This document shows, piece by piece, positions 1 to 44,209 of a DNA stretch of 44,209 nt (positions are counted from its first letter, which is position 1; every line of letters starts with the position of its first letter). The notes under the pieces are model-generated. The model was given only the letters and a program-made list of their open reading frames with translations. It was not told the DNA's origin and did not search any database. The translations under genes and the position numbers were made by a program. The stretch lies in the UHGV virus genome UHGV-0377591; one strand, given 5' to 3'. Source of the DNA: a virus.

Positions 1-2
1 AA

Positions 3-44
3 CCGAATGAAATGCTGGTAGTGACAGAAGAGGATTTGGAATAG
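3..44 (+). CDS. 3' end of an ORF entering from the left edge (…PNEMLVVTEEDLE*); probably the wrapped end of the primase/helicase gene
   Basis: Open frame from the window edge to TAG at 42-44. Codon phase matches ORF 42013..44209 if position 44209 joins position 1. Confidence 0.4.
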   Translation, partial: PNEMLVVTEEDLE

Positions 45-46
45 GT

Positions 47-76
47 AAAAAAAAAGAAAGGGGCGTTAAGCCCCTT
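47..76 (-). terminator. Rho-independent terminator after the HTH gene (also closes the rightward ORF ending at 44)
   Basis: Stem GGGGC-GTTA-GCCCC at 60-74 preceded on the plus strand by A9 (47-55), which is a T-run on the minus strand. Confidence 0.7.
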
Positions 77-281
77 CACCGAACGCCAGCCACTTGGCGT
101 CTACTTGCAGCACTTCCGCCAGTTTAAACAGCGTCGCCGGGCGGACGTCCTGAGTTACCCCAAGTGCCAGTTGGTTAATCGCGCCCTGGGAAACGCCAGT
201 CAGGACAGCCAGACGGCGCTGGGAGATGCCGAGTTCTTTGCGGCGTTGTTCTACACGGATGCCTAGTTCAGATGGTTGCAT
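66..281 (-). CDS. XRE-family helix-turn-helix transcriptional regulator (Cro/CI-like), 71 aa
   Basis: ORF track; HTH signature ELGISQRRLAVLTGVSQGAINQL; GGAG ribosome-binding site upstream; diverges from the early operon. Confidence 0.8.
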   Translation of the reverse strand: MQPSELGIRVEQRRKELGISQRRLAVLTGVSQGAINQLALGVTQDVRPATLFKLAEVLQVDAKWLAFGEGA

Positions 282-311
282 GTCAATTACTCCTTAGTCA
301 GTTGATATGTG

Positions 312-325
312 AATAGTACCATATT
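312..325 (-). promoter_or_regulatory. Imperfect operator palindrome AATAG-TACC-ATATT upstream of the HTH gene
   Basis: Minus-strand reading gives TACTATTCACAT about 30 nt upstream of the HTH start, the same core as the class II promoters below; no good -35. Confidence 0.4.
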
Positions 326-345
326 AATTATTTTAGAAAAGCCCA

Positions 346-374
346 TTGACATGTGAATAGTTCGCTATTATAGT
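346..374 (+). promoter_or_regulatory. Early sigma70-like promoter (class I) with operator palindrome in the spacer
   Basis: TTGACA (346-351), 17-bp spacer, TATAGT (369-374); AATAG-TTCG-CTATT at 356-369 lies inside the spacer. Confidence 0.6.
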
Positions 375-405
375 TAGTCCATACAAAACGAGAGGAGAGA
401 AACAA

Positions 406-903
406 ATGTTAGAACAATTTCTGAAATTACTGGAACGTTTCGTAGTTGCACACGAACTGATTGCAGCGAACAGTGCAAAACAAGTTGTTCATGCCGACGC
501 GCCGCTGGAAGTAGAGACAGTAGTGTATACCAAAAAAGCGGCGGGCGAGTGTGCCGAAGAAGCAAAAGAAATCACGGTTGAAGGTGAAGACGTCGTTGAC
601 ACTAAACCTGCGGAGGAAGAGAAGCCGAAACGCAAGACGCGTAAAGCTAAAGCAGAGGAACCGACGCCAGAGCCGGAAGAAGAGAAAAAAGAAGTAGATT
701 ACCAATCTCTGCGTGACCAGATTCAGGCTATCGACGATGCAATTAACGAAGGCCCGAGCGATGCCGCGTGCGATGATTCGGATGAACTGCTAGAAGAGTT
801 CACTGGCAAGAAGATGAAGATTGCCGCGATTAAAGACGAAGACCTGGCCGAATACCTGGAACGCCTGACGGCAATCAAGAACAAGTATTTCGAAGAAGAA
901 TAA
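406..903 (+). CDS. Highly acidic early protein, 165 aa, function unknown (candidate DNA mimic)
   Basis: ORF track; strong ribosome-binding site GAGAGGAGAGA; very high Glu/Asp content with a central Lys-rich stretch; ends KYFEEE. Confidence 0.7.
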   Translation: MLEQFLKLLERFVVAHELIAANSAKQVVHADAPLEVETVVYTKKAAGECAEEAKEITVEGEDVVDTKPAEEEKPKRKTRKAKAEEPTPEPEEEKKEVDYQSLRDQIQAIDDAINEGPSDAACDDSDELLEEFTGKKMKIAAIKDEDLAEYLERLTAIKNKYFEEE

Positions 904-910
904 CTATCTC

Positions 911-930
911 GCGGCCTTCGGGCCGCTTTA
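911..930 (+). terminator. Hairpin terminator or attenuator
   Basis: GCGGCC-TTCG-GGCCGC followed by TTTA; short T-run. Confidence 0.45.
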
Positions 931-946
931 ACTGAGGGTCGTAATT

Positions 947-1219
947 ATGATTTACCAACTCTACCGCGCCGTTGACTGGCGGGATAACGCAGAGGCGCTA
1001 TGGCTGTTGCGCGCTCCGTCCGGCGCACACCAGATGGAAGAGATGGCGTACTTAGGCAAAGTACCGCGGCCTAAAGACATAGGCCGTCACGTGTCGCAGA
1101 TTAAGCGCACGACTTTTGCCAAGCCTGACTTTTATGTCTTCGAGTCGATGTATGGGTGGGTCATGCATTGCCATCACCAGACACGGCATTTGATTGACCA
1201 GTGGGAGAACAGGGTATGA
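947..1219 (+). CDS. Hypothetical protein, 90 aa
   Basis: ORF track; stop overlaps the next start (ATGA at 1216-1219). Confidence 0.6.
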   Translation: MIYQLYRAVDWRDNAEALWLLRAPSGAHQMEEMAYLGKVPRPKDIGRHVSQIKRTTFAKPDFYVFESMYGWVMHCHHQTRHLIDQWENRV

Positions 1220-2457
1220 TTCTAAAAGAACGTGGCGGCAATAACGATGTGCACGCCTTACTGTCACCGTCAGGCGCTAAAAAGTGGCTAAGCTGCGCCG
1301 CATCGCTGGCCTGTGAAAAAGATATTCCTAACACATCTGGTAAAGACGCCGTTACAGGGACCGCGTGTCACACCATAGCCGAGGTCCATTTAAATCAGTA
1401 CATCAAAGGCACTGCGTTGCCGTTAGAGCGTGAAGTCGGTGCTTACGTGCTGGATGAAGGCAAAGGCCAGATTAAGGCGTTAATCAGCCCTATGAAAGGT
1501 GCGGTACTTATTACGGCGGACATGATTGAGCAGGTGCGTAAGTACACCGACTACTGCAAACCGATTATCGACGTAGCGACTTACGCCAAGCTGGAAATGC
1601 GCGTCAATCTTACAGAGGTGCTGCATCCGGGATATGAAGGCGTTGAGACGTTCGGGACCGCTGACCTTGTTGCCGTGCAGGAACTGGCGAACACCGACGA
1701 GCACATGCTCATTATTGGAGACCTTAAAACAGGACGGCACCGTGTTGAAGCGAAAGAAAACAAGCAGCTTATGCTTTATGCTCTCGGTGTTTATCGCCGA
1801 CTCAAGAGACGATATAACATCACAGTTGTTCGTCTGGTCATCTTCCAGCCGTACGCTGGGGGCGCGTCGGAGTGGGACATCTCGGTTGAAGGTCTGGAAC
1901 TGTTCGCTAAGTTCGCACGGAAACGTGCACTGTTAGCATTAGATGCGTATTTCCGTGGTAAAAAGAACCTTAAAGCGTCGGACTTCAAGCCGTCAGTAGA
2001 TGGTTGCCAGTGGTGTCGGTTCTCTGAACAGTGCGCCGCGCGTACAAAAACCGTTAACTCTGTACTGGCGGAAGAACTGGAAGATGACTTTGCGCCGGAG
2101 CTTACGCCGGAGCAACTCGTAACCGAGTATGAGAAGTTGCCGTTGTTGCGTCAACACATCGACAAGGTTGAGAAAGCTATGGCTGCCGCGTTGCATTCCG
2201 GTAAGAAAGTTCCGGGGTACAAGCTGGTCGAGGGTCGTCCTGGTAATCGTGCGTGGAAAGATGCAGAGAAAGTAGCAGAACTCTACGGCGACAAGCTGAC
2301 TAAAGAAGTGCTCATGACGCCGACAGAAGCTGTTAAAGTTATCCCGGAAGAAGAACTGAAAGACTTCATTACCCGTAAGCCGGGAGCGCCATGCGTCGCC
2401 GCGGCAGACGATAAACGGCCTGAGTGGGACAGTGTAACAGAGGAGGATTTAGAATGA
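1216..2457 (+). CDS. PD-(D/E)xK Cas4/RecB-like exonuclease with Fe-S cysteine cluster (DUF2800-type)
   Basis: Start moved to ATG 1216 (GGAG upstream). Motifs IGDLKTGR and QLMLYALG; C-terminal CQWCRFSEQC plus N-terminal Cys; ends VTEEDLE. Confidence 0.75.
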   Translation: MILKERGGNNDVHALLSPSGAKKWLSCAASLACEKDIPNTSGKDAVTGTACHTIAEVHLNQYIKGTALPLEREVGAYVLDEGKGQIKALISPMKGAVLITADMIEQVRKYTDYCKPIIDVATYAKLEMRVNLTEVLHPGYEGVETFGTADLVAVQELANTDEHMLIIGDLKTGRHRVEAKENKQLMLYALGVYRRLKRRYNITVVRLVIFQPYAGGASEWDISVEGLELFAKFARKRALLALDAYFRGKKNLKASDFKPSVDGCQWCRFSEQCAARTKTVNSVLAEELEDDFAPELTPEQLVTEYEKLPLLRQHIDKVEKAMAAALHSGKKVPGYKLVEGRPGNRAWKDAEKVAELYGDKLTKEVLMTPTEAVKVIPEEELKDFITRKPGAPCVAAADDKRPEWDSVTEEDLE

Positions 2458-2954
2458 GTTTAGTCCGGGAGCGTTTCATTTATGACAACGGGAAACTAAT
2501 CTATCGCCACAATACAAAAAGAATGTTAGCGGGTCATGAGGCAGGAAGCCTCCACCATTCAGGGTATGTGCAGATATACATTAATCGTAAGTCCTACCAA
2601 AGAAGCCGTTTAATATGGGAGTACCACAACGGCCCTATACCTGAAGGGTTTGAGGTGGACCATATAAATGCGATAAGAAATGATGACAGGATAGAGAATC
2701 TCCAGTTAATCGCCCATAGTGATAATGTGGCTAAAGGTGGTATTCAAACCGGAAGAAGTCATAACAAAAGTGGGTACACTGGCGTGTTTTGGCGCAAAAG
2801 CCACGGTAAATGGCAAGCTGGAATTACCGTAAACGGGCAATATCGTTACCTTGGACTATTCGAAACTCCTGAACATGCTAACGTGGCAAGAAAGAATTTT
2901 GAAAGTAATTTGCTAAAAGAAGTTGACTACCGAATAGCGAACTATTATAGTTAA
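2454..2954 (+). CDS. HNH homing endonuclease with AP2-like DNA-binding domain
   Basis: Start moved to ATG 2454 (AGGAGG upstream, ATGA overlap). HNH core EVDHIN…NDDRIENLQL; AP2-like GYTGVFWRKSHGKWQAGITVNGQYRYLGLFETPEHA. Confidence 0.8.
   Translation: MSLVRERFIYDNGKLIYRHNTKRMLAGHEAGSLHHSGYVQIYINRKSYQRSRLIWEYHNGPIPEGFEVDHINAIRNDDRIENLQLIAHSDNVAKGGIQTGRSHNKSGYTGVFWRKSHGKWQAGITVNGQYRYLGLFETPEHANVARKNFESNLLKEVDYRIANYYS
2923..2951 (+). promoter_or_regulatory. Early sigma70-like promoter (class I) embedded in the 3' end of the HNH gene
   Basis: TTGACT (2923-2928), 17-bp spacer, TATAGT (2946-2951); AATAG-CGAA-CTATT at 2933-2946. Confidence 0.55.
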
Positions 2955-2980
2955 ATCACTGGCCGGGCAGTTCCCGGAGT

Positions 2981-3015
2981 AAACTTAAAATCTAAACTTA
3001 AAATCTAAACTTAAT
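2981..3015 (+). repeat. 13-bp tandem direct repeat AAACTTAAAATCT, about 2.7 copies
   Basis: Two exact units at 2981-2993 and 2994-3006 plus a partial third; sits between the promoter and the SSB-like gene. Confidence 0.8.
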
Positions 3016-3027
3016 GAGGGCTGAACT

Positions 3028-3654
3028 GTGGGACTGAAATTAAATCTGCGTAAAGTAAACACTGCATGGGTTAACGTATTCGAACGCGAAAAAGACCGTG
3101 AAAACGATGATGGCTCAATCACTAAAGGCCAGTACAGCGCAACGATTATCCTGCCGTCTGACCATGCTCAAATCGATGCGCTCTACGACACCGTTTACGC
3201 GGTAGTTGAAGAAGCATTGGGCGCCGCCGCTGCCGAGAAGTGGATGAAATCCAACTACGGCGAAGGTAAGCACATGGATAAATGCGCGATTAAAGACATT
3301 GCCGAGCGCGACAATCCGTTTGAAGACTTCCCGGAAGGATTCTACTTCAAAGCGAAGGCGCAGAAACAGCCACTAATTGTAACCTCTAAAAAAGGTGAGA
3401 CACAGGTAGAGCAGGACTTCAATGCAGACGGCGAGCAGATTGAAGGTGAACAGGTTTACAGCGGCTGTGTTGCCAACGTAAGCGTTGAAATCTGGTTCAG
3501 CCAGAAATACAAAGTTCTCGGTGTTAACCTGCTGGCGATTAAATACGTCGGTGAAGGTAAGGCGTTCGGGGGTTCTAAAGTAGCCGCCAGCGTCGACGAC
3601 CTGGAAGACGACGAAGAGGGTGAAGCACCGCGCCGCGAACGTCGCCGCCGCTAA
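3028..3654 (+). CDS. Putative single-strand DNA-binding protein (DUF2815-like), 208 aa
   Basis: ORF track (GTG start after GAGGG). Sits between the Cas4-like exonuclease and the DNA polymerase; acidic C-terminal region DDLEDDEEGE. Function assigned from context and memory only. Confidence 0.5.
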   Translation: MGLKLNLRKVNTAWVNVFEREKDRENDDGSITKGQYSATIILPSDHAQIDALYDTVYAVVEEALGAAAAEKWMKSNYGEGKHMDKCAIKDIAERDNPFEDFPEGFYFKAKAQKQPLIVTSKKGETQVEQDFNADGEQIEGEQVYSGCVANVSVEIWFSQKYKVLGVNLLAIKYVGEGKAFGGSKVAASVDDLEDDEEGEAPRRERRRR

Positions 3655-3673
3655 TATCTGAATCAATTTAACT

Positions 3674-3697
3674 AAGGCCCTTCATTGGGCCTTTTTA
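3674..3697 (+). terminator. Hairpin terminator or attenuator ahead of the DNA polymerase gene
   Basis: AGGCCC-TTCATT-GGGCCT followed by TTTTT. Confidence 0.6.
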
Positions 3698-3715
3698 CTA
3701 AGGGTCGAAAATAAT

Positions 3716-5890
3716 ATGCAAGACTTACTGTTTAAAGATACTGAAACTTTTAGCGAAGCCGATTTGAAAAAGGTTGGGGCTTACCGGTACTCGGAAGACC
3801 CATCAACAGAGATTATTCTCGCCACTTACGCGTTTAACGATGAACCAGTGGAGGTTTACGACCCTACAAAAGGCCGAAATATACCTAGAGAACTGCGACG
3901 TTGCCTTGCTGGCCTTGAAAAGCCGAATTACGGGTTGAAACTTGTTGGTCACAATTTCCTTCAATTTGACAGACTCGTCATAGAGCGCTGCTGGGGTTAC
4001 AAAATTCACCCAACTAACATCATTGATACGATGCTTCTTGCGTTTCGACACGCGCTGCCCGGGTCACTGGCGGCGTTGTGTGAAGTACTTGGGGTGTCAG
4101 CAGAAAATGCGAAGGATAAACGCGGCAAGGCTCTGATTCAGCGTTTTTCTAAACCGACGCCGAAGAACTACAAAATACGTCGCTACACCGCGGATACACA
4201 CCCGGAAGAGTGGGCCTGGTTTATTAAGTACGGTATTAGCGACATTACATCGATGCGTGAAGTCTTCCATAAGCTGCCGCGTTGGGGTAACTCAGAGTTC
4301 GAGGACCGGGTACTGGAACTGGACCAATTAATCAACGACCGCGGGTTTAAGGTTGACGTCGCACTGGCGGAAGCCGCGATTGAAGCCGTGGAGAAGCACA
4401 AAGCGCAGTTACAGGAAGAAGCCCAGCGCAAATACGGCGGCTCGCTTACTGGTAAAGACTTCCTTCCTATTCTGCGTGAACTGGCCCCTGCGCATCGCAT
4501 CCATAACGCACAGAAGTCTACTCTTAACGACCTGCTGGCTGACGAGGATTTACCCGACGATGCACGCATGATTATCGAAATGCGCCTCGGGGCCGCGTCA
4601 ACTGCGTCAACGAAATATAACCCGCTGTTGCTAGGCCGCTCGTCTGACGACCGCCGTCGTGGTTGCATCCAGTACGGCGGAGCTAAGCGTACATTACGAT
4701 TTGCCGGTAAAGGCTTCCAGCCGCAGAACCTGGCGCGCGGGTATTATCATGATGAGGAACTGGATAAAGGCATTTCAGCGTTACTTAAGGGGCGGGCGCA
4801 CCGACGATTCGATGTCGCTAAATTAACGGCATCGACGGTGCGTAGCTGCATTATACCGGAAGCTGGGCATAAGTTTGTCGTTGCCGATTACTCTAACGTC
4901 GAAGGTCGTGGGTTGGCGTGGCTGGCTGGCGAAGACGATTTAATAGAAGTATTTGTAAACGGGGTTGATGTGTATAAGAAACTCGCATCAACCGTGTTCA
5001 ACGTGGCGTATGAAGACGTAACAAAGGACCAAAGACAAATAGCCAAAGCAATGGTTCTGGGCCTCGGCTACGCGGGGGGTGTCGGTGCTTTCGTCACGTT
5101 TGCTAAAAACTTAGGTCTTGATTTGAATGATATGACACGCACTTTAGACGGAACTTTCCCGGACCATATTTGGGCCGCTACCGCACGCGGTTACGAGTGG
5201 GCGCGTATCCAGGAAGCAAAGCGACCGCCGCATCCTGGTGAGAAGGATGACCGACCATCGTATATTCTTGATAAGAAAGTGTGGCGTACCTGTGATGCGT
5301 TAAAACGTATGTATCGGGAAGCTAATCCTGCAATAGTCCAATTCTGGCGAGATATTGAAGACGCGGCAATGGCAGCTATCCGCAATCCAGGTAAAGAGTT
5401 CACCGCAGGCCCGCGCGGCGTTAAGTTTTCGCGTAACGTAGAAACAGACAACAACGGCAACAAGGTCGCCGGTTGGTGGTTGCGTATGACGTTGCCGTCG
5501 GGCCGCGTTATGTCTTACCCTGGCGTCGGGTTAAGCGTGTCGAAAGAGACAGACGAAGACGGAAAGGTGTCTACTAACGTGCGCATCAAGTACCAGGGCG
5601 AAAACCAGTTAACCCGTCAGTGGGGCTTCCAGTACACCTACTCCGGTAAACTGGTGGAAAACTGCACGCAGGCGCTGTGCCGCGATTTGCTGGCTAATGC
5701 GCTGCTGAACGTTGAAGCAAACGGCTATCCAATTGTACTTCATGTTCACGATGAGATTATCTGCGAGACCCCAGATTTACCGGAATACAATGTAGCTGAA
5801 CTGGAACGATTGATGTGCGAATTACCGAAGTGGGCAGAGGGTTTCCCTCTTGTAGCGGAAGGTGCGGAGATGAAGCGTTATGCTAAGTAA
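3716..5890 (+). CDS. Family A (Pol I-like) DNA polymerase with 3'-5' exonuclease domain, 724 aa
   Basis: Exo I motif DTETFS near the N-terminus; polymerase motif C HVHDEIICE near the C-terminus. Confidence 0.9.
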   Translation: MQDLLFKDTETFSEADLKKVGAYRYSEDPSTEIILATYAFNDEPVEVYDPTKGRNIPRELRRCLAGLEKPNYGLKLVGHNFLQFDRLVIERCWGYKIHPTNIIDTMLLAFRHALPGSLAALCEVLGVSAENAKDKRGKALIQRFSKPTPKNYKIRRYTADTHPEEWAWFIKYGISDITSMREVFHKLPRWGNSEFEDRVLELDQLINDRGFKVDVALAEAAIEAVEKHKAQLQEEAQRKYGGSLTGKDFLPILRELAPAHRIHNAQKSTLNDLLADEDLPDDARMIIEMRLGAASTASTKYNPLLLGRSSDDRRRGCIQYGGAKRTLRFAGKGFQPQNLARGYYHDEELDKGISALLKGRAHRRFDVAKLTASTVRSCIIPEAGHKFVVADYSNVEGRGLAWLAGEDDLIEVFVNGVDVYKKLASTVFNVAYEDVTKDQRQIAKAMVLGLGYAGGVGAFVTFAKNLGLDLNDMTRTLDGTFPDHIWAATARGYEWARIQEAKRPPHPGEKDDRPSYILDKKVWRTCDALKRMYREANPAIVQFWRDIEDAAMAAIRNPGKEFTAGPRGVKFSRNVETDNNGNKVAGWWLRMTLPSGRVMSYPGVGLSVSKETDEDGKVSTNVRIKYQGENQLTRQWGFQYTYSGKLVENCTQALCRDLLANALLNVEANGYPIVLHVHDEIICETPDLPEYNVAELERLMCELPKWAEGFPLVAEGAEMKRYAK

Positions 5891-6011
5891 ATTAATTATC
5901 GCAGTACTGGCGGGATTCGCCGCAGGTGTCTACTGTCACGAGGGTCAATACGGATTGATGGTCGCTGTATTGGGTATGTTTATTGCAATTTATCTGTGGG
6001 TGTTGGAATGA
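5880..6011 (+). CDS. Small membrane protein, 43 aa (not in the ORF track)
   Basis: Manual translation MLSKLIIAVLAGFAAGVYCHEGQYGLMVAVLGMFIAIYLWVLE; two hydrophobic segments; overlaps the polymerase stop. Confidence 0.35.
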   Translation: MLSKLIIAVLAGFAAGVYCHEGQYGLMVAVLGMFIAIYLWVLE

Positions 6012-6106
6012 AAATTTACTGGTTATACGAGGAAGACTGTCGAATCTGTCCGCGCTGCGGGATTGAGCATACGAAACGTGAGGGGTGCGTAGATGAGTAC
6101 GCCTGA
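6008..6106 (+). CDS. Small four-cysteine zinc-ribbon-like protein, 32 aa (not in the ORF track)
   Basis: Manual translation MKIYWLYEEDCRICPRCGIEHTKREGCVDEYA; overlaps both neighbours. Confidence 0.3.
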   Translation: MKIYWLYEEDCRICPRCGIEHTKREGCVDEYA

Positions 6107-6380
6107 GGGGCGCGTGCAGAAATACGCAAAAGACCGATTCGAGGCCATCGGTGGCCTCGTACGCAAATTGTCGTACGAAAATAGAGTGGGTGCCCCTGAC
6201 CTGCTGGTAATTCTCCCCGGCGGCATTGTCTGGTTTATCGAGGTTAAGAAAGACGAAAACACGAAGCCAGACCCGCACCAGCTACGTGAACACGAGCGGA
6301 TGCGTAAACGCGGCGCGAATGTTTTTGTCGTTGGTTCGATAAAACAGGTTGACGACCTAATAGCGAACTATTATAGTTAG
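6093..6380 (+). CDS. VRR-NUC family PD-(D/E)xK nuclease, 95 aa
   Basis: Motifs GAPDLLVI and FIEVKKDEN; C-terminus IANYYS is encoded by the promoter/operator element. Confidence 0.75.
   Translation: MSTPEGRVQKYAKDRFEAIGGLVRKLSYENRVGAPDLLVILPGGIVWFIEVKKDENTKPDPHQLREHERMRKRGANVFVVGSIKQVDDLIANYYS
6349..6377 (+). promoter_or_regulatory. Early sigma70-like promoter (class I) embedded in the 3' end of the VRR-NUC gene
   Basis: TTGACG (6349-6354), 17-bp spacer, TATAGT (6372-6377); AATAG-CGAA-CTATT at 6359-6372. Confidence 0.55.
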
Positions 6381-6410
6381 TCACACACCAACAATATAAG
6401 GAATTGAGAA

Positions 6411-6605
6411 ATGAAACACGAATATGACCGCAAACCAGCACGTGACATCGTACCTGGCGATATGATTTTCAACGTTAAGACCCGTCGTCCTGTTGCCGTT
6501 GATACGGTGTTCGTCGAGTCGAACGGTAAACTGGTTATCGAAGACGTAACGGGTAATGTTACGGCGTTTGGGCGGAAGGAATTGGTACTCTACGTTAAGG
6601 GTTGA
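6411..6605 (+). CDS. Hypothetical protein, 64 aa
   Basis: ORF track; ribosome-binding site AAGGAATTGAGAA upstream. Confidence 0.6.
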   Translation: MKHEYDRKPARDIVPGDMIFNVKTRRPVAVDTVFVESNGKLVIEDVTGNVTAFGRKELVLYVKG

Positions 6606-6607
6606 TT

Positions 6608-8032
6608 ATGTCTAAATTTATCCGTCGAGAGTACCAGAAGCTCATGACTTCGTTCATGCTGCAACACCCGCGCTGTAATATTTGGGCCTCGATGGGCGCG
6701 GGCAAAAGTTCCGCAACGATGTGGGTTCTAAACCGCCTGTTCCGCAACGGGCAGCTTACGGAAGAGGACCGCGTGTTAATCCTCGCCCCGTTACGTGTTG
6801 CATCCGGTACGTGGCCCGCAGAACAAACTAAGTGGGGTTTCCCTTGTCTGAGTGTCGTCGATGCGACCGGTAGCGAGAGGCGTCGCATCGCGGCGCTGGA
6901 GTCGGACGCTAACGTGGTATGCACCAACTACGAAGTTATCGAGTGGCTGATTGACTACTACGGCAAAGACGACTGGCCTTTTACGGTTATCGTTGCCGAT
7001 GAGAGCACGAAACTGAAATCATTCCGCAGTCGTTCAGGCGGCAGCAAGCGGGCAAAGGCGCTTAGCAAGGTTGCGTTCGGTAAGGTCAAGCGTTTTATAA
7101 ACCTGACGGGAACGCCATCACCTAACGGCCTCAAAGACTTGTGGGGCCAGAACTGGTTTATCGACGCGGGCGAGCGCCTCGGCTCATCGTACACGGCATT
7201 CACCGACCGCTGGTTCAACTCGGTACAGAAAGGCAAATCGGCTATGGCGCGCGAATACCACGCTCGCCCTGGTGCGGATAATGAAATTCACCAGAATATG
7301 AAAGACATCAGCCTGACGATTGACGCCGCCGAGTGGTTTGGTTGTGAAGCACCTATTATCGTGCCGATGGAAATTGACCTGCCGAAGAAAGCGCGTCAGG
7401 CGTACATAGATATGGAGGAGAAGCTATTCGCAGAACTGGAAAGTGGGGAAGTTGAAGCGGCTAACGCCGCGGCGAAGACGTCGAAGTGCTTGCAGATTGC
7501 ATCTGGTGCCGTATATGTGTCAGGGCCGGACGGAGAAGCAACGAAAGACTGGGAGAAAGTGCACGACACGAAACTGGATGCGCTTGAGTCAATTGTTGAG
7601 GAGTTACAAGGTGCGCCGTTGCTGGTGGCCTATCAGTTCAAGCACGAACTGGAGCGCATCCTTAAGAGATTCCCACAAGCCCAGGCGTTCGCCAAAGGCG
7701 CGAATGGCAATAAGCAGATGGAAGCGTGGAACCGTGGTGAAATCGAAATCCTATGCGTGCACCCTGCGTCAGCCGGGCATGGTCTCAATTTACAGGACGG
7801 TGGCCATCATCTGGCGTTTATTTCGCAAGGGTGGAACCTTGAGCACTATTTGCAGGTTGTTGAGCGTATAGGTCCAGTCCGACAAAAACAGGCGGGCCAC
7901 GAACGACCGGTATTTCTCTACCACATCGTTGCTAAAGACACGCTGGATGAGGTTGTTGCCGCGCGTACAGACGAGAAGAAATCGGTCCAGGAAGAGTTGC
8001 TTAATTACATGAAGAGACGAGGTAAGAAATGA
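6608..8032 (+). CDS. SF2 (SNF2/DEAD-like) DNA helicase
   Basis: Start moved to ATG 6608 (AAGGG upstream). Walker A SMGAGKSS; motif II VIVADESTKLKS. Confidence 0.8.
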   Translation: MSKFIRREYQKLMTSFMLQHPRCNIWASMGAGKSSATMWVLNRLFRNGQLTEEDRVLILAPLRVASGTWPAEQTKWGFPCLSVVDATGSERRRIAALESDANVVCTNYEVIEWLIDYYGKDDWPFTVIVADESTKLKSFRSRSGGSKRAKALSKVAFGKVKRFINLTGTPSPNGLKDLWGQNWFIDAGERLGSSYTAFTDRWFNSVQKGKSAMAREYHARPGADNEIHQNMKDISLTIDAAEWFGCEAPIIVPMEIDLPKKARQAYIDMEEKLFAELESGEVEAANAAAKTSKCLQIASGAVYVSGPDGEATKDWEKVHDTKLDALESIVEELQGAPLLVAYQFKHELERILKRFPQAQAFAKGANGNKQMEAWNRGEIEILCVHPASAGHGLNLQDGGHHLAFISQGWNLEHYLQVVERIGPVRQKQAGHERPVFLYHIVAKDTLDEVVAARTDEKKSVQEELLNYMKRRGKK

Positions 8033-8214
8033 AACTTAATGTTGACGATGAAATATACAGCATACACTCATTCAATACTTTCACCATCGAGTACATATCG
8101 AAAGACGGCAACAGCTTTGTTTTGGTAAGCTCGGACGGTAAATACGAAAAGTCACGATGCTACACGCTGCCGGACATAAAGCGCAGTTTCAAGAAAAGCG
8201 AAGGTAAGAAATGA
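8029..8214 (+). CDS. Hypothetical protein, 61 aa
   Basis: ORF track; ATGA overlap with the helicase stop. Confidence 0.55.
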   Translation: MKLNVDDEIYSIHSFNTFTIEYISKDGNSFVLVSSDGKYEKSRCYTLPDIKRSFKKSEGKK

Positions 8215-8348
8215 ACATCACAGCCCCGATTCCAGCATTGCAAAAACGTATCAAGGAACTCGAAGAGGAGGTTCTACGACTACGGCAGCAAAGAGACGCC
8301 GCTAATGCTCAACTGGCGTTTGTACTGGAGAAGTTATCAGAAGAGTAG
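8211..8348 (+). CDS. Small coiled-coil protein, 45 aa (not in the ORF track)
   Basis: Manual translation MNITAPIPALQKRIKELEEEVLRLRQQRDAANAQLAFVLEKLSEE; ATGA overlap. Confidence 0.4.
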   Translation: MNITAPIPALQKRIKELEEEVLRLRQQRDAANAQLAFVLEKLSEE

Positions 8349-8350
8349 AG

Positions 8351-8378
8351 AAAAGGCCCCGTTTGGGGCCTTTTGTAT
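8351..8378. terminator. Bidirectional rho-independent terminator between the convergent early and late operons
   Basis: AAAA-GGCCCC-GTTT-GGGGCC-TTTT. Confidence 0.8.
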
Positions 8379-10751
8379 TTAAATGACGAATTGAGATGAA
8401 GATTTAACCGTTATTGTGTTACCGGAAGCCCCCTTGTTAATCAGGGCTATCTTGCCGCCAGAGTGACCAGTAACAGTTTGTTGAACAGTGCCGCCGGTAG
8501 TGGGTTTAACTGTTATTGTAGGTACTGAAGGTGCCAGGCCGGCTGTGAGCATGACTTCGCCGGTCACATCGCAAGTCAAGGTGCCGATAACAGTAAGTGC
8601 GCCAAAAAGCATCGTCGAGATCTCGATGCCAGTCGCCACTCGCTTGGCGACAACTCCACTTTGTGACGTGGGTTTGTAGTAAAAAACAACACCACAACCA
8701 ACGGGCAAAGCTGACAGGACAACATTTTGAACATTTGATGACTTAGTAGCGCCGTACATATCCGGTGCTTCATCATTTGCGGTTTCAGCCGCATATGACA
8801 ATAACAGATCAGCTTTATCCCTTAATTGACCGTAAACACCCTTTATCGCATTTGCAGCCAGGTATACAGAGGCGTTCTGAGAACATGATTCGTTCAGCTC
8901 TCCTCTGAATAACAGAGCGGGAGGGTATACTTTTGACGGCGTACCATCGTAAATAATCTCAATCTGATTCAGTCCTTTTCTAAGGATCCCAGTTCGTGTG
9001 GTGAGTTTGTTCGTAAACGATGAGACGCCATTACTCGCGATATTACCGGAGCTATATGCTGTATTACGGGTATCTTGTTGGCGTATTGATACAGTATTTG
9101 CGCGCCTGGAACCAATGTAAGTAGGGTTATATGGCTCAAAAATAACCATTGATATGTCAGAAGTATCACACCAGACAAAATATCGTATGGTTAAATTTTC
9201 AGTAGCGGGCTTAACCACGCCCCATCCGGTAAGCCCATCCAGGTATGAATTTCCGCTAAGTCGCTCCATAGAAACGTCATATGTACTGCCGGAAGGGTAC
9301 CCGAATGGTTGGATATCGTTAGGCGACACAGGCAGGAAATTATTCCCTTTTGTGGCCTTATGGACGCGATAAGGCATAACCTTGGTCGCGGCATAAGCGC
9401 CAATATATTGGTGACCAAGGGGCGCAAAGTGCGTGTAGTCGAAAGAGCCATCGGTAGGACGACGGCAAATTTCTCCTAAGGTGTAGCTACCGACATCTCT
9501 GTACATCTCAGTTACTGCCTGAGAGAGATCGAGGAACTCTACCGCGGGGAACAGGCGTTCAATATGCTTCTTGATTGATGCCTCGAGAGCCGCCCGTTGT
9601 GAGCCATTCTGGTTCATTGAAACAACGCAGACAGCACATCCATAGCCCCATGCTTTACGGATAAACTGCTCAAAACGGAATAAGTACTGATCGAACCCTA
9701 ACGTATCCAGTTGGCCGTTATCGTTAACGCCCATAGACATAAAGCAGACATCCGGTGGAACATTCCCGTATGCAGTGTTTTTGAAAAAGCCATGGTCGAA
9801 ATTACGATTAGCCCACCCGTCAATAAGTCGCTTTCCAGAAGATGCGCAGTTTTCTGCTTTAAAGATGAAAGCACCATTTTTTGTAAATCGGTTAAGCCAG
9901 TCCGTGAAGGTACGGAACCAGGAACCTGCGCCACCATTGCCATTGTGGTCGTAATTAGTCGAAGAAAGGTCCCCGTTTGAATCAGTTGGGTTGGCTACCC
10001 AGTCGGTTCCGTATGCGCCGTCTGTGATTGAGTCACCAATGATACCAACACGACATAGCGTATTGCGGCGAGCGAACTGGTTTATTACGTTGAATGCAGT
10101 GTATTTGCTCCCATGAGTTGCCAGTGAAACGTCGAAAATGTGCTCGTTACCCCATGGGTCGCGCGTGAGAATTTTTCCTTCACCAGTAAATTTTGTTACA
10201 TCATCATCTGGCAGGAAATTACAGCGTAGCTGGACGTCTTTTGGGATATAAACTTTGCCAGGGAATGCATACAATGCGGCCCGGTTATCTGTTGTGCTGT
10301 TTATAACCACCCCAGGAACATATTTAACGGCGGTTGCGTCCGTTCTGTACATGCCATTTTCAAGGTCATTGCGTAGATTCGGGTCTGTTTGCGGTTTCCA
10401 ATTTGTGTCCAGTAACGGGTTAGTTTCCGCGGGGACAACCTTTGGTAAAGAACCGCCCCATGAATACCAGGCCATGCTTACTGGGTCATAAACGACCTTA
10501 TTGCGGTCTGTAGCCGATAATGTCCCGCCGGTAGTGAAATCAAAAGATGCCGGGAAGAACCCCGCATCTCGCAACACGGCAGGGAGAGTCTTCTGCATCT
10601 GACCAGTAACCGCGTTGGTCGCATAATCGATATCCGCACCACCGGTTACGCCGCCGGATTTACCGGTAATAACCTCGGCTTCGAAAATCTGGTGCTTCTT
10701 GGCGGTTTGTAAATCCGCCAGGCTTAAAACGTCACCGCATCCGCTTGACAT
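8379..10751 (-). CDS. Tail fibre/spike protein with internal SGNH (GDSL) hydrolase-like domain, 790 aa
   Basis: GDSL block RVGIIGDSITDGAYG; last gene of the tail module; Ser/Thr/Gly-rich C-terminus. Confidence 0.75.
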   Translation of the reverse strand: MSSGCGDVLSLADLQTAKKHQIFEAEVITGKSGGVTGGADIDYATNAVTGQMQKTLPAVLRDAGFFPASFDFTTGGTLSATDRNKVVYDPVSMAWYSWGGSLPKVVPAETNPLLDTNWKPQTDPNLRNDLENGMYRTDATAVKYVPGVVINSTTDNRAALYAFPGKVYIPKDVQLRCNFLPDDDVTKFTGEGKILTRDPWGNEHIFDVSLATHGSKYTAFNVINQFARRNTLCRVGIIGDSITDGAYGTDWVANPTDSNGDLSSTNYDHNGNGGAGSWFRTFTDWLNRFTKNGAFIFKAENCASSGKRLIDGWANRNFDHGFFKNTAYGNVPPDVCFMSMGVNDNGQLDTLGFDQYLFRFEQFIRKAWGYGCAVCVVSMNQNGSQRAALEASIKKHIERLFPAVEFLDLSQAVTEMYRDVGSYTLGEICRRPTDGSFDYTHFAPLGHQYIGAYAATKVMPYRVHKATKGNNFLPVSPNDIQPFGYPSGSTYDVSMERLSGNSYLDGLTGWGVVKPATENLTIRYFVWCDTSDISMVIFEPYNPTYIGSRRANTVSIRQQDTRNTAYSSGNIASNGVSSFTNKLTTRTGILRKGLNQIEIIYDGTPSKVYPPALLFRGELNESCSQNASVYLAANAIKGVYGQLRDKADLLLSYAAETANDEAPDMYGATKSSNVQNVVLSALPVGCGVVFYYKPTSQSGVVAKRVATGIEISTMLFGALTVIGTLTCDVTGEVMLTAGLAPSVPTITVKPTTGGTVQQTVTGHSGGKIALINKGASGNTITVKSSSQFVI

Positions 10752-10763
10752 ATAGAGTCCTCT

Positions 10764-13394
10764 TTAATTAAAACCATCGCTGAATCCGTCGGAGAAATCG
10801 CTGCCGTATGGCGCGACGCCGTCGTATTTATAGAAATCTGCTTCATAGTTAATCCCGGTAATCTTAACCGTTCTGTCGTCTCCGGGGTCAACTGTAGAAA
10901 CAAGAATCATCTGAGCATTATGCCTTGCTTCGTTACCGAATGAAAACTCAGTTTTTAGTGCGCTATTCCCTGTGTATATCGCCTCTTGAGGCGCAGAGAG
11001 CATAACCACTTCACGGTCGTGGCTTCCAGGCACAACAGCAACACTTTGAACTCCGCCGTCTCTCTTCTTAAGAATCAGTGAGTGGTCATCCCCCGGAGTA
11101 AACGTAACCGGCTGAGAAAGAGTAAGGGTAAGCCCATTAACGGCAACGACATAACCATCTTGAGGTGCTACTCGCGAGCCTTTAACTACGCTTATTGCCC
11201 GTCCTGGAAGCACAAAAACCCCTTCTTCTGTCGCCGTGAATGATACCGTCACCTTCTTCAACAGGTTCTTCTGGTACCGACGGTACGCCGCCCAGTACGC
11301 CTGACGATAATTACGTATACCTTTAGAGTCATACGTTTCTGTGTTAACACCACCCTCGGCGGGAATGCTGATGGTCTCTTTTACGTTAGTATCTGGGTTG
11401 ATGTAGGAGAACTTAAGACTATCGTATACCTGAGCGTCGTTGAATGTGCGCGTCCACTTTTCCGAAGCTGTTGTCTTACTTCGATGTGTGAATACCATTT
11501 CCGGCCCCATACGCGGGCGCTCGAAATCCAGTAATATGTCTTGCCCTTTACGATATGGAGTGCAGAAAATAGCATCGGCTATTGTGCTGATGATATCCTG
11601 CATGGTCATTTTATAGTCGTCAAAAGTGTAGCAGAATTGACCCGCCTCCACGTTACCGAAATAATTCTCAATCTCGGTCTGAGTCGCTAACAACTTGTCC
11701 ATATTGGATGTTGTTAGGTTGAGATTACCTACTACTGGGTCACGGGCGAGACGTATTAATGATTGAATGGCCTGAGTATTCGGTGTCATTACGGTGTCGA
11801 ATACACCATTACCGAGGTATTTGTACACCATCTCTGTGGCGACCATACGTAACTGTGGTTGCTTAATCTCTGCGGCCCGCGGCGTCTGCTTACGTGCCGA
11901 GTGTACGGTAGTACGATTGCCGTAATGTGGCGTAGTGTCACGGACCTGACCGTAAAGGTTGATATAGGAAACCTCGTCTACCACGGTGCCCTTGAAATCA
12001 AGGTCCAGGTTGGTAACACGACGGGCACGTACCCTAACTTTCGACCTCATGGGCAAGTCGGCGTAAATAGTAACTCCGGTGTAGTCGGCGGACCGACCAG
12101 ATATAACGGCCTGTTTTGAATAGATACTCCCGTATGGGGCACCGGTTTCATCGAGTAGTTGGTATTGGAGTTCAATAGTTACCGACGTACGCAATTTACT
12201 GCCGTTGTCTTTATACATACCGTTAGCGGCAGCGATGTTGGCTACTACGCGTTCAACTTCCAGGCGGTTTAAGGTGGTCCAGTCGGTTAATGTTCTTTCA
12301 TACGTATCCACGGGGCCTACCCACGTGTCACTTCTCTGGGAAAGTGAATAGGTGGTTGAGCCTAAAGCAGCCCAATTAGACGCGCCGCCGGTGTCGACCC
12401 GCAGCTCGAAGTTATCGACATAAAGAACACGAAAGTTGCCGTTGGTATTTGTTACGTCCGGAACGTCAAAGTTATTGAACGACGCGGTGTCACCAACAGA
12501 TAATATTTCCGCGAAGCCAGAATCCCCCGTGTCGTCATACAGGTATCCAATTTTTGTAGCAGAGTCATATCTCACGCGGCCCGTGTCGCTTGGGTTGACC
12601 CGAATATCGTTCTGGGCTTTAAGAACGGCTCCATCTACTTCATTAGACGCGATAGTTATATAAAGATTCTGATTGATAGGTTCCCCCACCAGAAGCTGCG
12701 GGGTATTTGTATTGTTGGGGGATGTAAACGGCGCGTACACCGCGACAGAGGTCCCCGTAATCTCCTGTACCTTAGTATCGCCGTCGGTAATATCTTCGGC
12801 CTTGATGTCCAGATACCCACGACCGGCATCGTAGTATCCGTATTCAATAATGCGACCAGATTCATCGAATATTTTATAGGTAGTCATGAGGTCATTAGGG
12901 ATAGTCTGGACTCTGCCGCAAATATCATACGACCGTTCATATGGACGGGGTTTATTGTTTCGGTCCGTCAGGCTGTTGTTGGGGGACTCAGCCTGCTGGT
13001 TCGCTAAACTCGTTTTAGGCGTTTTCTGCGACGGAGAAATCAACTTGGTAACAAATTTAAGCACACCCAAAGGGTCCAGGAGTTTACCCAGAAAACCGCC
13101 ACCGCCACCAGCGCCTTCGATAATATGGAAAACATCGTCTTCTTTCAGCGCTTCGAAATCTTCAGTTACTTCCGTGTCCTCGCCGATCTCGCCACGGTAA
13201 ATACGTACAGGCACCCCGTCGGGGATGTTAGCGACGACGTATTCCATCGGCGGTACGTTGTGCCGTTCGCGGTCGAAAGTACCGTCTTCGTTACGGGTGT
13301 AATGTAATGTCAGCGCCAAAATTCTATCTCCGCATAAGTTTCGCGCAAGTCTTCCAGACGGTCTAACCGTACCTGGCGACTCGCCAGCTCGCAA
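10764..13394 (-). CDS. Tail tip / host-specificity protein (lambda J-like), N-terminus may include an I-like segment
   Basis: 876-aa ORF after the K-like gene. Start uncertain: the first codon overlaps the K-like gene by 85 nt; an internal ATG lies at 13250. Confidence 0.7.
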   Translation of the reverse strand: MRAGESPGTVRPSGRLARNLCGDRILALTLHYTRNEDGTFDRERHNVPPMEYVVANIPDGVPVRIYRGEIGEDTEVTEDFEALKEDDVFHIIEGAGGGGGFLGKLLDPLGVLKFVTKLISPSQKTPKTSLANQQAESPNNSLTDRNNKPRPYERSYDICGRVQTIPNDLMTTYKIFDESGRIIEYGYYDAGRGYLDIKAEDITDGDTKVQEITGTSVAVYAPFTSPNNTNTPQLLVGEPINQNLYITIASNEVDGAVLKAQNDIRVNPSDTGRVRYDSATKIGYLYDDTGDSGFAEILSVGDTASFNNFDVPDVTNTNGNFRVLYVDNFELRVDTGGASNWAALGSTTYSLSQRSDTWVGPVDTYERTLTDWTTLNRLEVERVVANIAAANGMYKDNGSKLRTSVTIELQYQLLDETGAPYGSIYSKQAVISGRSADYTGVTIYADLPMRSKVRVRARRVTNLDLDFKGTVVDEVSYINLYGQVRDTTPHYGNRTTVHSARKQTPRAAEIKQPQLRMVATEMVYKYLGNGVFDTVMTPNTQAIQSLIRLARDPVVGNLNLTTSNMDKLLATQTEIENYFGNVEAGQFCYTFDDYKMTMQDIISTIADAIFCTPYRKGQDILLDFERPRMGPEMVFTHRSKTTASEKWTRTFNDAQVYDSLKFSYINPDTNVKETISIPAEGGVNTETYDSKGIRNYRQAYWAAYRRYQKNLLKKVTVSFTATEEGVFVLPGRAISVVKGSRVAPQDGYVVAVNGLTLTLSQPVTFTPGDDHSLILKKRDGGVQSVAVVPGSHDREVVMLSAPQEAIYTGNSALKTEFSFGNEARHNAQMILVSTVDPGDDRTVKITGINYEADFYKYDGVAPYGSDFSDGFSDGFN

Positions 13395-13675
13395 TGACTA
13401 ACCATACCGTCATAGTATACTCCGGCGTGCCAGATTACACGGTTTCTGTGCCGTGTTGCCATCAGCACGGCATCGAAGTTTTGCGGAGTTTCTACGCGTA
13501 CAAGGCCTTTAGTATCTTTATGGCCTTCTTCGAAGGCGTCGTTAATCTGTGTTGGCGAAGCGACGTTAAACTCAGGCGTAAAGAGGCCTACATCCGCACG
13601 AACGTTACGGACATGGTGCCAGCAATTACGACGGCGAAAGTCGTACGGCAACCCTGTATAAGAATTAATATTCAT
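13310..13675 (-). CDS. Tail assembly protein, K-like NlpC/P60 peptidase domain
   Basis: Cys-His pair in RRNCWHHV; position between the L-like and J-like genes; ATGA overlap upstream. Confidence 0.55.
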   Translation of the reverse strand: MNINSYTGLPYDFRRRNCWHHVRNVRADVGLFTPEFNVASPTQINDAFEEGHKDTKGLVRVETPQNFDAVLMATRHRNRVIWHAGVYYDGMVSHCELASRQVRLDRLEDLRETYAEIEFWR

Positions 13676-14187
13676 GTGGACAAAACGCCCCGTAACAATG
13701 GGATTACTGAAGGGGTCATTAGTTCACCAGTGGACCTTTGGTTCAACATAGGAACGCCAACGTCGGCGGTAAATAGCCCCTTTTCCTGGTTTATCGACTG
13801 CAACTCGTACACAACAGGCCCGTCAGCCGGGTAAGACAAATCAGTACCAACAAAACGGCGGAATATGAATTTAGGTAGCACGGTATTATCAGGCGGTATC
13901 CTGTCCATCTCATCATCTAACTGGTTACCAATATCAGGTAATGCGAACGACGCCCGCTGGTCCATGTCGTTATTGTTGGCGGCCCCTTTAGCCTCCATAG
14001 GGGTAGCCTCAAACGTTACGACTTCTCCGGTCTCTAACGTCGCCGTCAGGTCGGAAGTTCCGCGCACAAGCAAATACCGCTTTGAAAGAAGCGGGTGTAC
14101 TATCTCCAGCGTCGTGTAGTCAATTTCGCCGTCGGGATTTGAGGCCAGCTTACGGCGATAGGCAGCTTCTACTGATTCCTGGCTCAT
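13672..14187 (-). CDS. Minor tail protein (L-like by position)
   Basis: ORF track; gene order tape measure - M-like - L-like - K-like - J-like. Confidence 0.45.
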   Translation of the reverse strand: MSQESVEAAYRRKLASNPDGEIDYTTLEIVHPLLSKRYLLVRGTSDLTATLETGEVVTFEATPMEAKGAANNNDMDQRASFALPDIGNQLDDEMDRIPPDNTVLPKFIFRRFVGTDLSYPADGPVVYELQSINQEKGLFTADVGVPMLNQRSTGELMTPSVIPLLRGVLST

Positions 14188-14190
14188 AAA

Positions 14191-15591
14191 TTAACCGTCC
14201 ACATTAAAGTCGATACGAGTGATGTATTTACTACCCCACGCCGAATCCGCTTGGGGTATGGAGGCATAACCGTCAACAGACGGAACGTTTACCACAGAGT
14301 CGTCGGAATATGTAATGTCGATGCTTGTTGCTCCGCTCATTACTACTTTTGCCGAGGCTGTAGGGCGTGTAATTAAATTTTCTTCGGTTTTAATATACGA
14401 CGATGAATTAGTAGATTTCTCCATTTGGGCACCAAAAACTGATATAGCACTAACACCATCACTTGGGAAAGACGTGTTGTTAGCAGCGTCAGAGGCCCAC
14501 ACAGACGCGTTTATACTTGTCGGGGAGGAATTAGTAATAACTCGCACCCATACTCTAAACCAGCCATCACCTACTGCTATTATACCGCATCTTGAATAGT
14601 CCTTAGCTGATGTTATCACCCCCGTAGATAGGTCTACATAAACAGGATTACTTGCCACCTGACTAGCAAATACTCCGATCTGAACAAGAGCATTATTGTA
14701 CCCATTTGCTTTCACAAAAACAGAATAGGTGTATGCCGTAGATGCTTCCGGGGTTATCAATTGTAAAACGTTATGAGTACCAGTGGTTGTTGTTGGGACT
14801 AGTTTGGATGCGCCCGTTCCGCCGGTAGGGTCTTGCGTTCCACCGTAGGTAACAGTAGTCCTTGTTTTCGCCCATACGGGATCCGATAAGTCCTCTGACA
14901 TTTTTAGTAGGTTTAGACCACCAACCTCCGGCGGCACACGCCCAACGGCAACACTATCAATAAATGTTAGAGGCCATTCATTAGTGGCTGATTGCACAAG
15001 ATTGCCGTTGCGGTTGATGTAATAAACCTGCGGCCCGTCGTACACAATGCGGCTATCCAGGGCGGACGCCAGAAGGTTAATCGGCGGGTATCCTGCGGGC
15101 CCTTCATCGCTCCAGATGCGCGGGAACGTAGTCTCATAGTTCGCGTATATTTTCAGGAAACTACCCAGACAATCCCCGTAGCAACCATACAAATCTGGCA
15201 GATTCTTAGTAAGACATGTGTCTTCCTGAATTGCTGTGCGCTCTGCTGTAGCCGTAAACGTAATGACCCAGTTCTTGCCGTCGTCTGTGCTATCGCTAAT
15301 ATCAGACGTAATAAGAACCTGGTGGTCTTCGATACCTAAACCGGTATCATGAGGCATGATGAACGAAGATGCCCCGCCGTCTATGTTATTCAGGAAGCTA
15401 TAGAAAGCCTGACGGCCTAGTGACGATACGACCAGGGTAACGCTAATAGGTACCGGTTCGAAGTATGTATCACGTCCCTGTCGAGGCACGCCACCTTGCA
15501 CTTCTGTACGCCAGATATTACTCCCTCGCGTTTGGGAGTACCCCTTCGACACTATTGGTCGAAGGGACATAGGGAATCTCAAATCACTCAT
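14191..15591 (-). CDS. Minor/distal tail protein (M-like by position) with a Thr/Ser-rich C-terminal extension
   Basis: ORF track; immediately downstream of the tape measure gene. Confidence 0.5.
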   Translation of the reverse strand: MSDLRFPMSLRPIVSKGYSQTRGSNIWRTEVQGGVPRQGRDTYFEPVPISVTLVVSSLGRQAFYSFLNNIDGGASSFIMPHDTGLGIEDHQVLITSDISDSTDDGKNWVITFTATAERTAIQEDTCLTKNLPDLYGCYGDCLGSFLKIYANYETTFPRIWSDEGPAGYPPINLLASALDSRIVYDGPQVYYINRNGNLVQSATNEWPLTFIDSVAVGRVPPEVGGLNLLKMSEDLSDPVWAKTRTTVTYGGTQDPTGGTGASKLVPTTTTGTHNVLQLITPEASTAYTYSVFVKANGYNNALVQIGVFASQVASNPVYVDLSTGVITSAKDYSRCGIIAVGDGWFRVWVRVITNSSPTSINASVWASDAANNTSFPSDGVSAISVFGAQMEKSTNSSSYIKTEENLITRPTASAKVVMSGATSIDITYSDDSVVNVPSVDGYASIPQADSAWGSKYITRIDFNVDG

Positions 15592-15594
15592 TGG

Positions 15595-17931
15595 TTAATA
15601 CCCCGGCTGGTTTCGTGTAGCCCGGCGGGACTTGGAGATTGCACTGTTGCTGTCTTGTAACGCCGCCGATACTGTTTCGCTGATGATAACACGTAACCGC
15701 CCTTCGTCGTCACGCTCTGTAACGGCGGAATCAACTCGTCCGGTGGTGTTGTTGACGATTGTCACGCTGTCACCGCCTGACTTGTTGCCGTTCTCGCCCA
15801 TAATCTGGCGCATCTGTTCCGCGGTACGTACGCGTGACGCCCCCGCAGGCATAATAACTTCCGGCTTGTTACGTTCTGCAATGGTGGATAGCTGCCCGGC
15901 AGCTAAGTTACCACCCTGCTCACGGGCCGAACGAATCTTGCTGATGTTAGCGAGACCTGCCGCTACCGCTGTAGCTGCTGCTATCGGCCCAAGTATCCAA
16001 CCAACAAAAGGAATCGCGGACGCAGATTTATAAGCCTCGATGGCGGATGTGTATGTGGCGATGGTGGCCTGGGCGATAGCAAACGCTTTATAAGCGGTAG
16101 ACGCTTCGCCAAGCGACGATTTAATATTATCCGCCATCATGCCGAAAGCGTTACCTGTAGCGTTGGCGCGTTTTAACGCGTACTGGTCGTTTATAGCATT
16201 AACCGCAGCCTGGTACTGTTCCTCGTTAATAAGATTCTGTTCACGGTATCGGTCCGCAACGTCCAGTTTTTGTTGTTCCTGAATTTCCAGAAGCTCAAGC
16301 TCGGTGGCATTCTGACCCATAATCTGAGCCATGAAGTCTTCGCCTTTCTGGTTCTTCTCCTGTCGTTCTTTCTCCCGCTTGGCGAGTTCTTCCTGGCGAG
16401 CGGTGTCCGCCTCCAACATAATCTGAGTTTTAGCGTTCTCGTATTGCTGGTCGCTAAGAAGCTGATTGCCGTAAAACTCCTGTAGCTTGGTTAGCTGCTG
16501 TTCCTGGTTGGCTTCTATTTTCTGGAATACGTCATCATTGAGATGAATCGACTGGTAGTAGAAATCCTCAGCGGCTTTCTTCTGGCGCTCGAACGCATCC
16601 GCAGCTTTCTTGGCGGCTTTTGCACTAGCGTTATCATCTTCTGACCCGCCACCGGCACCAGTTACCTTAAACTTACTAAGCCCTTCTTCCTTAGCGGCTT
16701 CTTTGTCGATGTCATATGCCGCGCGTTTAAGCGCGACGATATTTTGCTGAGCCTCCACCTGTTCGCGGAAACTTTTACGGGTCAGGTCCGCAACATCGCG
16801 CTGAGTATCCAGTGCCATCCCTAACTGGAAGTTAATGTTTTTTGCTACGTCTACAGATTCCCCTGGTGTGAAGGCAGCTTTCACCAACCGGCCAGCGTCC
16901 TGTGCCCCTTTAACCATATCTTCAAAGAATCGCTCCATCGCGGTAAATTCTTCCGCTATGAAATCGAGCGCATCGGCAGCTGATTCCGCGATGGTTGTCG
17001 CCGTTTGTTCGCCACTGTCGGTGATACTTTTACTGCTAAAATCCCAAAGTTCATTCAGCCCGTTTATTGCGTCGCCTACGAAACCAAATGCCGCGTCGAA
17101 CGACATCTCTATCGCGCTGCCCACTTCTGACGCGATGTCACCCCACATACGCATCTCAGCGGTGAGTTCGCCGGATGCTACCTGTGCGTTAAGTTCCTGG
17201 ATTAAATCATCGATGTACCGGATAGGTTCCGCAAGAGCACCAACATCAAGGCTGGTGGCCAGTGTCATTTTTAACTGCGACCATGAGTCGCTGGCACTGG
17301 CGATGGCCCCGTTAAGTGTGTTGGCCTGGTCCGCCATAGCCCCCGCGAAGTTTACGTTACCAATGTTGAGCAGGTATTGCTCGATGTCGGCAGCGCTCTT
17401 CTTAACTACCGTAGTGGTGCCCTGGAATGTAAATTCAACATCGTTTTTGTTCTGCTTGGCCTTGATACCAAATTCTTTAAGGCGCTCAAATTCAAATGTA
17501 CTAGCGTCCGCAACGGCCTCAATCATCTGATTAAGGTCTTTACCCATAGCAGCGGCAGTGTTGCCATAGGAGCGCAACGCTTCTTCTGAGGGGGTAAGGC
17601 CGAGAGCCACCAGTTTACGGAATCCCTCTACCGCCTGTTCAAGGCCATACGGAGTGTCGCGCGCGAAGTCTTGCAGGATGCTTAACGCCTGTCTTGCCCC
17701 CTGCGTGCTTCCGGTTAGCGTTTTCAGGCTGGCGGACATCTTGTCCAGTTGCCGTTGGGAGTCTACCAGTTCCTGTGCGGCCTTGTACGCTGTCGCGGCG
17801 ATAATTGAAGCGAGTCCAGCTACGGCTGCCCCCGCTACTTTTGCCGACTTGGAGAGATTATCAAGACGGTCCGATGTAGCTTTCGCGCCTTGCTCTGATA
17901 CCTTTACAACTAAACTAGCTACATCAGCCAT
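15595..17931 (-). CDS. Tail tape measure protein, 778 aa
   Basis: Long, Ala/Gln/Glu-rich, helical, low-complexity protein after the chaperone genes; Gly-rich hydrophobic segment near the C-terminus. Confidence 0.85.
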   Translation of the reverse strand: MADVASLVVKVSEQGAKATSDRLDNLSKSAKVAGAAVAGLASIIAATAYKAAQELVDSQRQLDKMSASLKTLTGSTQGARQALSILQDFARDTPYGLEQAVEGFRKLVALGLTPSEEALRSYGNTAAAMGKDLNQMIEAVADASTFEFERLKEFGIKAKQNKNDVEFTFQGTTTVVKKSAADIEQYLLNIGNVNFAGAMADQANTLNGAIASASDSWSQLKMTLATSLDVGALAEPIRYIDDLIQELNAQVASGELTAEMRMWGDIASEVGSAIEMSFDAAFGFVGDAINGLNELWDFSSKSITDSGEQTATTIAESAADALDFIAEEFTAMERFFEDMVKGAQDAGRLVKAAFTPGESVDVAKNINFQLGMALDTQRDVADLTRKSFREQVEAQQNIVALKRAAYDIDKEAAKEEGLSKFKVTGAGGGSEDDNASAKAAKKAADAFERQKKAAEDFYYQSIHLNDDVFQKIEANQEQQLTKLQEFYGNQLLSDQQYENAKTQIMLEADTARQEELAKREKERQEKNQKGEDFMAQIMGQNATELELLEIQEQQKLDVADRYREQNLINEEQYQAAVNAINDQYALKRANATGNAFGMMADNIKSSLGEASTAYKAFAIAQATIATYTSAIEAYKSASAIPFVGWILGPIAAATAVAAGLANISKIRSAREQGGNLAAGQLSTIAERNKPEVIMPAGASRVRTAEQMRQIMGENGNKSGGDSVTIVNNTTGRVDSAVTERDDEGRLRVIISETVSAALQDSNSAISKSRRATRNQPGY

Positions 17932-18283
17932 CGTTTCTACCCTCGAAAATAGCGTCTAAGCTCATGATGATGTCAGATTCGAACATGCCTATATTCTGGC
18001 CTGAAACGGTGCTGTATGCCACTAAATCCGACCATCTTAACTGTTCGCGCGGGTACATCTTGATGCCATCATCGTCCACTCGGCGGGTGAATTTGATTTC
18101 CCTGTACTTCTCGAAGGTGGTTAATAGCTCAGGGGGGCATTCCGGCCCTGTGTCCTGCGTTGCTTCCGGCGCGTCTTGCATAACCCCCATAGCAATTAGC
18201 GCGGCTTTATGCCCGTCGGCGATACTGTCAAACTCCCGCCGTTTGTGGCGGGTTATGAAGTTCCAACGGGCAAACTGGAGCAA
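17924..18283 (-). CDS. Tail assembly chaperone T-frame segment, expected as a G-T fusion by -1 frameshift
   Basis: The -1 frame is open from 18316 across the stop of the G-like ORF; candidate shifty sequence CAG-GAA-AAG-TAG (complement of 18289-18300). Confidence 0.5.
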   Translation of the reverse strand: MLQFARWNFITRHKRREFDSIADGHKAALIAMGVMQDAPEATQDTGPECPPELLTTFEKYREIKFTRRVDDDGIKMYPREQLRWSDLVAYSTVSGQNIGMFESDIIMSLDAIFEGRNDG

Positions 18284-18288
18284 CGCGT

Positions 18289-18705
18289 CTACTTTTCCTG
18301 CAATTGGTGAAGCTGTTCATTGTGGAAAACAACAACGTGTTCAGCGAGTCGTTTATATTGTGAGAAAAGAGTATTCAGGTTCTCTTTATTAAATTCATCG
18401 TCGAGACTCCAACCGTTAACCAGTTCAAGCGCTAACTGGCGGTTAAGGTCCGTTGCGGCGTCTTCCATCTTGATGTTGTATTCCGAGAAATCTTTCAGTT
18501 CCTCGCATTTATCGCGAAGCGGTTTCAATTTACCTAATGCCGCGCGGTACGCAAGTGTAAACGCCCTCATAGCTTTAACAGCAACGTCTGCCTCCGGTGA
18601 AACAACGTTCAGCCACTCCCCTGAATCGGTGCCGTCTTTCAGTGGTATCGGCATACGGGCGCCTTTTTCTGCCTCAGCTTCGTAATAAAAATCAGAAAGT
18701 TTCAT
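18289..18705 (-). CDS. Tail assembly chaperone (G-like)
   Basis: ORF track; immediately upstream of the tape measure gene; ribosome-binding site AAAGGA. Confidence 0.65.
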   Translation of the reverse strand: MKLSDFYYEAEAEKGARMPIPLKDGTDSGEWLNVVSPEADVAVKAMRAFTLAYRAALGKLKPLRDKCEELKDFSEYNIKMEDAATDLNRQLALELVNGWSLDDEFNKENLNTLFSQYKRLAEHVVVFHNEQLHQLQEK

Positions 18706-18813
18706 TCTTTAATCCTTTGGTTAAGAGGTTACAGGTTAATGGTAAATGCGCCAGACGGGAACCACCCGCTTTTCGTGTGCGACACTAGGCGCAAAATTAT
18801 TCTATCACATTAC

Positions 18814-18842
18814 TTGCGCACCCCAACATAATAGGATACTAT
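18814..18842 (+). promoter_or_regulatory. Class II promoter with operator palindrome overlapping the -10
   Basis: TTGCGC (18814-18819), 17-bp spacer, TACTAT (18837-18842); AATAG-GATA-CTATT at 18830-18843. Confidence 0.5.
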
Positions 18843-18883
18843 TCACTTACACCAACAATGTTAACTCAAACAGGATCTACACC

Positions 18884-19075
18884 ATGACAGGTATTACTAT
18901 GTTCTTCTTAATCATTATCGTTTTAGTTTATTTTATCCCATTTCTCGTGGCGCATATGCGCAACCATAAAGCTAAATTAGCGATATTCATGGCTAATCTG
19001 TTTCTCGGTTGGGTTCTGCTGCCGTGGGTATTTATTTTAATCTGGGCGTGCAACTCGAATGTCAAAGAGAAGTGA
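18884..19075 (+). CDS. Small two-transmembrane protein, 63 aa (candidate superinfection-immunity or holin-like)
   Basis: MTGITMFFLIIIVLVYFIPFLVAHMRNHKAKLAIFMANLFLGWVLLPWVFILIWACN; AGGA ribosome-binding site; first gene of the rightward insert. Confidence 0.55.
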   Translation: MTGITMFFLIIIVLVYFIPFLVAHMRNHKAKLAIFMANLFLGWVLLPWVFILIWACNSNVKEK

Positions 19076-19114
19076 GCTAGTATAGGACAAATCCTAAACA
19101 CGAGGAAGTAAAGC

Positions 19115-20245
19115 ATGGCTCATAAGAAAATAACCGACGAACAGTTACGGGAAGAATTGAACGCCGGAACAAAAATTATTGATATCGCACGTAAGTATGG
19201 AATCTCAGACCGCGTTATCCGTATCCGTAAAGCGAAGCTGGCTAAGAAAGGTGTAGGCCACGGTCGCGACGTTAGTCACCTTGTGCCTGACGGCTACAAG
19301 ATTAAAGGTACGTCGTCTCTGGTGGACGAGTTCGGCAACACTAAACTGCAATGGGTTAAGACCGACACTGACGCAGAACGTCAGGTCGAGTTGATGAAAG
19401 CTGTAATCGAGGGCATGAAGTCAGAGATTACGCCGATTGCGCCTGTTAAAGCCGTTCGCGCCAAACGTGACGATAAACTACTTAATCTTTACACTGTATC
19501 TGATTTCCATCTCGGTATGCTGGCCTGGGCCGACGAGAGCGGCGACGACTGGGACATGAAGATTGCAGAAGACCTGTTCTCCCGATGGTTCGATGCGGCG
19601 TTTCAGAAAGCACCAGATGCAGGAACTGGGGTTATTAACCTGCTGGGTGACTTCGCGCACTTCGATAGTCTGGATGCGGTTACGCCAGCGAGTGGTCATG
19701 TTCTTGATGCGGACACTCGTTATCAGAAACTGGTCCGCTACATGATTCGTATGGTACGCCGTGTTGTCGGTATGGCGCTGGTTAAGCATAAAAATGTTCG
19801 CTTGCTTATCGTGCAAGGGAATCACGACGAAAGTGGCATGATTTGGTTAGCTGAGATGTTTAGTACGCTGTACGACAATGAGCCGCGTGTGTTCGTAGAT
19901 ACGTCGCCGGATGTTTACAAGATGGTTCAACACGGCAAAACGACGCTGTTCTTTACACACGGCCATAAATGCAGGTTTGAGGTGGTCGAACCGATTATGA
20001 TTGCCAAGTTCCGCAAAGCGTTCGGCGAGAGCGTTTACAGCTACGCCCACGTAGGCCACCTGCACCATCAGAAGATTGTAGAAAGCCGTAACATGATTGT
20101 TGAGCAACACCGCACCTTAGCGGCTAAAGACGCCTACGCCTCGCGCGGCGGATGGATGTCGGGCCGTAGTGCAAATGTAATTACTTATAGCGCCGAATAT
20201 GGCGAGGTCGCACGTTTAACTATTTCACCGGAGATGCTGGGATGA
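19115..20245 (+). CDS. Calcineurin-like (Mre11/SbcD-type) metallophosphoesterase with N-terminal HTH-like domain, 376 aa
   Basis: Motifs VSDFHLG, LLGDFAHFD, VQGNHDE, FTHGHK, HVGHLHH; N-terminal TKIIDIARKYGISDRVIRIRK. Confidence 0.75.
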   Translation: MAHKKITDEQLREELNAGTKIIDIARKYGISDRVIRIRKAKLAKKGVGHGRDVSHLVPDGYKIKGTSSLVDEFGNTKLQWVKTDTDAERQVELMKAVIEGMKSEITPIAPVKAVRAKRDDKLLNLYTVSDFHLGMLAWADESGDDWDMKIAEDLFSRWFDAAFQKAPDAGTGVINLLGDFAHFDSLDAVTPASGHVLDADTRYQKLVRYMIRMVRRVVGMALVKHKNVRLLIVQGNHDESGMIWLAEMFSTLYDNEPRVFVDTSPDVYKMVQHGKTTLFFTHGHKCRFEVVEPIMIAKFRKAFGESVYSYAHVGHLHHQKIVESRNMIVEQHRTLAAKDAYASRGGWMSGRSANVITYSAEYGEVARLTISPEMLG

Positions 20246-20730
20246 AAGATATTGTGATTTTCGATTTAGACGGGACATTGGCGGACGGTACTCATCGTTT
20301 ACACCTGCTACCGAAAGATAACTACAACGAAACATGGGCGTGGAAGCCATTTAACATGGCGTGCAAAGATGATTCGCCGATATATGACAACATCCACTTG
20401 TGCAACACGCTGTGACATACCGGGATGACCATAATCATCCTTACCGGGCGAAGCGACGACGCCGAGGAAGAAACTCGTGAGTGGTTACGTAAAAACAATG
20501 TCAAGTTCGACGTTCTGTTAATGCGCAGCAAGCACGACAACAGAAAAGACATCGTAATTAAAGAAGAGGTGTTACGTGCTATCGGGCTGGAGAGAATATT
20601 GTGTGCGTTCGACGACTCTCCAGCGGTAATAAAGCATTTCCGCGGACTCGGTATAACCACTCACGCGGTTACTGAATACGACTGTAACGGGAACTCTACA
20701 CACTTAAAATCACACGGGAGCGATAAATAA
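20242..20730 (+). pseudogene. HAD-superfamily phosphatase (polynucleotide 3'-phosphatase-like) interrupted by an in-frame TGA at 20413-20415
   Basis: Motif I VIFDLDGTLA lies before the stop; motifs ILTGRSDD, HDNRKD and AFDDS lie after it in the same frame. By recollection resembles the phosphatase domain of T4 polynucleotide kinase. Confidence 0.6.
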
Positions 20731-21284
20731 TGGCTAAGGTAATTATTCTTAATGGCCCTGCGGGCTGCGGGAAAGACACACTTGCTATGGCGCTGGTAGA
20801 AATGGGCTTTGCGAAAGGAACTACCAGTTTCAAGAATCCAATGTTCAATATCGCTCTGGCGGCGTTAGGCCCGGATGCTTACCACGAGTTTCTCGACGGC
20901 TACGACGACCGGGCGCGGAAAGAAAAGCCAGAAGGCTTCCTTAATGGCTTGTCGCGGCGTCAGTTCATGATTGCTATATCTGAGCAATTCATTAAACCGG
21001 TACTTGGTAGTGATTATTTCGGTAAGTATCTTGCTGGAAACTTGCCAGACGGCGACGAAGTTTTTGTAGTGTCCGATGGCGGGTTCGCCAGCGAAGTAGC
21101 CCCTATCGTCGCCGCGGGTCATGATGTAAGAATCGTCCGCTTGCACCGAGAAGGCTATACGTTTGAGGGGGACAGCCGTGGTTATCTGTATGGCGTTGAT
21201 GGTGTAAAAGATTGCGACACCTACATCATACCGGGGGACATTAAATCGAACGTTATAGACATTGCTTTAAAATTAGGTTTGTAA
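20730..21284 (+). CDS. P-loop kinase (dNMP kinase-like or polynucleotide 5'-kinase-like), 184 aa
   Basis: Walker A ILNGPAGCGKDT; ATGA-type overlap with the HAD gene stop. Confidence 0.65.
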   Translation: MAKVIILNGPAGCGKDTLAMALVEMGFAKGTTSFKNPMFNIALAALGPDAYHEFLDGYDDRARKEKPEGFLNGLSRRQFMIAISEQFIKPVLGSDYFGKYLAGNLPDGDEVFVVSDGGFASEVAPIVAAGHDVRIVRLHREGYTFEGDSRGYLYGVDGVKDCDTYIIPGDIKSNVIDIALKLGL

Positions 21285-21285
21285 G

Positions 21286-21312
21286 AAAAAGGCCCCTTTC
21301 GGGGCCTTAGTT
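21286..21312. terminator. Bidirectional rho-independent terminator
   Basis: AAAAA-GGCCCC-TTTC-GGGGCC-TTAGTTTTA between the convergent kinase and major tail protein genes. Confidence 0.8.
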
Positions 21313-22479
21313 TTATGCGTAACTAATACGTTGAATTACGATAGACGACTGGTATTGGTTGCCTGTGGACTGCCCTTCTATACTTTGGGTAATTGATTCC
21401 GGGCCGGATATTTCTGGTGTAACCGCCGTAAGCTCTGCACGTTTCAAACTGAAAGACATAGCCCCGTTTACCCCCGCCAGAATAGAGTTAATCTCTACCT
21501 GCTGTTCGTTGATAAACTTCTGAATCATAGCCATGTCATACAGCTTGCCGGAGATGGAGAAGGTGTTAGCCGCGCGGCTACGTTCCACAAACGCTACGTT
21601 AGTGTTACCAAGTTCGAACTGCGCGGATGCACTGTTGTCGTTGGTGATGGTCAGGCTGTCACACCGCAACGGAGTAGAACCGTCGAACACAGAGACGTCA
21701 ACGGAGGAGAACGGCTCGTCACCAAACGTAACAGAAGAGAAATCAGAGCCGGACGGCGGCGTAGCGAGAATCTCCTGGCTGCGCCCGATGAACGGGAAGC
21801 TGCCCGTTACCATCGCGTTAACGGCCTGCTCCACGGTAAAACCGGAAACTTCCACACCTTTGGTCAGTGTGTACGCGTCGGCCCCACCGCACTGGCCTTT
21901 GTACCAGGTGAGGATAGAGAACGTCTTACACGCGTTACCAGTTTCCAGTTTATCGCCGGTTTTAGCGTCGGTTGTTACGGTCTCGGTGGTCAGAGTATGT
22001 TGGATCCCAGCACCGGTGACAACAGTCGCACTTACCTCGGTTACGATAAACGGTTTAGCGTTATCGCCCGTTAAGCCAGTAAACGCAATCAGGTCGCCTA
22101 CTTCAACGCCATCCGTAATGAAGCTACCGTCGGCACGAGTGAACGTCTTGCCCACCGGTGCGACGGTAATCGACAGCCCCGACAGAGAAACACCGGATTG
22201 CCACGTAGAGCCTAAAGCCCCCGCCAGCCAGTCGTCCTGGCTTTTCGAGCTAAGCTCGATGGCGTATTCTCCGCTAACCTGTTTGTTACCGGTGCGGATG
22301 GACGTAGTTTCACGGCTGCCGTCCAGTTCATTGGAGGTCAGCGTGTCGCGGGTAATAGCGGGAACGCCACCTGTGTTGCGCAACGGCGACCAGACCGGGT
22401 TGGTCGGTGTTACGCCCGGGGTCACTTCCGCCACATAGAATTGCGCGGTATTCGCGCCCTTAAAAGGAGTTGTAGCCAT
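21313..22479 (-). CDS. Major tail (tube) protein
   Basis: Start moved to ATG 22479 (AGAGG upstream); large protein followed by a strong terminator; position before the chaperones. Confidence 0.7.
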   Translation of the reverse strand: MATTPFKGANTAQFYVAEVTPGVTPTNPVWSPLRNTGGVPAITRDTLTSNELDGSRETTSIRTGNKQVSGEYAIELSSKSQDDWLAGALGSTWQSGVSLSGLSITVAPVGKTFTRADGSFITDGVEVGDLIAFTGLTGDNAKPFIVTEVSATVVTGAGIQHTLTTETVTTDAKTGDKLETGNACKTFSILTWYKGQCGGADAYTLTKGVEVSGFTVEQAVNAMVTGSFPFIGRSQEILATPPSGSDFSSVTFGDEPFSSVDVSVFDGSTPLRCDSLTITNDNSASAQFELGNTNVAFVERSRAANTFSISGKLYDMAMIQKFINEQQVEINSILAGVNGAMSFSLKRAELTAVTPEISGPESITQSIEGQSTGNQYQSSIVIQRISYA

Positions 22480-22481
22480 AT

Positions 22482-22898
22482 TCACAGCCTCTTGGTGAAT
22501 GCAATAAAGTTAATTGACAATGGTTTTTTGGCCCATCCGTTTTCTACAATCAGCGGCCCCAGGCTAACCGATTGAACCTCGGCGCAGATGTCGTTACGCG
22601 AAAATGACTTACCTGCTTTAAACGCCGTGTTAAGTAAGTCTGCCATTTTATTGATTGGCGCGCTACCTTTCACCGATGCGTAGTTAATATCTACCTGATA
22701 GACGCCCGCACGTTGTTCCGTGAAGAACAAATCAGCCTGTTCCGTATCCGCCAGCAACATGTAACTTGCCAGATACGGCGTATCGGTTGACGTCGGCGCA
22801 TCGATGTTTTCAAGCGCAACCTTGATGCCGTTGGCGGTTCCGAAGGCTACCAGCGGTACATCAAACGCTTTTGTTAAGTCCTCAAAGTAGCCCATCAT
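22482..22898 (-). CDS. Tail terminator / tail completion protein (by position)
   Basis: ORF track; ATGA coupling on both sides. Confidence 0.45.
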   Translation of the reverse strand: MMGYFEDLTKAFDVPLVAFGTANGIKVALENIDAPTSTDTPYLASYMLLADTEQADLFFTEQRAGVYQVDINYASVKGSAPINKMADLLNTAFKAGKSFSRNDICAEVQSVSLGPLIVENGWAKKPLSINFIAFTKRL

Positions 22899-23290
22899 TT
22901 CACCTTGTTGGCTTCTTCGTTAATGAGTTGCTGGAAGCGTGACACATTAGTCCTGACCATGCCTTGCGGCGCTTGTTGCGACCAGCCATACTCCAGCCGT
23001 TGTGCATACGGCAGGTTATTTGTCAGCGTGAACTCGCGCCAGTCGGCAGCTTTCAGTACGAAACTTGTAGCATTTCCGATTGCTATGTTTCCTGATTTAT
23101 CCGTAGCATCTGTAATCCCGGAGGTAGGAGTACCTCCAGATGCCATCCAGTTCATACGGAATCGACCAGTATCCACCGGGCTCGCCTTTATGATAGCGGA
23201 AAACAGCTTGATAGACACCTGACGCATCACCTTCTCAGGGTTCTTCTTCGCCTTTTCCACGAACTTAGAGACATCAAGCGCGAAACTCAT
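22895..23290 (-). CDS. Neck / head-tail adaptor protein (HK97 gp10-like by size and position)
   Basis: ORF track; translationally coupled. Confidence 0.45.
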   Translation of the reverse strand: MSFALDVSKFVEKAKKNPEKVMRQVSIKLFSAIIKASPVDTGRFRMNWMASGGTPTSGITDATDKSGNIAIGNATSFVLKAADWREFTLTNNLPYAQRLEYGWSQQAPQGMVRTNVSRFQQLINEEANKVK

Positions 23291-23646
23291 TTTCTCACCT
23301 GAATAAAGTATGCCACGACATCATCATTAACCATCTTCTTCTCTATGGCTACAACAGACCATTGCGCGTCGCCGAATTGCACCTTGTCTTCCATCTTAGG
23401 AGCGACACTGCAATCGGCTTTAACAATCATGTCGCCCGCCTGAATTGTAGTACCGTTCACCAGTCCTGCGTTAACAGGAACCGGAACGGCCTTCAACGGC
23501 AACACTTCATCGTCAGACCAGACGTACTCGCCGAGAACTTCATCCCACACTTTCGAGCCAGCACGAACCAGAGATACCGTGCTACCGAATTTGGTTAGCA
23601 GGCGTGTACCCACGCCTTGCATACGTTTACTGAAAGCAGTACCCAT
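23287..23646 (-). CDS. Neck protein, hypothetical
   Basis: Start moved to internal ATG 23646, which overlaps the upstream stop as TAATG. Confidence 0.45.
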   Translation of the reverse strand: MGTAFSKRMQGVGTRLLTKFGSTVSLVRAGSKVWDEVLGEYVWSDDEVLPLKAVPVPVNAGLVNGTTIQAGDMIVKADCSVAPKMEDKVQFGDAQWSVVAIEKKMVNDDVVAYFIQVRK

Positions 23647-24260
23647 TACGCGGCCTCCAGTCTCGAAATAACCAGTAGCGCGGATGGTGCGGTCCCCCAT
23701 GCAGTTACGGTAGCCGCTTGTAGGTATACTCCGCCGAAGTCACTCCCGGCGCTATCCCGCATAATCTGAACGGCAAACGTCTGGCCTGCGGTTGGGTTAA
23801 TAACGACGCGGGACTCAATCGGGATTGTGGTGTCGGCACTTACCAGTTTCGTAGCTGCCGGTGAGCCGTACTGAGCACCGTTTACCAGAATGCGTGATAA
23901 CAAAATAGACGTGCCGCTTGCTCCAGTGCGCCCGGCCTGTAACTTGATGCGAACGGCGTAGTTACCTGCGGTGTTGAACGTAACCAGCCCGGCCGCATTA
24001 ATCATTACCGGGTCGGATGCACTATCCTGAGCAGAGCCGAACGATAACTGCAATGCCGTATCTACAGCGGAAGGAGCTTGTGTCACGGTTGACGCGGCAC
24101 GGAGAACTTCAACCTCTTTAACACCAGGAGTGGCGTAAATAGGCGAGTCCGCCATCTGTGTTAGCACCCCGCGTAACTTCGCTGGCGTGATAAGCCCGGT
24201 TGTGTTGTCGGGTAGCTCGGATCCGATTAGCGTAAATATCTCTGTCTTAGTCTTCGCCAT
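23646..24260 (-). CDS. Structural protein, hypothetical, 204 aa
   Basis: ORF track; lies in the head-tail joining region. Confidence 0.5.
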   Translation of the reverse strand: MAKTKTEIFTLIGSELPDNTTGLITPAKLRGVLTQMADSPIYATPGVKEVEVLRAASTVTQAPSAVDTALQLSFGSAQDSASDPVMINAAGLVTFNTAGNYAVRIKLQAGRTGASGTSILLSRILVNGAQYGSPAATKLVSADTTIPIESRVVINPTAGQTFAVQIMRDSAGSDFGGVYLQAATVTAWGTAPSALLVISRLEAA

Positions 24261-24262
24261 TT

Positions 24263-24775
24263 TTAACCCCGGTACACGTTAAATGAGAAGCCATTGTTAA
24301 GACCACCACACAGTAACGGGCGCAAGGCGTCATCGGCTGCGGTAATTGCAGTAGTAGCTCCGCTGTTGCCATTGTTGAAGTAGGTCACTGTTACCGCACC
24401 CTCGACACGCTCAGTCTGCACGGCGCGGCCGTCTGAGTTAGCCCGGACTTCGGTGCCCTCGCCATATGTAGCGGCAGCGATTACCTGCGCAAGAATCACC
24501 TGTTTCGGAATGGCGTTGTTGGCCACCGCGAACCCGTTTAACGTAACGCCGGTGCGGGGGTATGCAAGAGACTGTTCGGCGGATACTCGACGACCGCACA
24601 TCTGCGGTTCTGCAAGCCCTACATAAGTAGCACCGTTGCGTAAGGCCACCTCTGCTGCGGTATCGTCTTCCGGCAGCTCAAGGCCATAATTAGCCGCTAA
24701 CGCGCGGGCGTCAGCCAGACTAATGTAACTGTCGGCATTTGGGACGATCACCCCAGTTTCCACGATTAGCGGCAT
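24263..24775 (-). CDS. Head completion / head-tail connector protein (putative)
   Basis: ORF track; position after the capsid genes. Confidence 0.45.
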   Translation of the reverse strand: MPLIVETGVIVPNADSYISLADARALAANYGLELPEDDTAAEVALRNGATYVGLAEPQMCGRRVSAEQSLAYPRTGVTLNGFAVANNAIPKQVILAQVIAAATYGEGTEVRANSDGRAVQTERVEGAVTVTYFNNGNSGATTAITAADDALRPLLCGGLNNGFSFNVYRG

Positions 24776-24778
24776 AAA

Positions 24779-24958
24779 TTATTCCTCTGACTTACGGCGA
24801 CGACGCTTAGTACCACCGCCGTTGTTGTGCCCTTCTTCGTTGTCCGGTTGAGTCGCAACCAGTTCATCCGCTTCTACAACACCGCGAACGGGCATCACCT
24901 GACCGTCAATAATATCAACGTGGGTGTACTTTTCGCGTATTACATAATTATCTGCCAT
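24779..24958 (-). CDS. Small protein with basic C-terminus, 59 aa (not in the ORF track)
   Basis: Manual translation MADNYVIREKYTHVDIIDGQVMPVRGVVEADELVATQPDNEEGHNNGGGTKRRRRKSEE. Confidence 0.4.
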   Translation of the reverse strand: MADNYVIREKYTHVDIIDGQVMPVRGVVEADELVATQPDNEEGHNNGGGTKRRRRKSEE

Positions 24959-24994
24959 GACCTTTCCTTATTACGACCCCGAAGGGCCGTTGTA

Positions 24995-25339
24995 TCAAGA
25001 CACAGTTGCTACAGTGCTGCTGGAGATAATATTACCATACACATCGTGAACAACCACTTTATACGTGCCGGAGTCGACAGACGCGACAGTGGTGGCTTTG
25101 GTGTAGGTAGCCGCGGTAGCGCCCGCGATAGCGTTGTTGTTCTTGTACCACTGGTAAGTGTACGGAGCCAGACCGCCAGTAGCCTCAACGGTAAGCGTCA
25201 ATGCGTAGGGCGCACTAACAGTGGTGGTGGCATTGAGTGGGGTAGAGAAAGATGCAGGGGCGATATTTGCCATATCGATTTTAGCGCCTACGGTATCAGC
25301 GGACACACCGGTAATACGACGTTTGATTACATCAACCAT
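24995..25339 (-). CDS. Ig-like domain virion protein (decoration-type)
   Basis: Motif APYTYQWYKNNNAIAG and all-beta Thr/Ser/Val-rich composition. Confidence 0.55.
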   Translation of the reverse strand: MVDVIKRRITGVSADTVGAKIDMANIAPASFSTPLNATTTVSAPYALTLTVEATGGLAPYTYQWYKNNNAIAGATAATYTKATTVASVDSGTYKVVVHDVYGNIISSSTVATVS

Positions 25340-25350
25340 TTTTAATCTCC

Positions 25351-25722
25351 TCAGGATGCGATGATTTTAGCGGCACGAAGCTGTGCCAGTAAGGCGTTAA
25401 GTTGCGACGCCACGTTGTTGACTGCGGTCTGTGCGGATGTAGCAACCGCGGCGGCCTCTTCACCAGTAATGGTCTGCGTGCCGACGTCGGGAACCGCGGT
25501 GCCCTGAACGAACTTATCGCCCGCCATCGCGGTAGTCGAAGTTGTTCCGATAACAAGGCTTGACGTACCCGCGCCAATAGCAGTACGCGCCGCCTCTTGG
25601 CTTTCCCCCGAGGCGATTACCGCGGGTTTGCCTGTTACTTCTTCCCATCCTACGCTGATATCCAGGTCGCTAAAGTCAACGTTCTGGAGACTACGCGGTA
25701 GGCCTTTTCCGGTCTTAGCCAT
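25351..25722 (-). CDS. Structural protein, hypothetical (possible head decoration)
   Basis: ORF track; immediately downstream of the major capsid gene. Confidence 0.5.
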   Translation of the reverse strand: MAKTGKGLPRSLQNVDFSDLDISVGWEEVTGKPAVIASGESQEAARTAIGAGTSSLVIGTTSTTAMAGDKFVQGTAVPDVGTQTITGEEAAAVATSAQTAVNNVASQLNALLAQLRAAKIIAS

Positions 25723-25747
25723 AATTTACCTCTTAGTAAATGAAAAG

Positions 25748-25768
25748 AGGGACCGAAGTCCCTCTCGA
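25748..25768 (-). terminator. Hairpin terminator/attenuator just after the major capsid gene
   Basis: GAGGGAC-CGAA/TTCG-GTCCCTC followed on the minus strand by TTTTCATTT. Confidence 0.55.
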
Positions 25769-25781
25769 TTATATCTTAACC

Positions 25782-26831
25782 TTAAGCCACTACACCAGTT
25801 ACCAGGAAGGCAATCGGTACATGCTTACGGTCGACAACACGGTTCCAGTTGGAGGCGTTCGCCAGATCCTGCCAGGAAGCGGAGCGTGCAACAGTCTCGG
25901 TGCCGTTACCGGTGATTACTGCGCTGGTGAAGCTGTAGCCCAGCGGGTGCAGCAACCAGGTCTTACGGGTCCACAGGGTTTCGACACCACCACCGTTACC
26001 ACGAGACGCTTCGCGTTCGTATTCCAGCGGGTTAGACGGGTTGCCTTCGCCGTAACCGATAGCGCCGTTGCCGAAGATGATAGAAATGAACTTACGGCTA
26101 CCGCCAGTACCAACTACGGTCATGCTGTCGTCAACAATCACACGGTAACCCTGGTAGGTGGCGAACAAGGTGTCGTTGTCCGCGTCTTTGATGAAGTCAA
26201 TAAGCTGCTGCTTACGCGCCTGCGCATAAACGAAGCTGTGCATCGCGATAGCGCCCAGCACTTCACCGCCGTTACCCATCAGAGCATCACCCATAGTCTG
26301 GGTAGCGTCGATGAATGCGCCTGCGTCGAAGCCCAGAGTAGCGGACACGTCGATAACCATGTCGTTCTGCTCGTGGTATGCATCGGTAGCGGCTACGTTG
26401 TCGTTGTACAGACCGAGCGCGGTAGCAATCAGACGACGTTGTGCCTGGCGCTGCCAGAAGTTATCAAGACGAGAAGCCACGGATTGCAGCGGATTCTGAC
26501 TGGTCAGTTCGACAGTCAGGTCAGCCTGGCCAAAACCTTCGTTCAGGTAGGCAACGCGCGCCATCATCTCACCAGTCTGCACATTACGCGGGGTTGCGAT
26601 ATCCTGGTATACATCGTTCGAGTAGTTCGGCTCGATAGAAGTATCAATCGCTTTCCAGAAAGGAATGTTTGCGATGTTGGACGGGCCGCGGGCAATCTCA
26701 GCGGCGTACGGAGTCGGGGTCAGGATACCGGACTGGAAGAACGCGGTTTTTTCTACCGGGTCCTCGGTCATATAAGACGCCAGGACCGGGATGTTGCCAG
26801 TTACGATATCGCCGATAGTGGTAATTGCCAT
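25782..26831 (-). CDS. Major capsid protein, 349 aa
   Basis: Follows the scaffold gene and is followed by a terminator; typical size; the long antisense ORF 25740..27329 is low-complexity and was rejected. Confidence 0.85.
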   Translation of the reverse strand: MAITTIGDIVTGNIPVLASYMTEDPVEKTAFFQSGILTPTPYAAEIARGPSNIANIPFWKAIDTSIEPNYSNDVYQDIATPRNVQTGEMMARVAYLNEGFGQADLTVELTSQNPLQSVASRLDNFWQRQAQRRLIATALGLYNDNVAATDAYHEQNDMVIDVSATLGFDAGAFIDATQTMGDALMGNGGEVLGAIAMHSFVYAQARKQQLIDFIKDADNDTLFATYQGYRVIVDDSMTVVGTGGSRKFISIIFGNGAIGYGEGNPSNPLEYEREASRGNGGGVETLWTRKTWLLHPLGYSFTSAVITGNGTETVARSASWQDLANASNWNRVVDRKHVPIAFLVTGVVA

Positions 26832-26833
26832 TA

Positions 26834-27535
26834 TTATTTCCTCAGGGCTTTAAGTTGCCGTTCAAATTCGGCAGGGTTCGATTTATACAGAGCTAAACGC
26901 TCCGCTTCACTCATGTCTTTAAACGCTGGTGCGGCCCCGCCGCCTTTGCCACCGGAAGCCCCGCCGCCGGAAGCTGCATTTGCTTTAATCAAATGCGAAA
27001 ACGCTTTGTGTTCACGCAGGTATTTGCGGAACTGTTCCGGGTCAGTCGTGATTACATTACCGTCTGCGCCCACAAACTTAGTAACCACATCATCACCTTC
27101 GAACTCAGTCTTAACGAACGGAGCAAGAATGTCTACTGCTTCCGGGGTAATAAAGTCACCTGCGAAAGAGCCTAACACCGCTTTACGTTCGCTGCCGAGG
27201 ATGCGCTCAGCCATTTTGGTGATGCGACCATCTTTCTCGGCTAACACCGGGTCATACTGGCTACGAATCGTCTTTTCGAACTCGTCCATCTTACCAGCGG
27301 CTTTTAGCGCCTCCTGGTGCGCGCGCTGACGTTCCTCTTCGGCCTCTTTTGCTTTACGGGCGGCTTCTTTCTTCTCCGCCAGCAATGCTTCCTGATTGGC
27401 CTTAAGTCCGGCAACTTCTTTCTCAATCATCGCCTGAACTTCTTCAGCGGTGAACATTTTTGGAGCGTCGCCACCGCCAGATTTATCTTCTGCCCCAGCT
27501 TCTTCCTGGAACGGATAGTGTAAAAAACGATTCAT
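26834..27535 (-). CDS. Scaffolding protein
   Basis: Start moved to ATG 27535 (the track start is TTG). Lys/Glu/Ala-rich coiled-coil EEVQAMIEKEVAGLKANQEALLAEKKEAARKAKEAEEERQRAHQEALKAAG. Confidence 0.7.
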   Translation of the reverse strand: MNRFLHYPFQEEAGAEDKSGGGDAPKMFTAEEVQAMIEKEVAGLKANQEALLAEKKEAARKAKEAEEERQRAHQEALKAAGKMDEFEKTIRSQYDPVLAEKDGRITKMAERILGSERKAVLGSFAGDFITPEAVDILAPFVKTEFEGDDVVTKFVGADGNVITTDPEQFRKYLREHKAFSHLIKANAASGGGASGGKGGGAAPAFKDMSEAERLALYKSNPAEFERQLKALRK

Positions 27536-27617
27536 AGTCAGTATGTCCCCTGGACGTTGGAATCCGGGCCTCCCGGATTTACATGTCAAGAATAAATTAT
27601 TCCAACATACAAGGCAA

Positions 27618-27881
27618 CTATTCCAGAATATTCCTCACGTAATCCTGCAACATGAACACTTTCAGTCTCAGTTGCCGTACACATTCGGCGTTCTGAACAT
27701 CGATAGCTAAATCCTCGTCAGCGTCGATACTTGGCGGTGCCAGTTTGCACGGCGGCTGCATCATCGTCGTATCCGGGGATGGAATTGGCGTTGGCAACGG
27801 CGTGGGACTTGAGCAGGACGCGAGCATCGTCGAAAGTGCACACGCTGCGGCCAGGCGTTTTAATGTACTTAACGACTTCAC
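27618..27881 (-). CDS. Outer-membrane spanin (Rz1-like lipoprotein), 87 aa
   Basis: GTG start with GAGG ribosome-binding site; lipobox LASC with Cys at position 23; proline-rich mature region SSPTPLPTPIPSPDTTMMQPP; starts inside the i-spanin gene in another frame. Confidence 0.7.
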   Translation of the reverse strand: MKSLSTLKRLAAACALSTMLASCSSPTPLPTPIPSPDTTMMQPPCKLAPPSIDADEDLAIDVQNAECVRQLRLKVFMLQDYVRNILE

Positions 27882-28113
27882 GGGTAATCACCTCTGATTT
27901 CGTCTTGCCTTCGTTGTCAGCGGCGGCGGCCTTAGATTCGTCCTGCTGCTGCCGTTGTGTTTTCTTCGCTAACTCAGCCTGTGCTTTCTGCTGTTGCTGC
28001 GAAACGAGATTCGCCCGGCCTTCGTTCCAGCCGCTGCGATACTGGTAGATTCCGTAGCCGTATGTCAGGAGAATGAAACATGCTCCAGCTACGACAGTTG
28101 CGTTAAGATTCAT
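27718..28113 (-). CDS. Inner-membrane spanin (Rz-like), 131 aa
   Basis: N-terminal transmembrane segment ATVVAGACFILLTYGYGIY followed by Gln-rich helical region QQQQKAQAELAKKTQRQQQ; strong AGGGGA ribosome-binding site. Confidence 0.7.
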   Translation of the reverse strand: MNLNATVVAGACFILLTYGYGIYQYRSGWNEGRANLVSQQQQKAQAELAKKTQRQQQDESKAAAADNEGKTKSEVITREVVKYIKTPGRSVCTFDDARVLLKSHAVANANSIPGYDDDAAAVQTGTAKYRR

Positions 28114-28363
28114 GTTTCCCCTTTCTCGATAAGTAAAGCCCCGCTTTAAGGCGGGGCGCTAGTCCTTATCATTTAAACATAGAAACGGCGTAATCTCAGT
28201 AAACCAGTTACTTTTTACACAAGCAATAGAGTATGGCCCTTCCGAACGCGTCAGCGTAACTACACTCAGGACTTACGTCCCGCTCCGTTACCTGCCCGCG
28301 CCGCGGTCGCTTGCTCATACTTCACAAGCTCAGGTGGAGCTTATCATATTTTCAGTGAAAAGT

Positions 28364-28379
28364 CAACTATTCGAATAGT
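28364..28379. promoter_or_regulatory. Perfect 16-bp palindrome AACTATTCGAATAGTT (everted operator half-sites)
   Basis: CTATT-CG-AATAG core; 55 bp upstream of the class II promoter. Confidence 0.5.
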
Positions 28380-28432
28380 TTATTCCAACGTTTACAATTG
28401 AGTGGAATAACTGGAATACGTAAATAAATAGT

Positions 28433-28461
28433 TTGCGCGCACCAACATAATAGGGTACTAT
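28433..28461 (+). promoter_or_regulatory. Class II promoter with operator palindrome overlapping the -10
   Basis: TTGCGC (28433-28438), 17-bp spacer, TACTAT (28456-28461); AATAG-GGTA-CTATT at 28449-28462. Confidence 0.5.
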
Positions 28462-28488
28462 TCAGTTAACTTAAACAGGAGATGAGAA

Positions 28489-29010
28489 ATGGTTACTACA
28501 GTAATTACTTTCCCTGCGTATGTAGGGGCGAAAATATGCAGGGCTAAAAATGATGTTCGCTACTATTTGAACGCTTTTTACATAGACCCTGAAGGATTGA
28601 TAGTGTCTACGGACGGTCATAGATTGTTCTGCGACAATGTGAAGACCAACGTTGAGAAAGGGACTCTCATAGACATCAAAGGGAGAGAGCCTTCTAAATT
28701 TAACTACGCGGAGGTAAACCACGACAACGGCAGTGTATCTTTCTATAACGATAATCGTGCGCTTATATGTACACTTCCGGTAGATGTTGTAGAAGGAAAC
28801 TTTCCTGACTGGAGACGCGTGGCGCACATCACACCGGGTGTTGTCGATAGTATAGGGTTCACCCTGCGTTATTTGGCAGACGCGTACAAGATTTCTAAGG
28901 CATACAAAAATGAAATTGCTCGTTTCGATTTCCAGGACCAAACCAGAGGATGCAAAATACAATTTTCAAACACGGCCTTTATGGTGTTAATGCCTGCGCG
29001 ATTTAAATAA
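28489..29010 (+). CDS. Hypothetical protein, 173 aa, encoded on the opposite strand inside the head-gene module
   Basis: ORF track; own promoter and AGGAGATGAGAA ribosome-binding site; own terminator. Confidence 0.65.
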   Translation: MVTTVITFPAYVGAKICRAKNDVRYYLNAFYIDPEGLIVSTDGHRLFCDNVKTNVEKGTLIDIKGREPSKFNYAEVNHDNGSVSFYNDNRALICTLPVDVVEGNFPDWRRVAHITPGVVDSIGFTLRYLADAYKISKAYKNEIARFDFQDQTRGCKIQFSNTAFMVLMPARFK

Positions 29011-29015
29011 AACTA

Positions 29016-29040
29016 AGGCCCCATTATGGGGCCTTTTATC
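29016..29040. terminator. Bidirectional rho-independent terminator
   Basis: AGGCCCC-ATTAT-GGGGCCT-TTTTAT. Confidence 0.75.
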
Positions 29041-29497
29041 ATCCTGGTTTAGAGACCTTCGCCGCTTTGCTTACGGCCTCCGCACCATCGGCATCAGTAA
29101 CTTTAACGAAGTATTCACCAGCCGCATTAACAGTCAGAGACAGAGCCTCTTCCGGGGCGTTCACCACTTCCTTCCCGTCTTTGTACCAGGTCAGTACATA
29201 CGGCGCTTTACCCGCCTTAACTTCGACAGTGATGGTGGCGCTACCGTCGACCAGCTCGGTGTCTTTCGGTTGCACAGAGAAATACACATCGCCAGCATCT
29301 GCCAGATACGGAATCTCATAAAGCATACCTGCCGCTGGAAGTGCAATACCGGTTTTATCTGCAAACGGCATATCATCTACCGGCGTACCCAGTACACTTT
29401 CGTCCTCAATAAATACCACGTTCTCACCAGAGCCAGACACGCGGGCGTACTGGACTACGCGTCGCGACGGTACATCAGTTACTTTGAAAAAGCACAT
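29039..29497 (-). CDS. Ig-like domain virion protein
   Basis: Motif APYVLTWYKDGKEV, paralogous in style to the 24995..25339 protein. Confidence 0.55.
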   Translation of the reverse strand: MCFFKVTDVPSRRVVQYARVSGSGENVVFIEDESVLGTPVDDMPFADKTGIALPAAGMLYEIPYLADAGDVYFSVQPKDTELVDGSATITVEVKAGKAPYVLTWYKDGKEVVNAPEEALSLTVNAAGEYFVKVTDADGAEAVSKAAKVSKPG

Positions 29498-29500
29498 AAA

Positions 29501-30124
29501 CTAAACCTCTTTCATTGAGTTAATCTTACGTAAGACGCCTTCGAAAAGGCGTGGGTCTATGCTATCGCAAAGACCTTTGTATTCATATGCTAATTCAATT
29601 TTTCTATGAAACCATGCTACGTGTGCCTCTTGAGCGGTTTCGTAAGCGCCTATTTGTTCAGATACGCCATCCACGGATACTTGAGCGATGAATCTTTTCT
29701 TTTGTTTATGGAAATGTACGCCGAGTGGGTGTTCGCCTCGAAGAGCGTCGTGGGCTGTTAGGAAAGTATTGAGGGATTTAGGGATAAAAACACAGTTAGA
29801 AGCATCGTAAACCTTATTTCCCGGGTTAAGTAAATCCTTATCTATCTGCCACCCAGGTACATAAAAATCATCAAACCAGACCTTGAAATTACTGAACACC
29901 AACCAATCGTCCGACACGCGGCAACCTATATAAGTTCTGTTTCTTTGCTGCCATTTCTTGTCGTAGCACCTCTTTAACATGTTCTTCCATACGGCGTAGG
30001 ACGCTATATGCACCCCTCCGCAACTTATTGGTGAAACATCGTTAATACCCACACCAAAAACAATTCCCATATTAAACCCTATAAGAAAACCCCATGAAGA
30101 TTGGTCGATGCCAGAGATAGGCAT
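29501..30124 (-). CDS. Putative homing endonuclease-like protein with AP2-like DNA-binding domain
   Basis: C-terminal AP2-like GVHFHKQKKRFIAQVSVDGVSEQIGAYETAQEAHVAW; N-terminal catalytic domain not assigned; true start probably internal. Confidence 0.45.
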   Translation of the reverse strand: MPISGIDQSSWGFLIGFNMGIVFGVGINDVSPISCGGVHIASYAVWKNMLKRCYDKKWQQRNRTYIGCRVSDDWLVFSNFKVWFDDFYVPGWQIDKDLLNPGNKVYDASNCVFIPKSLNTFLTAHDALRGEHPLGVHFHKQKKRFIAQVSVDGVSEQIGAYETAQEAHVAWFHRKIELAYEYKGLCDSIDPRLFEGVLRKINSMKEV

Positions 30125-30194
30125 ACCTTCATGGGGTTATATTCTTTCTCTATTTTTAGTAGTTCACCGACCAAAGCTAGCTACTAGATATACT

Positions 30195-31271
30195 TTATAC
30201 CGACCTAAGATATTCAGCAACCCTGTTATCTAACGCCGCCATCTCCTTCAAGGTTAAAGGTCTACCAAAAGCGTCGACGGATATTACCCGGAATTCCTCT
30301 GGGGATATCCCACTATTCCTGAATATAGCACCGCGGGTAGGTCCGAGTGCTTCATCCACGAACCATGCCGGTTGCTGTTTCAGGAACTCGTAATAGGTGG
30401 TGTCTGCGCTTACCTGCATACCGCCGTCCGCACCCTTAGCCGCGCGTTTTGCACCTTTATCTAGGAAGTCGAACTCCGAACTGATTACCGGTGCAGTGGT
30501 ACTTCGACATCCAAAATGGGCGGGGGGCATCGGACCTTTACCGATTTCCCACGTCATCCCGTCTCTGGCCCTGCAAATCGTACTGGTACGGCTGTCCAGC
30601 GTTGACACCCATTCGTATTTCTCGATGATGTCGTCGTTCTGGCGGTATGTCTCGTTGCGGGCTTCGTTGGATACGTGAGACAGCGCGGTGCGGATTACCG
30701 TAGCCGCGTTGCGTTCAGAGATGTCCGCCAGCCCACCAGCGCCTACGACATTTTTAACAATCTGCCGTGTGGTTTGGCCCTGAACAAACCCCATCTTAAC
30801 GCCAGTTACGAGGCGCGCGGCCTCCGTTTCACCCCAGCCTGCCATCAGCTTAGTGAAATCGACGGGCTTGTCGCTTAACGACAGCGGCTGAAACTCGGCA
30901 GCAGCCCACACCTGTTCGGCGGTAGGCGTAACAAATTCCGCGTCAACGTTGGCGGTCAGTGTTTTTACGTTCCACTCAGCCTCATATGCGGCCAGTTCCT
31001 TAAGGTCTTCTGTCAGCTTTGTTTGCCAGTCACCTGTAAGCCCCGTCAGTGCTTCTTCAAGGTCGCGTAACAGTTTATTCAGTCGCGCAGTGCTTCGCCC
31101 GTCGTCACCGAATAACAGCACCTGCCGTTTGATTTCGTCCCGCATCTCCTGAATGAACGGTGCGAGGTCTTTCACTTCACCGGACGCGGTGCGTTGCAGC
31201 CATATCTGGTGGCTGATTAGGGATGTAAGTAAGCTCATAGATAAACCCTGTGGCGCTAAAGTTAATAGCAT
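30195..31271 (-). CDS. Head morphogenesis protein (SPP1 gp7 / Mu F-like, by position and size)
   Basis: ORF track; immediately downstream of the portal gene. Confidence 0.65.
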   Translation of the reverse strand: MLLTLAPQGLSMSLLTSLISHQIWLQRTASGEVKDLAPFIQEMRDEIKRQVLLFGDDGRSTARLNKLLRDLEEALTGLTGDWQTKLTEDLKELAAYEAEWNVKTLTANVDAEFVTPTAEQVWAAAEFQPLSLSDKPVDFTKLMAGWGETEAARLVTGVKMGFVQGQTTRQIVKNVVGAGGLADISERNAATVIRTALSHVSNEARNETYRQNDDIIEKYEWVSTLDSRTSTICRARDGMTWEIGKGPMPPAHFGCRSTTAPVISSEFDFLDKGAKRAAKGADGGMQVSADTTYYEFLKQQPAWFVDEALGPTRGAIFRNSGISPEEFRVISVDAFGRPLTLKEMAALDNRVAEYLRSV

Positions 31272-31277
31272 ACTATA

Positions 31278-31300
31278 AGAAAGCCCCTTTCGGGGCTATA
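31278..31300 (-). terminator. Weak hairpin terminator/attenuator after the portal gene
   Basis: AGCCCC-TTTC/GAAA-GGGGCT followed on the minus strand by TTTCTTA. Confidence 0.4.
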
Positions 31301-31307
31301 GGCGAAC

Positions 31308-32789
31308 TTACTGCTGAGCGGTGTCTTGTTGCTGCGCCGACTGCGGAATCTCTCCTGCTACCCGAGCAACAGCACCTAACGGCAGCGGTGTATCCTCGAT
31401 AGCGTTCTGAATGTCTTCATCAGTCCAGTCGGTTACGCCAGCCTTACGCAGCGCGGCGTAATAAGCAGTGGCGGGTAACAAGCCAGCGTTAATATCCGCC
31501 ATCCACTGCGCGCGGTCCTGAGCGGTCATAGGTTGCAGGAAGAACTCCATATTCAGTTTGAACTCAATCTCTGTGCCTTCACGCAACCCTAGCATCGCAG
31601 CTACCCAGCGCAGCGCATCGGTATACGCCATGCTTACGTTACGTGCGATTGTCGCCATAACAGACGTATCAGCGCCACGTTGCAGACGGGCCGATTCAGC
31701 GGTGATTTGCTGAGTCGGGGTGATAAGCTGCGCGCCAATCTGGATGGCTTGGTTCTCTTTATCCAGCATGTTCTGCTTAGCGAGGTTGTTCTCTCCGGCC
31801 TGAACCAGAAACGCATTGCCGCCGTAACCGATGTTATGGCCCGAACGTGAACCCATTCGCACGCCGTGGGGGTTGGCCTCTTTCCACTGCTCCATGCTCA
31901 TATTCTCACCCGGGGCGATGAACAAAGTAGGCTGGCCTACTACGAAGCTGGATTCCTCATTGTCCGCGCTGTTGCGGAAATGCCCGATATTAAGTTCAGC
32001 CAACGGCAGCAAAGGCGCATCGTCTACAGTGGCGTCGTTGTTGCTTGCTCCGATGAACGTGAACGGGATTTTGCCGCGTAACTGTTCGCCAAGTTCCGGG
32101 AATATTTCGATTACTTCATCCTGGGCACCACCTCCGGCATCGAAGCGATAGATTCGCTGGCGATAGCGGCTGTCAATCAGGTCAAGGACACGGTATTGCT
32201 CACCGAACTTGGTTTCAAACTCTGCGCCAGGTTCTGAGTATTCCCACACCTCACGCAGCACGACCATTGTCACACGGTTAACCGAACCGATGCGGGTCAG
32301 TCGCCAGTTGATGATGTTCTCCGCAGTGTAGAACGCGATTACCGGGTTTAATAATCCTGCGTTCTGCTCTGCTGCCGTTGCCGCTGCTGTCTCCGGCGCG
32401 TCCACCAGCAGCCCGCCACGGCCAACCGAGTCAATCTCCATCAGCGTGTCCTGCGCGTGCTGCCACAGCCCAACACCGGAACCGTCGGCATTGTGCAACA
32501 GGTACTCCAGTTCAGGTGGAATAATTTGCTCGGGGTCTTTGCGCATGACACTGCCGACCATCCCGGCCAGGGTACGTTTAGTGAAGTTGTAGCAGATAGC
32601 GCCGTTCTCATATTCTTCCTGTCGCTGGGCTGCGTAGGTCGGGTCGGGTTCGTTCTTACCGACGTTGCGCAGATAGCTAATAAGGTCACCTTCCAGCGCA
32701 TGACGTACCTTCTGCCATTTATCGAAGTGGTGCAGCCATTCCCGGTGTTTTGTCTTAACACCTTGATTCTGACCGTTCATAGTTAACAT
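31308..32789 (-). CDS. Portal protein, 493 aa
   Basis: Size and position immediately after the large terminase gene. Confidence 0.85.
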   Translation of the reverse strand: MLTMNGQNQGVKTKHREWLHHFDKWQKVRHALEGDLISYLRNVGKNEPDPTYAAQRQEEYENGAICYNFTKRTLAGMVGSVMRKDPEQIIPPELEYLLHNADGSGVGLWQHAQDTLMEIDSVGRGGLLVDAPETAAATAAEQNAGLLNPVIAFYTAENIINWRLTRIGSVNRVTMVVLREVWEYSEPGAEFETKFGEQYRVLDLIDSRYRQRIYRFDAGGGAQDEVIEIFPELGEQLRGKIPFTFIGASNNDATVDDAPLLPLAELNIGHFRNSADNEESSFVVGQPTLFIAPGENMSMEQWKEANPHGVRMGSRSGHNIGYGGNAFLVQAGENNLAKQNMLDKENQAIQIGAQLITPTQQITAESARLQRGADTSVMATIARNVSMAYTDALRWVAAMLGLREGTEIEFKLNMEFFLQPMTAQDRAQWMADINAGLLPATAYYAALRKAGVTDWTDEDIQNAIEDTPLPLGAVARVAGEIPQSAQQQDTAQQ

Positions 32790-32801
32790 TGAATAATCCT
32801 C

Positions 32802-34052
32802 TTAAAGTGCGAAAGTCACCGGGATGTTGATTACTGGTTTAACCACCGGCATCTCGTAAACTACAGGATAGCCCAGGGCATCTGCCATATGGTCGATGAT
32901 GCCGTCTTTGGATGGCTCCCCGTTATCGTCATATGCCTGCTGCTCCAGCGTCTTCGCTATCTCAGGGCATAAGTGGTCGTTAACCCACAGCTTACCTTTT
33001 TCCAGTGCGGTATTCACCGCTAAAACACGGTCTTTAACCGGCGGGTTGGCAGATTTAGCGCGAACATCGAACCCCGCCTGCTGTAGTAAGGCAATATCGG
33101 AGATTGATGCCGAGTTTGTCTTGCGGTTCTTGCCGCTGGCGTCGGGGTACACGACGATGCGGTGGCCCTGCGACTTCCACTTCTCTGTAATTACGCGCAC
33201 GGTATCCGGCGTATCGAACAGGCCTTTCAGTTCTGCTACCGCGTGCCAGCCGTCTTTACGTTGCACATACACGGCGCTGGCGTTCTTCGTAACGTTGAAG
33301 TCCTGCCCGATGTACAGCGTGTCGCCCGGTTGGATTGTCTCTTTGCTGCGATGCTTACGTCGGTCGTAGGCGTAGTAGACGCTGCCGTATGTCAGGTTAA
33401 CGAACTCCCCATTCAGGTACGCGTTAATCAGTTGCGCTGGGTAAGTCTCGGTCAGCGAGCTAATGTAGTCAGGCGGCAGGAATCGCGCGTTCTCGTGGGT
33501 GGAAGCCTGCACCATTGAGTAACTCGGTGTCGGGTTCTCTTTGAACTTGGCGTAGACGAACTTGAACCCTTCCGGCGTCGTGGTGACGGAGATGTGGTTG
33601 GTTACACCAGGGATAACCAGACGCATACGGGCGACGATTTTGTTCCATGCCAGTTCAGCTTTTTCTCGGCTCAGTACGTCCAGTTCATCCACGACCGCGG
33701 CGGCGATTTTGAAACCCACAATCGAACCGGGGTTATCCATAGAACGACAGATAACCGTTCCGAGCACCGTCTTACCGCGAGTAACCACGACCTCTTTGTC
33801 TCCGGATTTAACCAGCACATCAAGGCCGAGCAGGTTAGCCGCTTCCTCGAATGTCGGGTAGAAGATGTCACGGATGGCGGGATAGGTAGGGCCGAAGTAG
33901 CCCAGGCGCGTACCAGGGTGCTTGAGCATAAACGTAAGCAGGTCAAGGCAGCCGACAAACGTCTTGCCACTACCGAAGCCGCCTACGTAGGCCTTGTATT
34001 TGTTGTCACAATTCAGGAACAGTGCCTGCGGCGCGGATAGCTGAATACTCAT
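32802..34052 (-). CDS. Terminase large subunit, 416 aa
   Basis: Walker A YVGGFGSGKT; Walker B AAVVDELD; followed by the portal gene. Confidence 0.9.
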   Translation of the reverse strand: MSIQLSAPQALFLNCDNKYKAYVGGFGSGKTFVGCLDLLTFMLKHPGTRLGYFGPTYPAIRDIFYPTFEEAANLLGLDVLVKSGDKEVVVTRGKTVLGTVICRSMDNPGSIVGFKIAAAVVDELDVLSREKAELAWNKIVARMRLVIPGVTNHISVTTTPEGFKFVYAKFKENPTPSYSMVQASTHENARFLPPDYISSLTETYPAQLINAYLNGEFVNLTYGSVYYAYDRRKHRSKETIQPGDTLYIGQDFNVTKNASAVYVQRKDGWHAVAELKGLFDTPDTVRVITEKWKSQGHRIVVYPDASGKNRKTNSASISDIALLQQAGFDVRAKSANPPVKDRVLAVNTALEKGKLWVNDHLCPEIAKTLEQQAYDDNGEPSKDGIIDHMADALGYPVVYEMPVVKPVINIPVTFAL

Positions 34053-34594
34053 TCCTCTACCTCACCCATGTTCGTTGTTACAATTTTACCTACAGGCTCC
34101 GCAACACTGAAAATAATCTCAGTCGGTGCCGTTTCTTCGGCGGATTCAACTGGTTTCTCTTTGCCAAGGCCAAGTTTCGCAGCGGCAAACGTAGCAGAGA
34201 TACCTGCGGCCCCTGTCTCAGTGAAGTATGCCTCTTCCAATGCCTGCGCTGTCTCCCATGCTTCTGCGAATGCGGGAATCTCGCGCAGCCACAGCTTAAT
34301 AATCGGGATAGTGACGCCGATGCGTAAGGCAAAGCGGGCCAGTGACGGCGGTTTGTCCTGAATCAGCGGGCGTTCGTCGCCTTTGGAGGTAGGCACAAGC
34401 TCCCACGACGTGCGGTCGAAGAAACGAATCAATTCGTCGCAATAGTCCGGGTCCCACAACGCGGCGGAATTACGGGATGATTGATAAAGGCTCTGTTTAC
34501 CGAGCGGTCGTTTACGGCGACGGTTTGCGCTAACAGCTTCTTCATGTGCAGCTTGCACCACCTCTGGCGATGGCTGCTTGAGTTTCAGCTTCAT
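34049..34594 (-). CDS. Terminase small subunit (putative)
   Basis: Start moved to ATG 34594 (AAGGGG upstream); ATGA overlap with the large terminase start. Confidence 0.55.
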   Translation of the reverse strand: MKLKLKQPSPEVVQAAHEEAVSANRRRKRPLGKQSLYQSSRNSAALWDPDYCDELIRFFDRTSWELVPTSKGDERPLIQDKPPSLARFALRIGVTIPIIKLWLREIPAFAEAWETAQALEEAYFTETGAAGISATFAAAKLGLGKEKPVESAEETAPTEIIFSVAEPVGKIVTTNMGEVEE

Positions 34595-34685
34595 ATAATC
34601 CCCTTGCATATGCGTCTGACCATCAGAGCGCACCAGACGCGCCCTACGCGTCTAAAGGGATTATATAAGGGGATTGGGCGGGATG

Positions 34686-34712
34686 TACAGAAAAGCCCTC
34701 CGTAGAGGGCTT
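34686..34712 (-). terminator. Rho-independent terminator
   Basis: GCCCTC-CGTA/TACG-GAGGGC followed on the minus strand by TTTTCT. Confidence 0.6.
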
Positions 34713-34804
34713 GTATCAGTTATACAGGCCGTGTCGTGGTGCTCTTTTACCATCGCCGCCGTAATGGTTGTTAGCTACAGCGATAGCCCAGACGTTAGGG
34801 ATGA

Positions 34805-35047
34805 TTAGTAGCCGCATTCGTTCTCCTCTTTAGCAATACGTTGCTCTGTTTTAGTGATACCCCGGCGCGTGAATAACACCGGGCTTGTCTTAACGTGCGT
34901 CATCAGACGATTGTTATAAATTACGTGGCGCTCGCAATCAACGTCTTTGCTGTACTTCGCAATCGTCATTTCGTTGATGCCGGTTTGTCGGCATGTCTCA
35001 GCCATCGTGCCGTATTCTTTAATCAGGTTCGGAATGCTGGTAATCAT
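34805..35047 (-). CDS. Small HTH-containing protein, 80 aa
   Basis: Start moved to ATG 35047 (GAGGAA upstream; ATGA coupling); helix-turn-helix-like MAETCRQTGINEMTIAKY. Confidence 0.5.
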   Translation of the reverse strand: MITSIPNLIKEYGTMAETCRQTGINEMTIAKYSKDVDCERHVIYNNRLMTHVKTSPVLFTRRGITKTEQRIAKEENECGY

Positions 35048-35214
35048 CCTAAGAAATTCCTCGTTGTCCACATCGCATTCGGATATTTGTTATCACGGTC
35101 CTGCACTACGGCAATCATGTTTCCTCGTTGCACAAGACAGAAGTGCCGCTGTTGCTCGCCGTTGTATCGACGCCAGATTGCTTCTTCTATTGCGGCGTTG
35201 ATGTCACTGAACAT
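35044..35214 (-). CDS. Hypothetical small protein, 56 aa (not in the ORF track)
   Basis: Manual translation MFSDINAAIEEAIWRRYNGEQQRHFCLVQRGNMIAVVQDRDNKYPNAMWTTRNFLG. Confidence 0.35.
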   Translation of the reverse strand: MFSDINAAIEEAIWRRYNGEQQRHFCLVQRGNMIAVVQDRDNKYPNAMWTTRNFLG

Positions 35215-35301
35215 TAATATCTACCCCACAGAAATCCAACCAATAACCCAATGAAGTAACTAAGACCGACCAGACCAATAACCACCTCAAGACTCATACT
35301 C

Positions 35302-35484
35302 TCACCCCACTATCTCATCACCAAGCCACGCCGTTTCTCGTATATCGTCGACCACACAGGCGGCGTGCTCCCGGCTGATTGCAAAAATGTAGAAGCTGAA
35401 CTTCTTCCCGTCGGCGTCGATGTGGTTAACCGAGTAGGGTTTCCATAGGACGCCATCAATAACTACCGGTTCAGGCGCTTTCAT
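35302..35484 (-). CDS. Hypothetical protein, 60 aa
   Basis: Start moved to ATG 35484 (GGGTGG upstream); the track start is TTG. Confidence 0.45.
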   Translation of the reverse strand: MKAPEPVVIDGVLWKPYSVNHIDADGKKFSFYIFAISREHAACVVDDIRETAWLGDEIVG

Positions 35485-35749
35485 CTGGCGACCACCCAAG
35501 GCCACTAAGCATGTTAGTAATCTCCGACTCAAGCCGTTGGCCTAACTCTGATTTAGTGCAATGCTCTGACCATTCTCCTGACTCCAGCAAGCCGAGCATA
35601 TTTTCTATGTCCGCCGTGAGTGCGAGTAACAACTTAAACGCCTCCAGTTGAAATTCACCGTTAATCGACAGTTGCCCGCCTAACGTCTGTTTCTCTGACT
35701 CAAGAACCTGAATACGGCGTTCGAGCGATGCGATTGTGATTTTAGGCAT
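35471..35749 (-). CDS. Hypothetical coiled-coil protein, 92 aa
   Basis: Start moved to ATG 35749 (AGGGTG upstream). Confidence 0.5.
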   Translation of the reverse strand: MPKITIASLERRIQVLESEKQTLGGQLSINGEFQLEAFKLLLALTADIENMLGLLESGEWSEHCTKSELGQRLESEITNMLSGLGWSPDESA

Positions 35750-35915
35750 TGGTATCACCCTTGTTCAGGTTGAAACGGTTGATAAGTTCGCGGCGGTGCT
35801 CTTGCCACTCTGCGAGTTGTTTTTCCAGGTGTTCGATCATCTCGTCCGCGCCTTTAAGCCACGCTTGCCCGGTCGCAGATTCGACGCATGCTTTTTCATA
35901 TTCGTTGTTAGTCAT
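35742..35915 (-). CDS. Hypothetical small protein, 57 aa (not in the ORF track)
   Basis: Manual translation MTNNEYEKACVESATGQAWLKGADEMIEHLEKQLAEWQEHRRELINRFNLNKGDTNA. Confidence 0.35.
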   Translation of the reverse strand: MTNNEYEKACVESATGQAWLKGADEMIEHLEKQLAEWQEHRRELINRFNLNKGDTNA

Positions 35916-36060
35916 TCTTTACGCTCTCCCCACATGCGATTTAGATACTTGTCCGGCCCCGGGAAACTGTTACGTTTCATCAGTTCCTCGCGTGTCGGGA
36001 ACGGGGTGTGACTGACTTTACGTCCTACACGTAATGGCTTGCTGGACCTTGTTCGCTCAT

Positions 36061-36086
36061 TTCTTCTCTCCTGCATAAGCTGCTTT
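36061..36086. repeat. 26-bp exact direct repeat TTCTTCTCTCCTGCATAAGCTGCTTT, second copy at 36323-36348
   Basis: Identical strings at both sites; each spans the end of an MKITDT-type small ORF. Confidence 0.85.
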
Positions 36087-36124
36087 CAGTTGCTTGTTTT
36101 TGAAGGCTTTGGTATCTGTGATTT

Positions 36125-36322
36125 TCATTCGTAGCCCTCAAACTTACGTAAATCGCCTTTAGTGATATACTTACGGCGGGCCAATATCGTGTCCACGTCA
36201 TAATCCATTAGTGCGCCCGTTTCTTCCCCATCTGGCGTCATACTCGGCCCGTAAACAGAGAGACCCATCTCATTAAGGTATGTCATGAACTTCTCTACCG
36301 TTTTCTTCTGGTAACGCTTCAT
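36125..36322 (-). CDS. Hypothetical protein, 65 aa
   Basis: ORF track; ATGA coupling on both sides. Confidence 0.5.
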   Translation of the reverse strand: MKRYQKKTVEKFMTYLNEMGLSVYGPSMTPDGEETGALMDYDVDTILARRKYITKGDLRKFEGYE

Positions 36323-36468
36323 TTCTTCTCTCCTGCATAAGCTGCTTTAAGTGCCTTCATCGCCGCGGTCCAGAACGCGTCCGCTGGAATATTGCTGCTC
36401 AGGTTACTTACGGCGATACGTGCCATCAGTTGTGCGTCTTCGAATGCTTCGGTGTCTGTGATTTTCAT
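36319..36468 (-). CDS. Hypothetical small protein, 49 aa (not in the ORF track); a truncated 23-aa copy lies at 36057-36128
   Basis: Manual translation MKITDTEAFEDAQLMARIAVSNLSSNIPADAFWTAAMKALKAAYAGEKK; the short copy reads MKITDTKAFKNKQLKAAYAGEKK. Confidence 0.35.
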   Translation of the reverse strand: MKITDTEAFEDAQLMARIAVSNLSSNIPADAFWTAAMKALKAAYAGEKK

Positions 36469-36473
36469 ATTCA

Positions 36474-36686
36474 TTATCCCGCGTTGAAGGAGCCAAGTAC
36501 GATTCCGCTTTCTTTCGGTTTCTTGATTTCGGTAACTTTTACGTCATCGTTGAAGTTATTCATGGTTATTGGGTCGTCCTTAGCGCGAACCAGGCACAAG
36601 GCTTCTTCTGGCGACTTAGCCCACACCACAAAAGAATCGTATTGGTCGTAATCACACCAGCTGGCTTCTACTAAATATAATTTCAT
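36474..36686 (-). CDS. Hypothetical protein, 70 aa
   Basis: ORF track; GGAG ribosome-binding site; TTGACT-17-TATATT promoter-like sequence on the minus strand at 36720-36748. Confidence 0.5.
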   Translation of the reverse strand: MKLYLVEASWCDYDQYDSFVVWAKSPEEALCLVRAKDDPITMNNFNDDVKVTEIKKPKESGIVLGSFNAG

Positions 36687-36769
36687 CTTCTCTACTCCGT
36701 TCTCGTTGTCGATGGAGTAAATATAGTAGGGTCGCAGGTAATAGTCAACTAGTCATTGCAGAAAATAGA

Positions 36770-36803
36770 TAAAAAAAAATCCCGGCTGGGTCAGGGCCGG
36801 GAT
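36770..36803 (-). terminator. Strong rho-independent terminator after the endolysin gene
   Basis: Stem ATCCCGGC/GCCGGGAT with a 9-nt loop, followed on the minus strand by T9. Confidence 0.85.
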
Positions 36804-36867
36804 AAAACTGGAGAGCAGAGGGATGGAACAGGAGGTGATTTAAGTATCGTCGGATTAGTCTTAGGTG

Positions 36868-37365
36868 TTAACCTTTCACCGCTCGCCCGATAGCCTCCGC
36901 CTCCTGCCACGGCTTACCATCGAACAGCGCCAGACGACCAGCGGTACGGCGCCGGAGACCAAGCAGTTTCCTGCCTTTCTGGTAGACAAACTGACCCATA
37001 ATCCGACGGCACTCCGCTACATTTCCCAGGCGCACCGCGTCATCGAAGTCGGCTAGCTGGTTATCTTTCTCTATAACCCCTGTACCCACGTTGAAACAAA
37101 GGTCACAAATTGCGTCGAACTGCGCTTGATTGAATATCGGGTGCACTAATTCGTCGGCTTTCCTGACGGCCCTAGCCATATCGCGATTAAGTAGCAGGAG
37201 GCCTTGTCCGGGAGTGATGGTCTTGCCCGGTGTTACGTCCGGTCCGTAGTGGCCGTAGCCTATCGTCAGGTACTTCTCGTTTGACGTAGCACGATACGCA
37301 GTTCCGCGGAATCCCTCGAACGCGGCGGTGAAATGCAGTCCATTATCTGAAATGTTTCGAGACAC
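36868..37365 (-). CDS. Endolysin, GH24 (T4-lysozyme-type) muramidase
   Basis: Start moved to GTG 37365 (GGAGGA upstream). Catalytic signature FEGFRGTAYRATSNEKYLTIGYGH. Confidence 0.8.
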   Translation of the reverse strand: MSRNISDNGLHFTAAFEGFRGTAYRATSNEKYLTIGYGHYGPDVTPGKTITPGQGLLLLNRDMARAVRKADELVHPIFNQAQFDAICDLCFNVGTGVIEKDNQLADFDDAVRLGNVAECRRIMGQFVYQKGRKLLGLRRRTAGRLALFDGKPWQEAEAIGRAVKG

Positions 37366-37615
37366 GCTTATGTCCTCCGTATGACAGCCACGCCTGTCGA
37401 ATCTGACGCAGCGCAACTAATGTGATTAACGTCTCTGGCAGCGTTGGTGACATGCTGCCCTGTAACAGGTGGATACATCCGGCGGCGCAGACGATAGCAG
37501 TCAGGATATAGAGCACCCGGCCGAACAGCCCGTCGTCAACGCTGGGGTGATACACATTAAACAGCGATGTACCCCCGATTGCCAGCATACCGCCGAACCA
37601 GAATAACTCATTCAT
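37343..37615 (-). CDS. Two-transmembrane lysis-cassette protein (antiholin or second holin)
   Basis: Start moved to ATG 37615 (ATGA overlap with the holin stop); transmembrane segments LFWFGGMLAIGGTSLF and VLYILTAIVCAAGCIHLL. Confidence 0.45.
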   Translation of the reverse strand: MNELFWFGGMLAIGGTSLFNVYHPSVDDGLFGRVLYILTAIVCAAGCIHLLQGSMSPTLPETLITLVALRQIRQAWLSYGGHKRVSKHFR

Positions 37616-37916
37616 CCGGGCCCCCTCGACGTGCGATGTATTCTCCGGCAACGATACCGGAGAGACGGGAATAAATAGGCATCCAGAGAACGGCGATGAT
37701 AAAGCCCAGGCCAGCTATCTCGCGCTCCCCGGTAATACCGAACCATTGGGCTGCGAGAGGTGCACCAAATACGGCGCAGGTGAAGCCAGTTACGATAAAG
37801 AAGAAGCCGTCGATAGGGCCGGAAATAACGGACTTATGTTGTCGTAGTCCGATGACCCCTCCGGCGAGTGCGGCAGCCAGAAGCCAGCCTGTCACTGTTT
37901 CAGTAAATTTATCCAA
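37608..37916 (-). CDS. Holin (three predicted transmembrane segments)
   Basis: Hydrophobic segments WLLAAALAGGVIGL, FFFIVTGFTCAVFGAPLAA and LGFIIAVLWMPIY; first gene of the lysis cassette. Confidence 0.6.
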   Translation of the reverse strand: MDKFTETVTGWLLAAALAGGVIGLRQHKSVISGPIDGFFFIVTGFTCAVFGAPLAAQWFGITGEREIAGLGFIIAVLWMPIYSRLSGIVAGEYIARRGGPDE

Positions 37917-37975
37917 GATGAATCCTCCAGGTGCGTATTAAGTATGCAGTAACTGGAGGATACCACGGGTAGGAA

Positions 37976-38416
37976 TTATCCTAATAGTTGTTTGGTAATA
38001 ATCTTGCCGCCGTTGTTGGTGTCGAACTTCGATGCAACGGCTACGCCACCATGTGCCGAATACTCACATTCCATGGCCGCTAGTGCATAGGGTGCGCCAG
38101 ACCCAACGGCGGCAAAGCTATCGGCAACAGGAATAACAGAACTTAGTGCGCAATCCCATGATTTATAAAACGCGACTTTATACACCTTTTCTGTGTCTTT
38201 CACAAACACCAGGGCTTCGAAATCGAAGTCATAGTGCTTAGGCACTAAAATTCCCCGGTCACCAACGAGAATATCCCCTACCCCAGCATCGCCAGCGACC
38301 CCAATGACAGCGAAATAATTCTCGTATATCTTGGTATCTGTGTTGTAGCAGTTACTTCCGCACACAACACGGGTGTCACAGGCCATCGTCTTTCCGTCGA
38401 ACGCGATAGTAGTCAT
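37976..38416 (-). CDS. HslV / proteasome-beta-like N-terminal nucleophile hydrolase, 146 aa
   Basis: Thr right after the start Met (MTTIAFDG); AVIGVAGDAGVGD and AAVGSGAPYALAA blocks parallel bacterial HslV as recalled; GGAG ribosome-binding site. Confidence 0.6.
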   Translation of the reverse strand: MTTIAFDGKTMACDTRVVCGSNCYNTDTKIYENYFAVIGVAGDAGVGDILVGDRGILVPKHYDFDFEALVFVKDTEKVYKVAFYKSWDCALSSVIPVADSFAAVGSGAPYALAAMECEYSAHGGVAVASKFDTNNGGKIITKQLLG

Positions 38417-38706
38417 TTGCGTCTCCAGATGTATTGTCGTCTCTGCGGTTTCGTCGGAATATCATCGTATCCCAGCGATTTCCAGTAATTAAATAGCCGA
38501 TTAGCGATAGCGGCGCGCTCCTTTGTTTTAAACTCACCGAGATTCACGGCCTTCCCGTTCTGGAATCCACAGGCGCGGACCGCTTTGCGTCTGGCCTGAA
38601 TCTCAGGGTACATCGCGTTACCCCGACGCTTGTATATCCGGGTGTTCGCTCTCGGCGACAGCGGCGCAAGGCCGCTTCGTTCCAGGATGTCAGTTGCGAG
38701 GCTCAT
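38413..38706 (-). CDS. Hypothetical basic protein, 97 aa
   Basis: Start moved to ATG 38706 (ATGA coupling; the track start is TTG). Confidence 0.45.
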   Translation of the reverse strand: MSLATDILERSGLAPLSPRANTRIYKRRGNAMYPEIQARRKAVRACGFQNGKAVNLGEFKTKERAAIANRLFNYWKSLGYDDIPTKPQRRQYIWRRK

Positions 38707-38897
38707 ATTCCGAGAATCTCGCGGGCCATTTCTTCTGTAACTTTCGAACAAGGTGCGTACATTACCTGTTCGGCGAATTCACGTAACTTTGCTTCAAGTT
38801 TCAGATAAGCGTCGTATTCTACATAATCGCCGTATGCATACTCAGCCATCTCAGGCTCTGGCAGACCCCACGCTTTTACCTCATATCTCTGCACCAT
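38703..38897 (-). CDS. Small hypothetical protein (paralog A), 64 aa
   Basis: Start moved to ATG 38897 (TGATG coupling). Shares YVEYDAYLKLEAKLREF with paralog B. Confidence 0.5.
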   Translation of the reverse strand: MVQRYEVKAWGLPEPEMAEYAYGDYVEYDAYLKLEAKLREFAEQVMYAPCSKVTEEMAREILGI

Positions 38898-39079
38898 CAA
38901 TCCACCCCTTCCACATGTGTAACCGACCCACAGTTCGCGCACTCGACGTAATCCGGAAACTGGTCTTTGTATTTCTGTAACTCGGCTTCGAGTTTCGCGT
39001 AGTCTTCATAACTTACGTACTCCCCGTTTACTTTGCTATCGAAGTGGCCATCTTCATAAAAGCCTTTGCGAACAGCCAT
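38897..39079 (-). CDS. Small hypothetical protein (paralog B) with C-terminal CxxC, 60 aa
   Basis: ORF track; YVSYEDYAKLEAELQKY; ends ECANCGSVTHVEGVD. Confidence 0.5.
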   Translation of the reverse strand: MAVRKGFYEDGHFDSKVNGEYVSYEDYAKLEAELQKYKDQFPDYVECANCGSVTHVEGVD

Positions 39080-39081
39080 AA

Positions 39082-39285
39082 TTATCTCTCCTGTTTACCA
39101 AGTCGCTTAGGTGAGCAGATAGCGCGTACCTCTGAATCGTTGGGCTTGTCGCCCTGAAACAGGAAGTGCGCGTTCTCTGCGGCGCGTGCCGCTGACTGGC
39201 ACGCCTCCATCGAGTAAAACGTTTCTGATGCCGCCAGTTGCATCTGGCCTGCGGTAAGTGTCCAGATAAATAAGATGCTGGTCAT
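39082..39285 (-). CDS. Small protein with N-terminal hydrophobic segment, 67 aa
   Basis: Start moved to ATG 39285 (ATGA coupling); begins MTSILFIWTLTAGQMQLAAS. Confidence 0.45.
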   Translation of the reverse strand: MTSILFIWTLTAGQMQLAASETFYSMEACQSAARAAENAHFLFQGDKPNDSEVRAICSPKRLGKQER

Positions 39286-39620
39286 TTCTTTAGTCCGCAT
39301 ATTCTGCACATCATTGCGGAAGGTGACTTACGACTCCCAACGAATCGCCAGTGATGGGAACATTCCGACGTATCCCCCTTGCAGCAACCAGATTGCTCGG
39401 ACACTTGCGCGCACTTGCGGATAAGTTTGTACGCCTCCACGTCACCTGTAGCCAACGCCTTATGCAACTCCTTAATATGTTCTGACGCATCACGTAACTG
39501 ATTCTTGAGTGACAACACCTCGTGCGCCAGGTCTTCGCACTGTTGCTTGTACGGGCTGTTGTTCACCTGCTGCCGTAGTTGGTCGATCAGGTACTCGAAT
39601 ACTTCGTTTTTGTTACTCAT
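39282..39620 (-). CDS. Hypothetical protein with Cys-rich C-terminus, 112 aa
   Basis: ORF track; C-terminal CCKGDTSECSHH…CRIC. Confidence 0.5.
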   Translation of the reverse strand: MSNKNEVFEYLIDQLRQQVNNSPYKQQCEDLAHEVLSLKNQLRDASEHIKELHKALATGDVEAYKLIRKCAQVSEQSGCCKGDTSECSHHWRFVGSRKSPSAMMCRICGLKK

Positions 39621-39763
39621 CAGCTACCTCCAGTTCGCCGTAAACATGCTCGTTGTCGCCGCTGCATACACTGCAAACTCGCAACTCAGCATAAAGCTGT
39701 TCCAGTTTCTCAACCGTCAGATACTTATACATCTTCCGTCTCTCCTCTCGTTTGTGTAAATGA

Positions 39764-39792
39764 ATAGTAGCCTATTCTATCTTAATGTGCAA
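39764..39792 (-). promoter_or_regulatory. Class II promoter (leftward) with operator palindrome
   Basis: Minus strand TTGCAC, 17-bp spacer, TACTAT; plus-strand AATAG-TAGC-CTATT at 39763-39776. Confidence 0.5.
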
Positions 39793-40024
39793 GTAAATTT
39801 TATTGGTGTTTTAAAGATAATCGTTCACTGCGAATCCAGTAGTACCTCGGGCGTCGTACCCACTGACGCCATCGCATAACACGGTACTTGTTGCCGTCTG
39901 ACACAACAATAAGCCCGAATCGCTTTTCTCCGTTTCTACCGTCCAGGTTACGATGTCATTCGGTTTCATTGTTGCATCTCCTGCAATAGTCGCTTCGATT
40001 GTTGCGTTTGGTGAAATAGAACAA

Positions 40025-40060
40025 AAATGAGAAAAATGATACGCTGCTGTGTAGCAGCGT
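40025..40060 (-). terminator. Rho-independent terminator
   Basis: Perfect 8-bp stem ACGCTGCT-GTGT-AGCAGCGT (40041-40060) followed on the minus strand by a T-rich run. Confidence 0.6.
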
Positions 40061-40106
40061 AAGTCACTCAGTAAAATCTTAAACTATTGACCTGTTACAC
40101 CACCTG

Positions 40107-40319
40107 TTACACCAGCGATGGCGTCTTAGGCAGCGGCATCCAGTGGGTTACATCTTCAAGGGTATTTCCGGATAAATACGTGAAACCTCTATATTTCTTA
40201 TAATCGATTGGGCTTACAACCCAGTTCCAATATGCTGCCACGATTTCACCTTGACTAAATGCAAGTAACATTTGCGTATATTCCGGCATCCGCCCACTAC
40301 ACTTAATCCACTCGCCCAT
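40107..40319 (-). CDS. DUF551-like phage protein, 70 aa
   Basis: N-terminal EWIKCSGRMPE and C-terminal VTHWMPLPKTP match the family hallmarks as recalled. Confidence 0.55.
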   Translation of the reverse strand: MGEWIKCSGRMPEYTQMLLAFSQGEIVAAYWNWVVSPIDYKKYRGFTYLSGNTLEDVTHWMPLPKTPSLV

Positions 40320-40322
40320 ATC

Positions 40323-40514
40323 TCACTTCTGATTCGCTATAAACAACACACCAGCTTTCCACGCCCGCCACGCGAGACGCGTCTTAACGTTCAGGTACTC
40401 TTTCTTAGAGCCCTTGTTAACAGGCAGACCCTCGACGACGGCCCACCGTTCAAATGCTTCTCTCATAACTAATAACTCCGATAACTTTAGATTTCTCGCG
40501 CCTGGCGCAACCAT
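40323..40514 (-). CDS. Hypothetical protein
   Basis: ORF track; start uncertain. Confidence 0.4.
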   Translation of the reverse strand: MVAPGARNLKLSELLVMREAFERWAVVEGLPVNKGSKKEYLNVKTRLAWRAWKAGVLFIANQK

Positions 40515-40705
40515 GTTCTATGTAGTAGCGCGCCTGCTTGACGCTTTCGCAACGCGTCAGAGTAACCCACCAGAAAAAAGCCAACGCGAACCTGCACGGC
40601 AGGTGTAATTCGTTTCTCACCGAAGGCGGTAACCCACTCTTCGCTAACTATGCGGTATTTACTTAACACGGCAACCTCCCTGGGAGTCGTCGGCACGAGC
40701 ATCAT
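40487..40705 (-). CDS. Hypothetical protein
   Basis: ORF track; overlaps both neighbours, start uncertain. Confidence 0.4.
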   Translation of the reverse strand: MMLVPTTPREVAVLSKYRIVSEEWVTAFGEKRITPAVQVRVGFFLVGYSDALRKRQAGALLHRTWLRQAREI

Positions 40706-40868
40706 GATTCGATGCCGTTCGTATTGCTCGTAAACTATTTAACATTCTCTCACTAGTAGATGTAATAACCGTTATACCATCCACCAGGTGGATCTCGTAA
40801 CGTTCGGCTACGAAGTATATTTCCTCGAATTCATGATGTTTCAGTTCTTCAAATAATTCTTCCATCAC
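40659..40868 (-). CDS. Hypothetical acidic protein
   Basis: ORF track; start uncertain. Confidence 0.4.
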   Translation of the reverse strand: MMEELFEELKHHEFEEIYFVAERYEIHLVDGITVITSTSERMLNSLRAIRTASNHDARADDSQGGCRVK

Positions 40869-41056
40869 TTCGCCCCTTTGAATTTAAAATTGTTGCCGAT
40901 GAGTTCTAAATCTCCCCCAGGCATGCGTATTACCGAGTTTACTCCTCCCACATTTTGCACAATCACGATGTACTCCCCTGGAAATAAATCAGATTTTAAT
41001 TCAATTATGCCGTGGCTACCGTCGGCACATTTCACCAACTGACCCTCCTTAAACAT
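40865..41056 (-). CDS. Hypothetical protein, 63 aa; first gene of the leftward accessory operon
   Basis: ORF track; class II promoter about 35 nt upstream. Confidence 0.5.
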   Translation of the reverse strand: MFKEGQLVKCADGSHGIIELKSDLFPGEYIVIVQNVGGVNSVIRMPGGDLELIGNNFKFKGAK

Positions 41057-41090
41057 AACCCTAACTCCTCTGTCTCGTTTCGATAAGTGA

Positions 41091-41119
41091 ATAGTATCCT
41101 ATTATATTGGGGTGTGCAA
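41091..41119 (-). promoter_or_regulatory. Class II promoter (leftward) with operator palindrome
   Basis: Minus strand TTGCAC, 17-bp spacer, TACTAT; plus-strand AATAG-TATC-CTATT at 41090-41103; extra half-site GAATAGTT at 41122-41129. Confidence 0.55.
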
Positions 41120-41492
41120 GAGAATAGTTACGTTGCCGTTGTGATTCTTTAGGGAAGGTTGTGCCTTTATTCTTATTACTTGGTAACTAAAGGGCAGGCC
41201 TTAAGCCTGCCCAATAATCGTTACATTTTTACGGTTGCGAATCTACGGCACATTAAGAAAATCAGATACTTAAGATATATGCTGCCGATGAGAATAGAGC
41301 TTGCCCAAGGCAACCGGAGATACTAAGAAAGGAAAGTTACTATAATTCTCATGTTCAGTAAACTGCCGCCTAACACTTCGCGTTGGGCGCTCGTTTTCGG
41401 CGGGTTTTACAAGGTGAACAGGAATCAAAGTAACTAAGATATAGAAGCACCTTAAACGAAGATTTTCATAATGTCAATAGTTGAGATTATGT

Positions 41493-41521
41493 TTGATTTC
41501 CCATTATTCGCAATGTATACT
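41493..41521 (+). promoter_or_regulatory. Sigma70-like promoter for the rightward regulator/primase operon
   Basis: TTGATT (41493-41498), 17-bp spacer, TATACT (41516-41521); no operator palindrome. Confidence 0.5.
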
Positions 41522-41553
41522 TGGTTTCGTTAACTGATGATGAGGGGTTGAGA

Positions 41554-41724
41554 ATGACACAGAATGAAGTAGCTGAGCGTATTGGGGTTACTCGCCGCAC
41601 GCTTAATAACTGGTTAAAGAGTGGGAAGTTCCCGGATTGTTGTATCCGCATTATGGGCCGCCGGCAGCCGGGTACGTTTGACCCGGAGAAAGTGGAAGCG
41701 TGGATTAAGGAGAACGTGAAATGA
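41554..41724 (+). CDS. Small HTH DNA-binding protein (AlpA/excisionase-like fold), 56 aa
   Basis: Start moved to ATG 41554 (GAGGGG upstream). MTQNEVAERIGVTRRTLNNWLKSGKFP. Confidence 0.6.
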   Translation: MTQNEVAERIGVTRRTLNNWLKSGKFPDCCIRIMGRRQPGTFDPEKVEAWIKENVK

Positions 41725-41954
41725 CCGAATTTCAGTCGCGCGTATTTACGGCAGTCGTTTCCTTAACACGTAAAAAAGGGTCGTGCAGCGTTATCGACTT
41801 GCGCCGCAGTTATTTTACGTACTATAGTTCTGCCATTATTGAAGGGTCGTTGAAAGTGCTGGTTAAATCCGGTGTCGTGAAAAACGTTGGCGGGAAATAT
41901 AGCGCTGTTGCTGAAGTTCGCGGAATGATCGCTACTTTAGAAGACCTGGAATAA
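41721..41954 (+). CDS. Hypothetical protein, 77 aa
   Basis: ORF track; ATGA coupling. Confidence 0.55.
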   Translation: MTEFQSRVFTAVVSLTRKKGSCSVIDLRRSYFTYYSSAIIEGSLKVLVKSGVVKNVGGKYSAVAEVRGMIATLEDLE

Positions 41955-42012
41955 AAGAAAGCCCCGACGCGGTGAACGCCGAGGCCAAATTACTTGCTGA
42001 AGGAAATACAAC

Positions 42013-44209
42013 ATGTCCGATGTAATTTTATCCTACTCGTGGTCACGTCGCAACGCGCGGGCAGAGAAAAAGGATATAAACGTCAGAACCACACACACGG
42101 CAACACTGGACGACCTGAAAGAGCTAATTCAGCCGCTTGATGCTGTTCGTGACGGAATTAACCCGAAGACCGCGCCGGGGTATATCACTGCCGCGTGTGA
42201 CTCTACGCACAGCACCGTAAAAGACCCTGAAACCGCTGACTTTAAGCAAGCACGTAAAGGCTTCTTCTATCGCTGCGACGCGTCTGTAAGCAAATCGTCG
42301 CTCGCCTATCTGGACTTCGACAGCGCAACACCGGAAGAGTATCAGGAAGCTGTGCGCCTGGTTAAGCGCAGCCGCCTGGCTATGTGCCTCTACACCACGG
42401 CATCCCATACCGATGAGTCACCACGCTTTCGCGTCGTCATGCCGATGGCCCGTCCTGTTGAGGGTGGTGACATCATCCGTGTTCGTCATGGCTTGCTTGA
42501 GCACTTCTTCAAAGGCATGGGCGCTGACCGCAGCGGGTTTACTCTGTCACAACCGATGTACCTGCCGCCGGTTGGCTCTACGGTTATCTGGTCGCGCCGC
42601 AACGACCTGATTGACCCGGACGAGTTACTGGAAGGTATCCCCGCCGTTGACGTTAGCAGCGCATCGGATTACCAGATACCGGAAGAACTGCGTACCGCGT
42701 TTACTGATGCGTTTGAGGCGCTGGCGTTTGAGTACGGCGGTGTTATGACGCCCCGCGGCCTTAAGATGCCAGCTACGCCGGAACATGCAGAAAATTACAG
42801 CGACCCTACGCCGCGGCCGGACGACTTCCTGCTGTGCTTCCCGCGCGAGGGCTACGAAGCGCCGAACGTAACCATGATCCACGACACTGACATTACGGCA
42901 ACCGAAGGCATGTCGCCGAAAGAGGTGTGGAAGTATGCGTGTGATGCGACCGGGCTGCCGTTCAGTGAAGTCGCCGAGGCTATCGGATGGGGTGCGCGTG
43001 AATCTGTTTCATGCAGCCTGGACGACCTGGAAGACGATGATGGCTCAGAGGAGGACGAGCTACCGGAACCGGTAAAGGCTGATTTCGTCGTTGAAGGTTA
43101 TATGCCGTCAGACTGCATCTGGGATATCGTCGGGGAGTCGGGCACATACAAATCGTTCTATACGCTGGGGATGATGTATCTTAGCGCCGCCGGATACCGG
43201 TTCGCCGGGGCGGACACCCAGCGTTGCCATCACTTCTATATCGACGGTGAGGGTGGCGCGGCTACACGCACACGTATTGACGCACTCGCGGCTAAATACG
43301 GCGAGGAAGGTAAAGATTATGTACATGTCATCGACATGGGCGAAGTCGGAAAACTGAAAAGCCTGATTAAGTTAATGCGCGAAACTGCGGGGGATGAACC
43401 TATTGGCATGGTTGCGTTTGACACCCTCAACCAGACGCTGGCCCTGACGATCGATAAGTTCGACGAGAACAGCTCATCAACGGCAATCGGTATGGGTAAA
43501 GTTATCGCCATCCTGAAAGAAGTACGCGACGCAACTAAAGCTGCGGTGGGTGTTGTCCACCATACACCGAAGGGCGGAAAGAAAGCCCGTGGTAGCGGGG
43601 CACTGTATGCTGGCGTCGACGTGGAACTGACAATCGAACGTGCAACCGTCCGCCAGATAAACGTATACCACTCTAAATTCAAACATGGGCCTCAACAGAA
43701 AACGGTTGGCATGGTGCTGGAGTCTGTACAGTTCCGTGAAGCACCACCGCCGAAAGAGTACCGTGCTGTCGAGTTCCTGGGTAGCACAGAGGAGTACGGC
43801 ACAATCGTAAACCTGGACCTGCCTGAGCCGCACAAGGCGCTTGTGCTGATGCCGTGGGGCTTCGAGCCGTTCAAGACTGACGAGGAGAAAGAGCGGGAAG
43901 AAGGGCTGACAAAGGAAGGTAAAGAAAACGTAAAGAATGCTGTAAAACGTGGGAAGGATGAAGGGCGTAAGGAATCGATACTCGCCGCGCTTGAAGACCT
44001 GCAACAGTCAGATGACACAGGTCGCGGTTTTACTCAGCAGCAGATAGTGGCCCGTTCCGGTGACTTTTCTGTGACTAACACCCATCTTGATAAAATGCTG
44101 AAAGATGGTGAACTAATGCTAGGCTGTGATGCTAATGGCGAAGTAGTACCGAGAACGTATCGTATGCCTGAAAGAATAGGGGATAGACTAAGACCGAAGA
44201 CAATATACG
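42013..44209 (+). CDS. Primase/helicase: AEP (Prim-Pol) N-terminal domain plus RecA-like helicase domain; 3'-truncated by the window edge
   Basis: Open frame from ATG 42013 to the window end (732 codons; absent from the track because it has no stop). AEP-like LAYLDFDS and TASHTDE; Walker A IVGESGTYKS; Walker B MVAFDTLN. Confidence 0.8.
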   Translation, partial: MSDVILSYSWSRRNARAEKKDINVRTTHTATLDDLKELIQPLDAVRDGINPKTAPGYITAACDSTHSTVKDPETADFKQARKGFFYRCDASVSKSSLAYLDFDSATPEEYQEAVRLVKRSRLAMCLYTTASHTDESPRFRVVMPMARPVEGGDIIRVRHGLLEHFFKGMGADRSGFTLSQPMYLPPVGSTVIWSRRNDLIDPDELLEGIPAVDVSSASDYQIPEELRTAFTDAFEALAFEYGGVMTPRGLKMPATPEHAENYSDPTPRPDDFLLCFPREGYEAPNVTMIHDTDITATEGMSPKEVWKYACDATGLPFSEVAEAIGWGARESVSCSLDDLEDDDGSEEDELPEPVKADFVVEGYMPSDCIWDIVGESGTYKSFYTLGMMYLSAAGYRFAGADTQRCHHFYIDGEGGAATRTRIDALAAKYGEEGKDYVHVIDMGEVGKLKSLIKLMRETAGDEPIGMVAFDTLNQTLALTIDKFDENSSSTAIGMGKVIAILKEVRDATKAAVGVVHHTPKGGKKARGSGALYAGVDVELTIERATVRQINVYHSKFKHGPQQKTVGMVLESVQFREAPPPKEYRAVEFLGSTEEYGTIVNLDLPEPHKALVLMPWGFEPFKTDEEKEREEGLTKEGKENVKNAVKRGKDEGRKESILAALEDLQQSDDTGRGFTQQQIVARSGDFSVTNTHLDKMLKDGELMLGCDANGEVVPRTYRMPERIGDRLRPKTIY

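What the first reader, a model, noticed from the sequence alone, without database searches (positions are those of the whole stretch)
282..405. Divergent promoter and operator region resembling a genetic switch
A 124-bp spacer separates the leftward XRE-type HTH gene from the rightward early operon. It holds a rightward TTGACA-17-TATAGT promoter with a palindrome in its spacer (356-369) and an imperfect copy (312-325) positioned over a leftward TACTAT -10-like element for the HTH gene. Two operators over back-to-back promoters is the usual architecture for autoregulation and early-gene repression. No integrase or cI-sized repressor is in the window, so this looks like a Cro-type early regulator rather than a lysogeny switch.
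Basis: partly seen in the sequence, partly recalled or inferred. Interest (0 to 1): 0.5.

Follow-up and report, generated by a model that had tools for sequence, protein, structure and literature searches.

The report
Phage-wide operator on a Cro-like gene
The 124-bp spacer really holds two back-to-back promoters, each covered by a 14-bp palindrome, next to a small phage-434-Cro-like gene; the same palindrome also sits on about eight other promoters of this lytic coliphage, so it is probably the binding site of one genome-wide repressor and not a local lysogeny switch.

Summary

The window is a complete, circularly closed Kagunavirus genome (Guernseyvirinae, K1G-like lytic siphophage) with no integrase. 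The 71-aa gene at 66..281(-) is an HTH_3 protein. Its best solved relative is phage 434 Cro.

The palindrome AATAG-N4-CTATT is not confined to this spacer. It occurs 11 times (1 mismatch or fewer) against 1.2 expected. It lies in the core of almost every strong sigma-70 promoter, in three registers:
- over the -10 (TTGCRC-17-TACTAT);
- in the spacer (TTGAC-17-TATAGT);
- possibly over the -35.

The regulator's own promoter carries the weakest copy, and its one mismatch creates an extended -10. In 37 Kagunavirus relatives the arms are invariant while the central 4 bp vary. Jerseyvirus has the same motif. Cornellvirus has a one-base symmetric variant.

Most likely the Cro-like dimer represses these promoters and itself. 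Binding is untested. A second phage HTH (HTH_17) is a weaker rival. A published paper saw the motif but called it a phage-RNA-polymerase promoter, although no such polymerase gene is annotated.

This is a new member of a known kind, of moderate interest.

The parts
66..281 (-). Gene for a 71-aa HTH_3 (XRE/Cro-CI type) protein, the putative regulator
   Evidence: ORF. Pfam HTH_3 E 1.1e-12. The best PDB sequence hit is 434 Cro, E 1.9e-6 over the full length. The AF2 model has five helices, pLDDT 80.7. Foldseek hits include 434 Cro, the 434 repressor NTD, P22 c2, the SinR NTD and C.AhdI.
57..77 (-). Intrinsic terminator ending the HTH transcript. The T-run is on the minus strand only.
   Evidence: stem GAAGGGGC/GCCCCTTT followed by CTTTTTTTTT on the minus strand. 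On the plus strand the hairpin is followed by CACCGAACG, with no T-run.
290..295 (-). Shine-Dalgarno AAGGAG of the HTH gene
   Evidence: Read directly from the sequence. Nearly invariant in the relatives (36 of 38 Kagunavirus-type sequences; AAGGAA in L012 and L013).
312..325 (.). O_L: imperfect operator AATAGTACCATATT (minus strand AATATGGTACTATT), overlapping the -10 of the HTH gene's promoter
   Evidence: Invariant in 36 of 38 Kagunavirus-type sequences (window plus 37 IMG/VR relatives). It is also the weakest copy in Jerseyvirus, with 2 arm mismatches.
313..321 (-). P_HTH extended -10: TGgTACTAT (TACTAT 318..313, TG 321..320). There is only a poor -35, TTTTCT at 340..335.
   Evidence: The same TACTAT -10 occurs in four other class A promoters. 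Jerseyvirus keeps TTGCAC-17-TACTAT here, and Kagunavirus lost the -35 through a 10-bp deletion.
330..357 (-). Alternative leftward promoter candidate TTCACA-16-TAAAAT. Its -35 lies inside O_R.
   Evidence: 10/12. TAAAAT is nearly invariant in Kagunavirus but not conserved in Jerseyvirus.
346..374 (+). P_R1: TTGACA-17-TATAGT, the promoter of the rightward replication-module operon (406 onward)
   Evidence: 11/12. Both hexamers are conserved in all Kagunavirus relatives; the spacer is 17-18 bp.
356..369 (.). O_R: perfect operator AATAGTTCGCTATT in the spacer of P_R1, abutting the -10
   Evidence: In 37 relatives the arms are invariant while the central 4 bp vary (CGAA, CTAA, TGAA, CAAA, CGAG, CTAG).
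2923..2951 (+). P_R2 (TTGACT-17-TATAGT) with operator 2933-2946, upstream of the DUF2815 SSB-like gene and the DNA polymerase gene
6349..6377 (+). P_R3 (TTGACG-17-TATAGT) with operator 6359-6372, upstream of the SNF2 helicase operon
18812..18843 (+). Class A promoter TTGCGC-17-TACTAT with operator 18830-18843, driving the superinfection-immunity-like and SbcD-like genes (18884 onward)
28431..28462 (+). Class A promoter TTGCGC-17-TACTAT with operator 28449-28462, driving gene 28489..29010
39763..39794 (-). Class A promoter TTGCAC-17-TACTAT with operator 39763-39776, driving the leftward small genes towards the holin and endolysin genes
41090..41121 (-). Class A promoter TTGCAC-17-TACTAT with operator 41090-41103, driving the leftward small genes from 41056
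36720..36753 (-). Possible class C site: TTGACT-17-TATATT with a one-mismatch palindrome (36740-36753) over the -35. Uncertain.
   Evidence: A comparable AATAG-TTGA/TTGC arrangement also occurs in Cornellvirus, whose operator differs, so this may not be a true operator.
28358..28371 (-). Possible class C site: a one-mismatch palindrome over the TTGACT -35 of the promoter leading to the spanin, scaffold and capsid genes. Uncertain.

Best explanation
The spacer 282-405 is the autoregulatory node of a genome-wide repression circuit in an obligately lytic Kagunavirus.

The 71-aa 434-Cro-like HTH_3 protein (66..281, minus strand) most likely binds as a dimer to the 14-bp palindrome AATAG-N4-CTATT.

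In this spacer one perfect copy (O_R, 356-369) fills the -35/-10 spacer of the strong sigma-70 promoter P_R1 (TTGACA-17-TATAGT), which drives the replication module. One imperfect copy (O_L, 312-325) overlaps the extended -10 (TGgTACTAT) of the regulator's own leftward promoter.

Perfect copies sit in the core of at least six further host-RNA-polymerase promoters: two more TTGAC-17-TATAGT promoters of the replication module and four TTGCRC-17-TACTAT promoters of accessory or early cassettes.

Occupancy would occlude RNA polymerase. As the protein accumulates it would turn down these promoters first. Only at a higher concentration would it turn down its own weaker-operator promoter (negative autoregulation).

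Shown: the sequence elements, their enrichment, their placement on promoters, their conservation pattern, and the protein's family and fold.

Inferred: that this protein is the binder, that it binds as a dimer, and that binding represses.
For: 1. Enrichment: 11 sites against 1.18 expected in the window and 11 against 1.10 in fBC-Eco01. It is the top 5-nt-arm palindrome in an unbiased scan of two Kagunavirus genomes and one Jerseyvirus genome; a direct motif count in a second Jerseyvirus gives 10 sites (5 exact) against 1.45 expected.
2. Placement: the sites are intergenic or in the last 22 nt of a gene. Five of the 6 intergenic promoters scoring 10/12 or better carry the palindrome.
3. Registers: the palindrome sits in three different registers relative to the -35 and -10 (centres about -12.5, -18.5 and -33.5). 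This fits steric repression and does not fit an activator or a polymerase-specific promoter.
4. Footprint: in 37 IMG/VR Kagunavirus relatives the arms of O_R are invariant while the central 4 bp and the adjoining 1-3 nt vary, with indels.
5. Protein: HTH_3. The best solved relative is 434 Cro, which is also 71 aa. The model has five helices. From textbook knowledge, 434 and P22 operators share the xxxxG-N4-Cxxxx geometry, and the Gln that reads A1 in 434 aligns with Gln32 here.
6. Recognition helix: GVSQGAINQLALG is invariant among Kagunavirus-type homologs down to 77% identity.
7. Conservation across genera: the divergent XRE/P_R arrangement with two operators, the weaker one on the regulator's own promoter, is kept in Kagunavirus and Jerseyvirus. 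A comparable arrangement with variant sites is present in Cornellvirus.
8. Lineage, not host: Cornellvirus (XRE about 40% identical, same Salmonella host as Jerseyvirus) has a half-site variant, TATTAG against TAATAG, changed in both arms only in its class A sites (class B sites keep GTATTA on the right), at homologous promoters. The motif therefore tracks the phage lineage and not the host.
9. Only shared HTH: the XRE is the only recognisable HTH protein shared by all three genera.
Against: - No binding or expression experiment exists for this protein.
- The recognition-helix residues do not co-vary cleanly with the operator. Kagunavirus has SQGAINQ and Jerseyvirus SQSLITH, yet both use the same operator. 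Jerseyvirus and Cornellvirus have similar helices (SQSLITH and TQSAISH) but different operators.
- The second phage HTH (HTH_17) is 79-89% identical between the two genera that share the operator, which fits it slightly better on that criterion.
- RNA-seq of a related phage puts the XRE ortholog in the broad 'middle' class together with most genes that it would repress (PMC12645636).
- Which of the two leftward promoter candidates is used is unknown.
Confidence: 0.6

Rival explanations
1. The palindromes are bound by the other phage HTH protein, not by the XRE protein. This is the 56-aa HTH_17 (AlpA/excisionase-like) product of 41554..41724. It is the first gene of the only strong early operon whose promoter lacks the palindrome. 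It would act on all palindrome-bearing promoters, as a repressor or as an AlpA/Q-like factor loaded at the promoter.
For: HTH_17 Pfam hit, E 2e-7. Its promoter TTGATT-17-TATACT has no operator. Its ortholog is one of only four early genes in Kagunavirus K1B4 RNA-seq (PMC12645636). It is 79-89% identical between Kagunavirus and Jerseyvirus, which share the identical operator, whereas the XRE is only about 50% identical.
Against: No homolog is found in the Cornellvirus genomes (tblastn E<1). No other Pfam HTH domain is found among nine further small early-region proteins of Shemara that were scanned. Yet Cornellvirus keeps a closely related palindrome at homologous promoters and the divergent XRE/P_R region. 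From general knowledge, HTH_17/Xis-type proteins usually bind direct repeats as monomers, while a 14-bp 5-4-5 palindrome is the classic 434/P22-type dimer site. The palindrome overlapping the -10 in class A argues against an activator.
Confidence: 0.15
2. The XRE protein is an immunity-type global repressor, in the manner of P1 C1, phiC31 c or L5 gp71 with dispersed operators. It would be able to silence most of the genome and support a non-integrated carrier or pseudolysogenic state, or superinfection immunity, in a phage group regarded as strictly lytic.
For: Operators lie on nearly all strong promoters, with the weakest on the repressor's own promoter. That is the logic of an immunity repressor: its own gene stays on when the others are off. 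The subfamily carries leftovers of lambdoid modules: NinH, a superinfection-immunity-like gene, an Ant anti-repressor in SETP3, and an excisionase-like HTH.
Against: The closed genome has no integrase, partition system or protelomerase. The protein has 71 aa and no C-terminal oligomerisation or cleavage domain. The helicase-primase operon promoter and the promoter before the terminase gene lack operators. Published isolates are described as lytic and free of lysogeny genes (PMC9825357; PMC11990801).
Confidence: 0.07
3. The motif is a promoter for a phage-encoded RNA polymerase, as stated in the fBC-Eco01 paper, or it is simply a set of paralogous promoter copies with no separate operator function.
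For: PHIRE recovered the consensus tgAATAGTa-ccTATTat-T at 7 sites, and the authors assigned them to a phage RNA polymerase (PMC9825357; record annotation). Class A promoters share sequence beyond the palindrome (CACCCCAACAT and TCAC), which is compatible with duplication.
Against: No RNA polymerase gene is annotated in fBC-Eco01 or SETP3, and none is mapped in the window. Every site has ordinary sigma-70 -35 and -10 hexamers. The palindrome occurs in different registers in two unrelated promoter classes. The arms are invariant while the centre and flanks drift. The Cornellvirus variant changes both arms symmetrically in its class A sites only; class B sites keep GTATTA on the right.
Confidence: 0.05

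Closest known systems
Phage 434 Cro and its 14-bp operators (OR/OL)
   Same: The protein length is the same (71 aa) and 434 Cro is the best solved sequence relative (E 1.9e-6; 37-40% identity in the Foldseek alignment). Both have the five-helix HTH_3 fold. The operator is a 14-bp palindrome with conserved outer bases and a non-conserved centre; 434 has ACAAG-N4-CTTGT-like sites (textbook knowledge). The operators overlap core promoter elements, and the protein has no C-terminal domain.
   Different: There is no partner cI repressor, no tripartite OR, and no lysogeny module or integrase. The two local operators are 44 bp apart and not adjacent. At least six further operators are dispersed over the genome. 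The half-site sequence differs (AATAG).
Dispersed-operator phage repressors (P1 C1; phiC31 repressor c with conserved inverted repeats; mycobacteriophage L5 gp71 stoperators)
   Same: One small regulator and many copies of one short site embedded in promoters all over the genome (from my own knowledge of these systems; not tested here).
   Different: Those are immunity repressors of temperate phages with larger proteins. Here the phage is lytic, the protein is a minimal Cro-like domain, and the sites are symmetric palindromes.
Restriction-modification controller (C) proteins such as C.AhdI and C.BclI
   Same: They are structural neighbours of the model: small dimeric XRE proteins that bind palindromic boxes on their own promoter for concentration-dependent autoregulation (textbook knowledge).
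   Different: C proteins act on one or two local promoters and activate before they repress. Here the site lies over or next to the -10, and there is a regulon of about 9 promoters.
'Phage promoters' predicted by PHIRE in Escherichia phage fBC-Eco01 (PMC9825357)
   Same: It is the same motif (consensus tgAATAGTa-ccTATTat-T) at the homologous places in a 96%-identical control region.
   Different: The paper attributes the motif to a phage-encoded RNA polymerase that the genome does not encode. It does not link the motif to the HTH gene or note its palindromic, operator-like nature.

Membership tests
Cro/CI-type HTH (Pfam HTH_3, XRE family) | Profile match above the curated threshold | tested here: met
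   HTH_3 scores 48.2 bits against a cut-off of 23, E 1.1e-12, residues 11-65.
Cro/CI-type HTH (Pfam HTH_3, XRE family) | Five-helix globular fold with the helix 2-turn-helix 3 motif | tested here: met
   The AF2 model has helices 5-17, 21-28, 32-39, 48-57 and 62-66, pLDDT 80.7. Foldseek TM 0.75-0.78 to 2cro, 3cro, 1pra and 3qq6.
Cro/CI-type HTH (Pfam HTH_3, XRE family) | Binds a palindromic operator as a dimer | not testable with these tools
   Only inferred, from the 14-bp 5-4-5 palindrome next to the gene and across the genome.
Lambdoid Cro of a cI/Cro lysis-lysogeny switch | Divergently transcribed partner repressor (cI) that shares the operator region | tested here: not met
   The divergent gene 406..903 encodes an acidic 165-aa protein with no Pfam domain. 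There is no cI-sized HTH protein in the genome map.
Lambdoid Cro of a cI/Cro lysis-lysogeny switch | Temperate context: integrase or other lysogeny functions | tested here: not met
   The window closes on itself in frame. No integrase is present in the map, in extra ORFs or in annotated relatives.
Lambdoid Cro of a cI/Cro lysis-lysogeny switch | Three adjacent operators with graded affinity between two promoters | tested here: not met
   There are two operators 44 bp apart, one perfect and one with a mismatch.
Negatively autoregulated repressor with an operator over its own promoter | Operator overlaps the core promoter of the regulator's own gene | tested here: met
   O_L 312-325 contains 5 of the 6 nt of the TACTAT -10. 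For the alternative promoter it lies at about +5 to +18. It is conserved in Kagunavirus and Jerseyvirus.
Negatively autoregulated repressor with an operator over its own promoter | The protein lowers its own transcription | not testable with these tools
   This needs a reporter or knockout experiment.
Dispersed-operator global phage repressor (P1 C1 / phiC31 c / L5 gp71 type) | Many copies of one site at promoters across the genome | tested here: met
   There are 7 exact and 4 one-mismatch sites, of which 8-10 lie on promoters. The same holds in fBC-Eco01, SETP3 and Kenya-K28.
Dispersed-operator global phage repressor (P1 C1 / phiC31 c / L5 gp71 type) | Maintains a prophage or immunity state | not testable with these tools
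   There are no lysogeny genes, and published isolates are described as lytic. Immunity was not tested.
Phage-RNA-polymerase promoter (claim in PMC9825357) | The phage encodes its own RNA polymerase | tested here: not met
   No RNA polymerase appears among the annotated CDS of fBC-Eco01 or SETP3, or in the window map. The sites carry sigma-70 hexamers.

The most novel reading that the evidence does not exclude
The Cro-like protein is in effect an immunity-type global repressor. Operators lie on nearly every strong promoter and the weakest lies on its own. It could therefore hold most of the genome of a supposedly strictly lytic, therapy-candidate phage group (Guernseyvirinae) in a silenced, non-integrated carrier state, or give superinfection immunity to infected cells.
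Probability: 0.07. Interest if true: 0.7.

Novelty: new member of a known kind. Interest (0 to 1): 0.36.

Why it matters
Guernseyvirinae (Kagunavirus, Jerseyvirus) are among the phages most often isolated for therapy and biocontrol of E. coli and Salmonella. They are also being adopted as small synthetic-biology chassis. Their transcription programme is uncharacterised, as far as my searches of the open-access literature show.

If the reading is right:
- One 71-aa protein and one 14-bp site explain the control of most host-polymerase promoters of these phages.
- A published mis-assignment (phage-RNA-polymerase promoters) is corrected.
- The many database labels for this gene ('repressor', 'DicA', 'Cro') get a concrete meaning: it is a Cro-like regulator and not evidence of lysogeny.
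- A compact, orthogonal repressor/operator pair with three ready-made promoter architectures becomes available.

It is a textbook type of mechanism, so the conceptual surprise is modest.

Tried and rejected
1. CRP, ArgR or another host-factor site. The flank TGTGA resembles a CRP half-site and TGAAT an ARG box, but the second halves do not match. The motif also follows phage lineage and not host: Jerseyvirus and Cornellvirus both infect Salmonella yet differ.

2. Co-variation of the XRE recognition helix with the operator across the three genera was inconclusive. The helices differ where the operators agree, and the reverse.

3. Rfam gave no match and ARAGORN found no tRNA anywhere in the window, so there is no known RNA element in the spacer.

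4. Reading the 25-nt repeat as tandem rightward promoters. The upstream copy gives only TTGATA-18-AATTAT (9/12). The same sequence is a conserved leftward class A -10, so a tandem rightward promoter is not favoured.

5. Literature. Searches for Guernseyvirinae, Kagunavirus, Jerseyvirus, SETP3 and MB78 with promoter or repressor terms found no experimental work on this regulator. Three of these searches were too loosely specified and returned irrelevant papers.

6. The supplements of PMC12645636 give gene coordinates but no per-gene expression values. Promoter-class kinetics therefore could not be extracted.

7. The search for homologous proteins returned only close relatives (20 proteins), so the structure model rests on a shallow alignment.

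Full report
**What the window is.** The first 6 kb match more than 450 GenBank phages, best at 86-91% identity. These are Escherichia phages of the genus Kagunavirus (K1G, K1H and others), then Salmonella Jerseyvirus. Both genera belong to the subfamily Guernseyvirinae.

I mapped the annotated proteins of Escherichia phage fBC-Eco01 onto the window. This gave a full siphophage gene set: replication module, tail, head, terminase, lysis genes and many small genes.

The last codons of the window (...RPKTIY) continue in frame into its first bases ((E)PNEMLVVTEEDLE*). Together these form the C-terminus of the helicase-primase. The window is therefore a closed circular permutation of the whole genome.

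No integrase is present in the map, in extra ORFs scanned against Pfam, or in annotated relatives.

**Check of the observation.**
- HTH ORF 66..281(-); next gene at 406(+); spacer 124 bp.
- TTGACA 346-351, 17 bp, TATAGT 369-374 (11/12 to consensus).
- AATAGTTCGCTATT at 356-369.
- AATAGTACCATATT at 312-325.
- TACTAT on the minus strand at 318..313.

Three refinements:
- The two copies are part of a 25-nt direct repeat (302-326 and 346-370), 84% identical and 44 bp apart.
- The leftward TACTAT is preceded by TG, so it is an extended -10 with only a poor -35, TTTTCT.
- There is a second leftward candidate, TTCACA-16-TAAAAT (357..330, 10/12), whose -35 lies inside the right-hand operator.

A T-tailed hairpin on the minus strand (77..57) ends the HTH transcript, so the gene is monocistronic.

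**The palindrome is genome-wide.** AATAG-N4-CTATT with 1 mismatch or fewer occurs 11 times in the window against 1.18 expected. None of 100 shuffles reach 11. The count in fBC-Eco01 is the same, 11 against 1.10. Enumerating every palindrome with 4-6-nt arms and 0-10-nt spacers puts this one first among the 5-nt-arm palindromes (7 exact copies; next best 3).

**Three promoter classes carry it.**

Class B is TTGAC-17-TATAGT with the palindrome in the spacer, abutting the -10. It occurs at 356, 2933 and 6359. These are the three rightward promoters of the replication module: P_R1 before the exonuclease, P_R2 before the SSB-like protein and DNA polymerase, and P_R3 before the SNF2 helicase.

Class A is TTGCRC-17-TACTAT with the palindrome covering 5 of the 6 -10 bases. 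It occurs at 18830(+), 28449(+), 39763(-) and 41090(-). The HTH gene's own site at 312(-) is also of this type. Each lies 27-41 nt upstream of a start codon.

Two one-mismatch sites (28358 and 36740) overlap TTGACT -35 hexamers of promoters leading to late and lysis genes. I treat these as uncertain. A comparable AATAG-TTGA/TTGC arrangement also occurs in Cornellvirus, whose operator is different.

One more one-mismatch site (31264) is followed only by a terminator hairpin and looks like a remnant.

Of the six intergenic promoters scoring 10/12 or better, five carry the palindrome. The clear exceptions are TTGATT-17-TATACT at 41493, which drives the HTH_17 and helicase-primase operon, and a promoter before the terminase gene.

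**Phylogenetic footprint.** I collected 37 Kagunavirus and 12 Jerseyvirus loci from IMG/VR with the HTH protein as query and aligned the upstream regions. In Kagunavirus:
- The arms of O_R, both P_R1 hexamers and O_L are essentially invariant.
- The four central bases of O_R vary (CGAA, CTAA, TGAA, CAAA, CGAG, CTAG).
- The 1-3 nt between O_R and the -35 vary, with indels.

Conserved arms with a free centre are what a dimeric HTH operator should show.

O_L keeps its single mismatch (AATAT for AATAG) in every genome. That same G-to-T change creates the TG of the extended -10. One base therefore both weakens the operator and strengthens the promoter.

Jerseyvirus has a full TTGCAC-17-TACTAT promoter for its HTH gene. 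Kagunavirus lost that -35 through a 10-bp deletion. The operator spacing changed from 55 to 44-45 bp, about one helical turn.

Jerseyvirus uses the same motif, extended to TAATAG-N4-CTATTA. SETP3 and Kenya-K28 each have 5 exact and 5 near copies. Again the weakest copy is on the regulator's own promoter.

Cornellvirus (Shemara, SP-031) has no AATAG palindrome at all. It has a related one, TATTAs-N4-sTAATA or GTATTA, at the homologous promoters. Counts are 22 against 4.6 and 19 against 4.3 expected at 2 mismatches or fewer. The half-site differs at one position (TAATAG to TATTAG). The change is mirrored in the second arm only in the class A sites (sTAATA); class B sites keep GTATTA there.

Jerseyvirus and Cornellvirus share the host genus Salmonella, so the motif follows the phage lineage and not the host.

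**The protein.**
- Pfam HTH_3, E 1.1e-12.
- The best solved sequence relative is phage 434 Cro, also 71 aa, aligned end to end (E 1.9e-6). Next come the 434 repressor and P22 c2 DNA-binding domains.
- An AlphaFold2 model from a shallow alignment has five helices and mean pLDDT 80.7.
- Foldseek returns the SinR NTD, HipB, 434 Cro (39% identity), the 434 repressor NTD, the C.AhdI and C.BclI controller proteins, and P22 c2.

From textbook knowledge, 434 operators (ACAAG-N4-CTTGT-like) and P22 operators (TTAAG-N4-CTTAA) have the same 5-4-5 layout. The first Gln of the 434 recognition helix reads the adenine at operator position 1. That Gln aligns with Gln32 here, and the operator also starts with A. 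This is a lead, not a test.

The helix-turn-helix segment GVSQGAINQLALG is invariant among Kagunavirus-type homologs down to 77% identity, while the N- and C-terminal parts vary.

**Which protein binds?** The phage has a second HTH, a 56-aa HTH_17 (AlpA/excisionase-like) protein. It is the first gene behind the operator-less promoter at 41493.

Points for HTH_17:
- It is 79-89% identical between Kagunavirus and Jerseyvirus, which share the operator. The XRE proteins are only about 50% identical and have different recognition-helix residues.
- Its ortholog is one of four early genes in RNA-seq of Kagunavirus vB_Eco_K1B4 (PMC12645636).

Points against HTH_17:
- It has no homolog in either Cornellvirus genome.
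- Of ten small early-region proteins of Shemara, only the XRE has any HTH Pfam hit.
- Cornellvirus nevertheless keeps the divergent XRE/P_R region and the dispersed, closely related palindromes.

The XRE is thus the only recognisable DNA-binding protein that goes with this operator family in all three genera. Its gene sits on the two-operator node, and its family is the one that classically reads such palindromes. I put about 0.7 on XRE as the binder and 0.15 on HTH_17.

**Repression or activation?** The class B promoters are near-consensus and need no activator. In class A the site covers the -10. The site centres fall at about -12.5, -18.5 and possibly -33.5. That spread is incompatible with a stereospecific activator or a Q/AlpA-type loading site, and it fits steric occlusion.

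The likely circuit is as follows. Host RNA polymerase fires all promoters on entry. The Cro-like protein, made from its extended -10 promoter, accumulates and turns down the replication and accessory promoters that carry perfect operators. Last, it damps its own promoter through the imperfect O_L. If the TTCACA-16-TAAAAT promoter is the one used, damping would act through O_R over its -35 and O_L as a roadblock.

**Timing caveat.** The K1B4 study lists gene _004 among middle genes, together with 42 of 57 genes. By my reading of its size and position (216 nt, between a divergent 471-nt gene and the convergent 2208-nt helicase-primase), _004 is the XRE ortholog. The classes in that study are too coarse to test the model.

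**Prior literature.** The fBC-Eco01 genome paper found the motif with PHIRE (consensus tgAATAGTa-ccTATTat-T, seven sites). It assigned the sites to 'the phage-encoded RNA polymerase' (PMC9825357; features). No such polymerase is annotated in that genome or in SETP3, or mapped here, and every site has sigma-70 hexamers. I found no paper that links the motif to the HTH gene or tests the protein.

**Verdict.** It is too narrow, however. The spacer is one node of a phage-wide regulon of about nine operator-bearing promoters, conserved across a subfamily.

The mechanism is a familiar one, and neither binding nor repression has been shown. I rate it a new member of a known kind with moderate interest (0.36).

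The most novel reading not excluded is that this is an immunity-like global repressor that allows a carrier state in 'strictly lytic' therapy phages. I give that about 0.07.

Noticed in passing
window 41057-41553: A noncoding region of about 500 bp lies between the leftward class A promoter (41090) and the rightward operator-less promoter (41493). It holds a strong hairpin (41192-41212), a second terminator-like hairpin (41367-41389), an extra AATAG half-site repeat (41118-41128) and several long-range inverted repeats. It could be an origin or could encode a small RNA. Rfam finds nothing.
   Followed up: partly
window 2424-2954: An HNH-AP2 homing-endonuclease gene ends inside the P_R2 promoter and operator (2923-2951). 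fBC-Eco01 has no HNH gene at this position but has HNH genes at two other places. This looks like a mobile insertion landing right beside a regulated promoter.
   Followed up: partly
window 31264-31277 and 28431-29010: An orphan one-mismatch class A -10/operator (AATAGCATACTATA) is followed only by a terminator hairpin. In fBC-Eco01 a perfect site at the same place drives gp04. The window's gp04 homolog (99% identical) sits 2.8 kb away behind another class A promoter. Promoter-operator-gene cassettes seem to move as units.
   Followed up: partly
window 28365-28380: A perfect 16-bp palindrome, AACTATTCGAATAGTT, is built from the two operator half-sites in swapped order (CTATT-CG-AATAG). It lies next to the TTGACT promoter that leads to the spanin, scaffold and capsid genes. 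Its meaning is unknown.
   Followed up: no
window 45-90: The hairpin after the HTH gene has an A-run on its left and no T-run on its right. It should stop leftward transcripts but not rightward ones. Transcription of the helicase-primase operon may therefore read through antisense to the HTH gene and into P_R1, which would be a possible early interference with HTH expression.
   Followed up: no
window 42100-44209 joined to 1-45: The C-terminal half of the helicase-primase is 97% identical to that of fBC-Eco01, but the N-terminal (primase) part aligns at only about 25%. This suggests a domain-level replacement. The window's end joins its start in frame.
   Followed up: partly
L050, L054, L055 (IMG/VR Jerseyvirus loci), upstream region of the HTH gene: These are mosaic genomes. 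They have a Jerseyvirus-type HTH gene and both operators, but a Kagunavirus-type leader immediately beyond the P_R -10. A recombination joint therefore lies at the edge of the regulator-operator module.
   Followed up: no
window 406-903: The first gene behind P_R1 encodes a very acidic, Lys/Glu-rich 165-aa protein with no Pfam family. Databases label it '13.88 kDa late protein', a name I believe (from memory, not checked here) derives from old Salmonella phage MB78 work. That label sits oddly with its position at the head of the replication operon.
   Followed up: no
L001 (OM272052.1) features 6061-6080, 15129-15148, 27124-27143, 34223-34242, 37807-37826, 38973-38992: The GenBank record and the paper label these palindrome sites as promoters for a phage-encoded RNA polymerase, which the genome does not encode. 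Several terminators in the record are also labelled 'Rho-dependent' although they were predicted by ARNold, which predicts intrinsic terminators.
   Followed up: yes

What the first reader, a model, noticed from the sequence alone, without database searches (positions are those of the whole stretch)
312..41119. Genome-wide operator palindrome AATAG-N4-CTATT embedded in two promoter classes
Found by eye at 312-325 (imperfect), 356-369, 2933-2946, 6359-6372, 18830-18843, 28449-28462, 39763-39776 and 41090-41103, with an everted perfect palindrome at 28364-28379, a degenerate copy at 36740-36753 and a half-site at 41122-41129. Class I (346, 2923, 6349; all rightward early) is TTGAC(A/T/G)-17 bp-TATAGT with the palindrome in the spacer. 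Class II (18814 and 28433 rightward; 39764 and 41091 leftward) is TTGC(G/A)C-17 bp-TACTAT with the palindrome overlapping the -10; 312 is a degenerate copy without -35. Extended conservation in class II (CTTGCGCACC…AACATAATAGGNTACTATTCA) argues for one DNA-binding protein controlling early genes, both inserted cassettes and the accessory operon. The XRE HTH protein (66..281) or the small HTH proteins (34805..35047, 41554..41724) are candidates.
Basis: seen in the sequence. Interest (0 to 1): 0.7.

Follow-up and report, generated by a model that had tools for sequence, protein, structure and literature searches.

The report
Promoter-embedded operator palindrome in a Kagunavirus
A 14-base palindrome (AATAG-N4-CTATT) sits inside almost every promoter of this E. 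coli phage and its Salmonella-phage relatives; it is most likely the binding site of the phage's small 434-Cro-like regulator, an ordinary kind of switch whose repeated motif genome papers have already listed as a "phage promoter".

Summary
AATAG-N4-CTATT occurs 7 times perfectly (0.01 expected) and 4 more times with one mismatch (11 in all against 1.2 expected), always at promoter-like positions. The window is a complete, circularly permuted Kagunavirus genome (Guernseyvirinae). The palindrome is the most frequent gapped palindrome of those I scanned (5-base arms) in Kagunavirus and in the one complete Jerseyvirus genome. Cornellvirus carries a related 5-N4-5 element (AWTAS) in the same promoter register.

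In an alignment anchored on the regulator gene rather than on the motif, 0 of 20 half-site columns vary among 36 distinct Kagunavirus sequences. The central bases, the flanks and, between genera, the -35 hexamer do vary. It therefore looks like an operator for a dimeric protein.

The best candidate is the 71-aa protein at 66..281. 434 Cro is its best sequence and fold match, 434 operators have the same 14-bp geometry, and the protein was found in every lineage examined that carries the element. The HTH_17 protein (41554..41724) is disfavoured: Cornellvirus and one Kagunavirus contig with 6 palindromes lack it.

No binding or transcript-end data exist, and the only time-course RNA-seq is coarse and does not fit a simple early shut-off. 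Three genome papers already report the repeat from PHIRE scans. Verdict: real, ordinary kind, modest interest.

The parts
66..281 (-). Gene for the 71-aa XRE/HTH_3 protein resembling 434 Cro; best candidate for the palindrome-binding regulator
   Evidence: Pfam HTH_3 1.1e-12. Best solved homologue is 434 Cro, E 1.9e-6 over the full length. AF2 model pLDDT 81 with five helices; best Foldseek PDB hit 2cro, 39% identity. Found in all Kaguna, Jersey and Cornell genomes examined.
312..325 (.). Imperfect operator (AATAGTACCATATT) at the regulator's own leftward promoter. Read leftward it is AATATGGTACTATT, an extended -10 (TGG-TACTAT) with no -35.
   Evidence: Half-sites invariant in 36 distinct Kagunavirus sequences. 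An alternative leftward promoter, TTCACA-16-TAAAAT, lies at 357->330.
346..374 (+). Class I promoter TTGACA-17-TATAGT, with perfect operator 356-369 in the spacer; drives 406..903 and the recombination/replication genes
   Evidence: 11 of 12 sigma-70 match, the best in 1-8400. Half-sites vary in 0 of 10 columns, the centre in 3 of 4.
2923..2951 (+). Class I promoter TTGACT-17-TATAGT with operator 2933-2946; drives the T7 gp2.5-like SSB (3028..3654) and DNA polymerase. It overlaps the 3' end of the HNH endonuclease ORF 2424..2954.
   Evidence: Orthologous promoter in SETP13, and with ATTAG-N4-GTATT in Shemara.
6349..6377 (+). Class I promoter TTGACG-17-TATAGT with operator 6359-6372; drives 6411..6605 and the helicase. 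It overlaps the 3' end of the VRR-NUC-like ORF 6093..6380.
   Evidence: The same promoter core, TTGACGacctAATAGCGAACTATTATAGT, is at SETP13 26398(-).
18814..18843 (+). Class II promoter TTGCGC-17-TACTAT with operator 18830-18843 over the -10; drives the rightward cassette (Imm 18884..19075, metallophosphoesterase, PNKP-like phosphatase, P-loop protein)
   Evidence: Candidate leftward promoters lie back-to-back with it, facing the tail operon (18864->18836 TTAACA-17-TAGTAT; TTGGGG-16-TAGAAT read by eye).
28338..28380 (-). Candidate class III promoter: one-mismatch palindrome 28358-28371 (read leftward AATAGTTGACTTTT) containing a TTGACT -35, a weak -10 TAAGCT, and an extra everted half-site (AACTATTCGAATAGTT, 28365-28380). 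It faces the spanin/scaffold/capsid operon.
   Evidence: The same 26-mer occurs in Kaguna and Jersey loci. The promoter scanner did not flag it.
28433..28462 (+). Class II promoter TTGCGC-17-TACTAT with operator 28449-28462; drives the clamp-like gene 28489..29010
31264..31277 (+). Orphan class II-like copy (AATAGCATACTATA, one mismatch) that points straight into the terminator at 31282-31297; probably a remnant of a moron promoter
   Evidence: Relatives have a reverse-strand gene and a class II promoter at this position (SETP13 gp04 and site 3724; fBC-Eco01 PP1).
36720..36753 (-). Class III promoter TTGACT-17-TATATT whose -35 lies inside the one-mismatch palindrome 36740-36753 (read leftward ACTAGTTGACTATT); drives the small genes, terminase and portal
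   Evidence: 10 of 12 sigma-70 match. Still imperfect in both genera, but with the mismatch in the opposite half (Jersey AATAGTTGACTAGT).
39764..39792 (-). Class II promoter TTGCAC-17-TACTAT with operator 39763-39776; drives the leftward operon that ends with the protease-like gene, holins and endolysin
41091..41119 (-). Class II promoter TTGCAC-17-TACTAT with operator 41090-41103; drives the leftward array of small genes from 41056. On the opposite strand TCGATA-17-TATATT (41080-41108) has class I geometry.
41493..41521 (+). Promoter TTGATT-17-TATACT of the HTH_17/primase-helicase operon. It is the only candidate promoter near the HTH_17 operon in which I found no palindrome copy; the by-eye tail-operon candidate near 18783-18811 also has none.
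   Evidence: conserved in SETP13. The HTH_17 gene is one of four early-peaking genes in the K1B4 RNA-seq.
41554..41724 (+). Gene for the 56-aa HTH_17 (excisionase/MerR-like) protein; rival candidate binder, disfavoured
   Evidence: Pfam HTH_17 3e-7. 89% identical between Kaguna and Jersey, absent from Cornellvirus and from Kagunavirus contig L034, which keeps 6 palindromes.

Best explanation
The 14-bp dyad (K)AATAG-N4-CTATT(M) is the operator of one phage-encoded dimeric helix-turn-helix regulator. That regulator is most probably the 71-aa 434-Cro-like protein encoded at 66..281. Copies of the operator overlap the core elements of host sigma-70-type promoters throughout the genome. They lie in the spacer of three near-consensus promoters for recombination and replication genes (class I). 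They lie over the -10 of four weaker promoters for accessory cassettes, small-gene arrays and the lysis operon (class II), and of the regulator's own promoter. Imperfect copies lie over the -35 of one or two late-operon promoters (class III). A bound dimer would exclude RNA polymerase. The protein would therefore act as a genome-wide feedback repressor, graded by operator quality: perfect copies at class I and II, one mismatch at its own and the late promoters. Shown here: the motif, its statistics, its promoter contexts, its selective conservation, and the fold and distribution of the candidate proteins. Inferred: that it is bound at all, that the 66..281 protein binds it, and that binding represses.
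For: Motif: 7 perfect copies against 0.01 expected, 11 with at most one mismatch against 1.2. It is the top gapped palindrome in Kagunavirus and in SETP13, the one complete Jerseyvirus genome scanned. In IMG/VR it is multi-copy only in Guernseyvirinae-like contigs among the first 120 stretches returned.
Promoter link: each of the 7 perfect sites and site 312 is followed within about 25-80 nt by a ribosome-binding site and a start codon in the matching direction. The class I sites are the three best sigma-70 matches in 1-8400.
Operator-like variation: in an alignment anchored on the regulator gene, 0 of 20 half-site columns vary in 36 distinct Kagunavirus sequences. By contrast 4 of 8 central columns, 2 of 4 columns between the -35 and the operator, and 19 of 31 leader columns vary. 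Across Kaguna plus Jersey the left halves vary in 0 of 10 columns while the -35 hexamer varies in 3 of 6.
Independence from promoter parts: the element occurs in both orientations and in registers -35+4, +7 and +10 and over the -35. Promoter requirements alone therefore do not explain it, and in class I the left half lies in the spacer.
Regulator: HTH_3. 434 Cro is the best sequence and fold match. From my own knowledge, 434 operators are also 14 bp, with conserved outer bases and a variable centre. Two operators flank the divergent promoters next to its gene (312 and 356). The protein is present in all three genera and in all 39 loci anchored on HTH_17 that have enough flank. Cornellvirus lacks HTH_17 but keeps a 5-N4-5 element at the same class I register (ATTAG-N4-GTATT-ATAGT).
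Against: No binding, footprint or 5'-end data exist for any member of the subfamily (literature searches). The regulator is only 49% identical between Kagunavirus and Jerseyvirus, and its recognition helix differs (SQGAINQ against SQSLITH) although the core half-site is identical. The Jersey helix is closer to that of Cornellvirus (TQSAISH), whose element differs. This is less conservation than expected for a protein tied to ten or more operators. The substitutions are conservative, however, and lambda CI and Cro show that different helices can read one operator (my own knowledge). In the one RNA-seq time course of a Kagunavirus (K1B4, MOI 100, coarse sampling), the regulator is classed 'middle'. 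DNA polymerase, helicase and Imm, all behind class I or II promoters, are classed 'late'. The HTH_17 gene, behind the promoter without an operator, is one of four 'early' genes. That is not the pattern of a simple early shut-off.
Confidence: 0.5

Rival explanations
1. The palindrome is an operator, but a different protein binds it: the 56-aa HTH_17 protein (41554..41724), an unrecognised small phage protein, or a host factor shared by E. coli and Salmonella.
For: HTH_17 is 89% identical between Kaguna and Jersey, which share the palindrome, and is absent from Cornellvirus, which has a different element. In the phage collection it was found almost only in these two genera. It is an early-peaking gene expressed from the promoter without an operator. 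A host factor would explain why the core is identical in coliphages and Salmonella phages although the XRE protein has diverged.
Against: Kagunavirus contig L034 has 6 perfect palindromes in 20 kb but no HTH_17. There the gene and its neighbour are replaced by a 47-aa zinc-ribbon ORF and a 149-aa ORF. Cornellvirus keeps a same-geometry element without HTH_17. From my own knowledge, HTH_17, excisionase, Cox and BldC-type proteins usually bind direct repeats, not 5-N4-5 dyads. I could recall no E. coli transcription factor with this consensus; OxyR has ATAG-N7-CTAT and SlyA has TTAG-N4-CTAA, which are resemblances only and were not tested. PHROGs and Pfam found no other DNA-binding protein among the small early proteins I screened.
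Confidence: 0.27
2. The conserved block is a positive promoter element. An early phage factor, acting as an activator or by modifying the host polymerase, recognises it, so promoters bearing the palindrome are middle/late promoters rather than repressed early ones. Genome papers label it 'phage-specific promoter'.
For: PHIRE finds it as the phage's repeated promoter-like motif. Class II promoters match sigma-70 poorly (8 of 12) and share about 40 nt of similarity beyond the palindrome, including a spacer block ACC(C)CAAYAT that is also seen in Jersey. In the K1B4 RNA-seq, genes behind these promoters peak in the middle or late classes, while the HTH_17 operon, which has no operator, peaks early.
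Against: The genome encodes no RNA polymerase (annotation of the 95%-identical phage Snoke; gene mapping). Class I promoters are near-consensus sigma-70 promoters with 17-18 bp spacers and need no activator. A dyad over the -10, or in a 17-bp spacer, in either orientation, is not a known activator geometry; MerR-type activation needs 19-20 bp spacers (my own knowledge). The RNA-seq classes come from peak times at MOI 100, sampled to 120 min with a 30-min latent period, and are weak evidence.
Confidence: 0.15
3. The palindrome has no separate function. The promoters are paralogous copies of one ancestral promoter cassette, and the palindrome is inherited baggage or a by-product of -10-like symmetry.
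For: Class II promoters are alike over about 40 nt. TACTAT, TATAGT and TAGTAT within and beside the dyad all resemble -10 hexamers.
Against: The half-sites are invariant while the neighbouring promoter and spacer positions vary. The dyad shifts among four registers and both orientations. It holds the class II -10 at the sub-optimal TACTAT. It has persisted across genera whose proteins are 50-90% identical.
Confidence: 0.05

Closest known systems
Phage 434 Cro with its 14-bp OR/OL operators (also P22 and lambda Cro)
   Same: Small five-helix HTH_3 protein of the same length; 434 Cro is its best sequence and fold match. Operators are 14-bp dyads with conserved outer bases and a variable centre, they overlap sigma-70 promoter elements, and a pair of them lies between divergent promoters beside the regulator gene.
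   Different: There is no partner CI repressor, integrase or lysogeny module. The operators are not confined to one immunity region but sit in about 11 promoters around the genome, in several registers. The half-site is AATAG, not ACAA. Binding is untested.
PHIRE-predicted 'phage promoters' or 'phage-specific regulatory element' of Kagunavirus and Jerseyvirus genome papers (fBC-Eco01, Golestan, SGP-C)
   Same: This is the same repeated sequence: tgAATAGTa-ccTATTat-T in fBC-Eco01 and TAATAGTACCCTATTATGTT in SGP-C.
   Different: Those papers list the sequence only as tool output, in fBC-Eco01 attributed to a phage RNA polymerase that these phages do not encode. They do not note the dyad symmetry, the promoter classes or a link to a regulator.
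Restriction-modification controller (C) proteins and their C-boxes
   Same: Structural neighbours of the model (C.AhdI, C.BclI, C.Esp1396I). They are small XRE dimers that bind dyads overlapping promoters and give concentration-dependent control.
   Different: C-proteins control one operon through paired operators and both activate and repress. Here one dyad type is spread over a whole phage genome.
T4 MotA/AsiA middle promoters and other phage-specific promoter elements
   Same: A conserved phage-specific sequence is combined with a sigma-70 -10 element, and class II promoters have a weak -35.
   Different: The MotA box is an oriented element that replaces the -35. Here the element is a dyad, lies over the -10 or in the spacer, occurs in both orientations, and also sits in promoters with a consensus -35.

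Membership tests
Cro-type (434 Cro / HTH_3) repressor with its operators | The protein has an HTH_3 (Cro/C1-type) domain | tested here: met
   Pfam HTH_3 E 1.1e-12, 48 bits against a cut-off of 23; PHROGs transcriptional repressor families.
Cro-type (434 Cro / HTH_3) repressor with its operators | A compact five-helix fold like 434 Cro or the repressor DNA-binding domain | tested here: met
   phmmer against PDB: 434 Cro E 1.9e-6 over residues 6-68. AF2 single-sequence model, pLDDT 81, five helices. Best Foldseek hit 2cro, TM 0.73-0.79, 39% identity.
Cro-type (434 Cro / HTH_3) repressor with its operators | The operator is a short dyad with conserved outer half-sites and a non-conserved centre | tested here: met
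   AATAG-N4-CTATT. Half-sites vary in 0 of 20 columns and centres in 4 of 8 in the gene-anchored alignment.
Cro-type (434 Cro / HTH_3) repressor with its operators | Operators overlap promoter core elements, including those beside the regulator gene | tested here: met
   By sequence only. Sites 312 and 356 lie between 66..281(-) and 406..903(+).
Cro-type (434 Cro / HTH_3) repressor with its operators | The protein binds the operator as a dimer and represses transcription | not testable with these tools
   Needs gel shift or footprinting and in vitro transcription. No published data found.
Cro-type (434 Cro / HTH_3) repressor with its operators | Regulator and operator specificity change together between lineages | tested here: inconclusive
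   The Cornellvirus element differs (AWTAS) and so does its helix (TQSAISH). But the Kaguna and Jersey helices also differ (SQGAINQ, SQSLITH) while the core is identical. Only the flanking base differs between them: T or G in Kaguna, T in Jersey.
Temperate-phage immunity region (CI/Cro switch) | A partner maintenance repressor and integration or plasmid-maintenance functions; prophages present in host genomes | tested here: not met
   No integrase or CI in the annotated relative Snoke or in the gene mapping. No match in 5,426 complete E. coli genomes. One 44-kb 'plasmid' record is a Kagunavirus genome.
Promoters for a phage-encoded RNA polymerase (the label used for fBC-Eco01) | The phage encodes its own RNA polymerase | tested here: not met
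   None in the annotation of the 95%-identical phage Snoke. All large window ORFs map to other functions.
Promoters for a phage-encoded RNA polymerase (the label used for fBC-Eco01) | One oriented conserved sequence at a fixed distance from the transcript start | tested here: not met
   The dyad occurs in both orientations relative to the downstream gene and in at least three registers relative to the -35 and -10.
Sigma-70-type promoters | -35 and -10 hexamers 16-18 bp apart, upstream of a gene | tested here: met
   Class I 10-11 of 12. Class III at 36748 scores 10 of 12. Class II scores only 8 of 12 and was not flagged. All are followed by a ribosome-binding site and start codon.
Sigma-70-type promoters | Mapped transcription start sites | not testable with these tools
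   No 5'-end data found. The K1B4 RNA-seq paper gives no start sites.
MerR-type operators that activate from the promoter spacer | A dyad in an over-long (19-20 bp) spacer | tested here: not met
   Class I spacers are 17-18 bp with near-consensus hexamers.

The most novel reading that the evidence does not exclude
Because one dyad covers nearly every promoter (replication, accessory, lysis and late), its binding protein could silence the whole genome. That would give these 'strictly lytic' therapy phages a repressible, episomal carrier state with superinfection immunity. The hints are a report of turbid plaques and immune 'lysogens' for Jerseyvirus SGP-C and a complete Kagunavirus genome deposited as a circular 44-kb 'plasmid' of an E. 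coli blood isolate.
Probability: 0.08. Interest if true: 0.7.

Novelty: new member of a known kind. Interest (0 to 1): 0.33.

Why it matters
Kagunavirus and Jerseyvirus phages are widely isolated for therapy and biocontrol. They are now in the BASEL collection, whose authors describe them as attractive models for synthetic biology because their genomes are small. Nothing has been established about how their transcription is organised.

If one small Cro-like protein and one 14-bp operator govern about eleven promoters, three things follow. The system is an easy handle for engineering these phages, for example by tuning or switching expression or by building immunity-like containment. The 'phage RNA polymerase promoter' label in published annotations would need correcting. 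And these phages would be an example of a virulent phage that keeps only the Cro half of a lambdoid-type switch and spreads its operators genome-wide. The principle itself, a helix-turn-helix dimer occluding sigma-70 promoters, is textbook.

Tried and rejected
1. Hairpin or RNA function for the dyad: rejected. The arms are 5 bp and the element lies upstream of the predicted transcript starts. Rfam finds nothing in the window.

2. Bidirectional -10 symmetry as the cause: rejected. In class II the centre is asymmetric, so only one strand has a usable -10. In class I the whole dyad lies in the spacer.

3. HTH_17 as binder, from its distribution: attractive at first, because it is 89% conserved and absent from Cornellvirus. 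It was weakened by contig L034, which lacks the gene but keeps 6 dyads, and by the same-geometry element in Cornellvirus.

4. The reverse test, loci with HTH_17 but without XRE: none found. All 39 loci with enough flank have XRE.

6. Temperate lifestyle: no prophage copies in 5,426 E. coli genomes.

7. Other DNA-binding candidates among small early proteins: none by Pfam or PHROGs. By eye, 41721..41954 looks like a winged helix, but it is absent from Cornellvirus and L034.

8. Temporal evidence: the K1B4 RNA-seq paper supplies only coarse peak classes and no expression matrix.

9. The Cornellvirus element could not be reduced to a clean consensus. TATTA-N6-TAATA has 3 perfect copies per genome and 8-9 with at most one mismatch, against 1-1.5 expected. 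The class I orthologues read ATTAG-N4-GTATT.

10. One literature search was poorly specified and returned nothing relevant.

Full report
**What the window is.** The 44,209-bp window is a complete, circularly permuted genome of a Kagunavirus (Guernseyvirinae) coliphage. It is 93-95% identical to Escherichia phages Snoke, Schulenburg and relatives. It is opened inside the primase-helicase gene, whose 750-aa ORF runs from about 42001 through the end into the start. Mapping Snoke's annotated proteins onto the window gives this layout:
- a Cro-like gene at 66..281(-);
- a rightward recombination and replication block (406-8345);
- leftward tail, head and packaging operons, interrupted by two rightward cassettes (18884-21284 and 28489-29010);
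- leftward arrays of small genes and lysis genes (41056-36868);
- a rightward HTH_17/primase-helicase operon starting at 41554.

No RNA polymerase gene is annotated or left unaccounted for.

**Promoter context.** The scanner ranks TTGACA-17-TATAGT (346), TTGACT-17-TATAGT (2923) and TTGACG-17-TATAGT (6349) as the three best sigma-70 matches in 1-8400. In each, the dyad starts 4 nt after the -35 and its last bases run into the -10.

Class II is TTGCRC-N10-AATAGGNTACTATT, found at 18814(+), 28433(+), 39792(-) and 41119(-). It puts the -10 TACTAT inside the right half-site. At 8 of 12 matches these promoters fall below the scanner's threshold.

Site 312, read leftward, is AATATGGTACTATT. That is an extended -10 (TGG-TACTAT) without a -35, in front of the Cro-like gene. 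The scanner also finds a leftward TTCACA-16-TAAAAT whose -35 overlaps the 356 operator.

I add a third arrangement. At 36740(-), and probably at 28358(-), a one-mismatch dyad with centre TTGA contains a TTGACT -35. The site at 36748(-) reads TTGACT-17-TATATT (10 of 12). The site at 28366(-) reads TTGACT-17-TAAGCT and is weak. They face the terminase/portal operon and the spanin/head operon.

Site 31264 is an orphan class II-like copy that points into a terminator. Relatives have a reverse-strand gene there.

Each of the 7 perfect sites and site 312 is followed within about 25-80 nt by a Shine-Dalgarno sequence and a start codon in the right direction. Near the HTH_17 operon, the only candidate promoter in which I found no dyad is its own, TTGATT-17-TATACT at 41493. 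It is conserved in SETP13. The by-eye tail-operon candidate near 18783-18811 also has none.

**Is it more than shared promoter ancestry?** I fetched 58 loci anchored on the Cro-like protein, not on the motif, and aligned the intergenic region next to that gene. Among 36 distinct Kagunavirus sequences:

| Region | Variable columns |
|---|---|
| Half-sites of both operators | 0 of 20 |
| Operator centres | 4 of 8 |
| Between -35 and operator | 2 of 4 |
| Between the two operators | 9 of 20 |
| Leader | 19 of 31 |

With Jerseyvirus added (47 sequences), the two left half-sites still vary in 0 of 10 columns while the -35 hexamer varies in 3 of 6. The promoter spacer changes between 17 and 18 nt while the dyad keeps its distance to the -10.

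The dyad occurs in either orientation relative to transcription. In SETP13 it also occurs in a -35+7 register. In class II it holds the -10 at the sub-optimal TACTAT. These are the marks of a binding site for a symmetric dimer rather than of a promoter element.

**Who binds it?** The 66..281 protein is HTH_3 (E 1e-12). Its best solved homologue is 434 Cro, with E 1.9e-6 over the full length and the same 71 residues. A single-sequence AlphaFold2 model (pLDDT 81, five helices) has 434 Cro as its best Foldseek hit in the PDB (39% identity). The 434 repressor, P22 c2 and the R-M controller proteins follow. From my own knowledge, 434 operators are also 14-bp dyads with conserved outer bases and a variable centre.

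The gene sits beside two operators between divergent promoters. The protein is present in Kagunavirus (at least 94% identity), Jerseyvirus (about 50%) and Cornellvirus (about 40%).

The rival HTH_17 protein (41554..41724) is 89% identical between Kaguna and Jersey and absent from Cornellvirus. That distribution matches the exact dyad. Two findings count against it:
- Kagunavirus contig L034 has 6 perfect dyads in 20 kb but no HTH_17. The gene and its neighbour are replaced by two unrelated ORFs upstream of the same primase-helicase allele.
- Cornellvirus, which has no HTH_17, keeps a 5-N4-5 element at the same class I register. Shemara has TTGACA-tagc-ATTAGTACAGTATT-ATAGT, and the first early promoter reads TTGCAT-aacgg-ATTAGCTTAGTATT-ATAGT. 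It also has TATTA-N6-TAATA sites in other promoters.

The reverse case was not found. All 39 loci anchored on HTH_17 with enough flank encode the XRE protein. The 34805..35047 protein is only a weak NinH-like match in a late operon. Pfam and PHROGs found no other DNA-binding protein among the small early proteins I screened.

**The main caveat.** The XRE recognition helix differs between genera: Kaguna SQGAINQ, Jersey SQSLITH, Cornell TQSAISH. Yet Kaguna and Jersey share the core half-site. The only operator difference I found between those two genera is the flanking base, which is T or G in Kaguna (119 and 100 of 240 half-sites) and T in Jersey (75 of 86). The substitutions are conservative (G/S, A/L, N/T/S, Q/H). 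Lambda CI and Cro also read the same operators with different helices (my own knowledge). Even so, this is weaker covariation than one would want. I put the XRE protein at roughly 55% given that the dyad is an operator at all.

**Direction of control.** A dimer on the spacer, the -10 or the -35 should exclude RNA polymerase. The grading of perfect copies (class I and II) against conserved one-mismatch copies (the regulator's own promoter and the late promoters) suggests graded feedback repression. This is inference.

The only temporal transcriptome of a Kagunavirus is K1B4, at MOI 100, sampled from 5 to 120 min with a 30-min latent period. It gives peak classes only. I mapped its genes by coordinates:
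- 004, the XRE protein, is classed 'middle'.
- 008, HTH_17, is one of four 'early' genes.
- Imm, helicase and DNA polymerase are classed 'late'.

That does not fit a simple early shut-off of class I and II promoters, and it keeps an activator-type reading alive at about 15%. The design of that experiment makes it weak evidence either way.

**What is already known.** The repeat has been published as PHIRE output:
- fBC-Eco01: seven 'phage RNAP promoters' with consensus tgAATAGTa-ccTATTat-T.
- Golestan: seven PHIRE promoters.
[quoted passage not shown] That paper also calls the two HTH proteins Cro and cI and the phage temperate.

None of the papers I read notes the dyad symmetry, the promoter registers or the conservation pattern, and none tests binding. 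I found no integrated or episomal copy in 5,426 complete E. coli genomes. There is one 44-kb 'plasmid' record that is a Kagunavirus genome.

**Verdict.** The best explanation is a Cro-type operator-repressor system that a virulent phage subfamily has spread across its promoters. It is a new member of a known kind. The motif is already in the literature under a wrong label, and the regulator and the sign of regulation are still unproven.

Noticed in passing
window 18706-18790 (- strand); L002 14925-15002; L003 33345-33422: The leader of the tail-assembly-chaperone/tail operon holds a conserved hairpin (GCGGG-TGGTTCC-CGT). Its loop is conserved, and Cornellvirus shows G-C to A-U compensatory changes. 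An outer GCGCC...GGCGC stem, read by eye, also seems to covary across the three genera. It may be a 5' regulatory or stabilising RNA element of the late operon.
   Followed up: partly
window 2958-2985 (+): A hairpin (CCGGG-CAGTTC-CCGG) lies in the roughly 75-nt leader between the class I promoter and the SSB gene. It is conserved in Kaguna, Jersey and Cornell genomes, with one compensatory pair in Shemara. It could be a translational operator for the SSB.
   Followed up: partly
window 41057-41553: A 500-bp non-coding gap between the divergent 41090 promoter and the HTH_17 gene holds two strong terminator-like hairpins (41192-41212 and 41367-41389) and a TACTATAAT box about 35 nt upstream of the second. 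It may encode a small RNA. There is no Rfam match.
   Followed up: no
window 31264-31297: An orphan class II-like promoter copy points directly into the portal-gene terminator. Relatives have a reverse-strand gene here, so this looks like the scar of a lost moron.
   Followed up: partly
window 2424-2954 (+): An HNH_3 plus AP2-domain homing endonuclease is inserted between the exonuclease and SSB genes; Snoke lacks it. Its last codons carry the -35 and operator of the SSB promoter.
   Followed up: partly
L034 12559-13144 (IMGVR_UViG_3300045988_014597): In one Kagunavirus contig, the HTH_17 gene and the following small gene are replaced by a 47-aa CxxC...CxxC zinc-ribbon ORF and a 149-aa ORF. 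They lie upstream of the same primase-helicase allele as in the window. This is a natural module swap, useful for testing what HTH_17 does.
   Followed up: partly
window 42001-44209 plus 1-42: The primase-helicase allele of the window is only 25-30% identical to Snoke's, although the flanking DNA is about 95% identical. The replication module is mosaic.
   Followed up: no
window 18746-19075: Snoke's annotation starts the superinfection-immunity gene at the equivalent of 18746, upstream of its own promoter. The likely start is 18884 (63 aa; Pfam Imm_superinfect 8e-14).
   Followed up: yes
window 19115-21284 (+): The class II-driven cassette encodes a metallophosphoesterase, a PNKP-type phosphatase domain protein (4e-13) and a weak P-loop/AAA_18 protein. 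This could be a split polynucleotide kinase-phosphatase RNA-repair set, possibly a counter-defence.
   Followed up: no
PLSDB record CP088689.1 (L183): A complete 44,086-bp Kagunavirus genome is deposited as the circular 'plasmid' pC16EC0033-2 of an E. coli blood isolate. It reflects either a carrier state or contamination.
   Followed up: partly
Snoke L001 3408-5267 versus window 30195-31271: Snoke's capsid-morphogenesis gene carries a 273-residue intein that is absent from the window's orthologue.
   Followed up: no

What the first reader, a model, noticed from the sequence alone, without database searches (positions are those of the whole stretch)
2434..2457. Cas4-like exonuclease and the putative primase/helicase end share the acidic tail VTEEDLE
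The exonuclease ends …DSVTEEDLE* (gtaacagaggaggatttagaatga). The ORF ending at 42-44, the likely primase/helicase C-terminus, ends …VVTEEDLE* (gtgacagaagaggatttggaatag), about 18 of 21 nucleotides identical. In T7 the acidic C-terminal tails of the helicase-primase and the SSB are interchangeable docking motifs for the DNA polymerase, so a shared tail here may mark replisome proteins that dock on a common partner.
Basis: partly seen in the sequence, partly recalled or inferred. Interest (0 to 1): 0.5.

Follow-up and report, generated by a model that had tools for sequence, protein, structure and literature searches.

The report
Shared acidic tail on replication proteins
Three replication proteins of this 44-kb E. 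coli phage end in nearly the same short acidic peptide, a conserved tag like the one phage T7 uses to hold its replication machinery together, here also found on a DNA-cutting enzyme and a small DNA-binding-type protein.

Summary
The DUF2800 (Cas4-like) exonuclease (1216..2457) and the primase-helicase both end in VTEEDLE. The helicase gene (42013..44209) continues in frame into 1..44. Of 21 coding bases 18 match, and all three differences are synonymous. Chance does not explain it.

A third protein ends the same way: a 77-aa winged-helix protein (41721..41954, ...ATLEDLE). Looser internal copies lie in the helicase linker, the exonuclease linker and the tail of the gp2.5-like SSB.

The motif, [AV][ST][DE][DEG]DL plus 0-3 residues, persists in relatives down to 44% (exonuclease) and about 26% (helicase) identity.

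In 19 diverse phages with the DUF2800 / gp2.5-SSB / PolA module, each genome has its own tail version. It is shared by exonuclease, SSB, primase or helicase, and sometimes an SNF2 helicase and small proteins. PolA never carries it. Tails match within genomes better than between them (permutation p<=5e-5).

My best reading is a T7-type acidic docking tail that serves several client proteins. The likely receptor is phage-encoded: PolA or the SSB groove. This is inferred, not shown. AlphaFold2 predicts the exonuclease tail folded onto its own body, so binding within the same molecule is a live complication.

I rate it a new variant of a known kind, of moderate interest.

The parts
1216..2457 (+). 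DUF2800 / Cas4-like (RecB-family, iron-sulfur) exonuclease gene, 413 aa
   Evidence: Pfam DUF2800 E=1.6e-68 and PDDEXK_1 E=2.8e-8; phrog_69 exonuclease. C27, C264, C267, C273, D150, D169, K171, Q184 and Y188 are invariant in 113 diverse homologues. The AF2 model has pLDDT 93.5, and Foldseek matches AdnAB, Dna2, MGME1, Exo5, AddAB and Cas4.
2434..2454 (+). Exonuclease C-terminal tail VTEEDLE (stop codon 2455..2457)
   Evidence: Conserved as [VAI][ST]E[ED]DLE in close relatives with synonymous codon variation. Predicted ordered by AF2 (pLDDT block means 92 and 88).
2407..2433 (+). DDKRPEWDS segment that leads into the tail; the D-K-R-P anchor is conserved across the family
   Evidence: D399 and R401 are at least 90% conserved in 113 homologues, and the consensus end is ..DKRPAxxxxxxxDFxxxxx. 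A D[KP]RP-like anchor occurs in 122 of 146 representatives.
2065..2091 (+). Internal acidic motif LAEELEDDF in the exonuclease linker after the Cys cluster
   Evidence: It aligns with TATD[AE]DLGD in the VLCpiS11a-like and Dhillonvirus exonucleases. This is the least confident stretch of the AF2 model (block pLDDT 76-77).
42013..44209 (+). Primase-helicase gene, first 732 codons plus one base; runs off the window end
   Evidence: AAA_25 E=2.7e-17 at residues 352-522. phrog_3228 'replicative helicase-primase' E=7.7e-301. No Pfam or NCBIfam hit for the N-terminal domain.
1..44 (+). Last 14 codons of the primase-helicase after the wrap-around; tail VTEEDLE at 21..41, stop codon 42..44
   Evidence: In-frame junction. 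Relatives carry the same peptide on uninterrupted contigs.
43015..43062 (+). Helicase inter-domain linker with an internal copy of the motif (SLDDLEDDDGSEEDEL)
   Evidence: Conserved in position across four clades: DEEDLGDEE (Jerseyvirus), CTDEDLDDD (VLCpiS11a), CTDADLDNE (EK99P-1). The 6-mer DDLEDD is shared with the SSB tail.
41721..41954 (+). p77: a 77-aa winged-helix protein ending ..GMIATLEDLE (tail 41931..41951); the third tail-bearing protein
   Evidence: Homologues end AT[LP]EDLE. phrog_5169, unknown function. In the AF2 model residues 1-62 have pLDDT above 90 and form a winged helix, while tail residues 65-77 have pLDDT below 50. Foldseek gives only generic winged-helix matches.
3028..3654 (+). 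gp2.5-like (Enc34-type) SSB / annealing protein. Its tail is ..SVDDLEDDEEGE (3589..3624) followed by PRRERRRR (3628..3651). It is a candidate receptor and a partial carrier of the motif.
   Evidence: Pfam Enc34_ssDNA-bd E=1.6e-15; phrog_112. Tail variants in relatives. SSBs of distant modules end in the same tail as their exonuclease.
3716..5890 (+). Family A DNA polymerase, 724 aa; prime candidate for the common receptor (inferred)
   Evidence: Pfam DNA_pol_A; phrog_17. It never carries the acidic tail in 19 genomes, and its tail shows no within-genome match to the exonuclease or SSB tails (p=0.56 and 0.77).

Best explanation
VTEEDLE is one copy of a short linear motif: an acidic peptide anchored by Leu, [AV]-[ST]-[DE]-[DEG]-D-L followed by 0-3 residues. 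In this Kagunavirus-like phage it ends the primase-helicase, the DUF2800 exonuclease and the winged-helix protein p77. Looser copies sit in the helicase and exonuclease linkers and in the tail of the gp2.5-like SSB.

[quoted passage not shown] It is a portable tag by which several client proteins compete for, or take turns on, the same basic receptor surface of a phage-encoded replisome component.

The most likely receptors are the family A polymerase (by analogy with the basic patches of T7 gp5) and/or the concave ssDNA-binding sheet of the gp2.5-like SSB, which binds such tails from neighbouring molecules in crystals of Enc34 ORF6 and T7 gp2.5. The tail would thereby recruit helicase, nuclease and p77 to the fork or to SSB-coated DNA and allow hand-off between them. 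The exonuclease tail may also rest on its own protein when not engaged.

Shown: the motif, its conservation, its presence on several unrelated folds, and its genome-specific co-variation. Inferred: that it binds in trans, and what it binds.
For: 1. The identity is not chance, and it is maintained at the protein level: synonymous differences only, different stop codons, and no flanking similarity.
2. Exactly three ORFs in six frames end in an acidic Leu-anchored tail, and all three lie in the replication region.
3. Both tails persist in 74 related loci down to 44% (exonuclease) and about 26% (helicase) identity, and they drift together by clade: VTEEDLE/VTEEDLE; VTEDDLEA/TTEGDLE; ASDEDLS/ASDEDLNS (plus the 63-aa gp23, TATDEDLE); ATDEDLSNE/ATDDDLKD.
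4. In other phages with the DUF2800 / gp2.5 / PolA module the tail is genome-specific and shared by several proteins:
   - Enc34: primase ..DDEDEV, ORF3 ..EEEEV, exonuclease ..DDDEV, SSB ..DEDEV.
   - Aeromonas BUCT551: primase, gp71, exonuclease, SSB and SNF2 helicase all end D[DE][DE]I.
   - BMP-1: ..EDLV / ..ADLV.
   - L147: ..EDFS / ..EDFS.
   - L146..EDLSA / ..EDLS.
5. Within-genome tail similarity exceeds the permuted values. Exonuclease vs SSB scores 503 against 381, and exonuclease vs primase/helicase 269 against 192, each with 0 of 20000 permutations reaching the observed value. PolA controls give p=0.56 and 0.77.
6. The tail is a trait of the family: 95 of 146 DUF2800 representatives have net charge of -3 or lower in the last 16 residues, against about 27 of 146 for internal windows.
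7. T7 control: gp2.5 ends ..EDGDF and gp4 ..NDTDF, whereas gp5 and gp6 have no such tail. The T7 tails bind basic patches on gp5 and compete with each other (PMC12593628; bioRxiv 10.64898/2026.05.20.726333).
8. C-termini of gp2.5-family SSBs lie in the sheet of neighbouring molecules in crystals (PMC5686142).
9. The p77 tail is predicted disordered behind a confident winged helix.
10. Phages of the same or closely related enterobacterial hosts use different tail versions, which points to a co-evolving phage-encoded receptor.
Against:
- AF2 predicts the exonuclease tail as ordered (pLDDT about 88-92), so at least in that protein the peptide may be a packed part of the fold or bound to its own protein.
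- This phage's own SSB does not end in the motif.
- The terminal aromatic residue, which I recall (not checked here) as critical in T7, is absent.
- About a third of DUF2800 representatives lack an acidic tail, and four of five tail-less ones examined still sit next to a gp2.5-type SSB (PolA also seen in the two long enough contigs). The tail is therefore not obligatory for the module.
- The genomes in the permutation test are not phylogenetically independent.
Confidence: 0.6

Rival explanations
1. Each tail acts only within its own protein. It would be an acidic DNA mimic that folds back on that protein's own DNA-binding surface and gates DNA binding, as the T7 gp2.5 tail also does. There would be no shared partner.
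For: AF2 places the exonuclease tail with high confidence on the exonuclease itself. The exonuclease and helicase act on DNA, and p77 has a DNA-binding-type fold. [quoted passage not shown] Removing the Enc34 ORF6 tail changes its DNA specificity.
Against: Three unrelated folds have different DNA-binding surfaces, so nothing would demand identical peptides or genome-specific co-variation with the SSB tail. The p77 tail is predicted disordered. A purely self-acting role would not explain five proteins of one genome ending in the same D[DE][DE]I.
Confidence: 0.2
2. The tails dock on a host protein rather than a phage protein, for example a factor that normally reads the host SSB tail, the sliding clamp, or a chaperone.
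For: Phage replication proteins often recruit host factors; T7 gp5 uses host thioredoxin. The partner was not identified here.
Against: The motif matches neither the host SSB tip (DDDIPF) nor the clamp-binding consensus (QL[SD]LF); both consensus sequences are from general knowledge. The anchor residue and its position differ between phages of the same or closely related hosts (TEEDLE, TD[DE]DL.., DDEV, DF), whereas host pockets are conserved.
Confidence: 0.08
3. The match is a historical accident with no function: a recent copy or gene conversion of a 3' gene end, or a DNA-level element such as a regulatory site or recombination hotspot.
For: 18 of 21 bases are identical.
Against: All differences are synonymous, the stop codons and downstream contexts differ, and there is no flanking similarity. 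The peptide is kept while codons vary across 16 to 32 haplotypes. It persists to about 26% protein identity and in unrelated phage groups.
Confidence: 0.02

Closest known systems
Acidic C-terminal tails of phage T7 gp4 (helicase-primase) and gp2.5 (SSB), which dock on basic patches of gp5 DNA polymerase
   Same: Short acidic C-terminal peptides with a hydrophobic anchor, shared by different replisome proteins of one phage. The SSB is of the gp2.5 type and the polymerase is family A and lacks the tail. In relatives the tail is shared between the SSB and other proteins.
   Different: The carriers here are an AAA_25 (RepA-like) helicase with an unassigned N-terminal domain, a Cas4-like DUF2800 nuclease and a winged-helix protein. 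In T7 the exonuclease gp6 has no such tail. The anchor is Leu at -2 followed by Glu, not a terminal Phe. This phage's SSB has the motif internally, followed by poly-Arg. There are extra internal copies. Binding to the polymerase is untested.
Trans contacts of gp2.5-family SSB C-termini with the concave beta-sheet of neighbouring molecules (Enc34 ORF6, two DUF2815 proteins, T7 gp2.5 crystals)
   Same: The same SSB family, and the same kind of acidic tail. In Enc34 itself the exonuclease, the primase and ORF3 end like the SSB.
   Different: The last 11 residues of Enc34 ORF6 were not visible in the crystal, so the shared terminal peptide was never seen bound. Nothing is known about non-SSB tails in that groove.
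Hub-and-peptide networks: the bacterial SSB C-terminal tip that binds many partners, and clamp-binding or PIP-box motifs on many clients of the beta-clamp and PCNA
   Same: The logic is the same: one short peptide on many proteins gives access to one surface, with competition and hand-off.
   Different: In the SSB-tip network one tail meets many receptors, whereas here many proteins carry the tail. There is no sequence match to DDDIPF, QL[SD]LF or the PIP box (consensus sequences from general knowledge). No clamp gene was identified among the replication-module genes I annotated.
Exonuclease-annealase pairs such as lambda Exo with Red-beta, and RecE with RecT
   Same: A 5'-3'-type PD-(D/E)XK nuclease encoded next to a single-strand annealing or SSB protein. 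A physical link between the two is expected (PMC6393309 listed; the duf2800-gp2.5-polA module is described in PMC8093625).
   Different: In lambda the contact is made by the folded C-terminal domain of Red-beta on Exo, not by a shared acidic tail.

Membership tests
T7-type acidic docking tail (gp4 / gp2.5) | Located at the extreme C-terminus of replisome proteins and strongly acidic | tested here: met
   All three copies are the last 7 residues. Four of 7 residues are D/E in the exonuclease and helicase.
T7-type acidic docking tail (gp4 / gp2.5) | Lies on a flexible, disordered segment | tested here: inconclusive
   The p77 tail has pLDDT below 50, but the exonuclease tail has pLDDT about 88-92, i.e. 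it is predicted ordered. The helicase was not modelled.
T7-type acidic docking tail (gp4 / gp2.5) | C-terminal aromatic residue (Phe) as anchor | tested here: not met
   The window tails end ..DLE. The hydrophobic residue is Leu at -2. T7 gp2.5 ends ..GDF and gp4 ..TDF. Some related modules do use F (L147 ..EDFS; L150 ..EELF).
T7-type acidic docking tail (gp4 / gp2.5) | The same tail is present on the SSB and on the helicase-primase | tested here: inconclusive
   The window SSB ends ..SVDDLEDDEEGEAPRRERRRR, so the motif is internal. In Enc34 and BUCT551 the SSB and primase share the terminal peptide.
T7-type acidic docking tail (gp4 / gp2.5) | Binds basic patches of the phage DNA polymerase; tails are interchangeable | not testable with these tools
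This needs binding assays or multimer modelling.
Cas4 / RecB-family PD-(D/E)XK iron-sulfur nuclease (Pfam DUF2800) | Profile match to the family | tested here: met
   DUF2800 E=1.6e-68 (232 bits against a cut-off of 21); PDDEXK_1 E=2.8e-8.
Cas4 / RecB-family PD-(D/E)XK iron-sulfur nuclease (Pfam DUF2800) | Catalytic D...D/E-x-K plus QxxxY, and four Cys (one N-terminal, then C-x2-C-x5-C) | tested here: met
   D150, D169, K171, Q184, Y188, C27, C264, C267 and C273 are invariant in 113 homologues of 28-58% identity.
Cas4 / RecB-family PD-(D/E)XK iron-sulfur nuclease (Pfam DUF2800) | Fold similarity to solved members | tested here: met
   Foldseek matches AdnA/AdnB E=4e-6, Dna2, MGME1, Exo5, AddAB, Cas4 (8d3l, E=4e-4) and RecE. 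TM-scores are modest (0.23-0.41) because only the core aligns.
Replicative primase-helicase | RecA-type hexameric-helicase ATPase domain | tested here: met
   AAA_25 E=2.7e-17 at residues 352-522; phrog_3228, full length, E=7.7e-301.
Replicative primase-helicase | Recognisable primase domain | tested here: inconclusive
   Residues 1-340 have no Pfam or NCBIfam hit. There are only PHROG labels (phrog_9765 'DNA primase', residues 90-189, E=3.5e-11). AEP-like DxD and SxH motifs (LDFD, TASHT) are my own reading of the sequence.
gp2.5-like SSB (Pfam Enc34_ssDNA-bd / DUF2815) | Profile match | tested here: met
   PF10991 E=1.6e-15 (57.7 bits against a cut-off of 26); phrog_112 E=7e-42; weak match to PDB 4jg2.
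Bacterial SSB-tip or clamp-binding motif | Sequence consensus DDDIPF, or QL[SD]LF | tested here: not met
   VTEEDLE and ATLEDLE contain neither (direct reading; the consensus sequences are from general knowledge).

The most novel reading that the evidence does not exclude
The DUF2800 / gp2.5 / PolA replication module, present in about 1,450 deposited phage genomes, may run on a genome-specific 'tail code'. Up to five otherwise unrelated proteins (SSB, nuclease, primase or helicase, SNF2 helicase, small adaptors) would carry the same C-terminal peptide and take turns on one phage-encoded hub. That would be a clamp-free counterpart of the PCNA / beta-clamp peptide network. The nuclease's own tail would act as a built-in pseudo-ligand that keeps it closed until a partner displaces it.
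Probability: 0.3. Interest if true: 0.7.

Novelty: new variant of a known kind. Interest (0 to 1): 0.55.

Why it matters
T7 showed that two replisome proteins can share an acidic tail to bind one polymerase. If the same principle holds here, it organises a much larger and more varied set of proteins across a replication module found in well over a thousand phages of Gram-negative and Gram-positive hosts.

That would give a simple sequence rule for predicting which phage proteins of unknown function, such as p77 or Enc34 ORF3, belong to the replisome. It would suggest why replication genes are hard to exchange between phages, because the tail versions must match. It would also offer short peptides as specific inhibitors or handles for studying these replisomes. 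The prediction can be tested directly with peptides and tail swaps.

Tried and rejected
- The word-indexed protein search with the exonuclease returned only sequences at least 95% identical, so it was useless for diversity. I used IMG/VR loci, GenBank phages and the 50%-representative search instead.
- A second IMG/VR scan seeded with distant exonucleases added almost nothing new.
- A proteome-wide regular expression, [DE]{3}L[DEG], found only 3 hits, one of them internal to PolA (p=0.0085). I did not rely on it.
- I looked for homology between p77 and the helicase C-terminal region. There is none beyond the tail.
- I tested whether DUF2800 proteins without an acidic tail lack a neighbouring gp2.5 or PolA. 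This was not borne out. Of five examined, four (P0256, P0230, P0212, P0209) have a gp2.5-type SSB next door, and only P0233 does not.
- Pfam and NCBIfam gave nothing for the helicase N-terminal domain or for p77.
- Six full-text searches found no paper describing shared tails beyond T7 gp4 and gp2.5. The library is incomplete, so this is not proof of novelty.
- I rejected a reading as a DNA repeat, promoter or terminator. The three gene ends have unrelated downstream contexts.
Full report
**What the window is.** The 44,209-base window is a complete, circularly permuted genome of a Kagunavirus-like siphophage (Guernseyvirinae; relatives include K1G and K1H). The first 6 kb match 453 phage records at 85-91% identity, and records of 41-45 kb span the window's ends without interruption.

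The replication region on the + strand contains these genes:

| Gene | Coordinates | Evidence |
|---|---|---|
| HTH_17 protein | 41521..41724 | |
| p77, 77 aa | 41721..41954 | phrog_5169, unknown function |
| Primase-helicase | 42013..44209 joined to 1..44 | AAA_25; phrog_3228 |
| Cro/CI-type HTH, opposite strand | 66..281 | |
| Acidic 165-aa protein (p165) | 406..903 | phrog_3127, unknown function |
| 90-aa protein | 947..1219 | phrog_4965, unknown function |
| DUF2800 exonuclease | 1216..2457 | |
| HNH endonuclease | 2454..2954 | |
| gp2.5-like SSB | 3028..3654 | PF10991, phrog_112 |
| Family A DNA polymerase (PolA) | 3716..5890 | |
| VRR-NUC-like ORF | 6093..6380 | phrog_93 |
| SNF2 helicase | 6602..8032 | |

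This is the 'duf2800-gp2.5-polA' module already noted in the literature (PMC8093625).

**The observation.** Of 21 coding bases 18 match. The three differences are synonymous third positions, the stop codons differ (TGA against TAG), and the similarity stops immediately upstream.

The ORF that starts at 42013 is still open at 44209 and continues in frame into 1..44, giving a 746-aa protein. Uninterrupted contigs of relatives carry the identical junction peptide ...RLRPKTIYEPNEMLVVTEEDLE, so the wrap-around is real.

VTEEDLE is the only 7-mer shared by any two of 62 predicted proteins, and it is terminal in both. None of 5000 local-composition shuffles produced a common suffix longer than 5 residues. 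The 21-mer has 2 matches at up to 3 mismatches, against none in 100 shuffles.

A scan of all six frames finds exactly three ORFs ending in an acidic Leu-anchored tail: the exonuclease, the helicase and p77 (...GMIATLEDLE). p77 homologues end AT[LP]EDLE.

AlphaFold2 gives p77 a confident winged helix (residues 1-62, pLDDT above 90) followed by a disordered tail (residues 65-77, pLDDT below 50). Foldseek finds only generic winged-helix relatives.

Looser internal copies also exist:
- The helicase inter-domain linker has SLDDLEDDDGSEEDEL. It aligns with DEEDLGDEE, CTDEDLDDD and CTDADLDNE in three other clades.
- The exonuclease linker after the Cys cluster has LAEELEDDF. It aligns with TATD[AE]DLGD in distant exonucleases.
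- The SSB ends ..ASVDDLEDDEEGEAPRRERRRR, and it shares the 6-mer DDLEDD with the helicase linker.

**Conservation.** In 74 IMG/VR loci the two tails persist down to 44% (exonuclease) and about 26% (helicase) identity, and they drift together by clade:

| Clade | Exonuclease tail | Helicase tail | Other |
|---|---|---|---|
| Kagunavirus | VTEEDLE | VTEEDLE | p77: ATLEDLE |
| Jerseyvirus | VTEDDLEA | TTEGDLE | p77 homologue: ATPEDLE |
| Klebsiella VLCpiS11a group | ASDEDLS | ASDEDLNS | 63-aa gp23: TATDEDLE |
| Dhillonvirus | ATDEDLSNE | ATDDDLKD | none found |

Among close relatives the tail codons vary synonymously (TTA/TTG, GAA/GAG, four Thr codons, three stop codons) while the peptide stays the same. 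Selection therefore acts on the peptide, not on the DNA.

**The wider module.** A tblastn search finds the exonuclease in 1,451 phage records from many host groups. I read the tails of the replication proteins in 19 genomes. Each genome has its own tail version, shared by several proteins:

| Phage or locus | Shared tails |
|---|---|
| Enc34 | primase ..DDEDEV, ORF3 ..EEEEV, exonuclease ..DDDEV, SSB ..DEDEV |
| Redjac | exonuclease and SSB ..DDDEV, small protein ..DDDDI |
| Aeromonas BUCT551 | primase, gp71, exonuclease, SSB and SNF2 helicase all end D[DE][DE]I |
| Bordetella BMP-1 | exonuclease ..EDLV, SSB ..ADLV |
| L146 | ..EDLSA / ..EDLS |
| L147 | ..EDFS / ..EDFS |

In phages of Firmicutes, Vibrio and Bacteroides, the exonuclease tail instead matches the first half of the SSB tail. 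In Staphylococcus phage LH1, for example, AEDDFDKL matches AEDDFDEL.

The polymerase and the VRR-NUC protein never carry the tail. A permutation test gives exonuclease against SSB 503 versus a null mean of 381, and exonuclease against primase/helicase 269 versus 192. In each case 0 of 20000 permutations reached the observed value. The PolA controls are flat, at p=0.56 and 0.77. The genomes are not phylogenetically independent, so these p-values overstate the number of independent events.

Family-wide, 95 of 146 DUF2800 representatives at 50% identity have a net charge of -3 or lower in the last 16 residues. About 27 of 146 do so for random internal windows. The consensus end is ..DKRPAxxxxxxxDFxxxxx.

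T7, read the same way, shows gp2.5 ..EDGDF and gp4 ..NDTDF, with no tail on gp5 or on the gp6 exonuclease.

**Mechanism.** In T7, the acidic tails of gp4 bind two basic patches of gp5, and the gp2.5 tail competes for the polymerase (PMC12593628; bioRxiv 10.64898/2026.05.20.726333). In crystals of Enc34 ORF6, of two other DUF2815 proteins and of T7 gp2.5, the C-terminus lies in the concave sheet of a neighbouring molecule (PMC5686142).

The module here has the same SSB family and the same polymerase family. The tail sits on unrelated folds and co-varies within genomes. I therefore read it as a portable docking peptide for a common, phage-encoded receptor. PolA is the first candidate, because it is the universal member of the module that never carries a tail. 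The SSB groove is the second.

The differences in tail version among phages of the same or closely related enterobacterial hosts argue against a conserved host receptor.

All of this is inference.

**A complication.** With a deep alignment of 113 sequences, AlphaFold2 models the exonuclease at mean pLDDT 93.5 and keeps the tail confident (block means 92 for residues 401-410 and 88 for 411-413, with a helical turn at 409-412). The internal acidic linker is the weakest region, at 76-77. I could not inspect the coordinates.

So the exonuclease tail may pack on its own protein, either as part of the fold or as a self-inhibitory pseudo-ligand. This resembles the self-binding also reported for the T7 gp2.5 tail. 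It keeps the 'acts only on its own protein' rival alive at about 0.2, although that rival does not explain identical peptides on three different folds.

**Family assignments.** The exonuclease is a Cas4/RecB-type iron-sulfur nuclease. DUF2800 matches at E=1.6e-68. D150, D169, K171, Q184, Y188 and the four Cys are invariant. Foldseek matches AdnAB, Dna2, MGME1, Exo5, AddAB and Cas4.

The helicase has an AAA_25 ATPase domain, but its N-terminal 'primase' domain has no Pfam or NCBIfam match. It is not a T7 gp4-type protein.

The tail works like the T7 tails but fails one of their defining features, the terminal aromatic residue. I file it as a variant, not a member.

**Verdict.** This is a new variant of a known kind, of moderate interest (0.55). 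The wider 'tail code' reading deserves experimental follow-up.

Noticed in passing
window 3589..3651: The gp2.5-like SSB ends in an acidic block (SVDDLEDDEEGE) followed directly by a poly-Arg terminus (PRRERRRR). Guernseyvirinae-like and Dhillonvirus relatives all show acidic-then-basic ends (..DEDKAPRKRRRR, ..EEERPRRRRR). SSBs of other modules end in the usual acidic-plus-hydrophobic tail. The function of the basic end is unknown.
   Followed up: partly
L150 7908..8552 and 8522..9430; L151 7749..8774 and 8516..9613: In two distant IMG/VR contigs the DUF2800 nuclease is split into two overlapping ORFs just after the QxxxY motif. Both halves end in the genome's tail version (..EEELF and ..DEELF in L150; ..EEELF and ..ADELF in L151). 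This could be a real two-subunit enzyme, a frameshift or an assembly error. L150 also seems to have two tail classes: ..LF on the nuclease halves and a 274-aa protein, and ..LG on the SSB and a 173-aa protein.
   Followed up: partly
window 406..903: The acidic 165-aa protein (phrog_3127, unknown function) upstream of the exonuclease ends ..KNKYFEEE. Proteins in the same position in other modules end in acidic tails (Enc34 ORF3 ..EEEEV, BUCT551 gp71 ..NDDDI, EK99P-1 gp48 ..YFELED, VLCpiS11a gp15 ..EFYDAE). It may be a further client with a variant tail. Homology among these proteins was not tested.
   Followed up: partly
window 2454..2954: An HNH_3 endonuclease with a weak AP2-domain match starts at an ATG that overlaps the exonuclease stop codon (gaATGA). 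In relatives the exonuclease stop codon is TAA or TGA, so this looks like a mobile homing-endonuclease insertion present in only some genomes.
   Followed up: no
window 300..375: In the divergent intergenic region between the Cro/CI-type HTH gene (66..281, - strand) and the 406..903 gene, the 11-mer ATGTGAATAGT occurs twice, at about 306..316 and 349..359. The second copy overlaps a near-consensus sigma-70-like promoter (TTGACA, 17 nt spacer, TATAGT at 346..374). These may be operator sites for the HTH protein.
   Followed up: no
L181 1734..3287; L180 103..1329: Some DUF2800 proteins lack the acidic tail. One (P0256, 517 aa) has an extra basic extension of about 135 aa but still sits next to a gp2.5-type SSB. 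Another (P0233) is followed by a radical-SAM gene instead of an SSB.
   Followed up: partly

What the first reader, a model, noticed from the sequence alone, without database searches (positions are those of the whole stretch)
2923..2954. Early promoters sit inside the last codons of two nuclease genes, giving both proteins the same IANYYS tail
The promoter/operator elements at 2923-2951 and 6349-6377 lie within the 3' ends of the HNH endonuclease gene (…VDYRIANYYS*) and the VRR-NUC gene (…VDDLIANYYS*, second site 6349..6380). The nucleotide string AATAGCGAACTATTATAGTTA is identical in both, so the shared C-terminal peptide is dictated by the regulatory DNA. This dual coding/regulatory use suggests the promoter cassette spread by duplication or that the nuclease genes inserted next to existing promoters.
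Basis: seen in the sequence. Interest (0 to 1): 0.55.

Follow-up and report, generated by a model that had tools for sequence, protein, structure and literature searches.

The report
Promoters overlapping two nuclease gene ends
Two host-type promoter/operator elements of this E. coli phage really do lie inside the last codons of two nuclease genes and give both the same six-residue tail, but this is an ordinary by-product of a compact phage genome: one gene is a mobile endonuclease parked against an existing promoter, and the other is a core gene whose last helix doubles as a promoter.

Summary
The window is a Kagunavirus (Guernseyvirinae) genome. TTGACT-N17-TATAGT (2923-2951) and TTGACG-N17-TATAGT (6349-6377) each enclose a 14-bp palindrome, AATAG-N4-CTATT. 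They lie in the last 10 codons of an HNH_3+AP2 endonuclease ORF (2454-2954) and a VRR-NUC ORF (6093-6380).

The shared IANYYS tail exists because both ORFs read the same 21-nt operator/-10 string in the one frame that has no stop.

Site 1 is an older promoter of the ssDNA-binding-protein gene.
- It is intergenic in Snoke, K1G and 16 other relatives.
- The HNH gene is one of at least 7 alternative cargo genes in a slot between the exonuclease stop and the -35 box.
- HNH homologues in that slot end WILLK*, WILVK* or GRLK*. Their tails are set by the local promoter.

Site 2 lies in a core gene, the orthologue of crystallised saNUC (PDB 4QBN). The promoter overlaps the codons of helix alpha3.
- Across 47 distinct relatives, third-codon positions there are almost frozen.
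- Amino acids vary only where the promoter tolerates change.

The closest precedent is T4 segG, which carries the gene 32 promoters. This is a new member of a known kind, of modest interest. No transcription data exist.

The parts
2923..2951 (+). P(ssb): sigma-70-type promoter. -35 TTGACT at 2923-2928, 17-nt spacer, -10 TATAGT at 2946-2951. It lies in the last 10 codons of the HNH ORF.
   Evidence: The orthologous promoter is conserved in front of the DUF2815 gene in more than 50 relatives.
2933..2946 (.). 14-bp palindromic operator AATAGCGAACTATT between -35 and -10, overlapping the -10 box.
   Evidence: 7 exact and 4 one-mismatch AATAG-N4-CTATT sites in the window, against 1.18 expected.
2454..2954 (+). 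HNH_3 + AP2 endonuclease gene (166 aa), the mobile cargo of the exonuclease/ssb slot. The ATG overlaps the exonuclease stop (ATGA). The tail ...VDYRIANYYS* is read from the promoter.
2440..2457 (+). Left junction of the slot, GAGGAGGATTTAGAATGA. Synonymous exonuclease codons form a Shine-Dalgarno sequence, followed by an ATGA stop/start overlap.
   Evidence: 25 of 25 occupied slots have GAGGAGGA...TGA and 18 of 18 empty slots have GAAGAAGA...TAA.
3028..3654 (+). DUF2815 / Enc34-type (gp2.5-like) ssDNA-binding protein gene, the gene served by P(ssb). It is followed by a terminator-like hairpin at about 3665-3697.
6349..6377 (+). Second promoter. -35 TTGACG at 6349-6354, 17-nt spacer, -10 TATAGT at 6372-6377. 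It lies in codons 86-95 of the VRR-NUC gene.
6359..6372 (.). Operator AATAGCGAACTATT, identical to the copy at site 1.
6093..6380 (+). VRR-NUC (Holliday-junction-resolvase-like) gene, 95 aa, a core gene. The C-terminal helix alpha3 (residues 83-93) is encoded by the promoter DNA.
   Evidence: PMC4103454.
6411..6605 (+). First gene downstream of the second promoter (64 aa), followed by the SNF2-type helicase gene at 6602-8032.
346..374 (+). Third promoter of the same build (TTGACA-N17-TATAGT, operator AATAGTTCGCTATT at 356-369). It is intergenic, with a further operator-like site at 312-325.
66..281 (-). 71-aa HTH_3 (Cro/CI-type) protein gene, next to the two operators at 312 and 356. It is the candidate operator-binding repressor; this is an inference.
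   Evidence: The Snoke orthologue is annotated as Cro-like.

Best explanation
Overview. Two members of a genome-wide family of host-RNA-polymerase promoters overlap the 3' ends of upstream genes. Each promoter carries a 14-bp palindromic operator, AATAG-N4-CTATT, between -35 and -10. The operator is presumably bound by the phage's small Cro-like HTH protein. The promoter module contains a stop codon in two of three frames: TGA inside TTGAC and TAG inside AATAG. In the third frame it reads V-D-x-(L/R)-I-A-x-Y-Y-S before a stop just after the -10 box. Any ORF entering in that frame therefore acquires the tail.

Site 1. The promoter of the ssDNA-binding-protein gene is ancestral. It forms the fixed right border of a variable cargo slot that follows the exonuclease gene. 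The HNH endonuclease is a mobile cargo gene in that slot. It is translationally coupled to the exonuclease (Shine-Dalgarno sequence plus ATGA) and reads into the promoter, so its last 8 residues are a passive read-through peptide.

Site 2. The promoter evolved within the codons of the C-terminal helix of a core VRR-NUC gene. That stretch is now under double constraint. The protein keeps V-D-x-L-I and a helix. The DNA keeps the hexamers and the operator half-sites.

Shown versus inferred. Shown: sequence anatomy, comparative context and conservation pattern. Inferred: promoter activity, repressor binding and mobility by homing.
For: Site 1 is ancestral and the HNH gene is cargo:
- In Snoke, K1G and 16 other genomes the exonuclease stop is followed after 4 nt by the same promoter, with no gene between them.
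- L028 carries the window's own promoter allele (TTGACTACCGAATAGCGAGCTATTATAGTTAAATCAC) without the HNH gene.
- The slot holds at least 7 cargo types. Small ORFs end ...GWKG* or ...KIKR* using the TGA in the -35 box, or ...FYLTHE* using the TAG in the operator. In Jerseyvirus genomes the exonuclease itself stops in the -35 box.
- The full-length HNH gene is found in only one other phage record and in one 96%-identical protein cluster.
- HNH homologues of 55-69% identity in the same slot end KEVDWILLK*, KSIDWILVK* and EGIDGRLK*, all inside the local promoter.
- Between the window and Esher4, identity jumps from 66-74% in the last 200 nt of the exonuclease gene to 94-99% across the HNH gene and promoter.
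- The AlphaFold2 model gives the tail low confidence, pLDDT 49-65.

Site 2 is under double constraint:
- The gene's 3' end is conserved in about 450 phage records.
[quoted passage not shown] The model puts residues 83-93 in a helix.
- In 47 distinct sequences, mean third-position entropy is 0.27 bits for codons 86-95 against 0.76 bits for the rest. None of 74 other 10-codon windows is as low, and 122 of 100000 random samples are.
- The codons CTA/TTA, ATA, TAT-TAT and AGT/ATT are essentially invariant. In the window's long ORFs, CTA makes up 6.6% of Leu codons and ATA 17% of Ile codons.
- Amino acids change only at residues 88, 91 and 92, which correspond to the promoter spacer and the operator's central 4 bases.
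- Distant homologues (40-56% identity) end ...Q[VI]DxLIxEL...* at the same length, without a promoter, and are coupled to the next gene.

Precedent: the promoters of T4 gene 32 lie inside the free-standing endonuclease gene segG (PMC2988022).
Against: - No transcription start-site or expression data for this phage group were found in the literature searches. Promoter function rests on consensus match, position and conservation.
- The only published treatment found calls the AATAG...CTATT motif a 'phage RNA polymerase promoter', on the basis of a repeat finder (PMC9825357).
- Binding of the HTH protein to the operator is untested.
- Whether the HNH enzyme is active, or entered the slot by homing rather than by ordinary recombination between the slot's conserved borders, is unknown.
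Confidence: 0.8

Rival explanations
1. The identical 21-mer reflects recent copying between the two promoters, by gene conversion or duplication of a promoter cassette. On this view the shared tail is a trace of concerted evolution, not of independent constraint.
For: - Only the window lineage (central operator bases CGAA at both sites) and L028 (CGAG at both sites) have identical central operator bases at sites 1 and 2. The other 43 genomes differ, mostly TTAG at site 1 against CGAA at site 2.
- The site-1 allele of this lineage, TACCGAATAGCGA, is unlike the common ACCTGAATAGTTAG.
- The repeat finder extends the similarity to 45 nt at 87% identity.
Against: - The shuffle test is weak: 1241 of 20000 shuffles reach 2 matches.
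- The two copies differ in the -35-proximal spacer (TACCG against GACCT) and in all flanking sequence.
- The operator's central bases vary freely at both sites across relatives.
- Even if conversion happened, it explains only the identity of 4 bases. It does not explain why the promoters lie in the ORFs.
Confidence: 0.15
2. IANYYS is a functional C-terminal peptide that is selected in both proteins, for example as a docking motif that brings both nucleases to the same partner. The DNA similarity would then be a consequence.
For: - L-I and Y-Y are invariant in the VRR-NUC tail.
- Both proteins act on DNA and are encoded in the replication/recombination module.
Against: - HNH homologues lack the tail.
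- The same DNA is non-coding in 18 genomes.
- The invariant residues use invariant, partly rare codons. The pattern of variation follows the promoter and operator rather than side-chain chemistry: residue 92 is N, S, G, D, H or R.
- 13 of 47 VRR-NUC genes have lost the stop and add 6-11 further residues.
- The HNH tail is modelled with low confidence.
Confidence: 0.03
3. The elements are not promoters. They are binding sites or recombination sites of another kind, for example borders for cassette exchange or targets of the HNH enzyme, and only resemble the sigma-70 consensus.
For: - No transcription data exist.
- Mosaic breakpoints coincide with the element: at 2450 against Esher4, and at about 3073 against L028.
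- All cargo types end at the -35 box.
Against: - Both hexamers are conserved with a fixed 17-nt spacer across Kagunavirus and Jerseyvirus, at both sites.
- The palindrome sits in the classical repressor position.
- Each element is followed by a ribosome-binding site and a gene within 30-75 nt.
- After the ssb gene comes a terminator-like hairpin, which makes a self-contained transcription unit.
- A role as a recombination border is compatible with promoter function.
Confidence: 0.1

Closest known systems
Phage T4 free-standing homing endonuclease genes with embedded promoters: segG (32.1) carries the middle and late promoters of gene 32; similar cases are segA, segE, mobB and mobC (Edgell, Gibb and Belfort 2010, PMC2988022)
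   Same: - A free-standing endonuclease gene sits between conserved genes in the same orientation, without its own promoter, and is expressed from upstream transcripts.
- The promoter of the downstream essential gene lies inside the endonuclease coding region.
- In both cases that downstream gene encodes the ssDNA-binding protein.
- Presence or absence of the endonuclease gene varies among close relatives.
   Different: - Here the promoter is a sigma-70-type promoter with a repressor operator, not a T4 middle or late promoter.
- The overlap is limited to the last 10 codons.
- The slot also accepts at least 6 non-endonuclease cargo genes with the same junction design.
- Homing has not been shown.
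saNUC, the VRR-Nuc protein of Salmonella phage SETP3 (PDB 4QBN; Pennell et al. 2014, PMC4103454)
   Same: It is the orthologue of the window's 95-aa protein: E=1.4e-50, alignment to the last residue, ...FKQVDKLIEHYY. [quoted passage not shown]
   Different: The structural paper does not consider the gene's DNA. That the alpha3 codons carry a promoter and operator is shown only by the comparison made here.
Lambdoid-type Cro/CI operators that overlap promoter cores
   Same: - Short palindromes lie between or over the -35 and -10 boxes.
- There are several copies, two of them next to a small HTH gene.
   Different: - The phage group is regarded as virulent.
- Operators are spread over at least 8 promoters genome-wide.
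- Binding and regulatory logic are untested.
PHIRE-derived 'phage promoters' of Kagunavirus fBC-Eco01, consensus tgAATAGTa-ccTATTat-T (PMC9825357)
   Same: It is the same repeated motif as the operator/-10 part of the elements studied here.
   Different: That paper assigns the motif to a phage-encoded RNA polymerase and does not note the -35 boxes, the palindrome or the overlap with coding sequence. In this work I came across no phage RNA polymerase gene, although I did not annotate the whole window.

Membership tests
Sigma-70 (host RNA polymerase) promoter | -35 and -10 hexamers close to TTGACA / TATAAT with a 17 +/- 1 bp spacer | tested here: met
   TTGACT-17-TATAGT and TTGACG-17-TATAGT, each 10/12. 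Together with the site at 346 they are the three best hits in 1-9000.
Sigma-70 (host RNA polymerase) promoter | Hexamers and spacing conserved in orthologous positions of related genomes | tested here: met
   Site 2: the hexamer positions are invariant, or change TTGAC to TTGAT and TATAGT to TATATT, in 47 distinct sequences. Site 1: conserved in more than 50 loci.
Sigma-70 (host RNA polymerase) promoter | Transcription start mapped downstream of the -10 box | not testable with these tools
   No transcript data for Guernseyvirinae were found.
Repressor operator (Cro/CI-type HTH) | Palindromic site that overlaps the promoter core, repeated in the genome, with an HTH gene next to copies of it | tested here: met
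   AATAG-N4-CTATT: 7 exact and 4 near matches against 1.18 expected. An HTH_3 gene at 66-281 lies next to the sites at 312 and 356.
Repressor operator (Cro/CI-type HTH) | Specific binding by the cognate protein and repression | not testable with these tools
   Inference only.
Free-standing HNH homing endonuclease gene | HNH catalytic domain with an added DNA-binding domain | tested here: met
   HNH_3 at E=8e-18, above the cut-off. AP2 at E=1.2e-4, below the cut-off. Invariant D69, H70, N82 and N91 in the alignment. The model has a beta-sheet plus helix after the HNH core.
Free-standing HNH homing endonuclease gene | Presence/absence polymorphism at one precise site between conserved genes in close relatives, with the element more similar than its flanks | tested here: met
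   Empty sites in 18 genomes. HNH 96% identical between the window and Esher4, against 66-74% in the adjoining exonuclease end.
Free-standing HNH homing endonuclease gene | Cleavage of the empty allele near the insertion site and gene conversion (homing) | not testable with these tools
   The same slot also carries non-endonuclease cargo with the same junctions, so ordinary recombination is an alternative route.
VRR-NUC / Holliday-junction-resolvase-like nuclease | Sequence and fold of the VRR-Nuc domain with the PD...(D/E)xK motif | tested here: met
   PDB 4QBN at E=1.4e-50 over residues 3-94. [quoted passage not shown] APD36 and E50-V-K52 are invariant. The Pfam match alone is below the cut-off.
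Dual-use (coding + regulatory) DNA | Excess conservation of synonymous positions confined to the overlap, in a pattern that follows the regulatory motif | tested here: met
   Third-position entropy 0.27 against 0.76 bits, with 0 of 74 other windows as low. Critical third positions score 0-0.15 bits and non-critical ones 0.75-1.08 bits. The sequences are related and there was no tree correction.

The most novel reading that the evidence does not exclude
The promoter/operator of the ssb gene is more than a promoter that happens to be overlapped. In this reading it is the right-hand border of a dedicated cargo slot.

- The left border is a switchable exonuclease gene end: GAAGAAGA...TAA when the slot is empty, and GAGGAGGA...ATGA when it is occupied.
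- The right border is a promoter that terminates any incoming reading frame in all three frames and restarts transcription.
- Unrelated genes can therefore be swapped in without polar effects.
- The resident HNH-AP2 endonuclease may recognise the empty junction or the promoter itself. That would make the slot a recombination hot spot, and possibly a site where the endonuclease also modulates ssb transcription, as I-TevI does at its own operator.
Probability: 0.2. Interest if true: 0.5.

Novelty: new member of a known kind. Interest (0 to 1): 0.3.

Why it matters
The finding is mainly useful as a clean, well-sampled example.

- It shows how a compact virulent phage genome packs a promoter and operator into the last helix of a structurally solved protein. 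It also shows how mobile or cargo genes are docked against an essential promoter without disturbing it.
- For annotation, it corrects the published reading of the AATAG...CTATT repeat as a phage-polymerase promoter.
- It warns that C-terminal peptides shared by unrelated phage proteins can be read-through of regulatory DNA.
- For phage engineering, it marks the exonuclease/ssb junction as a natural insertion site for payload genes in Kagunavirus and Jerseyvirus therapy candidates.

It does not open a new mechanism.

Tried and rejected
- Literature searches for transcription data or promoter mapping in Guernseyvirinae, Kagunavirus or Jerseyvirus found only in-silico predictions. One search with a loose term setting returned only irrelevant papers.
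- Folding the 5' UTR after site 1 gave no significant structure overall: z = 0.47.
- The test for concerted evolution of the operator's central bases between sites 1 and 2 was not significant: 2 of 45 genomes, with 1241 of 20000 shuffles reaching that number.
- My first script for exonuclease stop positions mis-extended several hits (columns 'gap' and 'exo3'). The junction analysis was redone with an explicit pattern. Only the promoter, ORF-end and tail columns are used.
- I compared the HTH protein and intergenic region of a distant relative (L087) to look for co-variation between operator and repressor. The proteins are 39% identical and the operators differ, but this was too little to draw a conclusion.
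- A functional shared docking peptide was considered and rejected (see the rival explanations).

Full report
**What the window is.** The first 9 kb match about 460 phage records, most closely Escherichia phages Snoke, Shashou, K1G and K1H (87-91% identity) of the genus Kagunavirus, subfamily Guernseyvirinae. There is a large tail of Salmonella Jerseyvirus records. Around the finding the gene order is as follows:
- Cro-like HTH gene (66-281, minus strand)
- divergent control region
- small genes
- DUF2800 / PD-(D/E)XK exonuclease (1201-2457)
- HNH endonuclease (2454-2954)
- DUF2815 / Enc34-type ssDNA-binding protein (3028-3654)
- DNA polymerase A (3716-5890)
- small genes
- VRR-NUC (6093-6380)
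- a 64-aa gene (6411-6605)
- SNF2-type helicase (6602-8032)

The string AATAGCGAACTATTATAGTTA occurs at 2933-2953 and 6359-6379 and nowhere else, even with three mismatches; none is expected by chance. Both copies sit in TTGAC-N18-TATAGT, that is TTGACT or TTGACG, a 17-nt spacer, then TATAGT. A third such element at 346-374 is intergenic. Between the hexamers lies a 14-bp palindrome, AATAG-N4-CTATT. The window has 7 exact and 4 one-mismatch copies, against 1.18 expected. Two of these copies lie next to the HTH gene. The ORFs end ...KEVDYRIANYYS-TAA and ...QVDDLIANYYS-TAG. The first protein is HNH_3 (E=8e-18) followed by an AP2-like domain. The second is only a weak Pfam VRR_NUC match, but it is the orthologue of the crystallised VRR-Nuc protein of Salmonella phage SETP3, PDB 4QBN, at E=1.4e-50 (PMC4103454).

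**Why the tails are the same.** Read in three frames, the element GTTGACnnnnnAATAGnnnnCTATTATAGTTAR behaves as follows:
- One frame stops at the TGA inside the -35 box.
- One frame stops at the TAG inside the left operator half-site.
- Only the third frame is open until the TAA or TAG that follows the -10 box.

Both nuclease ORFs happen to use that third frame, so both read I-A-N-Y-Y-S from ATA GCG AAC TAT TAT AGT. This can be seen directly in the sequence.

**Site 1: an old promoter with a gene parked against it.**
- In Snoke and K1G the exonuclease stop is followed, after AGTG, by TTGACACCTGAATAGTTAGCTATTATAGT and then by the ssDNA-binding-protein gene. Nothing is encoded over the promoter.
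- A survey of 79 viral contigs and several GenBank records found this promoter in front of the ssb gene in more than 50 genomes.
- The space between the exonuclease and the -35 box is either empty or holds one of several unrelated genes: two kinds of small ORF that stop at the TGA in the -35 box (...GWKG*...KIKR*), one that stops at the operator TAG (...FYLTHE*), one that stops just upstream, further kinds in Jerseyvirus, and the HNH gene.
- In Jerseyvirus genomes with an empty slot, the exonuclease's own TGA lies in the -35 box.
- All 18 empty Kagunavirus-type slots have GAAGAAGAT-TTR-GAA-TAA. All 25 occupied slots have GAGGAGGAT-TTR-GAA-TGA, which is a Shine-Dalgarno sequence made by synonymous changes plus an ATGA stop/start overlap.
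- The full-length HNH gene occurs in only one other phage record, Esher4, with the same tail, and in one 96%-identical protein cluster.
- One HNH-less contig, L028, has the window's own promoter allele and 5' UTR.
- More distant HNH homologues (55-69% identity) occupy the same slot in Cornellvirus FSL SP-031 and in two metagenomic phages. There too the gene runs into the promoter, with V/I-D encoded by the -35 box, but the tails are WILLK*, WILVK* and GRLK*. A 47%-identical homologue in another slot has no promoter at its end.
- Between the window and Esher4, identity is 66-74% over the last 200 nt of the exonuclease gene and 94-99% over the HNH gene and promoter. This is the pattern of a recently exchanged module.
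- The AlphaFold2 model extends the AP2 helix through the tail, but confidence falls to 65 and then 49.

The HNH tail is therefore a passive read-through of a pre-existing promoter.

**Site 2: a promoter inside a core gene.**
- The VRR-NUC 3' end with its promoter is present in about 450 records.
- Among 47 distinct Guernseyvirinae sequences, codons 84-95 show almost no third-position change: mean entropy 0.27 bits for codons 86-95 against 0.76 bits for the rest of the gene. None of 74 other ten-codon windows is as low, and 122 of 100000 random draws are.
- The third positions that do vary are the fifth base of the -35 box (C/T), one spacer base, and a central base of the operator. Those that fall in the hexamers or in the operator half-sites score 0-0.15 bits.
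- L89, I90, Y93 and Y94 are invariant and use CTA/TTA, ATA and TAT-TAT. CTA and ATA are minority codons in the window's long ORFs, at 6.6% of Leu and 17% of Ile.
- Residues 88, 91 and 92 change freely (D/T/K/A/E; A/E; N/S/G/D/H/R).
- The stop that follows the -10 box is lost in 13 of 47 sequences, giving extensions of 6-11 residues.
- VRR-NUC homologues of 40-56% identity from other phage groups end at the same length with ...Q[VI]DxLIxEL...* or ...[VI]DS[IL]ExVxxLL*. They have no promoter-like hexamers and are coupled to the next gene. [quoted passage not shown]

The promoter therefore arose within existing helix codons: V-D gives GTTGAC and L-I gives CTAATA. The segment now serves both functions.

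**How it most likely works.** This part is inferred.
- Host RNA polymerase starts a short, self-contained ssb transcript at site 1. A terminator-like hairpin follows the gene at about 3665-3697.
- It starts a transcript for the 64-aa gene and the helicase at site 2.
- The small HTH protein probably binds the palindromes and modulates these and the other operator-bearing promoters.
- The HNH gene has no promoter of its own. It is translated from the exonuclease message through the Shine-Dalgarno/ATGA junction.

None of this has been measured. No transcript mapping for the group was found.

**Comparison with what is known.** The closest case is phage T4. [quoted passage not shown] In particular, the gene 32 (ssDNA-binding protein) promoters lie inside segG (PMC2988022). 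The arrangement here is the same in kind, with a sigma-70/operator promoter and a very short overlap. The repeated motif has been published for Kagunavirus fBC-Eco01 as a PHIRE-derived 'phage promoter', tgAATAGTa-ccTATTat-T, attributed to a phage RNA polymerase (PMC9825357). The -35 boxes, the palindromic nature of the motif and the HTH gene next to it argue instead for host promoters with an operator.

**Rivals.**
- Gene conversion between the two promoters is possible but weakly supported. Identical central operator bases at both sites occur in 2 of 45 genomes, and 1241 of 20000 shuffles reach that number.
- A functional shared peptide is contradicted by the homologue tails, the non-coding state of the DNA in relatives, the codon pattern and the frequent C-terminal extensions.
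- The view that the elements are not promoters at all cannot be excluded without experiments, but it fits the conserved hexamers and spacing poorly.

**Verdict.** The origin differs between the two sites: a cargo gene inserted next to an old promoter at site 1, and a promoter that evolved inside a core gene at site 2. This is a tidy new example of a known kind of arrangement. The most interesting by-product is the cargo slot with its two-state left junction and its promoter as right border.

Noticed in passing
window 2440-2457 and 2923; loci L002-L057: The gap between the exonuclease stop and the -35 box of the ssb promoter is a cargo slot with at least 7 alternative occupants. All 25 occupied slots have GAGGAGGA...ATGA (Shine-Dalgarno sequence plus stop/start overlap). 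All 18 empty slots have GAAGAAGA...TAA.
   Followed up: partly
window 312-325, 356-369, 2933-2946, 6359-6372, 18830-18843, 28449-28462, 39763-39776, 41090-41103 (near matches at 28358, 31264, 36740): A genome-wide family of AATAG-N4-CTATT palindromes sits over promoter -10 regions, and a Cro-like HTH gene (66-281) lies next to two of them. The sites at 18830(-), 28449(-) and 41090(+) share a longer consensus, GTGAATAGTAnCCTATTATnTTGGnGTGCGCAAG. The motif has been published as a 'phage RNA polymerase promoter' (PMC9825357), which seems mistaken.
   Followed up: partly
window 2963-2977: The hairpin CCGGGCAGTTCCCGG lies just after the predicted start of the ssb transcript. It is conserved in all relatives. 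Distant loci keep a paired stem through changes on both sides: L055 CCCAGCAGATTCTGGG and L087 CCGGACAGATTAAACCGG. The fold of the whole 5' UTR is not significant. It may be a processing or translational control element for the ssDNA-binding protein.
   Followed up: partly
window 2981-3016: A 13-nt tandem repeat, AAACTTAAAATCT, occurs about 2.5 times in the ssb 5' UTR. Esher4 and L028 have one unit fewer. The ssb gene starts with GTG in this lineage and with ATG in most relatives.
   Followed up: no
window 2250-2450 vs L001; window 3073 onward vs L028: There are sharp mosaic breakpoints. The end of the exonuclease gene is 66-74% identical to Esher4, whereas the HNH gene and promoter are 94-99% identical. 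L028 shares the promoter, the 5' UTR and the first 45 nt of ssb at 96% (except where the tandem-repeat copy number differs), then falls to about 65%.
   Followed up: partly
loci L008, L011, L013, L015, L020, L021, L028, L030, L042-L044, L047, L048, L053 (VRR-NUC 3' end): The stop codon just after the -10 box is lost in 13 of 47 distinct VRR-NUC genes. This adds SSHTPTI*, SKHIPQQYKEL* or longer extensions read from the 5' UTR of the next gene.
   Followed up: partly
window 28471-28962 (minus strand) and operator 28449-28462: A 163-aa minus-strand ORF ends (TAA) 8 nt before another operator-bearing element. This may be a third case of a gene end that abuts a promoter of this family.
   Followed up: no
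window 2909-2922 and 6335-6348: The 14 nt upstream of the two -35 boxes are 10/14 identical (TTTGCTAAAAGAAG and TTCGATAAAACAGG) and A-rich. HNH homologues also have GAAAAAGAAG or GAAAAAAGT there. This could be an UP-element-like contribution that is also encoded in protein-coding sequence.
   Followed up: no

What the first reader, a model, noticed from the sequence alone, without database searches (positions are those of the whole stretch)
8379..10751. Tail fibre carries an SGNH/GDSL esterase-like domain
The 790-aa protein at the distal end of the tail module contains a textbook GDSL block (RVGIIGDSITDGAYG) in its central part. This suggests an enzymatic receptor-modifying fibre, for example deacetylation of O-antigen or capsule, rather than a purely binding fibre.
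Basis: partly seen in the sequence, partly recalled or inferred. Interest (0 to 1): 0.5.

Follow-up and report, generated by a model that had tools for sequence, protein, structure and literature searches.

The report
Esterase tailspike of a Kagunavirus phage
The 790-residue protein is the tailspike of a small E. coli siphovirus, and it carries an intact sugar-deacetylating (SGNH esterase) module like that of phage G7C gp63.1; this kind of spike is already solved, assayed and annotated, so the finding is correct but ordinary.

Summary
ORF 8379..10751 (-) encodes 790 aa, and RVGIIGDSITDGAYG sits at aa 234-248. It is the last gene of the tail module, just after the J-like tip protein and just before a strong bidirectional terminator.

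The protein is a clear homologue of the phage G7C esterase tailspike gp63.1 (PDB 4QNL; E 1.4e-99 by sequence, Foldseek E 6e-68, TM 0.74 over the full length).

All SGNH signature residues are present: Ser241, Gly306, Asn343, Asp438 and His441. Four are invariant and Asp438 is in 37 of 39 homologues, down to 28% identity. The esterase core is under strong purifying selection (dN/dS 0.05).

There is no beta-helix depolymerase domain, so this is an esterase-only spike.

The window is a Kagunavirus genome. The same gene (97.6-99.3% nt identity) is in four GenBank phages. The phage Schulenburg record already notes the SGNH hydrolase domain.

The protein is a mosaic. A Kagunavirus anchor (aa 1 to about 94) is joined to a receptor module that is 85% identical to an Enterobacter hormaechei prophage spike. 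That prophage spike sits next to gtrABC O-antigen modification genes.

The most likely function is removal of O-acetyl groups from host O-antigen during adsorption. The substrate was not tested. Verdict: already known, low interest.

The parts
8379..10751 (-). Tailspike gene, 790 aa, full length
   Evidence: ORF. PHROG 21878 'tail fiber protein', E 5e-151. 99.3% nt identity to the phage Schulenburg 'tail spike protein'.
10470..10751 (-). Kagunavirus-type N-terminal virion anchor, aa 1 to about 94. Homology to the Kagunavirus anchor runs on to about aa 130.
   Evidence: 62-77% identical over aa 1-130 to tailspikes of other Kagunavirus phages that carry different C-terminal modules. About 110 phage records match only this 5' part of the gene. 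No similarity to the Enterobacter prophage spike before aa 95. pLDDT is low for aa 1-41 in the monomer model.
10416..10541 (-). Tail_spike_N motif (PF18668, aa 71-112), containing the anchor/receptor-module junction at about aa 95 (WYSWGGSLPKVVP)
   Evidence: Pfam hit, E 7e-6. The BLASTP alignment to P0024 begins at aa 95. [quoted passage not shown]
10128..10319 (-). G7C gp63.1 'domain 3' (PF21562, aa 145-208)
   Evidence: Pfam E 9e-30, above the gathering score. dN/dS is 0.058 against the Enterobacter prophage homologue.
9372..10079 (-). SGNH esterase domain, about aa 225-460. Block I is GDS (Ser241), block II Gly306, block III GxND (Asn343), block V DxxH (Asp438, His441).
   Evidence: Alignment to 4QNL. 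Ser, Gly, Asn and His are invariant, and Asp is present in 37 of 39 homologues. The model shows an alternating strand/helix pattern with pLDDT mostly above 85. Foldseek hits SGNH enzymes 4RSH, 1U8U and 2VPT at probability 1.00. dN/dS is 0.054.
10008..10052 (-). The quoted block-I motif RVGIIGDSITDGAYG (aa 234-248); the nucleophile is Ser241
   Evidence: Position computed. GDSITDG is conserved in 38 of 39 homologues; one has GDSISDG.
8907..9305 (-). Galactose-binding-domain-like module (PF21988 G7C_GBD, aa 483-615)
   Evidence: Pfam E 1e-8, above the gathering score. An all-beta segment in the model. Foldseek also finds CBM6- and CBM66-type carbohydrate-binding modules.
8382..8894 (-). C-terminal beta-sandwich domain (about aa 620-790)
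   Evidence: All-beta in the model, pLDDT 71-94. The family profile aligns to 4QNL through chain residue 846, and the Foldseek alignment to 4QNL spans 803 columns. By direct sequence search it is found in only four phage records. dN/dS is 0.144.
8351..8374 (.). Bidirectional intrinsic terminator hairpin, shared with the convergent small ORF 8211..8348 (+)
   Evidence: AAAAGGCCCCAAACGGGGCCUUUU, -17.4 kcal/mol, z -5.34. The same element is annotated as a terminator on both strands in phage Schulenburg.
10764..13319 (-). J-like tail-tip / baseplate-hub gene immediately upstream (context)
   Evidence: PHROG 469, E 3e-242. Schulenburg annotates its homologue as 'tip attachment protein J', 851 aa. 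Homologous to Sf11 gp14 and lambda J.
14191..15591 (-). Distal-tail-protein homologue, the likely docking site for the tailspike (context; this role is inferred)
   Evidence: E 2.8e-82 to Sf11 gp17, chain 9OCC_C. In Sf11, six tailspike trimers dock on an adaptor helix of this protein (PMC12724387).

Best explanation
This is the single lateral tailspike of a Kagunavirus (Guernseyvirinae) siphovirus.

It is a modular protein with four parts:
- A genus-specific N-terminal anchor (aa 1 to about 94) fixes it to the tail tip. By analogy with Shigella siphophage Sf11, it probably sits as trimers on the distal-tail-protein ring.
- A G7C gp63.1-type 'domain 3' follows.
- An SGNH esterase domain carries the catalytic triad Ser241-Asp438-His441 and the oxyanion-hole residues Gly306 and Asn343.
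- Two beta-sandwich, carbohydrate-binding-like domains complete the protein.

During adsorption the spike binds an O-acetylated surface polysaccharide of the host and hydrolyses the O-acetyl esters. The substrate is most likely the O-antigen. There is no beta-helix depolymerase domain, so the glycan backbone is left intact. Binding and processive deacetylation would bring the tail tip through the O-antigen layer to the outer membrane, where the J-like tip acts.

Shown here: the ORF, its position in the tail module, homology to gp63.1, the fold, conservation of every catalytic residue, purifying selection, and the mosaic origin of the gene.

Inferred: esterase activity, the substrate (O-antigen rather than capsule), the trimeric state, docking on the distal tail protein, and the consequence for infection.

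The confidence of 0.85 is for 'gp63.1-type SGNH esterase tailspike that deacetylates a surface polysaccharide'. For O-antigen specifically it is about 0.6.
For: Sequence: 4QNL (G7C gp63.1) matches at E 1.4e-99 over aa 72-616. A profile of 39 homologues matches 4QNL at E 3.3e-249 across the full length.

Structure: the AlphaFold2 model has mean pLDDT 84.3 and pTM 0.78. Its best PDB match is 4QNL at E 6.2e-68 and TM 0.74/0.70 over 803 columns. Next come the esterase-active tailspikes of Shigella phages B2 and Moo19, then the SGNH enzymes 4RSH, 1U8U and 2VPT.

Pfam architecture: Tail_spike_N, Gp63_3rd_G7C and G7C_GBD, plus a sub-threshold Lipase_GDSL_2 hit.

Catalytic residues: Ser241, Gly306, Asn343 and His441 are invariant, and Asp438 is present in 37 of 39 homologues.

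Selection: aa 281-360 are 100% identical to an Enterobacter prophage homologue while third codon positions are only 55-70% identical. dN/dS for the SGNH domain is 0.054.

Context: the gene lies directly downstream of the J-like gene. This is the known tailspike locus of the glycan-dependent Kagunavirus phages (PMC11990801). The 85%-identical prophage spike is followed by gtrA/gtrB/gtrC-like O-antigen glucosylation genes, which points to O-antigen as the receptor class.

Function of relatives: gp63.1 deacetylates O-antigen and this is essential for infection. Moo19 and B2 spikes hydrolyse 4-nitrophenyl acetate. Possum gp66 deacetylates O-polysaccharide.
Against: No enzymatic or host-range data exist for this protein or for its four near-identical GenBank copies; a literature search found no study of them.

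Identity to the only biochemically characterised close relative is just 35-37%.

The generic Pfam GDSL model is below its gathering score.

The host O-type is unknown, and some Kagunavirus phages target capsule (K1G and K1H), so a capsular or other exopolysaccharide substrate is not excluded.

The N-terminal 134 aa give no direct PDB hit, so docking in the Sf11 manner rests on analogy only.
Confidence: 0.85

Rival explanations
1. The fold and chemistry are as described, but the substrate is not the O-antigen. The spike would deacetylate a capsular K-antigen, colanic acid, enterobacterial common antigen or another exopolysaccharide.
For: Guernseyvirinae depend on surface glycans in general, and the prototype Kagunavirus phages K1G and K1H target the K1 capsule. 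SGNH domains in Klebsiella prophage receptor-binding proteins are proposed to deacetylate capsule (citing Otwinowska et al.). Nothing in the sequence identifies the sugar.
Against: Every experimentally studied close relative acts on O-polysaccharide: G7C gp63.1, the Moo19 and B2 spikes, and Possum gp66. The 85%-identical prophage spike lies next to gtrABC, an O-antigen modification operon.
Confidence: 0.2
2. The esterase domain is a catalytically silent lectin. The spike only binds the receptor, and the GDS block is an evolutionary relic.
For: No activity data exist. The PF13472 score is below its gathering threshold.
Against: All five catalytic and oxyanion residues are intact, and they are conserved across 39 homologues down to 28% identity. 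dN/dS in the domain is 0.054, with 80 consecutive identical residues around blocks II-III despite many synonymous changes. Inactivated enzymes usually lose such residues.
Confidence: 0.05
3. The domain is a GDSL lipase or phospholipase that attacks outer-membrane lipids, or lipid A acyl chains, to help the tail penetrate.
For: The SGNH/GDSL superfamily includes lipases and lysophospholipases. One homologue is labelled 'lysophospholipase L1-like esterase' by its source (P0070), and E. coli TAP (1U8U) is among the fold hits.
Against: That label is generic. The nearest solved relative is a polysaccharide deacetylase. The domain is flanked by carbohydrate-binding-like modules (PF21988; CBM6 and CBM66 fold hits). 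The spike domain lies far from the tail tip, which is the part that contacts the membrane.
Confidence: 0.03

Closest known systems
Escherichia phage G7C tailspike gp63.1 (PDB 4QNL), an O-antigen O-acetyl esterase (Prokhorov et al. 2017)
   Same: The domain order after the anchor is the same: domain 3, SGNH esterase, galactose-binding-like domain, C-terminal beta domain. Sequence E is 1.4e-99, at 35-37% identity. Full-length fold match is TM 0.74. The window residues Ser241, Asp438 and His441 align to G7C residues 276, 470 and 473. Neither protein has a depolymerase beta-helix.
   Different: G7C is an N4-like podovirus in which gp63.1 hangs on a second fibre, gp66, in a branched complex. Here the module is fused to a Kagunavirus anchor in a siphovirus whose tail module shows one spike gene next to the J-like tip. 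The C-terminal 174 aa are not detectably similar by pairwise BLAST. Activity is proven for G7C and not for this protein.
Tailspikes of Escherichia phages Schulenburg, Snoke, Shashou and Sciku (Kagunavirus; GenBank MK931438-41)
   Same: This is the same gene: 97.6-99.3% nt and 98.5% aa identity, in the same locus and with the same terminator. The Schulenburg record already notes the SGNH hydrolase superfamily domain SSF52266.
   Different: There are 17 nt and 12 aa differences from Schulenburg, all within aa 288-685. The rest of the genome is only about 94% identical. The Shashou copy is labelled 'tailspike endosialidase'.
Enterobacter hormaechei prophage tailspike (P0024 and relatives)
   Same: 85% identity over aa 95-790, with every esterase residue included. 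Both are 790 aa long. Both lie downstream of a J-like protein in a siphovirus-type tail module.
   Different: The N-terminal anchor is unrelated (aa 1-94), and the J-like neighbour is only 25% identical. The prophage is temperate, lives in a different host genus, and carries gtrABC next to the spike.
Esterase tailspikes of Shigella phages Moo19 (gp82, 9D81) and B2 (gp48/gp49, 9D84), and Pectobacterium phage Possum gp66
   Same: All are G7C-like esterase receptor-binding proteins that depend on O-antigen modification. Foldseek gives E 1.7e-11 for Moo19 gp82 and 1.7e-18 for B2. Activity has been shown for these proteins.
   Different: All three are Schitoviridae podoviruses. Sequence identity in the Foldseek alignments is 12-14%.
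Salmonella phage epsilon15 tailspike gp20 'petal' SGNH domain
   Same: It is an SGNH esterase on a tailspike that removes O-acetyl groups from O-antigen. It has the same Ser/Gly/Asn/His signature, and the S787A and H1038A mutants are inactive.
   Different: In epsilon15 the esterase is an accessory domain on a beta-helix endorhamnosidase. Here the esterase is the only recognisable enzyme.

Membership tests
SGNH/GDSL hydrolase superfamily | Block I GDS motif carrying the nucleophilic Ser | tested here: met
   GDS at aa 239-241. Ser241 is invariant in 39 of 39 homologues and aligns to the GDS of 4QNL.
SGNH/GDSL hydrolase superfamily | Block II Gly and block III GxND Asn, which form the oxyanion hole | tested here: met
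   Gly306 (SSGK) and Asn343 (GVND) are both invariant in 39 of 39 homologues.
SGNH/GDSL hydrolase superfamily | Block V DxxH, supplying the Asp and His of the triad | tested here: met
   D438-Y-T-H441. His is present in 39 of 39 homologues and Asp in 37 of 39; the other two have Ser.
SGNH/GDSL hydrolase superfamily | Three-layer alpha/beta/alpha fold with a parallel sheet | tested here: met
   The model shows alternating strands and helices across aa 233-460 at high pLDDT. Foldseek gives probability 1.00 to 4RSH (TMt 0.77), 1U8U (0.75) and 2VPT (0.63).
SGNH/GDSL hydrolase superfamily | Score above the curated threshold of the Pfam GDSL models | tested here: not met
   PF13472 scores 24.4 bits against a 32.9-bit cut-off. 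Several homologues do carry precomputed PF13472 or PF00657 hits. This is a limit of profile sensitivity, not a mechanistic criterion.
SGNH/GDSL hydrolase superfamily | Triad geometry and measured esterase activity | not testable with these tools
G7C gp63.1-type esterase tailspike | The family's signature domains: PF21562 (domain 3) and PF21988 (GBD) flanking the esterase | tested here: met
   PF21562 E 9e-30 and PF21988 E 1e-8, both above their gathering scores and in the same order as in gp63.1.
G7C gp63.1-type esterase tailspike | Full-length sequence and fold homology to 4QNL | tested here: met
   phmmer E 1.4e-99. Profile E 3.3e-249 over chain residues 91-846. Foldseek TM 0.74.
G7C gp63.1-type esterase tailspike | Homotrimer | not testable with these tools
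   Only a monomer could be predicted. Trimers are known for 4QNL relatives.
G7C gp63.1-type esterase tailspike | Removes O-acetyl groups from host O-antigen without cleaving the backbone, and is required for infection | not testable with these tools
   Shown for G7C only. Here it is inferred from homology and from the absence of any depolymerase domain.
Kagunavirus (Guernseyvirinae) tailspike locus | Conserved N-terminal anchor and a position directly downstream of the J-like gene | tested here: met
   aa 1-130 are 62-77% identical to other Kagunavirus spikes. The gene order is identical to Schulenburg, and the locus is described in PMC11990801.
Endosialidase tailspike (the label on the Shashou copy) | Endosialidase beta-propeller catalytic domain | tested here: not met
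   No such Pfam domain was found. The body of the protein is covered by the G7C-type domains. Only the anchor resembles the K1-phage spikes.

The most novel reading that the evidence does not exclude
The evidence does not exclude that a long-tailed siphovirus relies on one esterase-only spike and no polysaccharide depolymerase. If so, processive deacetylation alone would carry a siphovirus tail tip through the O-antigen layer. That would extend to siphoviruses the 'deacetylation motor' idea so far proposed for N4-like podoviruses. In addition, the 85%-identical receptor module shared with Enterobacter hormaechei prophages might mean that one O-acetylated epitope serves as a phage receptor in both genera.
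Probability: 0.3. Interest if true: 0.4.

Novelty: already known. Interest (0 to 1): 0.15.

Why it matters
It matters mainly for annotation and host-range prediction. This phage and its four GenBank relatives should be read as dependent on an O-acetylated surface glycan, so host mutants that lose the O-acetyltransferase would be expected to resist them. The 'endosialidase' label on the Shashou copy appears to be wrong, which matters if these phages are chosen for K1 strains. The gene is also a clean example of receptor-module exchange: one esterase module is joined to at least four different anchors across siphovirus, podovirus and prophage backgrounds. It opens no new biology, because esterase tailspikes are structurally and biochemically established.

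Tried and rejected
- NCBIfam scan: no meaningful hit, only a spurious 15-bit acetyltransferase match.
- N-terminal 134 aa searched alone against PDB sequences: nothing at E <= 1e-3. The Sf11 gp13 match seen with the family profile comes from other alignment members and cannot be claimed for this anchor.
- Direct phage search with the C-terminal 174 aa: only the four sister phages. Its relation to the gp63.1 C-terminal domain rests on the profile and fold matches.
- Consensus terminator scan: it missed the obvious hairpin, which folding confirmed.
- Prokhorov et al. 2017 is not held in the library, so the mutant data for G7C are cited only through secondary papers.
- Literature searches for the four sister phages, and for Guernseyvirinae plus SGNH: no study of this spike.
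- ORFs on the opposite strand inside the gene are all 89 aa or shorter and have no support.
- No tRNA genes in the window.
Full report
**Observation.** ORF 8379..10751 on the minus strand starts with ATG and encodes 790 aa. An AGAGGA ribosome-binding site lies upstream of the ATG, and the gene begins 12 nt after the stop codon of the preceding J-like gene. The quoted block RVGIIGDSITDGAYG occupies aa 234-248. A perfect 10-bp hairpin with flanking A and U runs (8351-8374; -17.4 kcal/mol, z = -5.3) follows the stop codon. It also terminates a convergent 45-aa ORF on the plus strand. The homologous element is annotated as a bidirectional terminator in phage Schulenburg.

**What the window is.** The window is essentially a whole Kagunavirus (Guernseyvirinae) genome. 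The structural region is about 94% identical to Escherichia phage Schulenburg and 90-94% identical to other Kagunavirus phages. The gene in question is 99.3%, 99.2%, 97.8% and 97.6% identical at the nucleotide level to genes of phages Schulenburg, Snoke, Shashou and Sciku. About 106 further records match only the 5' 12-16% of the gene, which encodes the N-terminal anchor. The gene order matches Schulenburg: tape measure, distal-tail-protein homologue, two small genes, J-like protein, tailspike, terminator. The literature describes this position, directly downstream of the J-like protein, as the tailspike locus of the glycan-dependent Kagunavirus phages (PMC11990801).

**What the protein is.**
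- Pfam finds Tail_spike_N (aa 71-112), Gp63_3rd_G7C (aa 145-208, E 9e-30) and G7C_GBD (aa 483-615, E 1e-8). It also finds a sub-threshold Lipase_GDSL_2 match (aa 238-448; 24.4 bits against a cut-off of 32.9).
- Against PDB sequences, the crystal structure of G7C gp63.1 (4QNL) matches at E 1.4e-99 over aa 72-616.
- A profile of 39 homologues matches 4QNL at E 3.3e-249 through to chain residue 846. The C-terminal domain is therefore related as well.
- The AlphaFold2 model, built on that alignment, has mean pLDDT 84.3 and pTM 0.78. Only aa 1-41 are disordered in the monomer.
- The model's best PDB match is 4QNL (E 6.2e-68, TM 0.74/0.70, 803 columns). Next come the esterase-active spikes of Shigella phages B2 and Moo19, then the classical SGNH enzymes 4RSH, 1U8U and 2VPT, and CBM6/CBM66-type sugar-binding modules.
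- No beta-helix or other depolymerase domain is present.

**Catalytic machinery.** The four SGNH signature blocks, as defined by Akoh et al. 2004 and summarised in the epsilon15 preprint, are all present:
- Block I: G239-D240-S241.
- Block II: Gly306, in SSGK.
- Block III: G341-V-N343-D344.
- Block V: D438-Y-T-H441.

In a 39-sequence alignment reaching down to 28% identity, which includes G7C gp63.1, Ser241, Gly306, Asn343 and His441 are invariant. Asp438 is present in 37 of the 39. The window residues align with G7C residues 276, 470 and 473.

Against an Enterobacter prophage homologue, aa 281-360 are 100% identical although third codon positions are only 55-70% identical. Nei-Gojobori dN/dS is 0.054 for the SGNH domain, against 0.13-0.14 for the two distal beta domains. 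The enzyme core is therefore maintained by selection. This argues against a dead, binding-only domain.

**Mosaic origin.**
- aa 1-130 are 62-77% identical to spikes of other Kagunavirus phages that carry unrelated C-terminal enzymes.
- From aa 95 to the end, the protein is 85% identical to a 790-aa tailspike common in Enterobacter hormaechei chromosomes.
- The two proteins' first 94 residues are unrelated, and their J-like neighbours are only 25% identical.
- The junction falls in the conserved WxWxGxLPKxVP motif of PF18668. This motif is the recombination hotspot reported for these receptor-binding proteins (PMC10408124).
- GC content drops from 0.52 in the anchor to 0.47 in the receptor module; the window average is 0.50.
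- Across the database, the same esterase module is joined to Tail_spike_N, P22 head-binding (PF09008), tail-collar (PF12571) and T7 fibre (PF03906) anchors.
- Among deposited phages the module is rare. It occurs in 19 records: G7C, Pectobacterium N4-like phages, Aeromonas ST4, Penshu1, Pisces, SKA64 and the four Kagunavirus phages.

**Mechanism.** G7C gp63.1 removes O-acetyl groups from the E. coli 4s O-antigen, leaves the backbone intact, and is essential for infection. Moo19 and B2 spikes hydrolyse 4-nitrophenyl acetate and depend on O-antigen modification. Possum gp66 deacetylates its host O-polysaccharide.

In the Enterobacter prophage, the spike gene is followed by gtrA/gtrB/gtrC-like genes. 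This is the classic pairing of an O-antigen-specific spike with seroconversion genes. I therefore infer that the window protein binds and deacetylates an O-acetylated O-antigen.

Attachment to the virion is also inferred. The 466-aa protein at 14191..15591 is homologous to Sf11 gp17 (E 2.8e-82), and the J-like protein is homologous to Sf11 gp14. In Sf11, six spike trimers dock on an adaptor helix of gp17 (PMC12724387). However, the window's anchor shows no direct sequence match to Sf11 gp13.

**Rivals.**
- A capsular or other exopolysaccharide substrate remains possible. K1G and K1H of the same genus target capsule.
- A silent lectin role is unlikely given the residue conservation and the dN/dS values.
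- A lipase role is unlikely given the nearest relatives and the flanking carbohydrate-binding modules.

**Comparison and novelty.** The protein passes every sequence and fold criterion for the SGNH superfamily and for the gp63.1-type esterase tailspike family. The one exception is the generic Pfam GDSL threshold. Trimer state and activity cannot be tested here.

The near-identical Schulenburg gene is already annotated as a tail spike with the SGNH hydrolase domain SSF52266 and an HHpred structural match. The family has its own Pfam domains named after G7C. The finding is therefore correct but already known. I found no paper that studies this spike in Kagunavirus. What remains modestly interesting is how an esterase-only spike serves a siphovirus.

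Noticed in passing
L005 (MK931440.1 22348-24720); corresponds to window 8379-10751: The Shashou copy of this gene (97.8% nt identity) is annotated 'tailspike endosialidase', based on BLASTp similarity to the K1ind1 spike. Only the N-terminal anchor is shared, and no endosialidase domain is present, so this is probably a misannotation.
   Followed up: partly
L002 and L003, 10001-15131: Enterobacter hormaechei prophages carry a spike that is 85% identical over aa 95-790. It is immediately followed, on the opposite strand, by gtrA/gtrB/gtrC-like O-antigen glucosylation genes. The neighbouring J-like protein is only 25% identical to the window's, so only the receptor module was exchanged between a virulent E. 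coli phage lineage and a temperate Enterobacter phage.
   Followed up: partly
window 8379-10751 (aa 288-685): Of the 17 nucleotide differences from phage Schulenburg, 12 change the amino acid. All lie in aa 288-685 and none in the first 287 residues (dN 0.0067, dS 0.0090). At positions 386, 426 and 685, Schulenburg and the Enterobacter prophage agree (W, E, D) and the window differs (R, G, G). This may reflect recent host-range tuning, or it may be chance.
   Followed up: partly
window 8029-8348 versus L001 8345-8970: Schulenburg has an HNH homing-endonuclease gene between the helicase gene and the small ORF before the terminator. The window lacks it and has a 61-aa ORF (8029..8214) there instead. 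A 45-aa ORF (8211..8348, +) converges on the tailspike terminator.
   Followed up: no
window 14191-15591 (-) and 10764-13319 (-): The 466-aa protein is a strong homologue of Shigella siphophage Sf11 distal tail protein gp17 (9OCC_C, E 2.8e-82), but only over aa 165-464, the C-terminal appendage. Its N-terminal 164 aa fall outside the match; in Sf11 that region holds the helix that docks the spike. The J-like protein matches Sf11 gp14 and lambda J.
   Followed up: partly
window 10764-13394 (-): The mechanical ORF call starts at a TTG and gives 876 aa. The Schulenburg homologue is 851 aa, which puts the real start near 13319, overlapping the end of the upstream gene.
   Followed up: no
window 6602-8032 (+): An SNF2/Chi-like helicase gene, with the replication genes upstream of it on the plus strand, converges on the tail module at the tailspike terminator. 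The tailspike therefore marks the boundary between two opposed transcription units.
   Followed up: no
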